Source of the DNA: Eledone cirrhosa
Taxonomy: Eukaryota
Direction of reading: 5' to 3'
NCBI GenBank assembly: GCA_964016885.1
Contig: OZ024755.1
Span: forward strand, 19,220,001-19,284,000
DNA length: 64,000 nt
Shown here: positions 1 to 64,000 of the stretch, one piece after another
How the letters are laid out: every line of letters begins with the position of its first letter
Position numbering within the stretch: position 1 is the stretch's first letter
Position numbers and translations under genes: made by a program
The notes under the pieces: model-generated
The model's input: the letters and a program-made list of their open reading frames with translations, nothing else
What the model was told of the DNA's origin: nothing
The model's database searches: none

Positions 1-1322
1 CCTGCTCGTAAAAGTTTGCTCGTGCCTTTGCCACAGCATCGGACAGGGTGCCCTTCAATATATGTTCCAAGTTTGTGCATTCTGATTTCAAATCTTGCTT
101 CTTGTCACTGGAAAAATAATGACATGATAGGACTGGGGCCCCTATCATTAAAACACATGAGATACCTCATAAAAGGCCAAGCAAAACATGCACAAGTGTG
201 GGCTATAACACCATACTTTAACTGGAACAAGACTGCACTAAATATTCTGCTATAATACTATGTGATACAGAGTGGATACAGAGTGGAGTTAGAGAATACG
301 GTCCAATTTTTTTCTGACTATAATGTTTCAGTAAGACCAGAAATTAAAATGCTAAACAATTGCATGTTACAAAATGTGTGGTAGATTCAATTTGCGTAAA
401 TCTAAATCTATAAGGCAGTTGGCAGTTGATCCAGAGCAGGAAATTGATTCTGTGGCTGTTTGGTGAGTGTGTACTTTTTGTTTGTTTGAATCAGATAAGA
501 GAAATAATGAATTTTATAGTTGTATATTTCAATGAATAGAACTAACTGCAGCTATGAATTACTCCACTAACATGTCTTTCAATTTAAGTATCTTGGTTTC
601 GTTGTCCAAATAATTAATGGCTGCGAGGAAAGTGCAGCCTGTTATAATAAAGAGAGTAATGTTGTTTTAGGTCGTATTTAATATATTTTGGTATATTACG
701 GAGAGATTGCGAACCAAACAAGTGTACACTAAAGGAGGTGAATTGGCAGAGGCATTAGAACATCAGATAATATGCTTTGCAGTATTCGTTTTGGCTCTCT
801 GAATTTATATCCTACCAAGGTCAACTTTGCCTTTCATCCATTCGAGGTTGATAAAAAAGTACCAGTCGAGTACTGGGGTCAATTCTTCCTCCATATCTCT
901 TTCTCACTTCCATTCTCTCACTCTATTCTTCTCTGGAAGAAATCTGCTGTCTTCAAACCTGGAGAGAAGATGGGCTCTGCCAAGTTAAAAAATATCCTAG
1001 AAATGCTGTATGTCAATACAGCTCCATCAAGAGTTACAGGACCATGTATGCATGAGTGTGTACTATAATGGACCTGATATATTGTTTGTAAACTGGTGCC
1101 ATATTTCCTAGGCTTTGATCACATTGGGGATCTTTAGAGTGCGTTATGTAAATGAATTTATATAATTTCTGTGTTGTTATGCATAACAGGTCCAATTTAT
1201 AAAGTGATAATAAATGAATTGAATAAATGAAACTCATCAAGTACATTCCATTAGCATTTTAACCGAATTCACAGAATTCGAAGAATGTAAAACTAAAGGG
1301 TATCTTATAAAAAGGATATATA

Positions 1323-1370
<48 letters not shown>

Positions 1371-2550
1371 GGAATATAATTTAATAAAATTTAATAAATA
1401 AACAAGTAAATATAAGACAGGAAATTCTTCTCTAAGTTATCTCACATATGTTGAATTTTACTGATTATATTGAAAATAAAATTTTTTGTCCAGTCTTCAT
1501 GAAGCCAAATAATTCCTAGACTATATTGTTGGCAAAATGCAGATAGGTGAAAAACAGTTAGAGTAAGTCCATATATCATGTCATGCTGACATCTAGGGAT
1601 GTGACCAAAGCTGATCTTTTGTTTGTCAATGACATTTGACTCATAGAAATTCTGTCTGTACATTCTTTCCTCTCCATTGCAAGTATAAGGATTATCTTTT
1701 AAATAAAATGTAATGCCATGTATAAAAGCTAAAAGTATCCAAGCAAAAAGAAAGAACACCTAAAAGATTTCCAGAAGAAAAAATATATATATATATATAT
1801 ACAAAAACATGGAAAGGAATTCAAAATATGCAATAAGGAATTAAGGTATATTTTTAAATGAACAATAAGAGAGTTTTGCTTCTATCTTCCAGTAAAAATG
1901 TTGATATATACATGGAAAGCAGAAAGTAAAGTGAAGTAAAAGTTATATGAATCGTTGGCAATTTAGTGCATTCAGATGATGGTTGTAGCATTCCTTATTA
2001 GATTTTATAAGATGATAAACTAAGATGGTAATTGACATGTCAGAACAAGTGACCAAAAACAATTGTACAGATGACACTGCTTTAGATTTAGGAAACTATA
2101 CAACCATAAAGGAAGCTCTTCAATCATCTCTTCATTGATTCATAGACAAATATATCAATTGACAAGGTCTGTGGTGTGTGGCCTAGTGGTTAGTGTGTTG
2201 GACTCAGGATCATATGATTGTGGGCCAGAGGATGTGTTGTATCTTTGAACAAAACACTTCATTTCACATTGCCTTTCATGACAAAACTGAGGCATCTATC
2301 ATTAAAACACCTGAGGAACCTCCTATGAGATGTACCCTGGTACAGCATAAGCTGTAAATTTGATTTTTATATTTTCAAATACATCAATTTTAGTGGGGTC
2401 TGTTTTTTCATAGTTTTTTTTTTTTTGTATCCCCATTAGTGAACTTTTATAAGGGCACTATTTAGGGAGGAGGTGGCAAACAGGTCAATTGCTCCACTTT
2501 GAATTAAGCCTTCTTAATGATAACAGAGGTTCTTATATGTTTATTTAGAC

Positions 2551-2850
2551 CAGTGCTACTCAAAGTGGTGGTCCGTGGACCGGTGCCGGTACGCGAGGCA
2601 TCAGCTGCCGGTACGCGGCCAGTGTCCAGGCCATGCTAAGGAATTTTTTTTATTACTTTTTTATAAGTTTTGATATTGTATTATTTGTTTACAAAATAAA
2701 TAAAAGATTAAAAAATGGTCAACTATTATTATATTCATTATATATATCGTTTCCGGTATAAATTAATATTACTACGAAATATTAGCGGTACGAGGCACAT
2801 TGAAAAAAAAAAATGCCGGTCCGCCACATCAGATAGTTTGAGAAGCACTG
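2551..2850. mobile_element. Non-autonomous hAT (Charlie-type) DNA transposon
   Basis: TIRs CAGTGCTACTCAAA/TTTGAGAAGCACTG and 8-bp TSD ATTTAGAC/ATCTAGAC (NTCTAGAN-type). Confidence 0.85.
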
Positions 2851-3324
2851 ATCTAGACCATCATTATCACCACCACCGCTGTTTTACATCTATTTTCCAT
2901 GCATGGGTTAGACAGGTTGTCATTTTCTGAAACTACACAGGTAAGATGATTGCATCTTGCTAATATGTTATAATATAGCAGAGTTTCTATGGCTTGATGC
3001 CCTTCCTAATGCCAACCACTTCATAATATGCACTGGTTTCATTTTCTTATAGTGCCAGCACGACCACCACCTGAAAAGGTGGACTGGGTGCTCTTTTCAT
3101 AGCACCAGGTTAAATTCATTTTGCAACTATGTGGTTCTCGGTCCTCTCCGCAATACTTTGAGCAAGTGCTTTCTACCATAACTTTATACTACCATTATTA
3201 TTTTGAGTGGAAAGGCAATGGCTTGGCAGTATCAGTAGAGCATCAGACAACATGTTTAACGGCATATAGTTACGGCCTTTTAGATTCTGAGTTTAAATCC
3301 ATTAGTGTGAGCTGGGTTCATCAT

Positions 3325-3660
3325 TCATCATTTCATTTTACGTCCCCTTTTCCCTGCTTGCCAGGGTGGGACGGGAACTGATTCTGGCTTGATTTCTACA
3401 GCTGGATGCCCTTCCTAACACCAACCTCATTTACAGTGAGTGCTGGGTGCTTTTTTGCCGTGGCACCTGCATGACCACTTTGCAGCGGAATGATAGGGAC
3501 CCCAGTCCCTATCATCTCATTTCTACAGCTGAGTAAACTGGAGCAATGTGAAATAAAGTGTCTTGCTCAAGGAAACAACACATCACCCAGTCTGAGAATT
3601 GAACTCACAACCTTTTGATTGCAAGGCCAATGCTCTAACCACTAAGCCATGTGCCTCCAT
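3325..3660 (-). mobile_element. tRNA-derived SINE family B (CORE-like plus V-domain-like, (GAT)n tail), representative copy
   Basis: Minus-strand head TGGCTTAGTGGTTAGAGC...GAGTTCAATTC, CCTTGAGCAAGACACTTTA, GTTAGGAAGGGCATCCAGCTGTAGAAA. Other copies near 2170, 2875, 14030, 22805, 25965, 28930, 29219, 39715, 42050, 43780, 47232-48580 and 54940. Confidence 0.75.
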
Positions 3661-3813
3661 GGGTGCATATTATATTTAATATACTTCATTTCTAAAAATC
3701 TTTAACCCTTTTGTTACAATATTTCTAAAGGAAAAATGATGCCTATGATTTTCAAATTTTGAAAATAATCAAGAATCTAGAGGGATTTAGTGATATAACT
3801 AACCTTCTCATTA

Positions 3814-4053
3814 TTAACCCTTTAACATTCAAACCGGTCATATCCGGCCAGAATTCTCTCACCTCTTTCTGTTCAAACTGGCCATAACAAGCTGCTCATA
3901 CTTATGTTAAGGTAGTATTCTCAAAATATATAATATCAAAATCTCATAGATTCGATATTATATGAGATAATTATGAGATAATTATGTGAAATAAAGTGTT
4001 TACCATGAAAATACAATAGTGAATATAGAGTAATGTAAATGCTAAAGGGTTAA
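3814..4053. mobile_element. piggyBac-type MITE (about 240 bp), multi-copy family
   Basis: TTAA-CCCTTTA...TAAAGGG-TTAA ends. Related copies at about 15082-15519, 15702-15936, 19690-19920, 33918-34140, 49292-49498 and 49567-49793. Confidence 0.75.
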
Positions 4054-4254
4054 GCTGATGTTTGAAATTTGCAGGATTTGAACTCAAAAAGCTGGAACAA
4101 ATACTGCAAAGCATTCTATTGGATGTTCTAGCAAATCTGCCAATTCTCTGCCTATAAGTTATTATAGTAACACATGAAATATAAATAGAGTACATAGGTC
4201 ACACAAAAAAAGGGGACAGACATTATAAATGTAAAATCTACTAAAAGACAACTA

Positions 4255-5420
4255 GGGAAGGGGAGGTGGAGGGGAGGGAGAGAGGGATGGGTGGATAGAA
4301 AGGGAGAGGGGGGGGGGGCTAGATCTGAGGAGGGAGGGGGGGTGAGAAGATATATTGAATGTAAGGGAGAGGCAAAAGATGATGAGAGACTTAATTCAAG
4401 GAAAGAGAGAAATAAAGACTGATAGAGAAAGGAAGTGAGAGAGAAAGTATTATGAAATAGAGAGGGTAACTATAAAGAGAGAAAGAGAGAGGGGGGGGGG
4501 AGAAAGTGACAGACAATATTATGAAATAGAGAGAGGGAGAGAAAGAGAGACTTAATGAAAGAGAGGCATAATGGGAGAACTTAATGAAAGGGAGAGACAG
4601 ACAATGAAATAATGTCTAATTAATTGATTGGAAGTTTTGTGAGGTTTTTTTATGTTGAACATTTAACTAGACTGAGGGAGGGGGGGGAGCAGAGGTGACA
4701 AAAAGTCTGAATAAACAGTGTCTATGAATAATATGTAGGGGGGGGGGGGGTCTGGTGAACAGACAGGAGAGAAAAAAATGAAAAACAGACAGAGAGAGAG
4801 AGATGAGGAGGGTGAAGAGAGAGAGAAAAGAGAAAAGGAAAGACAGTGAGAACAGGAGAGAGAAAATGAGAAAGGGAGAGACAGTGAGAAATAGAGAGAA
4901 AAAAAGAGAAAGAAAGAGAGTGAGAGAGAGAGAGAAAAAAAAGAGAAAGGGAGAGACAGTGAGAAGAGAAAGGGAGAAACAGTGAGAAAGAGAGATAAAA
5001 AAGAGAAAGGGAGAGACTGTGAGAGAGAGAGAGAAGAGAAATGGAGAGACACTGAGAAAAAAGAGAAAGGAAGAGACAGTGAGAAAGAAAGAAAGAGGAA
5101 AAAAGAGAAAGGGAGAGACAGTGAGAGAGAGAAAGAGAAAAAAAAGAGAAAGGGAGAGACAGTGAGAGAAGAGAAAAAAAGAGAAAGGGAGAGACAGTGA
5201 GAGCAAAGAAAAGAGAAAGGGAGAGGTGAGGAAGGGTGGAGAAAGAGAAAAAGAAAGAGGGGAGGGGTGGAGAAAGAAAGAAAAAGAAAGAAAGGTGGGG
5301 TGGGGTGCAGAGAAAAGTATATAAGATATTTAAAATAAATAAAAAATAGTATAAATACAGAGAGAGAGAGAGGGGGTAAAAAAAGGGAAAGTGAAGTGAA
5401 CAAGAGAGATAGGAGATATA
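4255..5420. repeat. Polypurine (GA-rich) low-complexity region with degenerate ~35-bp repeat
   Basis: Recurrent AAAGAGAAAGGGAGAGACAGTGAGA units at about 4820-5220 and several G runs. Confidence 0.85.
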
Positions 5421-6109
5421 TGGTGCAGGATAAAGAAAGAGGCTAATTGCTGTATGATTCATAAATTAAATAAAGGAGTGAACGAAAGAAACACTACGAG
5501 GTCGACCGACTTGCAGAAATGAATTTAAAGTTTAACGGTTAAATATTTCAATATTTATACGAGGAGTTTAAATTCAAATCTATCAAAGATTGACGTTGCT
5601 TTTGCTTTTTCTCCGAGTGCTGAGTAAATGCAGACCTTGGAAACCCAACCTTCCATAAATCACACCCGTCAACTCTCTCCCAGTCCGACGGGGAGATCTC
5701 CCACCCACTTTAGGGTGGGTGAGAGATGTCTTCTCTTGTGAAAATGGGTATAACTTTCGTGGATGGGCAGTATCGGTAAAGGGCCGGACGCCATGCTTAG
5801 CCGCATAGAGTTACAACCCTTTACGATCTGAGTTCAAATCCCGCCGAGGTTAACTTTACCTTTCATCCTTACGGGATCGAGTGGATTGGCAGTATCGGTA
5901 GAGGGTCGGAGGCCATGCTTAGCAGCATAGAGTTACGGCCCTTTATGGCCCGAGTTCAAATCCTGCCAAGGTTAACTTTCCCTTTGATCCTTACGGGGTC
6001 GATAAAATAAAGTACCAGTAATACACTGGGATAATTGCTGGCCTTGTGCCAAAAGTAGAAACAATCATTATTGATATTTCTCGCTGTCTTCCTTTAGAGA
6101 GGAAGATCA

Positions 6110-6560
6110 GGCAGTTATCTAATCGGTGGCCATAACGAAAGAGGGCGCTTGAAAGGGTGGAAGACACGCACTTTCCTCTTCGATGAAGCCCTGATAACTT
6201 TTTCAGGTTTCACTTGAAGAGAAAAATCAGGGTGGAGAGAGAAGTGCTGCCTTTCCAACCAGTTTCTTGAAAAGTTGGTGAGAGAGGTGAGGATGGCCCA
6301 AGTGGACGGCTTGCTCTGAGTAAGGGCCTGAAAATTGGAGGAGGACAACTGACAAAGAGTACTTGCCCTACTGGACAGGGTGACCGTGGCTTTTTGTGGG
6401 CTTTTTTCACGAGTGACCCTTGATGGTTTTCCTATTTTGCGGAATTTGTTATATTTTGAGTTTTTAAATGTTTATTTTTTAGTTTTTGTCTCGCACAAAA
6501 AATTATCACTGTACCGTCTTTATTGTTCTCTTAATGTAAGCCTGTGTGGCTAATAAAGAA
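6110..6560 (+). mobile_element. L1/Tx1-like LINE 3' fragment
   Basis: Reads ...RLKGWKTRTFLFDEALITFSGFT / HLKRKIRVEREVLPFQP (frameshifted), then a T-rich 3' UTR and AATAAA. Homologous minus-strand copy at 32930-33400. Confidence 0.55.
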
Positions 6561-6724
6561 ACCATTGCCGTCCTTCGGGGAAACGCCTTCTCTATCCTGT
6601 CCGACGGGACTGTGGGGAGGCCACTAATATGATTGACTGACTTGTCATTTTATCAGTCAGATGTTTATTTCGTATTGTTACGTTTTCGTCTACTAACACA
6701 AAACATGAAAAATGTAAAATAATA

Positions 6725-6772
<48 letters not shown>

Positions 6773-6987
6773 CACCATTACCGATAACAATTGTTTCACC
6801 TTAACCAATTGTTTTCGGTAATGGTAAATTAACTGTTGTGGAACCACCTCTACCAGACTTGTCCCATGGACTGAGTGTTCTACTACTGTGGATATAACCC
6901 ACTAGTGTTATACTATATTGTGTGTGTTAGATAATTCCGAAGAAAAAGCAAAGAAAAAAAGAGTGCTCTATGTATAGAACAGAGCTA

Positions 6988-7178
6988 TTTAATTAGAAAG
7001 TGAACAACACAATATATAACTACTCCATTACCAAATGTTTCTGGGTCCTAGACAATATTAATATACGTCTGGATCGTTCATCAGGCAGATGAACTATCCG
7101 GACATAATTTATATTGTCTAGGATCCAGAAACCGTTGGTAATGGAGTAGTTATATATTGTGTTGTTCACTTTTTAATT
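6988..7178. mobile_element. Fold-back element with degenerate hammerhead-like arms (Penelope pseudo-LTR-like)
   Basis: Inverted arms of about 95 bp meeting near 7085. Each arm has C(T/A)GATGA...GAAAC..TTGGTA. Related to 56730-56835 and followed by (TA)n. Confidence 0.6.
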
Positions 7179-9039
7179 TTATATATATATAAGCTTCGCC
7201 GTAACAATGACTAAATATTTGTTTCTACTTTAGGCACAAGGCCAGCAATTACCCAGTGTATTACTGGTACTTTATTTTATCGACCCCGTAAGGATGAAAG
7301 GCAAAGTCAACCTCGGCGAGATTTGAACTCATGACTAAATAATATAGTCTAATAATGGGGCGTATAAACCAACTGAACGTAAAAAGCTGGATATCAGCAC
7401 ACATTATTTATCACTTATTTTTTATGTTTTAGATTTTGAAAGAAAAGGTTTACAAATTGGAATCCAAGAAGACCGAAATACTGACTAGAGAATTAGACCT
7501 AGATTATATAACGTAGTTGGTATTAAAATTAAATTAAAATATAATTGAAAAAGAAACTCGAAACGAAAGTTGATCGCGAAAAAAATTTTGTAAACTGTAA
7601 ACATTTGAAAACTGAATATAAAATATAAAATAAATGTTTTGTTTTATCCAATTTTATTTTTCTCAAATATAATTCTAGGTTTTTCCTTATGAACAAGGCC
7701 AACGATTTTGGGGGAGGGGCAAGTTAACGGTAATACTACTGTAGTAAAATTATATATTTTTTACTGTAAAATATACCAAAAGTTTATTATAATATTACAA
7801 ATATATAAGATTAAATAGAAGTACCTCCATATATATAATTAATTAATTATTGCAAGAAACCTTATATATATATATAACCAAAGCGAAACAGGTTATTCCT
7901 GATGTCATATAGTAAATATATAAGATTAAATAGAAGTACCTACATATATATAATCAAATAATTATTGCTAGAAACCTTATACATAATCAAAGCGAAACAG
8001 ATTCTTGCGTATGTCATATTAAATGTAATAATAATGTAGTAAAATTATATCATTTCTTGAACCTTATTAGTTTCTGAGAAGGATAAATGATAATTAAGTG
8101 GAGTTTATACTTTTCCGAAAGGATTTTTAATGAAATATAAATTTATAAATAGAAGTTAAACTTCATAACATGGACATATATAGCTAGGACTATATAAATT
8201 GAAAGTAGCTGATGTTCCGTTTTCGTTATATCTCTTCACGTAAATAATAACTTAACATTTCAGACAAAGATCAACAAGTATTGTAGAGGAAAGGTTTCGA
8301 AGTGTTTGTTTACATTATATATATCCATTCTTCTCATTTATTATTATTATTATTATTGATCTGATAGGACTTTCATCCTTACGGGGTCGATAAAATAAAG
8401 TACCAGTAATGCACTGGGTAATTGCTGGCATTGTGCCAAAAGTAGAAACAGTTATTATTGATCTGAGATCAAATCCTGCCGAGGTTAAACCTGCCTTTCA
8501 TCCTTACGAGGTCGATAAAATAAAGTACCAGTAATACACTGGTGTAATTGCTGGCCTTGTGCCAAAAGTAGAAACAATTATTATTATTATATATATAAAA
8601 AATAAATCAGGATGGATTCGATTTGAAACTGGTTGCGCCGTTACTCAACAGAGTACTCGATTCTTGGGGTAGTAGAGTGTGGTTACGGTTATATTATTTA
8701 ATGAGTCGGGACACCGACCGCTGAGCTCTTGCCGTTTCAACAGCTAGTTCAATACTGGGACTAGCTGTTGAAACGGAAAGAGCTCAAACCTGAAGTGCCC
8801 CGGGACCCACAAGGTCTAAATCCAACCCTGTTTATATGTATATCGAATTTTAGACTAACTGGAAAAAATACATATCTATAAAGATATATATGATAAATAA
8901 TAATTTTCGAGGTGTAGAAACCATTCTACGAATGTGAAATTGAATAAGTGTACAGCAAATAAGTATATTCATATTATTTTAATAAAAACTGCTAATAAAT
9001 GCGAGAGAAAAATCCAAAAAAACATTTAATTGTTCTTAC

Positions 9040-9215
9040 CTTTAAAATATTATCCGTTTCAATTTTGCGCCATTTGCTGTGAATGGTGACTTATCAGACA
9101 ATTGACCTTTGACCCGGTAATTTTACCACCTGTTGTTAAATAAAGGTAATCTACTTTTCGCACAGATTTCAGGTTTTCATAACAAATGCTGAAAGTTACA
9201 TCCTAACTGATTGGA
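9040..9215. promoter_or_regulatory. Candidate promoter/first-exon region, possibly bidirectional
   Basis: Minus-strand donor AAG|gtaaga at 9039, YY1-like AAATGGCG (9068-9075, minus), perfect DR1 TGACCTTTGACCC (9103-9115), plus-strand AAAG|gtaatc at 9146, ATTGG at 9210, all in non-repetitive sequence. Confidence 0.35.
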
Positions 9216-11159
9216 AATTTCTCATAATAAAAAATAATTTATTATTATTTTTTTAGTACTAAATTATTAGTAAGTGTTGACTAATCCGTAAATGAATGTT
9301 TTCACGTAATCAAATGACTGAAAATATTATTTTTCGTAACTAAATTAACAATAGTTGGAGTAAAGATTATTTATCGGCAATAATGATAATAATATTTATA
9401 TATTTAAATCTGTAGTTTAAGCTAGAAGAATTAACAATTTCAAAGACACAAATATAACATTTAATAGCCTTTATTGGGGTGAGGTGGGGTATTTTCTTTG
9501 GCAATATCATTAAAAGTAAATATAAAAAAATAAATGAAAGTAATGTTTCTACTTTTGGCACAAGGACAGCAATTATCCCAGCGCATTACTGGTGCTTTAT
9601 TTTATCGACCGCATAAGGATGAAAAGCAAAGCTTAACCTCGGCGGGATTTGAACTCAGAACGTAAAGTAACTCTACGCTGCAAAACATGGCGTCTGACGC
9701 TCTACCGATACTGCCAAAATAAATAAAAGAAAACGTGCATTATTTTTCCATTCTGAATTCAAATCCTGCCGAGGTTGACTTTGCCTTTCATCCTTACGGG
9801 GTCGATAAAATAAAGTACCAGTAATGCACTGGGTAATTGCTGGCCTTGTGCCTAAAGTAGAAACAATTATTATTATTATTATTATTATTAGTTTTCTTCT
9901 TTTTGTATTAACTACAAAACTTAGTGTAGTGTTCTTAGATAACAGACCACTATCCTTCTAGCTGCATTTTCCTAAACATGTTGGCACCAGGAAACATCTG
10001 GAATCCTGCACCAGACTAAAAATTCCTCCTACTTCTACTATAACAGCATAGTTGTATTTACAGCTTCGGTATTGATTTTTCCATTCTGAGTTCAAATCCC
10101 GCCGAGGTTGACTTTGCCTTTCATCCTTACGGGGTCAATAAAATAAAGTACCAGTAATGCAAAAGTAGAAACAATTATTTTTCAATCGTTTTTTTTTTTT
10201 ATTTTGAAAAGCGTTAGTTGTACATCTTAACGCTAGTTTCTATTTCTAGCATATTTCCAATATATTTAATGTCCATATTTACATACAACTGAAGTAAGTA
10301 TGTTTATTTCTTTTAATAAACCATTTATTTATTTCACAAAAGAAACGTCCCTGCTGGAAGAAGACAAATTGGATAATCAGAATAACGAGAAAACTGATAA
10401 ATCATGTGTACGAGGAATGTGGTGGGATTGTAGTTATTCTAACAGAAATGGTGGACTTTGTTTATCAGAGACGCACAGGGCTTGTTTGTAGTAAGAATAC
10501 ATGAAATAAACTTTTTCTAATCTGGGGAAAACTCTATAGACGTAGTTGATTGCTTATGTTACTTAGATGACATAAATATGACTTTGGTGTATATGAACAA
10601 TTGTTATTGTTTAATGAACACAACCACAAGGATATGGTCTGAACGTGTAAGAGCCGAACTCCCACTGTCATCGCCTTCATCTCTCTTGCCCTCCCTATCT
10701 CTCTGTAAGGTGAGCAAATAGGGTCCCACGTGCTGGCCTCCTCACAGCGCCGATGGACAGAATGGAGAAGGCATTTCCCAGGAGGATGGTGGATGGTAAG
10801 TGTGATGCGCTGGAAGAGCCATTCCAACTCACGAAGCTCATACCTGCAGCTGGCCAGCTCAGCACCTATGGCGGTGAGTAGGGAGGTAGACCTGTGGAGG
10901 TTATTCTGAAAGTATAGTAGAAAAATAAGAACAGAATGGGCAAAAGTTCAGGGAGCTACTGCCTCTGTTGGTGACAAATGGTTCCTCTCTCTCTCTCTCT
11001 CTCTCTCTCTGAACGAATTGGAAGACTATGATGCCTATATGTGAAATATAATGTGGCATGGCAGAGAATCATTTGAGGAAGATATGTGAAGGCTGGAAAT
11101 AAATAAATTCGGCATGTGATTGTGTATGAACAGCAAAGCATAAATGAGCTGAGAGAATA

Positions 11160-11190
<31 letters not shown>

Positions 11191-11809
11191 ATATATATAT
11201 ATTTTTTTGCAGACATTTGTCCTCATTTTTTTGTGTAAATGCATTTCTCATTGTGTCCTATCAGATTTTAGGCTTCTGTGTCATGGTTGGTTCATTTTTT
11301 TTTTTTTACTAGCTTCTTAAGTAATGAAAAATTACTTCTTCTTGAAAAACTATTTTATTTTTAAACCAAATATCTTACTCCCGTTCTCTCACTCATTGTA
11401 AATATATTTTTTTCAAAATTTAACTTCTTTCTTTTACTACGTGATACAATCCAGATGCTACTGTCACTGTCTTCTTTGGTGGCAAAATGAAGCAACTTTT
11501 CTATGACACCCAAATAATTGTTTCTACTTTTGGCACAAGGCCAGCAATTACCCAGTGCATTACTGGTACTTTATTTTATCGACCCCGTAAGGATGAAAGG
11601 CAAAGTTAACCTCGGCGGGATTTGAACTCAGAATGGCAAGGGCCGTAACTATGCGTCAAAGCATGGTGTCCGACCCTCTACCGATACTGCCAATCCACCC
11701 CAAATAATGTAGTAACATCATCATCATCATCATCACCACCATTTAATGACCATTATTCACAATAGCATGGGTTAGACAGATACTCAGGAATGAGAAGGAG
11801 GAGAAGAAA

Positions 11810-11840
<31 letters not shown>

Positions 11841-13787
11841 GGAAAAGGAAAAAGATAAAGAAAAAGAAGATTGACCATAAGAGGGGAAAAAAGCCAAATT
11901 ATCTCTAATAACTGCAGAACTAATGATAAATTATGAAAGAGCTCTAATATTCTGTGAAGTTAATGTTTGTGTTGTTTGTCTTGTGAAAACACAGAAAAGC
12001 ACTTATTGAAAATAAACTGGATAAACCAAAAAGCCATATTACTTGTAATATATAAAAAAAAAAAAAATTTTCAAAAACAATTGAATCAATAAAACTTGTT
12101 AAATAGCTGATATATTGATCAATTCAATAGAGGCAAGCAGTTATTTCAATATTATTGGTGATAACTAGTCATTTTTTAAAAGTGTTCTTGGTTAAAGGAC
12201 TTGTATGAACTTACTAGGATAGATAACTAATGATTACTTTCTATTGAATATATCTATCCACTGAAAGCTATATGATAGATGTAAGAAATTGTTAATATAG
12301 AACAAAGGATAAATAAAGCCTTGAAGTTATTATTGATAAGTATTTATAAAGGAATGTAATAAATGAATATGTCTGATACAGGAAATTTCAAAGACAACCA
12401 AAAGTAATTTACACATACGCACAAACAAACCCAACATAAAACAGCATAAAACCAGCAAAAGTACAAATCAAATTTTGATAAATTAATGAAGAGAGAAAGC
12501 TTGCGGGTGTTAATTTTAAGGAAATTTAATTAATTATTGTTAATAATATTAACTTAATGGCTTCTTGTTTTGTTTTAGATCAGAACTTCTCTAAGTGGGT
12601 GCTACCTCTCCCCAGGGGGCGTTGAGAAGGTACAGTCATTGATTAATGAAATAGTCTACATGTACGTTTTTTTTTAAATCCCTAAATGTGTCAGAACAGC
12701 CGAGAGATAAGATTTGTATAACTAACTTACTAGCTGCAGATTCACAGTAGACAGACAGGCATTAGTTTATAAACAATGTCAGTAGATAGAAATTTGAAGT
12801 GTACAGAAGGAAGTATGTCTTAATCTTACCATTTAGTACCAAATCTTAGAAAATTACAAAATCTCTGATATAATCATAGTACTTTATTTTACAAAAGCAA
12901 GATGGTTGGATAACATCCATCAACTTGGCTGATCTTGCTTTGGAATCCACTTGGAGACTGTCGCTTCTGACAGGACCTGCTGAAAGGAGTATTTGAAGAC
13001 TCTTCCTTCATGATCCTCTAAAGAATGCGTGGGTAGTGGCAGAGAAGATGAAGATGAAGATGGAGAAAGGAGTAATAGTAATAGTTCTAAGACTATCTGG
13101 TATTCATATTGACAGATTTGTTGTAGTTTTTTTTTTTTTTTTTTGTATTTTCAAGCATTGCAGATACTATTTTTTCCCTTATAATGCATCTTGAAATTTT
13201 ACTGTGCATCTTAGAGGACAAAGGTTACATTTCTCATAAAGTAATTTTAACCCAAGAAGATGAGGGTTATCTATGCTAGACAGTAATTTGAACTCCTGTA
13301 TTTGACCTCTGAATGAAGTATAAAAAGTATATAGAGTTAAGATAGCAAATAAACAAAAATATATCATTAAAAAATAGAAAAAAAATAGATAATCACAAAA
13401 ATCCCTTGCTTTATTGGAAGATGATGGCATATGAACCAACTGGCTATATGTTGTATATAAACTTTTTTTTTTTTCTGTTTTCACTCTCCACAAACAACCT
13501 TGATTTTAACCCTCTCATGACCGTACTTTTAATGATATACACACTATTTCAATTAGTTAATGAAGAATTTTGAGGAATTTACTAAATTTATCAATTATTT
13601 CATTACTAAGATTGTAACTTAAAGTATAGTTCTTATATAAAATTATGTTGGAAACTTTTAAAATGGGCAGTTTTGTTTCACAGTACAAGAGTTGGTTTGG
13701 GCCGGGTTAGAAACTAAAGAGTTAAGGAGGTATTATCAAGTGACAAACATAAAATTGCAGTATGTTAAAAAATGAAGATCAACTAAA

Positions 13788-13930
13788 TCTATATGTCACT
13801 AAGTCACTGACTATAAGTGGTTGGCAGAATCTATATGTCACTAAGTCACTGACTATAAGTGGTCAACAATATCTATATGTCACTAAGTCAATGACTATAA
13901 GTGGTCAACAATATCTATATGTCACTATGT
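13788..13930. repeat. 42-bp tandem repeat (about 3.4 copies)
   Basis: ATCTATATGTCACTAAGTCACTGACTATAAGTGGTCAACAAT units. Confidence 0.85.
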
Positions 13931-15081
13931 CAGAAGGATGAAAGGTAAAGTTGACCTTAGCAAGATTTCAACTCAGAGAACCAGAACAAATACTGCAATA
14001 CATTTAGAGTCCACACTGTAATGTGGTCGTGTAGGAGACATGGTAAAAAGGTTCCCAGTTCACACTGTAAATGTGGTTGGTGTTAGGAAGAACATCCAGC
14101 TGTAGAAAACCTGCTAGATACAGTCCTATACGAGTGAGACATGGTCACCCAATCAATCCTGCCTCAAGTGGGACAATTCTCGTCTAACCCATGCTAGCGT
14201 GGAAGATAGATGTTAAATGATGATGATGATTCTATCTGATGTTCTAAATACTTCGCCAATTTGTTGCTGCCTTACACTACCAATATATGGAGTCAATGGA
14301 AAGTAAGCGGGAGTAACTAGAAACAGGACGGGGAGGTGGCATGGCAGTTTATGTGAACCTAAAATACAGAAACCATGTAAAATTTATGGAAAATATTTAT
14401 TGTATAAAGTCAGAGGTTTATTTTCAAATTGAAACAGTTTTACTTTATTATGGCTTCAAGCTTTCATACCTGAGACATAATTGTTTCAATGTCAGCTTCA
14501 TTGGTAAGTCCTTTTCCAAAAGGTCAGGAGACCTAATGTTTGTGATTTACAGTACACTCTGTAAAGTGGCTGGTGATAGGAAGGGTATCGAGCTGTAAAA
14601 AAATTGCCAAACAAAAAGTCAGGAAGACTCTTCAGTTAACTTCCCTACTATTAGGCATTTACACAAATACACACAGCAAAGTGGTTGAGGCTAGGAAAGG
14701 TATCCATCTGTAGGAAACTTGCCAAACAAAGGGTTAGGATAACTTTTCAGCTGTGTCAAAGACATGACAACCTCCATAGTGATGGTGTCATGAAAAAAAA
14801 ATGCAGTTAGAAGAGCGTGGGATCATATGTAAATGAGCTACAGGCTGCTTGCCTATTTAAGCACTCGGTAGGGTGCTGAAATGTAAGTGAGATGCAGCTT
14901 CCTGGCCCACCATGGGGTCTGATACTAACCCAGTCTACTGACAACCCATCCAACCCTAGCTAGCAGACAAAGCAGACATATGATGATGATGATGATGATA
15001 CGTACACATATACATGAGAAAGAGTGTTTATGTTATTGTCATTCAGTAAACATATTCAGAAATTACCTCAGTATGTTCAGC

Positions 15082-15519
15082 TTAACCCTTTAGCATTTAC
15101 ATTACTTTATATATATACTGGGTGGTGGATTGGCAGTATCGGTAGAAGCGCCGGACGCCATGCTTTGACGCATAGAGTAACGGCCCTTGCCATTCTGAGT
15201 TCAAATCCTGCCAAGGTTAACTTTGCCTTTCATCCTTACGGGGTCGATAAAATAAAGTACCAGTAATGTACTGGGTAATTACTGGCCTTGTGCCAAAAGT
15301 AGAAACAATTACTTTATATATATACTATTGTATTTTCACTGTAAAGGTTTTATCTTACATAATCATCTCACATAATAACGAATCTATGAGATTTTGATAT
15401 TATATATTTTGAGAACAATACCTTAACAGCAGTGTGAGTGGCCAGTTACAGCCAGTTTGAACTGAAAGAGATGAGAAAATTCTGGCCGGATGCAGCTAGT
15501 TAAAATGCTAACGGGTTAA
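15082..15519. mobile_element. piggyBac-type MITE interrupted by a SINE
   Basis: TTAA-CCCTTTAGCATTT...AAATGCTAACGGG-TTAA. The SINE at 15120-15310 is flanked by duplicated ATTACTTTATATATATACT. Confidence 0.75.
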
Positions 15520-16556
15520 ACAACACAACCAACAACAATATAACTAAAAGCAGAAATAAAATATTGTAACAGTATTCTATGGCTGAGTTAAATTAAATTC
15601 TTAACCTAGATAATCTCAAATTCTACTATAGTATTTAATCACTAATATGGTTTCTGATTTAGGCACAAGGCCTACAATTTTGGTGGGAGAGAGAAGTCGA
15701 CTAACTCTTTAGCATTTACATTACTCTATATACTATTGTATTTTCATGGTAAAGGCTTTACCTTACATAATATCTCACATAATATTGAATTTACGAGATT
15801 TTGATATTATTTATTTTGAGAACACTACCTTAAATTTAAGGGGCCAATTACAGCTGGTTATGACTGGTTTGAACAGACAGAAAGAGGTGAGAGAATTCTG
15901 GTCAGATATGGCTGGTTTAAATGCAAACGAGTTAAATCATCCCCAGTGCATTACTGGTACTTTATTTTATCAAGCCCCGTAAGGAAAGGTAAAGCTCTCC
16001 TTGGCGGGATCTGAACTCAGAATGTAAAGGACAGTAACTTTATGCTGCAAAGCATGTTGTCAGAGGCTCTACTTAAACCCCAAAACAGCAACATTTTCAT
16101 AATCTTTTAGTGTTTTCTAATTTCAAGTTTATAAATCTTCAGTTAATATGAAATAATATCTCCATGACTGTTTAATAAGCCACGTAATAAATGTTGATTA
16201 TTGTTGTCCACAGATTTAAAATCTATTTCAACAAACAACACTATAAGAAACTTCTAAGGACTCACTAAATCTCAAAATCTGTTAGATATATTAACCGAAT
16301 ATTCCTTTAAAATGTCTCCCCAGCCATTTGTTTGTTAAAATGAGACCAAGTTTCAGATTTTAGATTTAATTCATTACAACGTCATTACATCACTCGGGTG
16401 CTCAGTATGCCTGGGTCTTGCTGGGAAAGCATTGGTAAGGGTTGGGGCATAGATATTGTACTGTTGAACGATGGGAACTTTTTTTTACCATCTTTAAGGG
16501 TCTTCAGACCGTTTTATATTTATTTTATAGCATCTCCATGCATGATCACATCATTC

Positions 16557-16605
<49 letters not shown>

Positions 16606-16757
16606 ATTAAAATAACAGATTAAAGTTTAAGCAAAGAATCGTTGCTTTCACCCTTCATAGGATCTTCTGAAACTAAAAAAAAAAGCAATCTGTGAGCGCA
16701 GAATTAAATATTTCGAAAAACGTTACACTATATATATATATACACACACTATATATA

Positions 16758-16790
<33 letters not shown>

Positions 16791-16839
16791 GCGTCATAAT
16801 GTAATGCAGACAGCAGACACATATAAGAGCGCAACGTTA

Positions 16840-17058
16840 TATCTATGTATCTATCTAAAAAGAAAGATGAAGAATTATAGAGAGGGATCACTAAATCGCC
16901 TAATGCAGTCCCTAGGGCATCGAAAATTTGAAATATGTTTTGCTCAAAACACTCACAGGACCATAAGTATTACATGTGTAAAGTTTGAAAACAATCAGTT
17001 GGGTGGTTCTCGAGTTTTAGGAAGTCAGACAGACATTCTGTTTTAGATATATAGATTA
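16840..17058 (+). mobile_element. Helitron/Helentron-like non-autonomous element end
   Basis: AAGTTTGAAAACAATCAGTTGGGTGGTTCTCGAG...CAGACAGACATT...ATATAGAT resembles a common invertebrate non-autonomous rolling-circle terminus. Recognised by resemblance only. Confidence 0.35.
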
Positions 17059-17263
17059 TATTACACAGCCCGGAAAATTTTTTTTCTTTGAGCTATTTAA
17101 TTGTAAGAGACTATTTTGAGTTTCTAACTCTCTCTTTCTATATATATATATATATATGTATGTGCACAGAGAGGGAAAGAGATGTGTATGTGTGTATATA
17201 TATATATATTTCTTCATTGTACTGTGTTATTTTTGTTTGCCTTTTGCATACACACACATATAT

Positions 17264-17315
<52 letters not shown>

Positions 17316-18409
17316 CACACACACACACGTGCGTGTGCGTGTGTATATATATAGAGAGAGAGGGAAATATATATATGGTGTATAACCCAGTGAAATGCTT
17401 ATCTGCAAAAATGATACTTCTTAATATTGTATGATAGTTTTGTATGAACGGAAAATAAATCTTTAATTCTTTTTAGCTAATGTATTTAAAAAAAAGAAGT
17501 ATCTAATGTAAAAAGAGATGACTGCATCTATATATGTATGTGTGAAGACACCAGAGTAGTTGAAACAAGAAGGATTTGGTTACACTACGGTTGATACTGA
17601 GACAGTTTAAAACATAAAAATATAAATAAGGAAACCAGTCAACATATTGAATTGCTATTGATTTGTATTCCAACAAAATCTGACACCACCACAGAATATA
17701 CTTTTAATGGCAACCTTTCAGCCTTGTACAATGATTGCAAATAAAAACATCAATATATTTATAATAGTCACCACTTCTAATTTTGGCAGAAAGCCAGATT
17801 TTGAAGGAGGGTGTACTCAATCACCCTTCACCCCTTCCTCCACCCTGGTACTTGACTGACACCCCAGCAGAGTTTGAACCAACAATGTACAGAGGATGTA
17901 ACTAAACACTGCAAGATAATAAATATACTTATAAATATTTAATGGCTCACAAGAGAGCCTCTATGTGGTCGCCAGATATACTAGAAATAGCAGTCAAATA
18001 TCCTTTAAATCATGTCTTGTCTTAAATAATGGGCAGATCAAATATACTTATAAATATTTAATGCTTCACAAAAGAGCTTCTATGTGGTCACCAGATCTGC
18101 TAGAAATAGCAGCCAAATCTCCCTTAAATGATGTCCTAACGTCTTAAATAACGAAAGACGCATATCTACAATGTAGTCCTAAATACACATAAGATGACAG
18201 GATGGTTGTGGATGGAATGTTTTTGATCATAAGTTTCATCAATCAAAGTTGGTGCAACATTTTAATAATGTTATTATATTTTATATGATTGTTTCGTACG
18301 AGAACCTCTACAGTGTTGCTCAAAATACAAGAAATAGCAGCCAAATCTTTTGAAGTCATATCACCTTAAAACACGAAGGACATATTGGAGAATGTCCTCA
18401 CCACCACCA

Positions 18410-18765
18410 TGGGAACAGAGTTTTCAGGCACGCTTTCCAGAGACTCCTATCAGAAGCAACCGTCTCCGATTGATCCGGTTAGGTACCCAAGCGAGACCAA
18501 CTAAGCTTACAGATGTTATCCAACCATCTTGCTCGATGTCTACACCTGGGCATCCTGCCAGTTGACTCCGTCTGTAAAAATCTGTTCAGCGATTTTTACC
18601 TTAGACATTCTAACCACATGTCTGTAGTATTGGAACTGTGATCTCTCAATCCGGAGAAGTAGAGGCTCTATCTGGAGCAACTCTCCGATCTCCAAGCTAT
18701 GCACCCTATCAAGTAATGTTACTTTAAAGACCCTTCGGGGGAACCCCATTTCGGCCACTTGTAAG
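18410..18765 (-). mobile_element. RTE-clade LINE 3' fragment
   Basis: RRVFKVTLLDRVHSLEIGELLQIEPLLLRIERSQFQYYRHVVRM resembles the post-RT region (DR.RN..IR...LRW.GHV.RM) of RTE elements. Confidence 0.65.
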
Positions 18766-20810
18766 CGTAAGCACAAACACCAAATGGAAAATAAATTTGT
18801 AAACATGAAGGGCCAAATGCCAAGGGAGATAACTTAGTTATATATAAAATATAAAAAAAACTCTGCTTATGCTTTCTACAAGGGAAAAAGCAAAACATCA
18901 GAATCAACTATAATAAATATTAGACTACCACAATTGCTAGCAAACTTGTTGACTGTGAAGTGGACACAGTTTTTTTATGTCTCAATAGTACATTCTAATT
19001 TTGGCATGGTTTCTACAGCTGAATGTCCTCCCTAACAGTAACCACTTACCAGAGTATACTGGGTGTATTTTATCATGGAACCAGCAATAGAAAGGTTGGC
19101 ATGTCCTCAATAAAATTAAAGAACCCTCTCTATATCTATATTGTCTCTAATTGATTGCCAACCCTTTTTTAGAGTGCACTGGGTGCATTTTATGCCACCA
19201 GCATGACATAAGATTCCTCTCCTCTCTCAATAATTTTTGTTCTTTCAAGATAAATGTGCCTTAGAGTAGTAAATATAATTATCTTATCTATATTTTCCAA
19301 GTAAACCCCAATGATGAAATGAATTCCCAAGATCTTAAGTTAAAAACAATCAATTTAGTATTTTTACTGACGATTCCTTAGTTATTGACAAAAAAATCAC
19401 GAGACCAGAGTCAATGAAGGGTTATTTTAATTTTATTTTTAATCTTTCGAACAAGGGCTCTGTTGAGATAAAACAGGGACCCCCCCCTTTTGATCCTCAT
19501 GTTCCAATATCAAAACCAATGTTTAATGGCAAACCAGAATTGATTTTAGCAAAAAAGCTATATACAATTAACATTTAAAATCTAAAAAGTCAGGCAGAGA
19601 AGCACAAATAGTAAAAAAAAAACAAAAAAAAAACTGATAATTTTCTACCATGTTTTGTAAAGAGTCTAATTCATTGACACATTTGCAAGTTTATCCCTTT
19701 AGCATTTAAACCGGCCATATCTGGCCAGAATTCTCTTACCTCTTTTTGTTCAAACTGACTGTAATTAGCCACTTATAGTGATGTTAATGTATAGTTCTCA
19801 AAATAAATAATATCAAAATCTCATCGATTCGATATTATGGGAGATAATTACGTGAAGTAAAGCCTTTACCGTGAAAAAACAATAGTAAATATAGAGTAAC
19901 GTAAATACAAAAGGGTTATAAAAATAATTGTTTCTACTTTTGGCACAAGGCCAGCAATTACCTAGTGCATTACTGGTACTTTATTTTATCAACCCCGTAA
20001 GGATGAAAGGCAAAGTTAATCTCGGCGGATTATAAAAATAATATAATATATATACATTATGTGAAAGGAAAAAAAATTATGGAAAAAAAAATTAGAAAGA
20101 AGAAATTACAACATATATATATTTTTTTTATTACAAAGTTATACTCTTTCTACGATGATAAACAATCCTTATGCAATATCAGAATCTCATAAGAATGTGT
20201 TGTTTTTTTCTTCTGTTTAGTCATGGAGGGATGGGCAGTGCCCGTTGCCTTTTCAGGGCATTTGAAGTTAGTAGGAGGGGATGGAGGGCGGAAGGAAAAT
20301 CGTCTGAAACTGGAGACCTGGCTTGAATGCTTGCGACAGTGTAGGCACTGCTAAAGACATCCAAGGTCCCAGATAATGTTAGAAGTGGATGGCAGTTAAA
20401 TCTGGATCAATGTTCTGAATGACAAAAAGACATTACAAGCAATTTTGAACATGATAATATATATATATATATATAAAAACAAACATTTTTATCTAATTAA
20501 AAAAAAATAATAATAATAAAGCCTCTACGAATAAAATAAACATTATAAAAATAAAAGGAAATTAAAAAATATTTTAAAAGATTTTTTTTTCTAATTTCTA
20601 ATTACCGGAGGCTTCGTTAAACTGTAATGTAATACCATTGAAACATTTAACCAAATGAATATTACGGTAAAAATGAGTTGAAATTATGACTTGATGTAAA
20701 AAGATGAGAAATATAAATCAAAGTAGTAGATGAGTACAAAAGATGAAAAATTCTTGAATCAAGAATGATTAAAGAAATAACAGAAAATGTATTAGTAGTT
20801 AACACACTCA

Positions 20811-20843
<33 letters not shown>

Positions 20844-21133
20844 TGTATCCATTGTGATACTGTCTCTATTTTGTACTTCTGAAGAAGGGCTAAAGCCTGA
20901 CATGCCAAACTTTCTTTCTTCTTTCCAATATAAAGCATGAAACTAATAAGACTTTTTGTACCCCTGTTTGTTGTCTCCTTGAACTATATACATATATATA
21001 TATGTAAAGTTCTATTTAAATTGTTGGGATACAACAAGCAAATATTTTTGTAACTGATATAAAGCACTCAACAAATATTTGGAGTAAAAATACGATATCA
21101 ACAAATGGAAACTATATTTATAAAACCATATTT

Positions 21134-21196
21134 ATTTCATTATACATATTTCAAGGACACCAAGTTAAATTATGGTGTGCTTTCATCAGATAAAAT
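21134..21196 (-). ncRNA. Minimal type-I hammerhead ribozyme (left arm)
   Basis: Reverse complement of 21287-21349. Confidence 0.6.
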
Positions 21197-21286
21197 ATAA
21201 TATAGATCAGTCGGGAGCTTCCAACAGTAATGGTTGCATTTTTTAAGGGTATGTCAATATTTATTTATAAAACTGATCTATATTAT

Positions 21287-21349
21287 ATTTTATCTGATGA
21301 AAGCACACCATAATTTAACTTGGTGTCCTTGAAATATGTATAATGAAAT
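21287..21349 (+). ncRNA. Minimal type-I hammerhead ribozyme (right arm)
   Basis: ATTTTAT-CTGATGA-AAGCACACCA...TGGTGTCCTT-GAAA-TATGTA-TA-ATGAAAT. Confidence 0.6.
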
Positions 21350-21949
21350 AAATATGGTTTTATAAATATAGTTTCCATTTGTTAATATCGTATATATATA
21401 TATGTGTGTGTGTGCGTCTGTGTGTATATATATATATATATGAATGTATGCATGTGTGTGTTTATATATATGTATATATATGTCTGTACATAGTGACATA
21501 CAGATTAATTTCCTCAGCTGTCTTACTATAACCAAATATTTGACAGTAACTGTAACACTGTGTCACAAATAACCTAATTTTTTTTACTGAATTTATTAAT
21601 GACACATTCCAAAATGTTAAGCCAAATAAAATAAACTAAATGGATGAGAATATATATTTCAATTTATTAACATAACTTTATACATTATCTATAGAACTGT
21701 ATATGTATTAACTCAATAAGGGCCGAAACACTCACTTGAGCAGGGGTTTCTTCGCTAAAGATCTGCTGTCCAGCTCTTCTGAGTTTCTTACCACTAACGA
21801 CTCAACTTTATATACACTATATATATATATTAACTCAATCTTATACATTATCTATGGTGCAGTATATATATTGACTCAACTATATACACTATCTATGTAG
21901 GTAGGTAGAGGTGTAGGTAGGTGTGTGTGTGTGTAGGTGTGTAGGTGTG

Positions 21950-21993
<44 letters not shown>

Positions 21994-22085
21994 TGCGTGT
22001 GTGTGTATATATAAATTCAATTGTATACATTATCTATAGGCTCTATATATATATATTAAATTAACTTTATACACTATCTATAGAG

Positions 22086-22124
<39 letters not shown>

Positions 22125-22419
22125 CAAGGTATACTATACATACACCTTTGACGAGTTGTAGTGCACCTGAGCACTTAAAAAAATAATTTCATTATTATTA
22201 TTATTATATATATTAACCTTATACACTATCTATAGAGCTATATATATATATATATATATATATAAACTTTATACATTATCTATAGACTGACCATCTTTCT
22301 AGTCATTAATAAGTTTGAATCTGATGGAACTGTACATAATATAAACACAAACCACTCTGGAAGAAGGCTCTAATGGTGGTGTTGTATGGATGGTTGTCTT
22401 AGAAATAACTAATGCACAG

Positions 22420-22575
22420 CAGAGATGCTATAAAAAAAAGGGTGAAGGCCCTTAAAAGACGGAAAAAGAAGTTGCCTTCAGCTGCTGTGAGGGATTCAAC
22501 TCGATATCTTCCAGATATCGGCAACTTCTTTTTCTGCCTTTTAAGGGTATTCACCCTATTTCATAGCATCTCCCC
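22420..22575. repeat. Imperfect inverted repeat element
   Basis: GAGATGCTAT...GGGTGAA...CTTAAAAG...AAAAAGAAGTTGCC and its inverse. One-arm relative at 16460-16555. Confidence 0.6.
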
Positions 22576-22747
22576 ACATCAGTACATCATCCTTTACAGT
22601 ATCACTCTACAGTGAAACTTGTTTACCACCCAGGAATAACGACTCACATTTTATACTTGCCCTCTAAGTTGACCCCTAGTTTTGGAGGGATTTTTTTAGG
22701 CTTAACAAGTCGGCTTGTCCATTACAATTTATGATGTACACACATAC

Positions 22748-22779
<32 letters not shown>

Positions 22780-23071
22780 CATCATCATATATATATATAT
22801 ATCATCATCATCACCGTTTTACGTCCGTTCTTCCACGCTAGCATGGGTTAGACGGGTTGTCCTGTTGTGGGCAGTGTCCGGTCGGCTGACCATGCCTTGC
22901 TCATACGGGAACTGATTCTGGCTTGATTTCTACAGCTGGATGCCCTTCCTAACACCCTAACAACATATATATATATATATACATATTTCATCATCATCGT
23001 TTAATGTCCAATTGCCACGCTATATATATACACACACACACACACAATATATATATATATATATAGAGTAT

Positions 23072-23211
23072 AAGAATAAATAAAACACTATTTATCACTT
23101 GGATAAAACAAAAGCTAACAAAATATTTATAATTTGAATCACATTCAAATTATAAACATCTTATTACTATACTTTTGGACCCAAGTGATAAACAATGTTT
23201 TATTATTTCTT
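23072..23211. repeat. Imperfect inverted repeat element between TA tracts
   Basis: AATAAATAAAACA...TTTATCACTTGG / CCAAGTGATAAA...TGTTTTATTTATT, with central hairpin TTTATAATTTGAAT/ATTCAAATTATAAA. Confidence 0.6.
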
Positions 23212-23609
23212 CTGACAATTATACTTTATACATATATGTATATATATGGGTGTGTGGTTATGTATGTATGTAAGCTTGTGTATATGTAGGTATATAAACT
23301 GTGTAAACGGTGCACAAACACCAACATAAAAATGTAAATGAAATGGAATAAAATAAAAAGAATTGTAGATTTTTTCACTGACCGTCTACGAATGTATAAA
23401 TTCTATGAATTGACTTTACCTACCTGCCAACAAGAAATACTCAGTTATTGATTTCACTCTCACATCACAGAATACATACTCACACAAACATATGTGTGTG
23501 CATATATATATACATAAATACACTCATGTATGTATATATACATACATACATACATACACCCGTCTAACCCATGCTAGCATGGAAGATCGACGTTAAACGA
23601 TGATGATAC

Positions 23610-23660
<51 letters not shown>

Positions 23661-23674
23661 TGTGTGTGTGTGTA

Positions 23675-23712
<38 letters not shown>

Positions 23713-23751
23713 GTTTAACTTCTATTTTCCAAGCTAGCATGGTTTAGACGA

Positions 23752-23799
<48 letters not shown>

Positions 23800-23931
23800 C
23801 GGAGGAAATGTGGTAAGGAACCAGGTGGACCATAACGCACCAAAGTACTCAATACTTAGGGTAGTAGAGTGGGTAATAGGAACGAGTAGGACCCCGACGG
23901 CTGAGCTCAAGCCGTCGGGGTCCTACACGTT

Positions 23932-24011
<80 letters not shown>

Positions 24012-24352
24012 GTCTTTAAATTGGTGGAAGAAATATGGTTGGTACTGAAATATGGAAGGGATGAATCAATCGTTTTTCAGGTGTTCTACAAGCTTTCAAT
24101 GAATAAAAAATATGTAAAAAGTTATAATAAAAAGGAAAAGGAATAGATAAGAACTTGTAGAAATTAGTCTTTCCCACAAGATACATGATTGCTTTAGTAA
24201 GTAAGTGGACTATGAAACTCTAATGATGTATCGCAAAAATATTGCTGAATGAGGTCTGTTTGTATAGATTATAGATTTAGATATGCATATCAATATACAT
24301 ATATAAAGAATATACACACTCACACACATATGAAGTCATACACACAATGTAT

Positions 24353-24393
<41 letters not shown>

Positions 24394-24602
24394 CACACAC
24401 ATATCTATATATATATATACACGCACACACATATCTATATATACATATATATATACACATACATACACATACAAGAAGGGCTACTGAAGTAGAGTATGTA
24501 TGAGGTGCAGAACTGCACAATTGCACCTTCAATTCCCCCATAAAAATACATAATCTACTTAAGTTTTGAGCTCTCTTTCTTATATAGATAGCTATTAATA
24601 CT

Positions 24603-24642
<40 letters not shown>

Positions 24643-24834
24643 TATATGTCAGTGTGTATTTATACATATATATATATATATGTCAGTGTGTATTTATACA
24701 TATATGTAAATATTATATATATATATATATATATACATACATGTTAGTGTGTATTTATACATATATGTATATATTATATATATATATATATATGTATATA
24801 TATACAATATATACATATATATAATATATATACA

Positions 24835-24871
<37 letters not shown>

Positions 24872-25197
24872 TATACATATAAATGTGTGTGTATATCTAT
24901 ACATATATGTATAAATACACTTATGTCTGTGCATTTACATACACGTATACATATATTTTGTTTATGAATCATATACACTCTTACAAACACTCACACACTC
25001 ACATATGCATATACACACAGACTGATATACATTCGTTTGTGTATGTAAAAATAAGTAGAAATACATACACACATACATACATACACATGTAAGTTATGAT
25101 ATTGGTGTAACGTCTCTCTCTCTCTCTATGAAGTATCTGTATTCAGATGTAAGTCCCTAACTAGTATCATACTAGTTTATTGTAAGAGTCATCAGAT

Positions 25198-25320
25198 CTA
25201 TTCATCATCAGATTTATTCATGTAACGCTGTAAATTCTTCTTAACACGCAGCATCGAGAGTCTAGCCTTGGGTTCATGGCGCCAGCATTCCTTCATTAGC
25301 TTACTCATCTGGTTGAGAAT
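25198..25320 (-). CDS. ACVR1: Activin/BMP type I receptor (ALK1/2, sax-like), terminal coding exon
   Basis: Acceptor ttgcag at 25321-25322. Reads ILNQMSKLMKECWRHEPKARLSMLRVKKNLQRYMNKSDDE* (kinase subdomain XI, ECW...RL...RVKK motif). 123 nt, phase 0, TAG at 25198-25200. Confidence 0.93.
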   Translation of the reverse strand: MLNQMSKLMKECWRHEPKARLSMLRVKKNLQRYMNKSDDE

Positions 25321-25354
25321 CTGCAATGAAATTATTTATATATTATTGATGCAT

Positions 25355-25962
25355 TAACAGTGTTTATCGACAGTGTACATCAACAGTGCTTAACAGTTTT
25401 AACAGTGTCTACCGACAGTGTTTAACAAGTTTCTATCAACAGCATCTAACAACAGCGTCTATCAACAGTCTAACAACAGCGTCTATCAACAGTGTCTAAC
25501 AACAGTGTGTGTCAACAGTGTCTATCAAGTGTCTATCAACAGTCTAACAACAGTGTCTATCAACAGCATCTATCAGTGTGTCAACAGTGTCTATCAACAG
25601 TGTCTATCAACAGTGTCTAACAACAGTGTCTATCAGCAGTGTCTATCAACAGTGTCTATCAACAGCGTCTATCAACAGCGTCTAACAACAGTGTCTAACA
25701 ACAGTGTCTAACAACAGTGTCTAACAACAGTGTCTAACAACAGTGTCTATCAACAGCGTCTAACAACAGTGTGTGTCAACAGTGTCTAACAACAGTGTGT
25801 GTCAACAGTGTCTAACAACAGTGTCTAACAACAGTGTCTATCAACAGTGTCTATCAACAGTGTCTATCAACAGTGTCTATCAACAGTGTCTATCAACAGT
25901 GTCTAACAACAGTGTCTAACAACAGTGTGTGTCAACAGTGTGTGTCAACAGTGTCTAACAAC
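25355..25962. repeat. 13-bp minisatellite in the last receptor intron
   Basis: AACAGTGTCTA(T/A)C units, starting about 35 nt from the acceptor of the terminal exon. Confidence 0.9.
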
Positions 25963-26291
25963 ATCATCATCATCAACGTTTAACGTCCGTGTTCCACGCT
26001 TGCATGGGTTTGGACGGGGGTAGTCCCACTTGAGGCAAGAGTGATTTTCTTGCTCGCATAGGACTGTCTGGCAGGTTTTCTACAGTTGGATGCCCTTCCT
26101 AACACCAACCACATTTACAGTGTGGGGCTGGGAGGTTTTTACCGTGTTGCCTACACGGCCTGTAGTGTCGAACAACAGTGCGTGTCAACAGTGTTTAATT
26201 ACAATGCTATAATCGTCTCAAGGCATCAGACGGCTCAAGAAAAAGAAGAAGCAGCAGCAGAAGCAGTAGAATGAAGTTATATCATACTTAC

Positions 26292-26422
26292 AAGATCAGT
26301 AGTCCATCTATTTGGAATTATGGGTCGTTGCTGATCGACAGAGACTACTTTTCTCATATCTTCAAAACTGGGATCACTTGGAACAACATCCCAAAATGGT
26401 GGCTTGTATTCCTCAGAAATCC
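26292..26422 (-). CDS. ACVR1: ALK1/2-like receptor exon, kinase subdomain X
   Basis: cag/gtaagt boundaries, 131 nt, phase 1 to 0. Reads (G)[43 protein letters not shown], the typical type I receptor [20 protein letters not shown] motif. Confidence 0.95.
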
Positions 26423-26588
26423 CTGCACAAGAAACAAAAGGGTCAATAATTTATCAATGTTATTGATCTGAATGACTGAATAAATATTTCATTATACTAT
26501 ATGTGTGTGCGTATACATATATATATATATATATATATATCAGTATAGTGGAGGAGTCCCCTATTATTTTTGGTAAGGTGTATTCACA

Positions 26589-26606
26589 TATATATATATA
26601 TACTGC

Positions 26607-26684
<78 letters not shown>

Positions 26685-26704
26685 AGAGAAAGAGAGAGAG
26701 AGAA

Positions 26705-26780
<76 letters not shown>
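26589..26780. repeat. (GA)n microsatellite, representative of very many (TA)n/(CA)n/(GA)n/(GAT)n tracts
   Basis: Direct inspection. Other large tracts at 17140-17360, 23610-24010, 24300-25090, 31150-31213, 44930-45370 and 46790-46980. Confidence 0.95.
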
Positions 26781-26785
<5 letters not shown>

Positions 26786-27264
26786 TTTAAAAATCAACTG
26801 AAATATCTGTGGAGTATATTTTATATGATTAGAATAAAGTGAATTAATATATAGTTTTAACTTTTATATTTCTAATTTTCCTTTTAGGCATTGCAGCATG
26901 TTAAGAAATTCACGTAATATACTTTACTTCAACCAACGTATAACTGAAATGTTAAGAACTAAGCTGAATAAACACTAACGAAGGGAGATAACCCATAAAA
27001 TAAGCTGCAGACAAATATAAACCCTTTTTTTTCTTGCTTCAATAATTATAGAAAGTAATAATTAACAGATTTATTTATTTAGTAGAAGTTAGGTTTTAAG
27101 TTATGTACAGTAAAATACATATTTATAATCCAGTATTGAAATAAATGTTTTACTCCCAACCCATAAAATTAACTGATCATCATGGATTTTATAAAACAAT
27201 TATGTTCTTTCTAAATATTTTTTTTTTTCAAATTTTTTTTATATATTAAATATATGGTTTCACC

Positions 27265-27545
27265 AGCAGACGAGAGTAAAGGACATAATTGAGACCAAGA
27301 AGAACAGACAAAGAGGGGCTGGCCACGTCTCTTGTCTCAGAGACAACAGGTCGACTATTAGAGTGATGGAGTGACTGGCCTGGTCATGGTTATGTCTCCT
27401 GCTGCAGATTGGACACCATGGCAGTGGAGAAGAACCAGAGGGTGGCCAAAAGCAAGCTGGCGCAACGATCTGACCAGATACCTTGGCCCCCACATGGCCA
27501 GAGATAGGAAGTGGTGGAGCTCAACCATGGAGGGGTTCCTGGATT
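27265..27545 (+). mobile_element. RTE-clade LINE 3' fragment
   Basis: VKDIIETKKNRQRGAGHVSCLRDNRSTIRVMEW and WTPWQWRRTRGWPKASWRNDL...ARDRKWW (R.RGRP..RW.D..A.DR..W motif). Confidence 0.7.
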
Positions 27546-27942
27546 TTGGATTTGAATATAAACCAAAAACTGAAGAATAATGGTAGAGTTCAACCCATAT
27601 TTAAAAAAAAAAAAAAAAAAAAAAAAATCTATTTTTAATCCATTTATTATCAATTTATATTTTTAATTAACTAGCTACGCACTATTTCAGAACATCTAAA
27701 ATAGACGCTTTTTCATTCGCTCGTCTTTAAACATTTTTTACTGTTTGTGTGAGTGACTGTTTTAAATAAATGAATGGACAACCTCATTTTGTAGAACTAA
27801 GGGGTATCACAAAATATGAATTCACCAAGCACCACACATTGTGATAAACAAGAGGAGGTCATCATCTAACTTATATTTAGAAGCAATCTTAAAGTAACAG
27901 AATCAGTAGAATTGAAAAAAATTATCAATGAAGATAAATTAC

Positions 27943-28563
27943 CTCCAAGAGCACAACGGCGAGTTATTTCCCAGAGGACAAGACCAAAGGCATACACATC
28001 AATACATTTGAAGGACTCAAATAGAGAAGTGTTAAGGACATCATCAAGGACCTCTGGTGCCATGTAACGTTTTGTCCCCACCTTGGTATTGTTACCAAGA
28101 TCTAAGTTGTTTGTTGTTTGGCTGTGTATGACAGCGAGTCCAAGATCTCCAATGCAACAGGAACCATCTTTTTTCACCAAGATATTCTTGGACTTAATAT
28201 CTCGGTGCGCAATAGCAGGTTTTCCTTGTTTCCCAAGAATCTCTGAGTGCAAGTGAACCAGACCTGCAGCTGCTGAATAAGCCAGAAGCAGCATCGATTG
28301 ATGGTTTAGAACGACCTTCTGTAAGTAATCATAGAGGGAGCCATTTACATGGTAGTGCATAATCAACCAAAGTTGAGTGCAAGAATTACGACTGGTCATA
28401 TCTGATGCTAGGTATCCTAAAATATTGTCATGACGTAGCAATACGGTGTTATAAATTTCAGTTTCACGATCCCAGCTGGCTTCATCTCGGGAAGAAAAGG
28501 TTTTTACAGCTACGACTTCACCATGATAGGTTCCTTTCCACACTTCTCCATATCGACCTTTAC
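27943..28563 (-). CDS. ACVR1: ALK1/2-like receptor main kinase exon (subdomains I-IX)
   Basis: ttcag/gtaatt boundaries, 621 nt, phase 1 to 1. Contains [14 protein letters not shown]45 loop [15 protein letters not shown] (ALK1/2/Sax type), [35 protein letters not shown]. Confidence 0.97.
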
Positions 28564-28616
28564 CTGAAATGATAAAAAAAAATTATATAAATTTTAGTTA
28601 TTATTATTACTATTTA

Positions 28617-28810
28617 GGGCGGTGGATTGGCAGTATCGGTAGAGGGTCTGAGGCCATGCTTTGCAGCAAAGAGTTACGGCCCTTTATGGTCTGAGTTCAA
28701 ATCCCGCTGAGGTTAACTTTGCCTTTCATCCTTACAGGGTCAATAAAATAAAGTACCAGTAATACACTGAGATAATTGCTGGCCTTGTGCGAAAAGTAGA
28801 AACAATTATT
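28617..28810 (+). mobile_element. tRNA-derived SINE family A (Meta-SINE-like central domain), representative full copy
   Basis: A-box TGGCAGTATCGGTAGAG, B-box GAGTTCAAATCCC, central GCCTTTCATCCTTACGGGGTCGATAAAATAAAGTACCAG, (ATT)n tail. More than 25 full or partial copies, e.g. 733, 5759, 5881, 7219, 8370, 9544, 9750, 11516, 15120, 33424, 39862, 40063, 46391, 58835, 59061. Confidence 0.85.
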
Positions 28811-29184
28811 ATCATTATTTAGGAAAGGCGACAGATTGGTGGTATTGGTAGAGCATGTCGGACAACATGCTTTGCAGCATAGAGTTGCAGCCCTTTACGT
28901 TCTGAGTTCAATCAAGACATGTTTCACCTTATTAGTAAAACAGACTTCACCATAGTTGCTGAAGTAGAGATGAAAGAAGAAGAAGAAGAAGAAGAAATAG
29001 TCAATCGACTTTCGTCAAATCGGACTGAGGAAACAATGTCTTTCCAATTGCTAATACTCTCTATCGGTTGCAACATGAAATAAAGTGTCTTGCTCAAGGA
29101 TATAACGCATCGCCCGGTCCAGGGATCAAACTCACAACCGCATGATTGCGAATCCAATTTTCTTACCAGTCATCCACGCGCCTT

Positions 29185-29215
<31 letters not shown>

Positions 29216-29535
29216 TATTTACTCAGCTGTAGAAATTAGATGATAGGGACCCCAGTCCCTATCATTCCACTGCAAAGTGGTCGTGGAGGTGCTACGGCAA
29301 AAAAGCACCCAGCCCACACTGTAAAGTGGATGTGTAGGTGCCACGGAAAAAAAAAAGCACCCAGCACTCACTGTAAATGAGGTTGGTGTTAGGAAGGGCA
29401 TCCAGCTGTAGAAATCAAGCCAGAATAAATTCCTGTCCCACCCTTGCAATCAGGGAAAAGTGGACGTAAAATGACGATGATATATATCTATATATATATA
29501 TATAAGAACAAAAGATGGTTAAAGGAGTTCCATGT

Positions 29536-29604
29536 ATTTTATTATGCGCATTTCAAAAACAAACATCATCATGCAATAATATTTGTGTTTTCATCAGATA
29601 AAAC
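29536..29604 (-). ncRNA. Minimal type-I hammerhead ribozyme (left arm of fold-back)
   Basis: Minus strand GTTTTAT-CTGATGA-long stem II-GAAA-TGCGCA-TA-ATAAAAT, with palindromic ATGCGCAT stem III. Confidence 0.65.
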
Positions 29605-29722
29605 AGGAGGACATGATATGAAGGCTAAAAAACACTTGTGGATAGTGCAGTTTTAAATCAACATATCATATTAAAACTGCACTATCCACAAGTGTTTTTT
29701 AGCCTTCATATCATGTCCTCCT

Positions 29723-29791
29723 GTTTTATCTGATGAAAACACAAATATTATTGCATGATGATGTTTGTTTTTGAAATGCGCATAATAAAAT
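29723..29791 (+). ncRNA. Minimal type-I hammerhead ribozyme (right arm of fold-back)
   Basis: Exact reverse complement of 29536-29604. Confidence 0.65.
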
Positions 29792-29910
29792 ACATGGAAC
29801 TCCTTTAACCATCTTTTGTTCTTATATATTATGTATACTCCAGTCCTACAAACTGTAGAGTGCTTCTTATCCGATATCTGCATTGCTTTATTGTACTACA
29901 ATAAAACTCA

Positions 29911-29948
<38 letters not shown>

Positions 29949-30152
29949 TATAATAAGAAAATTATTGTGTACAGTGCTCAGGTGAACTACAATATATGTA
30001 TAATATATATATCAGATTAAAGTTTAAGCAAAGAATCGCTGCTTTCACCCATAATGGGATCTTCTGAAACTGAGTTTCAGAAGATCCCATTAAGGGTGAA
30101 AGCAGTGGTATAAATATACACGGGTGTGTATGATTGTGTATAGAAGATTATA

Positions 30153-30470
30153 TTAATAAAAGGAATTCCAACTTTGTCTGATTTACTCATTTTATTTACA
30201 ATCCTTTAAAATTATAATGATATTATAATGAAATAGTATGGTAGAATGTTAAGTGTTAATTGAACAAGTACTTTCATGCTTTCGCAATCTTCAGGTTCAT
30301 ATTCTGTGGTGACAGTGACAGTCAAGTTTGCAATTTTCAACTGTGACAGTTGAAAATTAACACTTAATTAGCACTTAACATTTAATATTCTACCATACTA
30401 TATCATTATAATTTTAAAGGATTGTAAATAAAACAAGTAAATCAGACAAAATTGGAATTCCTTTTATTTA
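30153..30470. mobile_element. Imperfect fold-back element enclosing a hammerhead
   Basis: TAATAAAAGGAATTCCAA...TTGGAATTCCTTTTATTA inverted arms of about 100 bp, followed by (TA)n. Confidence 0.7.
30261..30299 (-). ncRNA. Minimal type-I hammerhead ribozyme
   Basis: Minus strand TGAAC-CTGAAGA-TTGC(GAAA)GCAT-GAAA-GTAC-TT-GTTCA: perfect stem I TGAAC/GTTCA, GNRA-capped stem II, palindromic AGTACT stem III. Confidence 0.65.
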
Positions 30471-30554
30471 TATATATATATATATATATTATATATTATA
30501 TATATATATATACATATAAATAAATCCTACAGATCCATGCCTGATTCGACTTAC

Positions 30555-30654
30555 CAATCATTTCAACCATCATCACTTGTCTGGCTACGGTACTTTGAAC
30601 TAGAAAAGGCAAGCCAGATCCACTCCCAGAGGTTACTGACTGTTCATAAAGCTC
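30555..30654 (-). CDS. ACVR1: ALK1/2-like receptor GS-domain exon
   Basis: ttacag/gtaagt boundaries, 100 nt, phase 0 to 1. Reads [33 protein letters not shown](G): GS box TSGSGSG and FKBP12-binding LPF. Too short for the ORF track. Confidence 0.95.
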
Positions 30655-31143
30655 CTGTAATAATAGCAAACAAAAGTATTGTATAGTTTTGCTTTATTTC
30701 AAACATAAAAAGCATTATCTAACATTAAGAAGAGACTGGGGTGTAAAACAAGCCCTGGGTGACATTGACTAACAGAATGCTGACTGCTGGGGGTTAGAGG
30801 CATATATTTACTGCTCAGTAGAATATATATATATAGTAAAAAATTGAACGGGAACAAAACAGAGAGGCAGTACGAACAAAGGTTTATTAGTTTCACGCTC
30901 TTGAGAGTGGGGTGGTGGTTATATATATGTGTGTGTGTGTGTATGTATGTATGTTATATATATGATATTTTTATATATACTTACAGACACAAACACATGT
31001 ATACAGGTACAATTCTTCCTGTTTATATTCCATTGGTTGACATTACTGAATTCACTTCACCTCTACCTAATTTCTCATTTCAATGCTGCTGCTACCCCCC
31101 CCCCCCCCCCCCCTCAATTAAACCATTTACCACGAAAATACAA

Positions 31144-31215
<72 letters not shown>

Positions 31216-31404
31216 ATGTAAATACTAAACCCCTCTCCTTAGTTCTTATATATATATATTTTCAATTATCTAACGATACAAGGGAAGCAACTCCCTGAAA
31301 TGTTGAGCTGTACTTTTTACACTATTTCCATCCTACTCGAAACCTTGTTTATTTTGCATATTTCAAGATTATCAGTCAACGTAAAATGTCTGACGATTGC
31401 TTAA

Positions 31405-32035
31405 TTTATTAAGCAAGAAACACAAGAGTTACATTGTATTGCATCACCAGTCTGGAACACCTATCTTGCTCAGAACATTGAGCGCCTGGAAACTGTTCAG
31501 AGACGTGCAACCAAGCGAATACCCTCCATCAGACATCTACCATACTCTGAACGCCTTGCTTCCCTGGACATGGATACATTGAAGTTCCAACGTCTGGCAA
31601 CTGACTTGGTAAACACCCACAAAATTATTAACCATATTGCCAACAACAACCCTGAGCACCTTTTTGATTTCCATGTATCTAACACGTGGACATGCCCACA
31701 ACGTCAGAAAACAGCACAGTTCCCATGACTTTCGGAAACATCTTTTCACGCTCAGAGTTGCTGATGGAACAAACTATTTTCACGCTCAGAGTTGCATGAA
31801 ACAAACTACCTGCATCAGTTGTTAGCTGTCGATATACCCCATCCTTTAAAACCTCCATGCTTCCCGAGATTCGCCAACACTACACCTAATGTTCCCGCTC
31901 CATACACACACACACACACACATGTATATCATGACATTTGTATATTATTCTATGTACTATACATGCACCTTTGACGAGTTGTAGTGCACGAGTTGAGCAC
32001 TTTACACAATAATTTCATTATTATTATTATTATTT
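31405..32035 (+). mobile_element. CR1/L2-group LINE 3' fragment
   Basis: SPVWNTYLAQNIERLETVQRRATKRIPSIRHLPYSERLASL...TRGH...RKHLFTLRV, ending in (ATT)n. The 3' tail also occurs at 22140-22205. Confidence 0.8.
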
Positions 32036-32276
32036 TATTTTATAGGATGGGCTTCCACACAGCTTCTGTCTGCAAAGATATTGCTGAAACTGTTGCTATG
32101 AACTTCTTAACTGCACAGTCATACCCATGATGATGGTGCTGCTGATGGTGGTAGTGGTGGTGGTGGTGGTGGTGGTGGTGATGATGATGATGATGATGAT
32201 GGTAGTGCTGCTACTGATTATGGTGGTGGTAGCGATGATGATGGTGATGATAAAATATTGATTAAATTTGACTTAC

Positions 32277-32473
32277 CTTAAGTGAACTCTTCTCATCCTT
32301 GCTAGATTTTCGTTCACAATCTTCTAAAAGATAAGGCTCCCGTGTACCAAAATCTTCCATTCGACATTTGTGCTTCCATCGAATATAGGCAATGAATGCC
32401 AGTATTGCGACATTGAACAGAGCAATAAGTATGAGGATGCTTAGTAAAAGCACAAGTGAAGGATTCTTTACGG
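32277..32473 (-). CDS. ACVR1: ALK1/2-like receptor transmembrane/juxtamembrane exon
   Basis: cag/gtaagt boundaries, 197 nt, phase 1 to 0. Hydrophobic LVLLLSILILIALFNVAILAFIAYI followed by basic RWKHK, ending SSLK before the GS exon. Confidence 0.9.
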
Positions 32474-32929
32474 CTGCTTAATGAAAGAAACAAGAATTGT
32501 TTAGTGGAAAAATATTGAATGGTCAGAATACTAGATGATTGGTGACAAAACACATGTCATATTAGGTTAGAAGTACAAGAACAATCCCAACAAAATAGTC
32601 TGGACCCTAATCTAGATTTCTGAAAGCCCCATACTACTGCTGGATAGTCATTGACCCTCTACTGGGTTCCTCTCTAACAACCCTCCTCACCTCATGAGCC
32701 TTGTAGTAAGGAAGCCCGTTTAGTCGCTGACAAGCTGACCATATGACAGGTTGTATTGGACTACATTGTTACCACTAGCACTCGTGAATGACCTACAATA
32801 GCACTTGTGAGTGACCTGACATAAATTGTGAGTACTATACTATACAAAAACATTAAAACCATGTTGGGCACTCCACTAACCATCCATACAACTAACAACA
32901 ACACTAAACATAACATAACTATGATTTCT

Positions 32930-33400
32930 TAATTAGCCACACAGGGCTCACATTAAGGAAACATTGAAGACAGTACAGGCCTTTACAGTGTGGGTTCTTC
33001 TTTGTGTAAAATAACATTTATAAAAGAGACTAAGAAAATAAACATTTAAAACAAACATAACTTCCCCAAAGTTCAGGAGAGTCACTTGTGTAGAAATCCC
33101 ACAAAAGCCACGGTCAGCCTGTCCTTGAGGGCAAAGTGCCCTCTCCCAGTCTTTCTACTCCAATCTACAGGCGTATGCTCAAAGCGGGTCCATTCACACA
33201 GATCATGCTCCCAACACTCACCCACCTTTCAACAAACTGGTTGGAAGGCAGCACTTCCCTCTCCACCTTGATTTTCCTCTTCAAGTGAAATATGAAAAAG
33301 TTAATCAGGGCTTCGCCAAAGAGGAAGATGACTGTTTCAACCCTTTCAAACGTGTCCACCACACAACCTCTTTCGCCATGGCCACCGGGCATATAAAAAC
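32930..33400 (-). mobile_element. L1/Tx1-like LINE 3' fragment
   Basis: GEALINFFIFHLKRKIKVEREVLPSNQFVERW, homologous to 6110-6560. Confidence 0.55.
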
Positions 33401-33702
33401 TGCCTATCCTTCAAAACATAATATTTCTAATTTTGGCACAAGGCCAGGACTTAAACCAGTGCATTACTGGTACTTTATTTTATCGACCCCATAAAGATGA
33501 AAGGCAAAGCTAACCTCAGCAGGATTTGAACTCAGAACGTAAAGGACCATAACTATACTGCAAAGCATGGTGTCCGACACTCTACCAATTCTGCCAATCC
33601 AATAATGATAATTTAGAACAATGTTGGTAGTGTCAAGAAAATTACCTAGAATATTTCCCCAAGTTTGTAACAGAGTTATGTTGTTAAAGCGAAGAAAATT
33701 AC

Positions 33703-33880
33703 CTGGAGTACCTTCCTCAGTTAGTGTGAGTGTTATGTTGTTACACCAACTTTCACTGCAGCATTTTATTAAATATTTGAGACTTCGACTGGGGTTACAG
33801 CTGAGCATTTGTGGTCGCTCAGTACAACCCTTCTGGTGGATAACATCACCATTTGGTTCACGAATAACGGAAGAAAAACA
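33703..33880 (-). CDS. ACVR1: ALK1/2-like receptor extracellular Cys-rich exon
   Basis: ttgcag/gtaatt boundaries, 178 nt, phase 0 to 1. Reads CFSSVIREPNGDVIHQKGC...SC...KCCSESWCN, containing the CCx4CN cysteine box. Confidence 0.92.
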
Positions 33881-34178
33881 CTGCAAAGAATGTTAGAAAT
33901 AGATAAATTAATGAAGATTTAACCCTTTAGCATTTACATAACTCTATATTTACTATTGTATTTTAATGGTAAAGGCTTTACCTTACATAATATCTCACTT
34001 AATATCGAATCTATGAGATTTTGATATTTATTTTGAGAACAATACCTTAACGTCAGTATGAGCGGCCAGTTATGGTCGGTTTGGACAGAAAGAGGTGAGA
34101 GAAATCTGGCCGGATAAGGTTGGTTTGAATGCTAAAGGAAAATTATCTTAGCAATAAAAACTAAAACTATATACTTAC

Positions 34179-34246
34179 AACAGTGGAAGTTTTACAAATG
34201 AGATTTGGACAGTCATCACAGAAGCAGGAGATGGTCTTATTTTTAC
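34179..34246 (-). CDS. ACVR1: ALK1/2-like receptor N-terminal ectodomain exon
   Basis: tag/gtaagt boundaries, 68 nt, phase 1 to 0. Reads KNKTISCFCDDCPNLICKTSTV. With the next exon it gives the 10 ectodomain cysteines of type I receptors. Confidence 0.88.
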
Positions 34247-34743
34247 CTATATATAAAAACAAAATATAAAAAGACAATAATTAACATTGAATCTAAAATA
34301 ATATGGTACTTAGCTCAATATCTAATTTCTTCATTACAAACATATTTTTCGACAAATAAATGATACTTCTATTGACTTGCTCTAAGGTACCAAATAATGG
34401 AGGGTAGGGGTGGAATAATTTTGCTTTTTTTCTGCTGACCTAAGTTTGAGACCTGTTCTGGAGTAATTTAGGGTTGCTGGGTTTAAAAATGACAATACTT
34501 TTTTTCTATCACATCAAGTCTTTTCTTTCTGTGGGCTGGTCCATATTGGCCCCAACCATAGCTACAAGAGATATCATGATATCAATAATTATTGAACTGT
34601 GAATGGTAAAATGCTATGATAGAGAATGTGATGGCTGTAATAGATTATTGAACTGTGTAACAGATTATTGAATAGCGGATCGTAAAAGATGGAATAAATC
34701 TCAATTCAGTTTAACTACAGAAACAGACAAGTGTTGTATACAA

Positions 34744-35051
34744 CAATGGTCTCCAACCTTTTTCATACCACAGACCGGCTTCATGCTGGACAATTTTTCT
34801 GCGAACCGGTAGTTGGACATGTGTTATTTAAGTGCATTTCGATAAAGAGAGCAATAATAAAAAGAGCAATTTATTAAAGGGAAGAAAAAGTGTAAAACCT
34901 TTTGACTTTCGTAAATATTTTAAAATTAAAGTCCAATATTCACTTTATAATCTATTATATAATTTTAAACAAGTTAAATATTTCTTTGTGGCCCGGTAGC
35001 AAATGATCCATGGACTGGTACCGGTTCACAGCCCAGTGGTCAGGACCCCCG
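34744..35051. mobile_element. Non-autonomous hAT (Charlie-type) DNA transposon
   Basis: Degenerate TIRs CAATGGTCTCCAACC/GGTCAGGACCCCCG and perfect 8-bp TSD GTATACAA. Confidence 0.8.
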
Positions 35052-35221
35052 GTATACAAGGTTCTATGGTGAAAGATTCAACTGAAATTGGGTTCAATCA
35101 AGAGTTCCGGTACATTCTTCACTAATCATACTTCCTTGCTTTCTCAGATATTTCTTATTGCAGTTACATATTCTTATTGGAAACTACAAAACCTGAACAA
35201 ATGAATTCAACAATGACTTAC

Positions 35222-35380
35222 CTTTTTTCTCACTACTTAAGGAATCAACACCAAAAAGCTTAAGCTTTTGATGCCGACTTCGGCGTGAGAGTCTCCCATC
35301 CATCTTGGAGAGTCTTTCAGACTATCTAACAGAGAACCAACATTATCCATACACTTGCTGATTATTCCAAATAAGAAAGG
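35222..35380 (-). other. Candidate alternative/poison or UTR exon in the receptor gene
   Basis: tttcag acceptor and AAAG|gtaagt donor, 159 nt, phase 1 to 1, but TAA and TAG stops in the receptor frame. An internal ATG (MDGRLSRRSRHQ...) is in frame with downstream exons. Confidence 0.4.
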
Positions 35381-36167
35381 CTGAAATGTTGAAATATATA
35401 CTAAATCAATATAAATACATATGATATACTTTTTATTTTACTATATATGTATTATTAGATATTTAATATACTATTATATCATCTCTACCCACCCCCCTTA
35501 GGTCCCAGAGCCCTCCTGGACCTTCTCAAGGCTGAAATGTTGAAATATATACTAAATCAATATAAATACATATGATATACTTTTTATTTTACTATATATG
35601 TATTATTAGATATTTAATATACTATTATATCATCTCTACCCACCCCCCTTAGGTCCCAGAGCCCTCCTGGACCTTCTCAACGCTGAAATGTTGAAATATA
35701 TACTAAATAAATATAAATAAATATGATATACTTTTTATTTTACTATATATGTATTATTAGATATTTAATATACTATTATATCATCTCTACCCACCCCCCT
35801 TAGGTCCCAGAGCCCTCCTGGACCTTCTCAACGCTGGACCATCTCAAGGCTGAAATGTTGAAATATATACTAAATAAATATAAATAAATATGATATACTT
35901 TTTATTTTACTATATATGTATTATTAGATATTTAATATACTATTATATCATCTCTACCCACCCCCCTTAGGTCCCAGAGCCCTCCTGGACCTTCTCAACG
36001 CTGGACCATCTCAAGGCTGAAATGTTGAAATATATACTAAATAAATATAAATAAATATGATATACTTTTTATTTTACTATATATGTATTATTAGATATTT
36101 AATATACTATTATATCATCTCTACCCACCTCCCTTAGGCCCCAGAGCCCTCCTGGACCTTCTCAACG
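35379..36167. repeat. 151/167-bp tandem repeat, 5 copies
   Basis: CTGAAATGTTGAAAT... recurs at 35381, 35532, 35683, 35850 and 36017. Confidence 0.92.
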
Positions 36168-36339
36168 CACCCCCAGGGAAAGGGGGCAGTAACGCCCACT
36201 TTGCGAACCTTTGTTTTAGACTATAATTGGAGGAAATAAATGTTAGAAATGGTATTTTGAAAGTAAACTATTGTGGTCATCTTTATCCAATTCAATTGTT
36301 CTGTTACCAAAATCTTGGAGTAGCTTACTTCTTATTTAT

Positions 36340-37700
36340 TCTGAATAATAATAATAACTGTTTCTACTTTAGGCACAAGGCCAGCAATTACCCAGTGTAT
36401 TACTGGTACTTTATTTTAATAATAATAATAATTGTTTCTACTTTAGGCACAAGGCCAGCAATTACCCAGTGTATTACTGGTACTTTATTTTAATAATAAC
36501 TGTTTCTACTTTAGGCACAAGGCCAGCAATTACCCAGTGTATTACTGGTACTTTATTTTAATAATAACTGTTTCTGCTTTAGGCACAAGGCCAGAAATTA
36601 CCCAGTGTATTACTGGTACTTTATTTTAATAATAATAATAACAATGATTTTTACTATAAGCACAAGGCCAGAAATTTGGGGAGAAAGTCAGTTAAACCGA
36701 TCCCAATGTGTTACTGGTACTTCATTTTATCAAGTGTGTAAGGATGAAAGGCAAAGCTAACCTCGGCAGGGTTTGAATTCAGAACATAAAAAGTCGTAGC
36801 TATATACTGTCAAAGCTACTAATCCAATGCTCTACCGATTAATACTAATCCACAAAATGATAATGGTTTCTGATTCAGGTAGAAGGCCAACAGTTTTTAG
36901 GGGAGGAGAAAGTCGATTAAACCAACCCCAGTGTATTACTGGTACTTTATTTTATCGACTGTGTAAGAATGAAAGGCCAAGCTAACCTTAGTGGTATTTG
37001 AACTCAGAAAGTAGAAAATTGTAACTATATACCACAAAGCATGTTATCCAATGCTCCACCAATTTCTGCCAATCCACTGCTCTAATAATAATGGTTTCTT
37101 ATATAGGCACAAGGCCAGCAATTTTGGGGGGAGGGAAAAGTCGATGAAATTGACCCCAGTGTGTGACTGGTACTTTATTTTATCGACCCCGTAAGGATGA
37201 AAGGCAAAGTTAACCTCGGCGGGATTTGAACTCAGATCATAAAGAGCCATAACTCTATGCGACAAAGCATGGCCTAATTGTTTCTACTTTAGGCACAAGG
37301 CCAGCAATTACCCAATGCATTACTGGTACTTTATTCTATCGACCCCGGAAGGATGAAAAGCAAAGTTAACCTTTAATAATGATAATTGTTTCTACTTTTG
37401 GCACAAGGCCAGCAATTACCCAGTACATTACTGGTACTTTATTTTATCGACCCCGTAAGGATGAAAGGCAAAGTTAACCTCGGCGGGATTTGAACTCAGA
37501 CCGCAAAGGGACGTAACTATGCTGGAAAGCATGGCGTCCGACTCTACCGATACTGCCAATCCACTGATAATAATGGTTTCTGATTTAGGAACAAGGCCAA
37601 CAGTTTTTTTGGGGGGAGCAAAGTTGATTAAATGACCTCAGTGCATTACTGGTACTTTATTTTATCGACCTCGTAAGAATGAAAGGCAAAACTAACCTCA
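36340..37700 (-). mobile_element. Cluster of tandem SINE-A copies and tails
   Basis: Four tandem 3'-tail copies of about 67-74 bp (36350-36630) followed by about six co-oriented full or partial SINEs. Confidence 0.8.
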
Positions 37701-37769
37701 TAATAATAATGATGATTTAAATTGAAAAGAGAGAGAAAGAGAATTTTACAAAACAATTTAACCACTTAC

Positions 37770-37872
37770 CTTTTTCTATATGTATGTAGTAGTTAGAGTC
37801 ATTAGAAAGGAAGTCCTTCACTGCTCTGAGAGCCAGTGGTGTCCCTTATTCAAGTTATCTGCTGTGTGTTGC
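37770..37872 (-). other. Candidate non-coding/poison exon in the receptor gene
   Basis: Pyrimidine tract with tatag acceptor and AAAG|gtaagt donor, 103 nt, stops in all three frames. Confidence 0.35.
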
Positions 37873-37927
37873 CTATAAGTGAAACAAATGAAAATAAGCA
37901 TGAAATATTAAGAGTTTTGTTTTATAT

Positions 37928-37968
<41 letters not shown>

Positions 37969-38080
37969 GATATAGATATCTGCACACACGTGCAGATATA
38001 AACACACACATGCACACACAGATATAAAAACACACACACATAGATATAAAAACACACACACACACACACACATAGCTATA

Positions 38081-38123
<43 letters not shown>

Positions 38124-38534
38124 CTATATATCTCTATATATATCTATACACTCACTTTCTGCAGGTGAATCTGTGATAGAGGGGAGGTAAACAGCTGCCA
38201 ATCTCTACTAAATATACTATTCATCATATGTCACAAAGGCTAAAAGGTCTAATATAAAATATAATAATGATGAGAAAGTCGACAGTTCCCTCTCTTCTAC
38301 TCTGTCTGTCTGTCCCGCTCTCTCGATTTTTTCTTTTTTTTTAAACAACATTGTTTTTATTGAAGAGTCATTGAAAAAAAAACACAGTTATGCTATGCAC
38401 ATATTTTAAACTTGTTAGTCAAAGGTGGGAATAACTGAGATTAACTTCAAACTTATTTATATTTAAAAAAAACAACGTATCTTGTGATTCTACCAATACA
38501 CTGCCATACATCAACATTTGCTGTAATGTGTTAA

Positions 38535-39722
38535 GCCACACTAACGTGGTTGGTCACACTGTAACGTGGTCGGCCGCACTGTAACGTGGTCGGCCGCACT
38601 GTAACATGGTCGGCCGCACTGTAACGTGGTCGGCCGCACTGTAACGTGGTCGGCCGCACTGTAACGTGGTCGGCCGCACTGTAACGTGGTCGGCCGCACT
38701 GTAACGTGGTCGGCCGCACTGTAACGTGGCCGGCCGCACTGTAACGTGGTCGGTCACACTGTAACGTGGTCGGTCACACTGTAACGTGGTCGGCCGCACT
38801 GTAACGTGGCCGGCCGCACTGTAACGTGGCCGGCCGCACTGTAACGTGGCCGGCCGCACTGTAACATGGTCGGCCGCACTGTAACGTGGCCGGCCGCACT
38901 GTAACGTGGTCGGTCACACTAACGTGGTCGGCTGCACTGTAACGTGGCCGGCCGCACTGTAACGTGGTCGGTCACACTAACGTGGCCGGCCGCACTGTAA
39001 CGTGGCCGGCCGCACTGTAACGTGGCCGGCCGCACTGTAACGTGGCCGGCCGCACTGTAACGTGGCCGGCCGCACTGCAACGTGGCCGGCCGCACTGCAA
39101 CGTGGCCGGCCGCACTGCAACGTGGCCGGCCGCACTGCAACGTGGCCGGCCGCACTGCAACGTGGCCGGCCGCACTGCAACGTGGCCGGCCGCACTGCAA
39201 CGTGGCCGGCCGCACTGCAACGTGGCCGGCCGCACTGCAACGTGGCCGGCCGCACTGCAACGTGGCTGGCCGCACTGCAACGTGGCCGGCCGCACTGCAA
39301 CGTGGCCGGCCGCACTGCAACGTGGCCGGCCGCACTGCAACGTGGCCGGCCGCACTGCAACGTGGCCGGCCGCACTGTAACGTGGTCGGCCCCACTGTAA
39401 CGTGGCCGGCCGCACTGTAACGTGGCCGGCCGCACTGTAACGTGGCCGGCCGCACTGTAACGTGGCCGGCCGCACTGTAACGTGGCCGGCCGCACTGTAA
39501 CGTGGCCGGCCGCACTGTAACGTGGCCGGCCGCACTGTAACGTGGTTGACCACACTGTAACATGGTCGACCACACTGCAACGTGGTTTACCACACTAACA
39601 TGGTTGACCACACTGTAACATGGTCGACCACACTGTAACGTGGTTTACCACACTAACGTGGTTGACCACACTGTAACGTGGTCAGTCACACTAACGTGGT
39701 TGACCACACTGTAATGTGGTTG
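38535..39722. repeat. GC/CpG-rich 20-bp minisatellite (about 58 copies)
   Basis: Unit CACTG(T/C)AACGTGG(C/T)CGGCCG, degenerate at both edges and running directly into the SINE-B 3' half. Confidence 0.95.
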
Positions 39723-41198
39723 GCCTTAAGAAAGGTATCCAGCTGTAGAAACCAAGTCAGAAACAGTCCTGTATGAACAAGATGTAGTCTCTGGACCTCA
39801 CTTGTCTCATAACCTGACAACCTGCCTAACCCATGCAAGCGTGGAAAAATAGACGTTAAATAATTGTTTCTACTTTTGGCACAAGGCCAGCAATTACCCA
39901 GTACATTACTGGTACTTTATTTTATCGACCCCGTAAGGATGGAAGGCAAAGTTAACCTCGGCGGGATTTGAACTCAGTCCGTAAAGGGACGTAACTGTGG
40001 TGCAAAGCATGGCGTCCGACCCTCTACCGATACTGCCAATCCACCGCCGATTAGACGTTAAATAATTGTTTCTATTTTAGGCACAAGGCCAGCAATTACC
40101 CAGTACATTACTGGTACTTTATTTTATCGACCCCGTAAGGATGAAAGGCAAAGTTAACCTTGGCGGGATTTGAACTCAGATCATAAAGGGACGTAACTAT
40201 GCTTCAAAGCATGGTGTCCGACCCTCTACCGATACTGCCAATCCACCGCCCTAAATTAGACGTTAAATAATGATATGATATTTGTTTAACCATCTAGTAC
40301 CCATGAGTGTACATCCTCCAGAAAGATCGATCGGTATGAGTATGATGTGGTCTCTGGACCCGACTTGTCTGATAATGTGACAACTTATCAAACCCATGCA
40401 GGTGTGGAAAAATAGACATTAAATGATGATTGTATGACAGAGAAAAATAAATTTTAAAAAGCAGCATGTTTGTATGTCTTTTGTTAATTTTAAGTAAATT
40501 ATTTTGCAGCACCATCGCAACTAAGTCACCTTTCCTTTTAAATACCATATATACACAAATATAAGCCGAACCCCTATTTTACGTCTCGAGTCCCACTTGG
40601 CTTTTCCCCACATCCAAGATTGATAGATATGTGTGTCTGCATGTGGGAACGTAGATGAGGAGGTGGGTAGGGATAAAGTAACTCAAAAAGCTCCATCCAA
40701 TCCATACCAACATGTGGAAAAGCAAATGTGGAACCGATGATGTAAGACTTTTGTAAACTTAGCTACAGAGAATATTATTGAATGGGGGTGATGCACGTGG
40801 ACAATGGTTGGTGGGTGAAGAAGAAGAGCCAGGAAATCCCAGTGAAAGGAAGCCACAGTAGTGGTAGACCTGGGCAGAGGTTGCAAGAGCTGACTTCAAA
40901 ACCACTGAAACTCACAGAGATGATTAAGCAACATGGCAAGTGGGAAGATGCCGTACTGAGAAGGGTCTGTCCAGCCCATGTGAGCATGGAAAAACAGACA
41001 TAAAAACAATGATGATGATGATGATGATGGAGATGCCATGAAAACAGAGTAATGCTTGGTAAAATAAAATACAGATGAGAAAATAAGAGCTAAACTGAGG
41101 AGAGATACCTGTAATTAGGCTCTTGATTAGTTTTTGAGAGCAGCAGCAAGGAAAGATAATTTATCATCATCATCACCATTTAACATCTATCTTCCATG

Positions 41199-41246
<48 letters not shown>

Positions 41247-41317
41247 CATCGTTTAGTGTCTGCTTTCCCTGCTAGCAAGGGTTGGCAGAGGAAGCAGACA
41301 TTAAACGATGATGATGA

Positions 41318-41363
<46 letters not shown>

Positions 41364-41590
41364 CGCGACTATATAAACATTCACCCACACACACACAATA
41401 AACTCTCACACATACACAATACACCCACACAATACACACACGCACATAAACATCTCTATAATAAACACATATATGTATTCAGTCTCTAGATATTATTTTG
41501 GTTTCGTTAAGTATCACTAGCCTGAAATGTTTGTAAGTGCTTTAGATTTGTTGTCGCTAGTGCAAGAAGGCTTGCAGAGGAAACACCCAC

Positions 41591-41729
41591 TCTGGCACCG
41601 ACTCTCTACCAAAGCTAGTACCATTATCAGCACAGCTGTAGTTACATAAAGAGAACTCTGTTGGAAGTAAAGCAACCATTTTAACATCTTCAAATGCTGT
41701 GGTGAAATCTTGACAATAATGAACCTCAT
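41591..41729 (-). CDS. ACVR1: Probable first coding (signal peptide) exon of the receptor
   Basis: ATG at 41729 or 41687. MLKWLLYFQQSSLYVTTAVLIMVLALVESRCQ has a hydrophobic core and ends at the phase-1 donor CAGA|gtgggt (41590), in frame with the 34246 exon. T-rich tract and AG upstream at about 41743. Confidence 0.55.
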
Positions 41730-42698
41730 TCAGACATTGTGTCTCCAAATATAAATAAAATAAAAACAAAAACTAAACCACCATTTCACAATATACCTCA
41801 GTTAAGTGCCATAAATATCAAGCCAAAAAGCAGCACCGATTCTACTGTTCCAAGAAGAAAAGTAAGGCCAATGAAGAAGGTACATGGCATCAAAGAGGCA
41901 GCAAAATAAATGTATGGGATCTTTTGAAATTCCTAGTGATGATGGTGATGATGATGATTTTCAAACTATATCTATTCCTTTTAGTCATCATCATCATTTT
42001 TATATCAGTTTTCCATGCTGCCTGTTGAGGCAATGTTGCTTTACACTATAAAGTGGTAGTGTTTGGGTTCATGACAATTAAGTGCCCAGTCCACACTGGA
42101 AAGTGGGCATTTTGGTGCCACATTAAAAAGCATCCAGTCCACCCTGTAAATGTGGTTGGTGTTAGGAAGAGCATCCTGCTATATAAACCAAGTCAGAAAC
42201 AGTTCCGTATGAGCAAAATGTAACCATCTGATTTGGCTTGTTTCACAATGGGACAACTCATCTTACCCATGATAGCGTGGAAAATGGACATTAAATGATG
42301 ATGATGCCTTTCCTAACTCCAGACATCTTAGTCACCTCTTAGGAGGACATGCTGGGATATTCTGTACTTAATCTAGCTGCCAAATTTTTCCCCAAACCAA
42401 ATTCCTCCTCATCATCACCTTACATCTGCTTTCCATGCTGATATGGGTTAGACCAGCTGCCATGAGGCTACAGTAGAAACACTTTGCTCAAGGTGCCATG
42501 TATTAAGATTGAATGTGGAACTAAGTGACTGCGAAACAAACTTCTGAACCACACAAGTCCTGCATTTTAAAAAATTCGTTTTTGAGCTGCCACCACTGGG
42601 ACATATCACATTGCTTGGTTTGGAGATCGAACTTGCAACCTCATGATTTTGAACCTAATTCTCTAACCACTAAGCCACCTACATTCACAGGTATATTA

Positions 42699-42874
42699 TA
42701 CAGTGAAATTCCATTCTACCGAAATTCACAGGGTATTAAAAAAATTTGTTATAACGAAAAATCCTTTATAACGAGATTGACAAACAAATCAAGTATTTAT
42801 TTGTTTATCACCTCGGGGATTGAAAAAAAATGTTGTTATACTGAAAACTTCATTATAATGGAATTTTACCTGCA
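42699..42874. mobile_element. Tigger/pogo-like MITE
   Basis: TA-CAGTGAAATTCCATT...AATGGAATTTTACCTG ends with internal TTATAAC repeats. Confidence 0.45.
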
Positions 42875-44416
42875 TATGGTAATACCTGAGCCTATTTCAC
42901 TTTATGCTTATACTTAATTCCAGTATTTTTCAACAATAAAATGTCTACATCCTTGTAATACTTCTTTACACTTACTGCCTCCTACAATTCTGCTTCACTC
43001 CTAGTTCCCACTGAATTATTCTCGTTTTGCACCTGCTATTTCTCTCTACTCTGTTTATACATTTTTTTACTTCGTTTTTTATTCACATATCTATCTATAA
43101 ATATATATATATATATACAAATCTTTTTTTATTCATATATATCTTTTTATTTATTTATATATATATATATATTTTTTAAATTCATATATCTTTTTATTTA
43201 TTTATTTATTCACATATATATTTTTATTCATATATATATTTATTTATTATTATTTATATATATGTGTGGGTCTTTTTGTTTTTTTGAAGATGACTATATA
43301 TATATATACATATTTTTATAACTGTATTAGGTCAACACTTTCAATGTCACTTGTCATTTTTTTTAAATCAACATCCTCTTCCAACTCTATTATGTAACTA
43401 TTGGTAGTGGCATTCAAATAATATACACTGACTATTTCATAGTTTGGGCTGTCATCACTAATCTTATATCACATCACTATCAGGGAACACACACACACAC
43501 ACACACTCTTTTTGATGTGTGAGTGTCTGTACACAATTGACCACAAGGCCATGTTGATGATGTCAGTGCCAGCTAGAATCAGTAAAAGGAAATGGGGTCT
43601 CATAAAACACAAATCTAACATGAAAGTAAATGTAAATGAACCTAAAAGATTTGATAGTTTGTATCAGAAATAAAAGCAGTAAATAACCAGCAAAAGGGAA
43701 CCTCCACATGGTTGCTTGCCTTGCAGCAAACAGCAGCCAAATCTCTCTCAAATCGCACCCTATTTTTAAAAAGGGGAAGTGTGTGGCTTAATGATTAGAG
43801 AATTGGATTCGCAGTTGTGAGGTTGCAAATTAGATTCCTGGACCAGGCATTGCGTTATGTTCTTGAGCAAGACACTTTATTTCATGTGACAAGTAGATAG
43901 TATTAAAAATTGGAAAGAGCAATGGAAACATTGTTTCCTTGGTCTGATTTGAGGATAGGTGTCACAGTGTATTGTCATGTGTGGCCTACTTCTTTGTCAT
44001 CTGGAAGACTCAACAACTGGGAAAACTGGCAATCTATGTTCTTCATGTAGTATACATTATGTATTTTTGACATGGGTTTTATGGTCAGGTGCTTTAGGGC
44101 CCCACCACACACCCTTCGGGGCCTCATTTATTAAAATATATTTTTATTTTATCATTAGTTTATATTCTTTAACCATCACGAAAAATTATCTACATTACTT
44201 ATTCTTTATCATTAACATTAAAAAAATATTAATCATTTATAATCATTTAAAATTTTTTTCCCCTCAATCTTTTTATAGAAGGGTCTCAAATTTCTTATAG
44301 CTTAAGGACTCAGCACATGAAAGTCCTGCTCAGTATGTATGTGTATGTGTGTATATATATATTATTATTATTCAAAATATTAATAAATGAGAAATATTCT
44401 CATAATCAAAATATAT

Positions 44417-44477
44417 ATTTTATTATACATATTTCAAAGGTACAATGGTGTTTAAGTACGTTTTCATCAGATAAAAT
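44417..44477 (-). ncRNA. Minimal hammerhead ribozyme, same family as 21287
   Basis: Minus strand ATTTTAT-CTGATGA-AAACGTAC...GTACCTTT-GAAA-TATGTA-TA-ATAAAAT. Confidence 0.55.
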
Positions 44478-44955
44478 ATAAGATTTGATATGCGACATAC
44501 CGCTACGGTTTTGCTTATTCAATTCCAATAGTGGCAGTGATTTATTTCACCAACCCTCAAACGTTTTTATGCCACAAAAGATATGATAAACTTAGAGAAG
44601 AGGATGTGGAGCAAGGTAGAAATATAGAAGGGGGGGTTGAGATGGAAGATGCAAAGAAAAAGAAGAGAAATAAACAAATAAATAAATAAATGAATAAAAG
44701 AAGAAAAAAAGGGGAATAAACACAGAAGGAAGGGATGATGCGGGAAGAAAAAAGAAAGAAAAAAAATCTTTGGTTATATATATATATATATATATGACCA
44801 GTAACAGAATGAATGATATCTAAGATTAGCATAGAGTAATGTTAGAGAAAAGTGTTATTTATAAAGGAAAAAAAACTGAGAATATTAAAGAATGTAGTTC
44901 TGATTCAAAAATAAACTGGCTACTATCTCACACACACACACACACACACATACAC

Positions 44956-44994
<39 letters not shown>

Positions 44995-45049
44995 TACACA
45001 CCCACACATACATACATACATAAATACACACATATACATACATGTATAT

Positions 45050-45112
<63 letters not shown>

Positions 45113-45275
45113 CACATATATACATATACACACACCCACATACATACACCCACATAAATACACACACACACACACACACATACATAAATACACACACACA
45201 CATAAATACACACACACATAAATACACACACACACACACACACACATAAATACACACACACACACATACATAAAT

Positions 45276-45310
<35 letters not shown>

Positions 45311-45884
45311 AATGAAAAATGACGAGCTGTGTTGTTGCAAATATGATATATATATATATATATATATATAATAAATGAAGAATTAGAAATAGAAGCCAGG
45401 ACTATCCGTCATCAGTGGTCTGCTAGCCATCATAGGTATTTCTTCGCATTACAGACCATATACCTCCGGCTAGGGCGATACAATAACTAAATTAAGTTAT
45501 TGGGATAAAAAGAGTTGGGTGGAGAAAGAGAGAGAAGTAAACAAACGCAAATGGTGAGGAAATATATATATATATATAATGATCTAATTCTCAATCATGA
45601 AATTGCAACAGATAATGACTAGTCATCACAGAAGAGAGCTAAAAACTTTCCTTCATTTTTTTTTGGAGTAATTTTTTTCCCATTTTTTTTCTCTCTCTCC
45701 CCACCCAGAAAGATCATGATTTAAGATATACAAGTAAAAATGGTGGATATGTCCAGACATAATGGCGTCACTGCTATATAAACAGGAGTCTAAGCAAAGT
45801 TCAGTAGCACAAAAATGGCCATGGCAGGTTACTATCAACTTCTACACACACACAGACAGAGAGAGAGAGACAGAGACAGACAGA

Positions 45885-45932
<48 letters not shown>

Positions 45933-46335
45933 AGGCCATGGCAGGCTACTATAAAATTCTACAGAAGAGAAAATAAGAGTGTGTGTGTGTATGTATGTGT
46001 TTGTAAGTGTGTGTGTGTGTGTATATATATATGTGTGTGTGTGTGAGTATGTATACGTCGGAGTGGGGGAGGAGGTTTAACGGTCGATTGATAAAAGGAG
46101 CTTTATGATAATTCAACCAAAAAAAGAAATTATGTTATTAATAGAAAATAAACATTCTATTTGCTGTTGGTGGTGTTGTAACTGTTGTTGTTGTTGTAAC
46201 TGTTGCTGTTGTTTATATATACTAAAATAGTTGACTCCAATATAGAGTTCACATAGAATAAGTCTTTTATTGAACTTACATATCAATGCTTTTTAGAGTT
46301 TACTGGCTTTGTAGCAGTGATACACGACTGGAGGG

Positions 46336-46750
46336 TTAACCCTTTCATGGCCACATTTCTAATGAAATATACACTATTTCAATTAATTCATTGTTTCTAT
46401 TTTAGGCACAAGGCCAGCAATTACCCAGTGCATTACTGGTACTTTATTTTCTCGACCCCGTAAGGATGAAAGGCAAAGTCAACCTCGGCGGGATTTGAAC
46501 TCAGTCCGTAAAGCGACGTAACTGTGCTGGAAAGCATGGCGCCTGACCCTCTACCGATACTGCCAATTCACCGTAATGAAGAATTTTGAGGGATTTACTA
46601 AATTTATTAATTATTTCATTACTAAGACAGTAACTTAATGTAAGGCTCTTATATAAAATTGTTGGATGATTTTAATTTAAATTGGATACCTTTAAAATAG
46701 GTAGTTTTATTTCATGGAACCAGAGCTGGTTTTAGTAACTAAAGGGTTAA
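46336..46750. mobile_element. Second piggyBac-type MITE family, interrupted by a SINE
   Basis: TTAACCCTTTC...TAAAGGGTTAA with a minus-strand SINE at 46391-46573. Uninterrupted relative at 13507-13725. Confidence 0.65.
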
Positions 46751-46924
46751 CCATAAGCAGGAATAGGGCATTGTTATGCATGCATGTGGTTATGTGCATA
46801 TGTATATATGTGTGTGTGTCTATGTTTGTGTGTATGTATGTTTATATATGTGTGTGTGTGTGTGTGTGTGCATATGTATATATGTGTGTGTGTGTGTGTG
46901 TCTATGTTTGTGTGTATGTATGTT

Positions 46925-46958
<34 letters not shown>

Positions 46959-47195
46959 TATGGGTATATGTGTGTGTGTATAAGACAAGGGAAGACTGAG
47001 CTGACTTCAGATCAGTAAATAAAGTGATCTGGCAGACCAGAGAGAGTAAAAAAAATAAATAAACAAACACCAAAAAAAAAAACCCACCAAATAAACAACC
47101 ATGATTTAGATACCAGACCATACAACTATACACATATTAAGGGAAAGGAAGAAAGCAGATGAATAGATGAATTGGCAAAAAAGGGAACACACAAG

Positions 47196-47226
<31 letters not shown>

Positions 47227-47234
47227 ATCCCCTG

Positions 47235-48400
47235 CCACTGCAAAGTGGTTGTGGAGGTGCCACGCAAAAAAGCACCCAGCCCACACTGTAAAGTAGACGT
47301 GGAGGTGCCACGCAAAAAAGCACCCAGCCCACACTGTAAAGTAGACGTGGAGGCGTCACGGAAAAAAGCACCCAGCCCACACTGTAAAGTAGACGTGGAG
47401 GCGCCACGCAAAAAAGCACCCAGCCCACACTGTAAAGTAGACGTGGAGGCACCACGGAAAAAAGCACCCAGCCCACACTGTAAAGTAGACGTGGAGGTGC
47501 CACGCAAAAAAGCACCCAGCCCACACTGTAAAGTAGACGTGGAGGTGCCACGCAAAAAAGCACCCAGCCCACACTGTAAAGTAGACGTGGAGGTGCCACG
47601 CAAAAAAGCACCCAGCACACACTGTAAAATAGACGTGTAGGTGCCACGCAAAAAAGCACCCAGCCCACACTGTAAAGTAGACGTGTAGGCGCCACGCAAA
47701 AAAGCACCCAGCCCACACTGTAAAGTAGACGTGGAGGTGCCACGCAAAAAAGCACCCAGCCCACACTGTAAAGTAGACGTGGAGGCGCCACGCAAAAAAG
47801 CACCCAGCCCACATTGTAAAATAGACGTGTAGGCGCCACGCAAAAAAGCACCCAGCCCACACTGTAAAGTAGACGTGGAGGCGCCACGCAAAAAAGCACC
47901 CAGCCCACACTGTAAAGTAAACGTGGAGGTGCCACGCAAAAAAGCACCCAGCCCACACTGTAAAGTAGACGTGTAGGCGCCATGCAAAAAAGCACCCAGC
48001 CCACACTGTAAAGTAGACATGGAGGTGCCACGCAAAAAAGCACCCAGCCCACACTGTAAAGTAGACGTGTAGGCGCCACGCAAAAAAGCACCCAGCCCAC
48101 ACTGTAAAGTAGACGTGTAGGCGCCACGCAAAAAAAGCACCCAGCCCACACTGTAAAGTAGACGTGTAGGCGCCACGCAAAAAAGCACCCAGCCCACACT
48201 GTAAAGTAAACGTGGAGGTGCCACGCAAAAAAGCACCCAGCCCACACTGTAAAGTAGACGTGGAGGTGCCACGCAAAAAAGCACCCAGCCCACACTGTAA
48301 AGTAGACGTGTAGGCGCCACGCAAAAAAAGCACCCAGCCCACACTGTAAAGTGGACGTGTAGGCGCCACGGAAAAAAAAAAGCACCCACCACTCACTGTA
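47235..48400. repeat. 48-bp minisatellite (about 24 copies) inside SINE-B
   Basis: Unit GTGGAGGTGCCACGCAAAAAAGCACCCAGCCCACACTGTAAAGTAGAC, followed by the SINE-B V-like domain and (GAT)n tail. Confidence 0.95.
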
Positions 48401-51002
48401 AACGAGGTTGGAGTTAGGAATGACATCCAGCTGTAGAAATCAAACCAGAATCAGTTCGCGTATGGGCAAGACAAGGTCAGCCGACTGGACACTGCCCACA
48501 ACAGGACAACCCATCTAATCCAAGCTAGCGTGGAAGAATGGACATAAAACGGTGATGATGATGATGATGATGATGATGATAATCATCATCACCATTTAAT
48601 GTCAATGTTTCCATGCTTGCATGGGTTAGACAGGCTGTCCACACCGGGAGACAAGACTGGTCAGGGTTGGACAGGCGTCGCATCTTGCTCCGGTGAGGAC
48701 TGTAAATTTGGCCTGGTGAGGAGGCTAAGCAGAACCCCCCCCCCCAAAAAAAAAGAAACAAACAAACGAGCTGTTAAAAAGAAAAGGGTGGATGAACTCC
48801 TCAGAGTCAATAGTCATCCACTCAGAAAAGACTATAATAATTTTACATCCTAGTTGGTTGAGAGATTATTCTATGTACTATACTGTCTTCCTCAGACAAG
48901 AAACATAGATAACAATAAAGAAAAAGAGAAAAACAGAATCTACAGAAACAAGGGATAGGCAAAAAATATAACAAAAAGAGTTCAAGTGGTCTGTGATGAG
49001 AAAGGAGTGTTTTAATAATTCAAGCAGGCATCTAAATAGATTTGTAGACACTTGAGAAGGTCTGTGCTGATTAACAGTAATTAATAATATACAAATTCAA
49101 AGACATTTCAACAATGAGAGGGAGGGAGGGAGGGAGGTAGGTAGGTAGGTAGGTGGGTAGGTGGGTGGGTGGGTGGGTGGGTGGGCGTGCGTGCGTGTGT
49201 CCATCCCTAAAATGCTTGACTGAACACGTGCTTCCTCTTCTATTTCTGATTCTATCTTCTGATGAAGGACTCTTTTCTATTGTATCAATAACTAACCCTT
49301 TAACATTACTCTATACTGACTATTATATTTTCATGGTAAAGGCTTTACCTCACATAATATCAAATTTGCTAGATTTTGATATTTATTTTAAGAACAAGAC
49401 CTTAACGTCTGCATGAGCAACCGGTTATGGCCAGTTTGAACAGAAAAGGGTAAGAGAATTTTGGCCAGATATGGCTAGTTTAAATACTAACTGGTTAATT
49501 CATATGAAAGTAATTACTGAACAAAATAGTTTTTCTTTTAGTTGAAAGACAACTTCTTGTCTACTGTTTAACCCTTTAGCATTTAAACTGGCCATATCTG
49601 GCCAGAATTCTCACCTCTTTCTGTTTAAACTGGCCACAACCAGCCGCTTATAATGATGTTATGGTATTGTTCTCAAAATAAATAATATCCAAATCTCATA
49701 GATTCGATATTATGTGAGATATTGTGTAAGATAAAGCCTTTACTGTGAAAATACAATAGTATATATAGAGTAATGTAAATGCTGAAGGCTTAATCAGAGG
49801 GAGACACTTTTCCAGACCTGGTGGAGAGGGAGGAAAGAAAGAACTTCAAACCAAAGACCTGCCAAGTGGTGATGTTAAACTGGGTAATGGATTAAGTCTA
49901 CTGTGTCAGTAGGCCGCAGATTGGTTTGAATTCAGAACACAAACAGCCATTACAAATCCTTCAAGACATTTTTACCCATGATCTAACAAATGCCATTTTG
50001 CCTCCCAACTCAGTCATTTAAATATGAGGAGTAAGAACCAGTATCATGAGGTAAACTACTGGAAATAAAATCATTCTTATAACAGGTGGGTATCATTTTT
50101 CCCCGAGCAACCCACACATCCAAGCCATTTAACCACATCCTGTTGGTCTTCTGCCATCTTCTTCTTTGCCCACTTATTTCTGAGATGGTCATGGGGGCAG
50201 AGTCCTCAAACACTCCTTACAGCAGGTCCTGTCAGAAACATTCATCTGGTTCAGCTAGAGAATGGATTGCAGACAACGACATGGCCACCAGATATGATGG
50301 TTAGCAGCGATATAAGTGGGCTCTTGCTAGACAAAAAATACAACCCCAGACAAACAATGGTAAACTACAAAGAGAGATGAAGCAATGGGTGACACCTTTA
50401 GCTCCTACGAAAACTCTCACAATCCAGTGACGTAGCTACAATGAGGCGAATAATGGCTGCCTTTAAAAAAGTACCAAATTAGTGACTGGCGTGAATAAGA
50501 CCACCAAATCACTGCAATATGGCTAGACACAACAAAGGCAGCTAATTTTATTACTATTCCATAATAATTTCCAAACCACCATAATCATTCATATTTGCTT
50601 TGAAATTCTTGGTGGTTCTGTCTAGCTAGCTTAGCAGCAACACATTAAATTTCTCCACCACAGACATGGTTTCTACAGAACCATTGATCTTTAAATCACT
50701 TTGTTATTGATTCCTCAAGATTTGTTGTAACTTTTGAAACTCTTATATGCTTCCTTGCACTAACAGATGATTTAGAATTTGTATCAACATTATATTTCAA
50801 AGAAAACTTAATGAGTTTTTTTCATTAGCATTGCCTGACTGAATATAAACAGCAAGAAGAAAGGAGAGAAGCAAATAAACATCATATAATTTTGGTGAGG
50901 TGAAAACGTTCAGGTCTTTGATGGCTAGTCCAAGTTTCACATGCACAAAGAAATGTTGCAATGATGCAAGCCTCATAAACTCAGTGCTTTTATATAGATT
51001 AT

Positions 51003-51602
51003 AATTGTTTCTACTTTTGGCACAAGGCCAGCAATTACCCAGTGTATTACTGGTACTTTATTTTATCGACCCCGTAAGGATGAAAGGCAAAGTTAACCTC
51101 GGCGGGATTTGAACTCAGAATGGCAAGGGCCGTAACTCTATGCATCAAAGCATGGCGTCCGACCCTCTACCGATACTGCCAAGCCACCGCCCTTAAAATA
51201 ATTGTTTCTACTTTTGGCACAAGGCCAGCAATTACCCAGTGCATTACTGGTACTTTATTTTATCGACCCCGTAAGGATGAAAGGCAAAGTTAACCTCGGC
51301 GGGACTTGAACTCAGAATGGCAAGGGCCGTAACTATGCGTCAAAGCACGGTGTCCGATCCTCTACCGATACTGCCAATCCACCTATAATAATCGTTTCTT
51401 ACCAGGCCAGCAGTTTTTGGGGGAGGGGAAAGTCGATTAAATCGACCCCAGTACATTACTGGTACTTTATTTTATCGACCCCGTAAGGATGAAAGGCAAA
51501 GTTAACCTCGGCTGGATCTGAACTCAGATCATAAAGGACCGTAACTCTATGCTGCAAAGCATGGCGTCTGGCCCTCTAACGACACTGCCAATCCACCGCC
51601 CT
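51003..51602 (-). mobile_element. Three head-to-tail SINE-A copies
   Basis: Consecutive near-identical copies ending ...CCACCGCCC. Confidence 0.85.
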
Positions 51603-52020
51603 TATATAAATTATAATAATAATAATAATAAAAATGAGGTTTTGTTATGTCATTTCGTTTATTGAGTAGTGACACACGTTTCGCTATTGATCGGTTCATG
51701 GTTCGAACTGTATCGGCCTGGCCAGACTCTGGAATCAAAAGCTATATATATATATATGATGATGATGATTCTCTTTCCCGATCTTAATACAACAGATTTC
51801 TTCCAGAGAAGGCTAGAGAGTGAGAGAAAGGACATGAGAAAGAGATATAGAGGAAGAATCGACCTCAGTACTTGACTGGTACTTTTTTTTTATTGACCTC
51901 GAAGGATGAAAGGCAAAGCTGCAGGAGTTAAGCAACATGTAAATCCACAATAACTGCGATAACATCTAAACCTATGCTAACGTGGAAGATAGACGTTCAA
52001 TCATCTGGCAGGAAGGTATA

Positions 52021-52061
52021 CGTTGCTGACGAGAGCTAATAAGCTTGAAACTAGTACAGCG
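52021..52061 (+). ncRNA. Minimal type-I hammerhead ribozyme (Penelope-like)
   Basis: CGTTG-CTGACGA-GAGCT(AATA)AGCTT-GAAA-CTAG-TA-CAGCG: intact core, 5-bp stem II, palindromic stem III ACTAGT, stem I CGTTG/CAGCG. Predicted GUA cleavage after 52056. Confidence 0.75.
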
Positions 52062-52853
52062 TTCCTTTGTCAGTGTTGAACAAATGAGCAACGATGGTTG
52101 CTAGACACTGTACGGCTTAATACGGGATGTTTGTTTACAAACACACCGAGCATTATAATAAATGTTCGGTGAATCCATACGTACATATATATATATGTGT
52201 GCATGTATGTATATATAAATATACATACTACTGTACGTATACATACTTATATGATGATGATGATGATGATAAATAGCAGAAAAAGTGAACAAACTTTTAA
52301 GACAGGACAATAAAGGCTTAGTGTTGAATTGATGTGGTTTTTCTCTCGCTTTGATTATAATTTTTTGTGTATTATATTAATAAAGTCCCTAGCAATAATT
52401 AATTCTATATATATTATTTGTGTATATATTTTCATTGAATATATATACAAGAATGATAAACAATTTGTAATGTTATTTATATAACTGTGAATAAAACCCA
52501 TATAACAGGGCTGATTGGAAAGGGTTAAAGCATAAAACCTATCTATTCCACTGTTTGATCTATTTGTATTACTACTTATCTATACAAAACATCACCATTT
52601 AGTTGTATAATTGATAGAGGGGGGAAACTCCAGCACCCTTTGCTGAGGCGTGTGTTTGCATGTGGGTGTCATCTCACTTTTTAAATATATATATATAGAG
52701 AGAGAGAAGAGATATTTAATTTGTTGGAAATCCAACAAATATAGATGTTTATAACTGATTCAGAGCACTCAACAGATTCCTGGAGTAAGGAATAACTTGA
52801 ACCGTTAAGGTATATTATCCTTGGTCATGTCAAATATTTATAAAACATTTTGT

Positions 52854-52913
52854 ATTTTATCTGATGATAGCGAACCAAAATTTTTGGTACCCTTGAAATA
52901 TATATATAATAGA
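52854..52913 (+). ncRNA. Minimal hammerhead ribozyme, same family as 21287
   Basis: ATTTTAT-CTGATGA-TAGCGAACCAAAATTTTTGGTACCCTT-GAAA-TATATA-TA-ATAGAAT. Base of stem II is degenerate. Confidence 0.5.
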
Positions 52914-52966
52914 ATAAATATGGTTTTATAAATATAGTTTCCATTTATTTAATATCATTGTGTGTA

Positions 52967-53017
<51 letters not shown>

Positions 53018-53066
53018 GAAACTAATACACCTCATGTTATTGCAACCTCTTGTTTCCTTAATTTAC

Positions 53067-53103
<37 letters not shown>

Positions 53104-53133
53104 AGATCAAAAGATGGTTAAAAGATTCCAAGT

Positions 53134-53202
53134 ATTTTATTATGCGCATTTCAAAAACAAATATCATCAAGGGATGATATTTGCGTTCTCATCAGATAAA
53201 AT
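53134..53202 (-). ncRNA. Minimal hammerhead ribozyme, same family as 29536
   Basis: Minus strand ATTTTAT-CTGATGA-GAAC-GCAAATATCATC(CCTT)GATGATATTTGT-TTTT-GAAA-TGCGCA-TA-ATAAAAT, with a 12-bp stem II. Confidence 0.65.
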
Positions 53203-53384
53203 AGGGAGACATGATATGAAGCTTAAAAAACACTTGTGAATAGGGAAGTTTTAAATCAACATATAAAACTCACCTACATATATATATATATATATTAAAT
53301 GTACGGATTAAAGTTTAAGCAAAGAATCGCTGCTTTCACCCCTTTTACGGGAACTTCTACTCTACGAGTTTATATATATATAAA

Positions 53385-53770
53385 ATCTTATTTTATTAAG
53401 TTTGTCAACATAACCGCCATCATAATATTACAAATAAAGAGAGAGAGAAAACAAACAAACAAGCAGGTAATACACACATCTAGGACCATGTACGAAAGGA
53501 TGGTGAAAGTGGTGGACAAACGAACCACTGCCAAAACAAAAGATAACCATGTCGCGAGGAGCTGTGGAAAGACGTCTCTAATCGTTTTTGAGGCAAGTCA
53601 ATACGCTCGCAGCCTTACCACGGGCGATGGCGAGGCATGTGCGCTGTAACAGCCAAGCACCTGCACGACCATCACCAGTTACCTCGGTTAAGCGAGTTGC
53701 CAGAGAAGACAAGAACCTTGCAGTTAGCGGCCCGACTTCCACCAAACGTAGTTGACCGACAGATCACGGT
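53385..53770 (-). mobile_element. CRE-clade (restriction-like endonuclease) non-LTR retrotransposon 3' fragment
   Basis: Minus frame ending at TAG 53578: VGPLTARFLSSLATRLTEVTGDGRAGAWLLQRTCLAIARGKAASVLTCL, matching the recalled CRE C-terminal motif RL...TGD.R...L.QR.S.AI.RGNAAS.L. AATAAA near 53395, TA tracts on both sides. Confidence 0.65.
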
Positions 53771-53919
53771 ATATGTATATATATATATAATGTATAATTA
53801 AATTTTGCTCTGGTACTTACATAGAGCACTCTTCACTCCTATGACTTTTTCTGTTTTCAACGGAAACTTCAATACTTATATATATATATATTTTAGTATA
53901 TGTTGGTTGTTTACCGACA

Positions 53920-53962
<43 letters not shown>

Positions 53963-54464
53963 TATTTTTAACTGATATACATTGCTAACTGATATATTTT
54001 TCTATCGAACGTACATTATAAAAGAAATGCAGTTAGCTTACTCAATCAACGAACATAAACAAAAGGGCTTTTGATTTATAGGAATTTAGAAATAGTGGTT
54101 TAACATTTCACCACACCCACTATATTACTACTACTCAAGAAAATATTTCATAACTCGTTCCTTTCGACAAAGAACAGAAGCCTTGAAGGGGAATTGGTGG
54201 AAAATTCTTATAGTGGGTGAAGTGAAGTGAAGTGAAGTGAAATAAAGTCTTGTAATTTGGGTGCCACACAAGGAATTATTCGTTTTATCTCTTAACTAAA
54301 TCATATTTTTTTCAGGTCTTTATTTACTTTTGATAATTAGAAATTGTCTTGTTAAGTTATTTTTTCAGACAGTACGATATTATATTTATTCTTTAATAGT
54401 GAAGTTTTTATGGGGGGGGGGGGGGGGGGGTTGATTGTATATATATTTATATATATACATACGA

Positions 54465-54615
54465 TGAAAGGTTCCTAAGAGACCTAAACTCCCGAATTCT
54501 TTTTACAGGGTTTAGAAAAACTGAAGGACCGCTGCAATAAGTGTGTGAATATGTTGAATAAAATCATAATTAACTGATCCTCATTGTCTTTTACCCAAAG
54601 CCAGGAACTTTCCAG
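54465..54615 (+). mobile_element. Mariner-like transposon remnant (internally deleted)
   Basis: PEFFLQGLEKLKDRCNKCV...YVE* resembles the mariner transposase C-terminus (FF..GI.KL..RW.KC....YVE). Confidence 0.5.
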
Positions 54616-54622
54616 TACCCGT

Positions 54623-54654
<32 letters not shown>

Positions 54655-54744
54655 TTTATAGTTGAGACAGTAAACAAAAACAAACAAAAAACGCGGAAGT
54701 GAAGAGGCAGTACAAATGTTAATATTAGTTTCACGCCTGAGAGT

Positions 54745-54791
<47 letters not shown>

Positions 54792-54822
54792 CGTTGAGGT
54801 AGGTCATACATCAATTCATGTA

Positions 54823-54885
54823 TTTTATCTGACGAGGACGTACTGAAAAAACAGCACCAGTACCTTCGAAATATATATAATAAAA
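54823..54885 (+). ncRNA. Minimal hammerhead ribozyme
   Basis: TTTTAT-CTGACGA-GGACGTACTG...CAGTACCTTC-GAAA-TATATA-TA-ATAAAA, with a G-C pair at the base of stem II. Confidence 0.6.
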
Positions 54886-55202
54886 CATACATCTTGATTA
54901 TGTGAATGTCTTCATTTATTAATATTCTGAATAATATGATCATCATCGTTTAACGTCCATCTTCCACGCTTGCATGGGTTTGGACGGGAGTTTTCCCACT
55001 TGAGGCAAGAGTGGTTGTCTTGCTCGCATAGGACTGTCTGGCGGGTTTTCTACGTCTGGATGCCCTTCCTAACACCAACCACGTTTACAGTGTGGACTGG
55101 GAGGTTTTTACCGTGTTGCCTACACGGCCACATTACAGCGTGGACTGTGTGTTTTTTTTTTTTTTGTCGTGACACCTACACGACCTCATTTGTTTCGGAC
55201 TG

Positions 55203-55252
<50 letters not shown>

Positions 55253-55549
55253 CAAAGCGAGAAAAAAAACTTCAATTTTCAAGAATAAATATACCACAGT
55301 CTGAGAAATTATAAAAACTATTCCGAAATAAAAAAAAAAAAAACTAACGAAAATATGATTTAGATAAGAGAGAAAACGAATAATTCCTTCTGTAGAAGTA
55401 ATGTCTGGCAACCAAATTCCAAGAAATGTAAACAAAATGCTCTGATAAGATATATTTTTGGACGAAATGTTGCAGTTAAAGTAGTTATATCTTATTTAAT
55501 TCTGACGATCCTTAATATTGAGTTACACACACATACATACTTACATATA

Positions 55550-55563
55550 GTTAGTGTCTTCTT

Positions 55564-55596
<33 letters not shown>

Positions 55597-55985
55597 GTTA
55601 GTGTCTTCTTAAACACACACACACACATATATATATATATAGTTAGTGTCTTCTTAAACACACACACACACATATATATATATATAGTTAGTGTCTTCTT
55701 AAACACACACACACATATATATATATATATTTAGTGTCTTCTTACACACACACACACATATATATATATATATTTAGTGTCTTCTTACACACACACACAC
55801 ATATATATATATATTTAGTGTCTTCTTACACACACACACACATATATATATATATTTAGTGTCTTCTTACACACACACACACATATATATATATATTTAG
55901 TGTCTTCTTACACACACACACATATATATATATATTTAGTGTCTTCTTACACACACACACACACATATATATTTAGTGTCTTCTT

Positions 55986-56056
<71 letters not shown>

Positions 56057-56175
56057 TATATACACACACACATATATATATACACACACATATATACACA
56101 TACACACACATACACATACACACATATATACACATACACACACATATATACACATACACACACACATATACACAT

Positions 56176-56220
<45 letters not shown>

Positions 56221-56235
56221 ATGTCTTCTTACACA
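55550..56235. repeat. Compound minisatellite: fixed anchor plus variable (CA)n(TA)n
   Basis: TTAGTGTCTTCTTA repeated about 12 times at roughly 40-bp spacing, each followed by (CA)n(TA)n. Confidence 0.9.
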
Positions 56236-56264
56236 CAAAAAATATATACATACATGCGTACATT

Positions 56265-56301
<37 letters not shown>

Positions 56302-56303
<2 letters not shown>

Positions 56304-56700
56304 CGAAGGAAGTGTGGTAAGGAACCAGATGGATCATAACGTACCAGAGTACTCAATACTTAGGGTAGTAGAGTGGGTAATAGGAAAATGTTCAACCCCG
56401 ACGGCAGAGCTCAAGTCGTTTCGACGGCTATTTCCAGAAATAGCCGTCGAAACAGCTTGAGCTCTGCCATCGGGGTTGAACATTTTCCGAGAGAGAGAGA
56501 TGAAAAATTCGGTACCCAGACGGCTGAGCTCCTGCCGTTTCACCAGCTAGATCCGAACTGTTCGGATCTAGTTGTTGAAACGGCAGGAGCTCAGCCGTCT
56601 GGGTACCGAATTTTTCATATTGCCCACTCTACTACTCCAAGTATCGAGTATTCTGGTGAGTAATGGTCTAACTGGTTTTTACTGCATCCATTCTGATTTA
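56302..56700. mobile_element. Branched fold-back MITE-like element in (TA)n
   Basis: Diverged terminal inverted repeats of about 80 bp enclosing two near-perfect hairpins (about 56383-56488 and 56500-56619). Partial copies at 8606-8790 and 23798-23935, also TA-flanked. Confidence 0.75.
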
Positions 56701-56747
56701 TATATATATATACATATATATAATGTGTAAACAACACAATATAATTA

Positions 56748-56817
56748 TTCCATTACCAAAGGTTTCGAGAAACTAGACGATTCTTACAGAAACGTCCAGC
56801 TCGTTCGTCAGACAAAA
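56748..56817 (-). ncRNA. Hammerhead ribozyme-like fold
   Basis: Minus strand TTTTGT-CTGACGA-AC-GAGCTGGACG...CGTCTAGTTT-CTC-GAAA-CCTTTGG-TA-ATGGAA. Stem I extends into the flanking inverted repeat (cacaatataatta/taattatattgtg). Confidence 0.5.
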
Positions 56818-58469
56818 TAATTATATTGTGTTTATAATGTAATATAATTTGTGTATATATATATATATATTTTCATTTCAATGTGTAAGAATTATAAACA
56901 ACTTGCAATGTTATTGATACAACTGTAAATAAAATCGAAGTATTTTGATAACGTGAAAGAAATACTTATTGGTTAGAATATAGTTTGATATTTATATCAA
57001 AGATACGTACTTCCGCAAATAGAGCAAAATCAAAACATAGACAGGTGTTTTTATAAAAAAAACATAGTCGACTGTCGATATTATGGCATGTATAGAATTT
57101 TGTTATATTTATTGCTATCCTGACCTTAATTAGTGTAAATACAATCTGACAGAAGGAAAAATAAGTAACTGCTATATTTTTGTGTGTGTGTGAATTTCTT
57201 TTTATTTTTGACCGGAATGTTACAATGGCAAGAAGCCGGAGCTGGAAGCGTAACATGAGAAACATCGACTTCATGACCAAGAGATAGACTGTATGGAGCC
57301 AAGGAGCAGAACTATACATATAGAGATATACTGATAGAGAAGTGTGTGTGTGTTCCTCGAGAGTGTTTGTGTGTGTGTGTGTGTGTGTGTATTCCACTAG
57401 AATCACATTTTAAGTTATATGGCTTCCATAAATGTTTGTGTCTGTATATTTATATAAATATATAGTCGAAACCTCCTCCATTTCCACCAAGCATGAACCT
57501 AATATAACTAACAATTGCCTCCTGTGTTTTGTTTCTTTCATTTATTAACTATATATATACATATATATTAGAAAGAGAGAGAGAGAAGGAAATAAAAGGG
57601 TAAAGAGAGAGAGTTGAACAGAAAAATGGAAGAGACAGAAAGAGAAAAAAATAAAAATAATATTCAAATATATTTATCTTGGTCTATTAACTCTATCTCA
57701 GTATATTACTAGTATTTATTTGTCTTCAATCCAGTCGGATGAGCAAATTCTCAATCTAAGCAGGATTTCAACAAGGTATCTGATACAGTCAACTTCAACT
57801 CTCCGTTACATACAAATAATAGGAATATAATAAAGGAATTTGGACGTTTAATAAAATATGGTTTACTTACTGTCTATTAATTTTAGATATCTTCTACCAT
57901 TTGAATCCTTTAATTAGTTGAAGACCTAACAAACTTAAGTGGTGAAGAGGCGAGGAATGTTTTCGTATTCCAGGTTAAGGTAATTCATTTTCCTCTCTCT
58001 ATTTCCGAAGAGTGTCATTCACGAGAAGATAACTCTCAGTATCTTTTTGTTTACATTGTGATTCTTCCGGTTTGAGGTTGGTTCCTTTTATAGAAAAAAC
58101 ACGCCTTCATTTAATTAGCAACGAGTAGTTGGTTCGATTCCTGGACTGGGTTGGGTTGTATTCTTGAGAAAAACATTTCATTTCACGTTGTTCCAGTGTA
58201 CACAGCTGAAAAGGAGTACTAGCAATAGCTAGGGGTTTAACCCTGCAATAGACTGACGTCTTATCCAGGGGAGTCTTGTACTCCCAATCGCTTAACGCCA
58301 TGGAGACTTCTCACTGCTAGAAATAGCAGCTGAATATTCCTTAAATCATACCCTAATGGTTAAAAAAAATAAATCATGAAAAAAATAATGAAAAATGTAG
58401 TCATGTATATATGCTGGTATAGACACGTCCTCCTCCCCTTACCCGATCGACCTAATAAGGCCTTACTCT

Positions 58470-58705
58470 TGTTCGACTCAACAGCTGTGGGCTGTAAGAG
58501 ACCCTGTGGAAGCTCCTGTATCAGATAGCTGAATGTGATTAAGGAAGATCTGCAGAGGCTCGATGTCATTTTGGAGAATGCAGAGGGGTTGGCATGGGAC
58601 TGCCGGCGATGGAGGGCTCTGGTAGACCTGGTCAGCTCTATGCACGATGGCGCCTCCGGGATCGCTGACCTAGGATGATCCCAGTCCCATCAAGCAAGAG
58701 CAAGA
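58470..58705 (+). mobile_element. RTE-like LINE 3' fragment
   Basis: KRPCGSSCIR*LNVIKEDLQRLDVILENAEGLAWDCRRWRALV. Similar decayed tails at 12895-13000 and 40690-41030. Confidence 0.65.
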
Positions 58706-59569
58706 AGTCATATATATGCAAAAGGAGGGGAGTTTTGGGCTAGCAAGCTTGTTGACAGTCAGATACAATATCTGAGCTTAAAACTAATTCAGATATTTCC
58801 AAAATTTATATGAGATGGACTAACAAGATCTTTAAGGTGGATCGGCAGCATCGGTAGAGCGTCAGATACCATGCTTTGCAGCATAGAGTTATAGCCCTTT
58901 ATGTTCTGAGTTCAACTCCCACCTAGGTGAACCTTGCCTTTCATCCTTATAGGGTCGATAAAGTAAAGCACCAGTAATGCACTGGGATAATTGCTGGCCT
59001 TGTGCCAAAAATAGAAACAATTATTATAGAAAAACACCCCCATCGACTCCTGCGGGAAATAATTGTTTCTACTTTAGGCACAAGGCCAGCAATTACCCAG
59101 TACATTACTGCTACTTTATTTTATCGACCCCGTAAGGATGAAAGGCAAAGTTAACCTCGACGGGATCTGAACTCAGACCGTAAAGGGACGTAACTATGCT
59201 GGAAAGCATGACGTCCGACTCTCTACTGATACTGCCAATCCACCGCGGGAAATAATATTATCCTTGTCTATCAATTAAACTTATCTTCTAATATGCTGCA
59301 AATGATTTTTTTTCTCCAGGAAAAAACCACACTGAGTTTTCTTTAATATTTATTTTTATTTTTTTCTTGTGCAACCAACTAATCTTACCTCCGAACATGC
59401 TGCAAAGAACTTTTTTCAACCAATAAAAATATAATAATTCGCAGTTCTTGTTTCATATTACTGGGGAAAATTGTTTTCCCCAAAGCAATATCACATCGCC
59501 AGAAGTGACTACAACCACTAATTTCCTTGACCGTGGTAAGACTTCACAGCAACAATTCTCTTGACTTAT

Positions 59570-60938
59570 TGAGACACACATACCATGGACTTAACTAACA
59601 AACCACTCATACTCAGAGACACTCCACTCACTTGCCATGGATTCAACTAACAAACCACTCATACTAACTGAGACACACTTCACTCATGGATTCAACTAAC
59701 AAACCACTCATACTCACTGAGACACACTTCACTCAATGACTCAATTAACAAACCATTTATACTCACACTCCACTCACTTGCCATGGATTCAACGAACAAA
59801 CCACTCATACTCAGAGACACACTCCACTCACTTGCCATGGATTCAACTAACAAACCACTCATACTCACTGAGACACACTTCACTCATGGACTCGACTAAC
59901 AAACCACTCATACTCACTGAGACACACTTCACTCATGGACTCGACTAACAAACCACTCATACTCAGAGATACACTTCACTCACTTGCCATGGACTCAACT
60001 AACAAACCACTCATACTTACTGAGACACACTTCATGGACACTAGTAACAAATGTCACTCATGGACTTAACTAACAAACCACTTATACTCACACTCATAGA
60101 CACACTTCACTCACTTGCCATGGATTCAACTAACAAACCACTCATACTCACTGAGACACACTTCACTCATGGACTCGACTAACAAACCACTCATACTTAC
60201 TGAGACACACTTCACTCATGGACTCGACTAACAAACCACTTATACTTACTGAGACACACTTCACTCATGGGCTCAACTAACAAACCACTCATACTTACTG
60301 AGACACACTTCACTCATGGACTCGACTAACCACTCATACTTACTGAGACACACTCCACTCATGGACTCGACTAACAAACCACTCATACTTACTGAGATAC
60401 ACTTCACTCATGGGCTCGACTAACAAACCACTCATACTTACTGAGACACACTTCACTCATGGACTCGACTAACAAACCACTCATATTCACTGAGACACAC
60501 TTCACTCATGGACTCGACTAACAAACCACTCATACTCACTGAGACACACTTCACTCATGGACTCGACTAACAAACCACTCATTCTTACTGAGACACACTT
60601 CACTCATGGACTCGACTAACAAACCACTCATACTTACTGAGACACACTTCACTCATGGACTCGACTAACAAACCACTCATACTTACTGAGACACATTTCA
60701 CTCATGGACTCGACTAACAAACTACTCATACTTACTGAGACACACTTCACTCATGGACTCAACTAAGAAGCCACTCATACTCACTGAGACACACTTCACT
60801 CATGGACTCGACTAACAAACCACTCATACTCACTGAGACATACTTCACTCATGGGCTCGACTAACAAACCACTTATACTCACACTCATAGACACACTTCA
60901 CTCACTTGCCATGGACTCAATCACAACAAACCACTCAG
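59570..60938. repeat. ~49-bp minisatellite (about 27 copies)
   Basis: AAACCACTCATACT(C/T)ACTGAGACACACTTCACTCATGGACTCGACTAAC, with variants carrying a CTTGCC insertion. Confidence 0.92.
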
Positions 60939-61040
60939 TTTATGACATTCAATTCAAGAACATCGATTCAGTCATCAGATTCTTTGGAAGTAAAATCAGG
61001 AAAGTGGTGATGGACTGAATAATGTCCACAAATAATTCTC

Positions 61041-63683
61041 AATGAATTGAAAGAACTGGAAATTGTTGCTGCTAAAGTAATCCTACTACCACATCTACTG
61101 AAAGAGCTTCAATGAATTGAAAGAACTGGAAATTGTTGCTGCTAAAGTAATCCTACTACCACATCTACTGAAAGAGCTTCAATGAATTGAAAGAACTGGA
61201 AATTGTTGCTGCTAAAGTAATCCTACTACTACATCTACTGAAAGAGCTTCAATGAATTGAAAGAACTGGAAATTGTTGCTGCTAAAGTAATCCTACTACC
61301 ACATCTACTGAAAGAGCTTCAATGAATTGAAAGAACTGGAAATTGTTGCTGCTAAAGTAATCCTACTACTACATCTACTGAAAGAGCTTCAATGAATTGA
61401 AAGAACTGGAAATTGTTGCTGCTAAAGTAATCCTACTACCACATCTACTGAAAGAGCTTCAATGAATTGAAAGAACTGGAAATTGTTGCTGCTAAAGTAA
61501 TCCTACTACTACATCTACTGAAAGAGCTTCAATGAATTGAAAGAACTGGAAATTGTTGCTGCTAAAGTAATCCTACTACTACATCTACTGAAAGAGCTTC
61601 AATGAATTGAAAGAACTGGAAATTGTTGCTGCTAAAGTAATCCTACTACCACATCTACTGAAAGAGCTTCAATGAATTGAAAGAACTGGAAATTGTTGCT
61701 GCTAAAGTAATCCTACTACTACATCTACTGAAAGAGCTTCAATGAATTGAAAGAACTGGAAATTGTTGCTGCTAAAGTAATCCTACTACCACATCTACTG
61801 AAAGAGCTTCAATGAATTGAAAGAACTGGAAATTGTTGCTGCTAAAGTAATCCTACTACCACATCTACTGAAAGAGCTTCAATGAATTGAAAGAACTGGA
61901 AATTGTTGCTGCTAAAGTAATCCTACTACTACATCTACTGAAAGAGCTTCAATGAATTGAAAGAACTGGAAATTGTTGCTGCTAAAGTAATCCTACTACC
62001 ACATCTACTGAAAGAGCTTCAATGAATTGAAAGAACTGGAAATTGTTGCTGCTAAAGTAATCCTACTACTACATCTACTGAAAGAGCTTCAATGAATTGA
62101 AAGAACTGGAAATTGTTGCTGCTAAAGTAATCCTACTACCACATCTACTGAAAGAGCTTCAATGAATTGAAAGAACTGGAAATTGTTGCTGCTAAAGTAA
62201 TCCTACTACCACATCTACTGAAAGAGCTTCAATGAATTGAAAGAACTGGAAATTGTTGCTGCTAAAGTAATCCTACTACTACATCTACTGAAAGAGCTTC
62301 AATGAATTGAAAGAACTGGAAATTGTTGCTGCTAAAGTAATCCTACTACCACATCTACTGAAAGAGCTTCAATGAATTGAAAGAACTGGAAATTGTTGCT
62401 GCTAAAGTAATCCTACTACCACATCTACTGAAAGAGCTTCAATGAATTGAAAGAACTGGAAATTGTTGCTGCTAAAGTAATCCTACTACCACATCTACTG
62501 AAAGAGCTTCAATGAATTGAAAGAACTGGAAATTGTTGCTGCTAAAGTAATCCTACTACTACATCTACTGAAAGAGCTTCAATGAATTGAAAGAACTGGA
62601 AATTGTTGCTGCTAAAGTAATCCTACTACTACATCTACTGAAAGAGCTTCAATGAATTGAAAGAACTGGAAATTGTTGCTGCTAAAGTAATCCTACTACC
62701 ACATCTACTGAAAGAGCTTCAATGAATTGAAAGAACTGGAAATTGTTGCTGCTAAAGTAATCCTACTACTACATCTACTGAAAGAGCTTCAATGAATTGA
62801 AAGAACTGGAAATTGTTGCTGCTAAAGTAATCCTACTACCACATCTACTGAAAGAGCTTCAATGAATTGAAAGAACTGGAAATTGTTGCTGCTAAAGTAA
62901 TCCTACTACCACATCTACTGAAAGAGCTTCAATGAATTGAAAGAACTGGAAATTGTTGCTGCTAAAGTAATCCTACTACTACATCTACTGAAAGAGCTTC
63001 AATGAATTGAAAGAACTGGAAATTGTTGCTGCTAAAGTAATCCTACTACTACATCTACTGAAAGAGCTTCAATGAATTGAAAGAACTGGAAATTGTTGCT
63101 GCTAAAGTAATCCTACTACCACATCTACTGAAAGAGCTTCAATGAATTGAAAGAACTGGAAATTGTTGCTGCTAAAGTAATCCTACTACCACATCTACTG
63201 AAAGAGCTTCAATGAATTGAAAGAACTGGAAATTGTTGCTGCTAAAGTAATCCTACTACTACATCTACTGAAAGAGCTTCAATGAATTGAAAGAACTGGA
63301 AATTGTTGCTGCTAAAGTAATCCTACTACCACATCTACTGAAAGAGCTTCAATGAATTGAAAGAACTGGAAATTGTTGCTGCTAAAGTAATCCTACTACC
63401 ACATCTACTGAAAGAGCTTCAATGAATTGAAAGAACTGGAAATTGTTGCTGCTAAAGTAATCCTACTACTACATCTACTGAAAGAGCTTCAATGAATTGA
63501 AAGAACTGGAAATTGTTGCTGCTAAAGTAATCCTACTACCACATCTACTGAAAGAGCTTCAATGAATTGAAAGAACTGGAAATTGTTGCTGCTAAAGTAA
63601 TCCTACTACCACATCTACTGAAAGAGCTTCAATGAATTGAAAGAACTGTAAATTGTTGCTGCCACATCTACTGAAAGAGCTTC
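61041..63683. repeat. 70-bp satellite, 37 near-identical units plus a partial unit
   Basis: AATGAATTGAAAGAACTGGAAATTGTTGCTGCTAAAGTAATCCTACTAC(C/T)ACATCTACTGAAAGAGCTTC with an exact 70-bp period. Confidence 0.97.
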
Positions 63684-63789
63684 ACCATCATTTCAGATAT
63701 ATGCAAATGGCTGTTTTTCAAAGTTCACAAATAAAGGTGTTTGGAAGAATGATTGAACAAAACATTATAATTTATATATTTATTTCAGA

Positions 63790-64000
63790 ATATATATATA
63801 TACATACATATGCAAGCATGAGAAAATGGACGGAAAAGGATGATGATATATATATATATATCATGGTTTTATATATATATATATATATACATACATATGC
63901 AAGCATGAGAAAATGGACGGAAAAGGATGATGATATATATATATATCATGGTTTTATATATATATATATATACATACATATGCAAGCATGAGAAAATGGA
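63790..64000. repeat. Tandem ~80-bp repeat built from a SINE-B tail and (TA)n, truncated by the window end
   Basis: CATACATATGCAAGCATGAGAAAATGGACGGAAAAGGATGATGAT occurs three times (last copy partial). Confidence 0.8.

Follow-up and report, generated by a model that had tools for sequence, protein, structure and literature searches.

Hammerhead-type motifs at TA repeats of an Eledone cirrhosa locus probably belong to Penelope-like elements and one tandem retrozyme

The question raised by this locus is whether its hammerhead-like motifs, several of them in inverted arms beside TA repeats, represent a mobile class of their own or copies of elements that are already known. A sequence-only reading of the window, that is, the whole stretch of 64,000 nt of Eledone cirrhosa DNA that was analysed, had proposed an undescribed class of ribozyme-bearing mobile elements composed of several non-coding, Penelope-derived families. 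Our study does not bear out a new class, as the arrangement is a known one in Penelope-like elements (PLEs). We consider it very probable that the motifs are the pLTR hammerhead-type cores of protein-coding PLE families together with one tandem retrozyme, and that the fold-backs are likely by-products of insertion at TA repeats. Hammerheads in pLTRs, their occurrence as opposite-strand pairs, a preference for TA targets and a Hydra family in an octopus have all been published: Cervera and de la Pena (2014, PMC4209133) read opposite-strand hammerhead pairs 100-700 bp apart as truncated PLEs, and the supplement of Craig et al. (2021, PMC8557442) includes Hydra-1_Obim, a family of Octopus bimaculoides that inserts into (TA)n.

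Minimal type I hammerheads with the full core number 11 in the window and are spread over 9 sites, with C3 at 21189, 29597, 30294, 44470, 53195 and 56811 on the minus strand and at 21294, 29730, 52026, 52861 and 54829 on the plus strand; the full cores noticed earlier are thus present, the positions given for them being motif edges. A descriptor that required the core boxes, at least 3 pairs in stem II and 5/6 in stem I returned 12 motifs, against a mean of 0.17-0.26 (maximum 3) in dinucleotide shuffles (3 x 200). Two of its matches, 31390 on the plus strand and 16142 on the minus strand, are probably chance, and the hammerhead at 52861, which has mismatches in stem II, escaped it. Stem III is perfectly palindromic in 6 of the 12 descriptor motifs (shuffles: mean 0.005-0.01, maximum 1), but the stem III of 56811 is a 3-bp hairpin, the type found in family F. 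The claim that stem II pairs despite sequence differences was also upheld: 44 distinct AT-rich variants have a mean MFE of -7.0 kcal/mol, compared with -2.6 kcal/mol when shuffled, and compensatory swaps occur at two positions, G-C/A-U (22/20) and C-G/U-A (23/17), although these variants are related sequences and the swaps are not independent events.

The idea that AT-rich DNA yields such motifs by chance, or that they are fold-back artefacts of the assembly, draws on two results. The Rfam models, a check that the earlier reading had recommended, gave no hammerhead match in the window at E up to 1, their output being noise from microsatellites and hairpins and one tRNA-like match, and isolated motifs fold weakly (z from -3.1 to +0.1 for 8 window motifs). 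Such an origin is nevertheless hardly credible in view of the excess over shuffles, the compensatory changes in stem II, the thousands of family copies with controls of 0, and ends that are asymmetric and family-specific. The window motifs are genuine hammerhead-type cores and putative self-cleaving ribozymes.

Inverted arms that both carry a hammerhead, which had been described as a frequent form, occur in the window only at three places. In the decayed family F pair, a minus-strand pLTR arm with a 61-nt tail (6935..7084; core intact, stem III mismatched) is followed by an untailed plus-strand arm (7085..7178; core mutated, TA run at its end). Family A, a Hydra-type PLE, provides a minus-strand arm with a 92-nt tail (20998..21210, hammerhead 21189) and an untailed plus-strand arm (21212..21393, hammerhead 21294), and family B, also Hydra-type, an untailed minus-strand arm (29498..29666, hammerhead 29597) and a plus-strand arm with an 83-nt tail (29673..29913, hammerhead 29730). 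The hammerheads 44470, 52026, 53195, 54829 and 56811 lie instead in single arms: a minus-strand pLTR arm 74% identical to family A (44366..44540), a plus-strand partial monomer of the family D retrozyme (51989..52253), an untailed minus-strand arm of family B (53104..53268), a plus-strand pLTR arm of family C, which is related to A and B (54788..54930), and a minus-strand arm of family F (56722..56837). Family E, a Neptune/Nematis-type PLE, has a minus-strand arm with a 39-nt tail (30111..30344, hammerhead 30294) and an untailed plus-strand arm that starts 3' of the hammerhead (30366..30474). An untailed A-related arm (52790..52960, plus strand; hammerhead 52861, with 2 additional bases in stem III) adjoins a tail-only arm of an A-related family (52713..52788, minus strand). 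Family G, Hydra-type as well, contributes an arm with a U4-to-A hammerhead-like motif at 16669 (16605..16700, minus strand), an inverted pair (30010..30105) whose minus strand carries the same kind of motif at 30066 and a 3' fragment (53298..53345, minus strand). A family H inverted pair is truncated within its own hammerhead (56302..56489), longer copies of the family having a U3-A8 core and a 5-bp stem III, and an H-related inverted pair (56500..56700) is also truncated; the G arm at 16605..16700 and the H pair were absent from the earlier reading. The association with TA tracts was confirmed, since 13 of 22 arm ends in the window lie no more than 6 nt from a TA run of at least 4 units, whereas 7.9% of the window is within 10 nt of such a run.

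No PLE ORF was found within the window, but in other genome copies the arms of families A, B, E and G run into ORFs with reverse transcriptase (RT) and C-terminal endonuclease. The earlier view therefore holds as regards several families of Penelope origin, and fails in taking ORF-less arms for independent non-autonomous families. In family A, tandem pLTRs 4136 bp apart enclose a broken ORF, and a 436-aa RT-EN frame is also present; in family B, the frames that stay open between pLTRs measure 821, 808 and 775 aa; family G has a 645-aa frame within a 3259-bp tandem. The proteins of A and B gave no match to RT or GIY-YIG families in Pfam, which is blind to them, and their putative Hydra-type assignment rests on motifs and alignment. 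Like the Hydra clade PLEs of PMC8557442, the Hydra-type families show DKT, a CxCX5C linker, CxxC and CxH around conserved E and N, an RW motif (third residue T, I or R; RWK in the clade), a C-terminal endonuclease, a hammerhead and (TA)n insertion. Their tandem units measure 3.3-4.1 kb, with long 3' UTRs, whereas the clade is mostly below 3 kb, which is a tendency and not a diagnostic trait. Hydra-1_Obim is annotated as 'no pLTR' while the families here have clear pLTRs and tails, a comparison made by description and not by sequence identity.

In family E, an upstream ORF1 of 476 aa overlaps ORF2 (775 aa) in another frame, and ORF2 matches RVT_1 (E 2.9e-6, below the curated cut-off) and GIY-YIG (E 3.3e-6) in Pfam. 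This overlap, together with DKG, a CX4CxxC linker (CX2-5CxxC in Neptune/Nematis PLEs; PMC8557442) and GIY-YIG, fits Neptune/Nematis, to which an endonuclease fragment of family F is also similar. This clade label, which takes Neptune and Nematis together, is putative. For families F and H, the sole tie to ORFs consists of fragments between inverted ends, and no ORF of their own has been traced for families C and I or for the 44470 and 52861 types; any of these could therefore be non-autonomous. Family I is represented in the window by a single plus-strand arm (20848..20995) with 103 genome matches at 1 mismatch; no ORF partner was found for it, and A14 is changed to C in 12/12 copies read.

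Among the families traced, only family D, the one with the hammerhead at 52026, appears to be non-autonomous, and to this extent the non-coding character proposed earlier is retained. It is made of non-coding tandem units of 421 nt (420-430) with one type I hammerhead each, from monomers to 10-mers, with a longest ATG frame of 71 aa and a GC content of 36%. This fits the described non-LTR retrozymes, which are 150-450-bp tandem units with a type I hammerhead in each and resemble family D in being non-coding, tandem and low in GC (Cervera and de la Pena 2020, PMC7229834; Li et al., bioRxiv 10.64898/2026.07.22.740005). Unlike them as described there, family D as seen in the genome has a minimal and not a canonical hammerhead, a PLE two-end signature and inverted pairs of multimers. 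Family D loci had no shared non-unit upstream sequence and no adjoining ORF, upstream matches being partner arms or units, and no sequence-matched autonomous parent was found.

Genome copies were counted as pattern matches, which are lower bounds, and the reversed-pattern control was 0 in each case. There are at least 3,293 matches for family A, 18,107 for B, 46,109 for the A/B/C-type pattern, 10,723 for D, 8,397 for E, 1,282 for F, 15,876 for G and 2,498 for H, and at least about 85,000 for all families. Several young families have end copies in the tens of thousands, which sets them apart from the Hydra elements described in PMC8557442. The density of one motif per 5 kb stated earlier holds for the window and is a local hot spot: 7 window motifs fit the A/B/C-type pattern by eye, against about 1.0 expected from its genome matches.

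The inverted pairs are the part of the data that bears on how the fold-backs arose. Each family has two fixed sites, separated by 39-92 nt, at which its copies end 3', and (TA)n mostly comes next (98/118 cases for A, 69/77 for B, 14/19 for E and 26/56 for F). Of 104 close inverted pairs, 98 consist of one arm with the tail and one without it: A 20/22, B 13/14, E 11/12 and F 10/10 (2 ambiguous pairs of 60 excluded from these four), G 6/6 and H 38/40. The rule is looser in distant pairs (14/18), and it extends to the outer ends of the retrozyme (23/26 pairs, 3 of 29 being left out as ambiguous). At the family D locus L340, arms of 4 and 5 units have one tailed and one untailed end, and the units differ by 0-1 changes across both arms and by 4-42 from other loci. 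Divergence is likewise lower within than between pairs (A 0.022/0.052, B 0.029/0.057, F 0.072/0.136). Partial tandems and inverted 5'-truncated copies are also present. The contigs covering 28900-31100 showed no empty-site allele, and target-site duplication is masked by the TA runs.

One reading of such pairs would be a MITE-like non-autonomous unit with two hammerhead arms, transcribed and copied whole into TA repeats. Many pairs are ORF-less, as is the window; the spacing within pairs clusters at about 290-303 in B and about 331-338 in E; and 4 of 13 family E pairs have the same junction coordinates. However, this common E junction lies on a 5-nt overlap at the pile of 5' starts and is seen with both alternatives of the middle base, ORFs or fragments of them stand between identical arms at every distance, and the plus strand of a head-to-head pair carries just one sense hammerhead. 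The 73 inverted pairs have 69 distinct junctions and no fixed shared one, so the fold-backs are separate truncated, inverted insertions and not a copied unit, and the MITE-like reading is very improbable.

The 5' starts pile up at -86 in family A (26/108), -70 in B (13/54) and -44 in E (29/54), where a TATA-like box lies 31 nt upstream. A pile at the cut site was looked for in A, B, E and G and was seen in none apart from locus L211: starts within 3 nt of that site number 0/108 in A, 0/54 in B, 2/54 in E (one locus) and 0/64 in G. It is important to note that the loci sampled were mostly the first matches listed on one contig and were selected through a motif within the hammerhead, so that copies starting at the cut site are under-represented. 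The pile is probably a transcription start site rather than a cut site.

Under the preferred reading, that of insertion by-products of PLEs, the transcript would start within the pLTR, the element's protein would nick both strands of a TA tract, and reverse transcription would be primed twice, once at each fixed RNA site. With priming in the 5' pLTR, each cDNA would come to the 5' end of the RNA after 100-280 nt and run out of template, and microhomology could join the two head to head, giving an ORF-less fold-back. Most copies would apparently derive from uncleaved RNA, hammerhead cleavage may be slow and depend on dimers or on assistance by protein, and the PLE protein probably serves the retrozyme as well. 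Close parallels are found in vitro in the Poseidon PLE of Anolis (Frangieh et al. 2024, PMC11167929), in which two internal RT start sites also define the tail, targets are AT-rich and uncleaved RNA is the main template. Our families belong to different clades, with tails of 39-92 nt, and go beyond Poseidon in that genomic pairs use the two sites nearly one each per inverted insertion.

In inverted pairs, the untailed arm reaches further 5' in 32/73, the tailed arm in 13/73, and 28/73 are ties (p=0.007); the 13 give a mixed geometry, and 12 tailed arms consist of the tail only. An alternative in which one cDNA (or an antisense template, PMC3846280) primes itself by folding back, with later endonuclease trimming at the tail boundary, is compatible with the short palindromes and overlaps at junctions, with private variants common to both arms and with the ascription of the tail to endonuclease-mediated resolution (Craig 2021, PMC8557442). 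Self-priming predicts that the untailed arm never extends further 5', contrary to those 32 pairs, and it is at odds with the tail-only arms and with the nicking of both strands and extension from two RNA start sites seen in vitro (PMC11167929). We regard it as unlikely, while giving it considerably more weight than the MITE-like unit.

A broader proposal, which we advance tentatively and at somewhat below even chances, is that PLEs carry out obligate twin priming at fixed sites, with each inverted insertion using both RNA start sites, one per target strand; that the same machine goes repeatedly round a retrozyme circle on both strands, as locus L340 would illustrate; and that cleavage is perhaps dispensable in vivo. 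The last point follows from family G, in which a core with U4 changed to A and U10.1-U11.1 is fixed in more than 15,000 copies. These families form a very large, young natural data set on PLE inverted structures and tail formation, which bears on the activity of the pLTR hammerhead, on the need for it and on a possible role of PLE proteins in moving retrozymes. Because each pair has one tail and the retrozyme has PLE-type ends, sharp predictions can be made for the existing in vitro system, and the long open frames of families B and E would be of use for such work.

Lunse et al. 2017 reportedly treats PLE hammerhead variants, and U4-to-A and A14-to-C may be in print there. Relative to the publications compared, our additions are the one-tail rule, which the retrozyme follows too, the 5' starts away from the cut site and the fixed U4-to-A family. 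In the main text of a 2026 O. vulgaris repeat paper, hammerhead, retrozyme and Hydra are all absent, and the accessible part of Perreault 2011 reports U4C and active U10.1-U11.1 and no 'U4A'. The hammerheads described in PMC4209133 agree with ours in having a minimal core of type I, a long stem II and a palindromic stem III, in their thousands of solo copies with few in full PLEs, in the opposite-strand pairs and in the U3-A8 variant; families A and B differ in that 10.1-11.1 is often A-U and a mismatch often follows the third pair, G in its A at position 4, I in its C at position 14, and the E. cirrhosa genome in its number of matches. Two of the window copies previously taken as degenerate, 30045-30105 (G) and 20879 (I), are family-wide core variants and not mere decay, while the pair at 70xx is decayed as supposed, and the copy at 55444 is a plus-strand hammerhead-like remnant (55438..55490) with no relative among the loci compared and a core broken by a C3/A8 mismatch.

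In the window we identified 11 full hammerhead cores at nine sites, in broad agreement with the sequence-only reading, which counted at least ten loci with such cores, and the hammerhead feature of this AT-rich stretch, with its many microsatellites, is real. SINE-like repeats and a 37% protein match to Argonauta tentatively point to an octopod cephalopod as the source. The hammerhead descriptor gave 12 matches against 0.17-0.26 in dinucleotide shuffles, so that shuffled sequence does not match at a similar rate, and in a set of 44 distinct AT-rich variants stem II is much more stable in folding than its shuffled counterparts and includes the compensatory pairs expected of covarying stems. Stem III had been described as usually palindromic; perfect palindromes are indeed present (six, compared with at most one in shuffles), but in only half of the 12 matches. 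The proposed search with Rfam models returned no hammerhead in the window and single motifs fold weakly, as is to be expected of minimal motifs without a stable stem III. Inverted ribozyme-bearing arms were confirmed at three sites, but nowhere else in the window do both arms carry a hammerhead. As judged with one pattern, hammerheads are roughly sevenfold denser here than in the genome on average.

The hammerhead-bearing ends were assigned to families A to I, whose copy counts are lower bounds from pattern searches of the species' own 2.996-Gb genome, with reversed-pattern controls giving zero: at least 3,293 matches for A, 18,107 for B, 46,109 for the wider A/B/C type, 10,723 for D, 8,397 for E, 1,282 for F, 15,876 for G, 2,498 for H and 103 for I. 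These families had been read as lacking ORFs; elsewhere in the genome, hammerhead motifs spaced 3-4 kb apart enclose ORFs in A, B, E and G, and the inverted ends of F and H enclose reverse transcriptase (RT) and endonuclease fragments. In family A, tandem pseudo-LTRs (pLTRs) flank a broken ORF, and an RT-endonuclease frame of 436 aa is also present; family B has open frames of 775-821 aa and family G one of 645 aa. The proteins of all three carry the RW, DKT, YRDD, CxCX5C and CxxC/CxH motifs given for the Hydra clade of Penelope-like elements (PLEs) by Craig et al. 2021 (PMC8557442), the supplement of which reports a (TA)n preference for Hydra-1_Obim of Octopus bimaculoides; Pfam did not recognise these Hydra-type proteins. 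Family E, with ORF1 overlapping an ORF2 that matches RVT_1 and GIY-YIG, a DKG motif and a CX4CxxC linker, resembles the Neptune/Nematis pattern; this assignment, like the Hydra-type one, is by motifs and not by a tree. No own ORF was traced for family I or for the arm types C, 44470 and 52861. The suggestion of an undescribed mobile class does not hold, as PMC4209133 already reports pLTR-borne minimal hammerheads, very large numbers of solo copies and pairs on opposite strands, and PMC8557442 and PMC3846280 describe truncated copies in inverted orientation, a tail that is often confined to one end and the (TA)n preference.

In every family the arms of the fold-backs stop at one of two fixed 3' positions, which are set apart by a tail of 39-92 nt and mostly followed by (TA)n. 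Among sampled loci, mostly the first matches listed on contig C1, with some picked for opposite-strand neighbours and none by tail, close head-to-head pairs combine one tailed and one untailed arm in 54 of 58 cases for A, B, E and F together (two ambiguous pairs excluded), 6/6 for G and 38/40 for H; two sets of distant pairs do so in 14/18 and 18/21. We found no published count of this one-tail rule in our literature search. There are 69 distinct inversion junctions among 73 pairs; fold-backs are therefore not propagated as units, contrary to the idea of fold-backs as mobile units of their own. Paired arms diverge about half as much as arms from different insertions, in comparisons that are not independent. 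Counted from the core, the 5' ends cluster at position -86 in A, -70 in B and -44 in E and almost never fall at the hammerhead cut site; a TATA-like box precedes the family E cluster by 31 nt. Of the 73 pairs, 32 have an untailed arm that reaches farther 5' and 13 a tailed arm that does, while in 28 the two arms are level. Another short fold-back, at 6770-6880, follows a TA run and has three matches among the sampled loci.

From this anatomy, and from in vitro work on a PLE (PMC11167929), which describes two internal RT start sites, nicking and extension of both strands and a preference for uncleaved RNA, we infer twin priming at the TA tract. The element protein would prime twice at one tract, once per RNA start site; priming within the 5' pLTR would give short run-off cDNAs joined head to head, and priming within the 3' pLTR longer arms bearing the ORF. 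Fold-back self-priming (PMC3846280) remains a rival as the source of part of the pairs. A family E locus, L211 (G000:C1:21871500-21881499), is an 8.6-kb palindrome of two full-length copies whose arms show two differences in 4,310 bases; its exception to the one-tail rule sits at the inner junction, the outer ends being one tailed and one untailed. Both arms start at the predicted cut site, a single hint that hammerheads may sometimes cleave. Twin priming with one tail per pair is a testable lead.

Family D corresponds to the non-LTR retrozymes described in PMC7229834, and a link of such retrozymes to PLEs is argued in a 2026 preprint (Li et al., bioRxiv 10.64898/2026.07.22.740005). The head-to-tail units of family D, of 420-430 nt (36% GC), hold no long frame, form monomers to 10-mers and start 5' at points scattered across the whole unit; inverted pairs have tailed and untailed ends in 23 of 26 cases, a signature that our literature search did not find on a retrozyme. 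In the inverted array L340 (4 plus 5 units), the seven complete units, taken over the two arms together, show only 0-1 base differences among themselves but 4-42 from other loci, and at L132 and L339 two unit types alternate. This pattern fits a circle of one or two units as the template. It also fits a homogeneous source array or later DNA-level expansion, and the outer units of L339, which are more diverged, suggest that such expansion contributes.

Core variants were also found. Family G (30010-30105, 53298-53345 and 16605-16700), the pLTR of a Hydra-type PLE at L281, has A at core position 4 in 100/100 matches listed of at least 15,876, with a pattern that left this position free; positions 10.1/11.1 are U-U, and stem III has 4 bp. 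A family-wide U4-to-A core was not found in the literature search; Lunse 2017 may cover such variants. Family H (56302-56700 and 8738; also L299 and L300) combines a U3-A8 core, a 9-bp stem II and a 5-bp stem III, shows all four bases at position 7 among 12 copies, and has a monomeric type I hammerhead as its MFE fold (z -2.2); its fold-backs are mostly truncated within the hammerhead. Position 14 is C in all 12 family I copies read (20848-20995; L350-L361). A relaxed descriptor applied to loci L001-L338 yielded many further small hammerhead families, one with C at position 4. Other repeats in the window include a tandem array at 61039-63662 (70-bp unit, 37.5 copies, 99% identity), GC-rich arrays at 38542-39643 (20-bp unit, 55 copies) and 47236-48377 (48-bp unit, 24 copies), and a tRNA-like Rfam match at 3588-3651 on the reverse strand (score 30.3, gathering threshold 29), possibly a SINE head.
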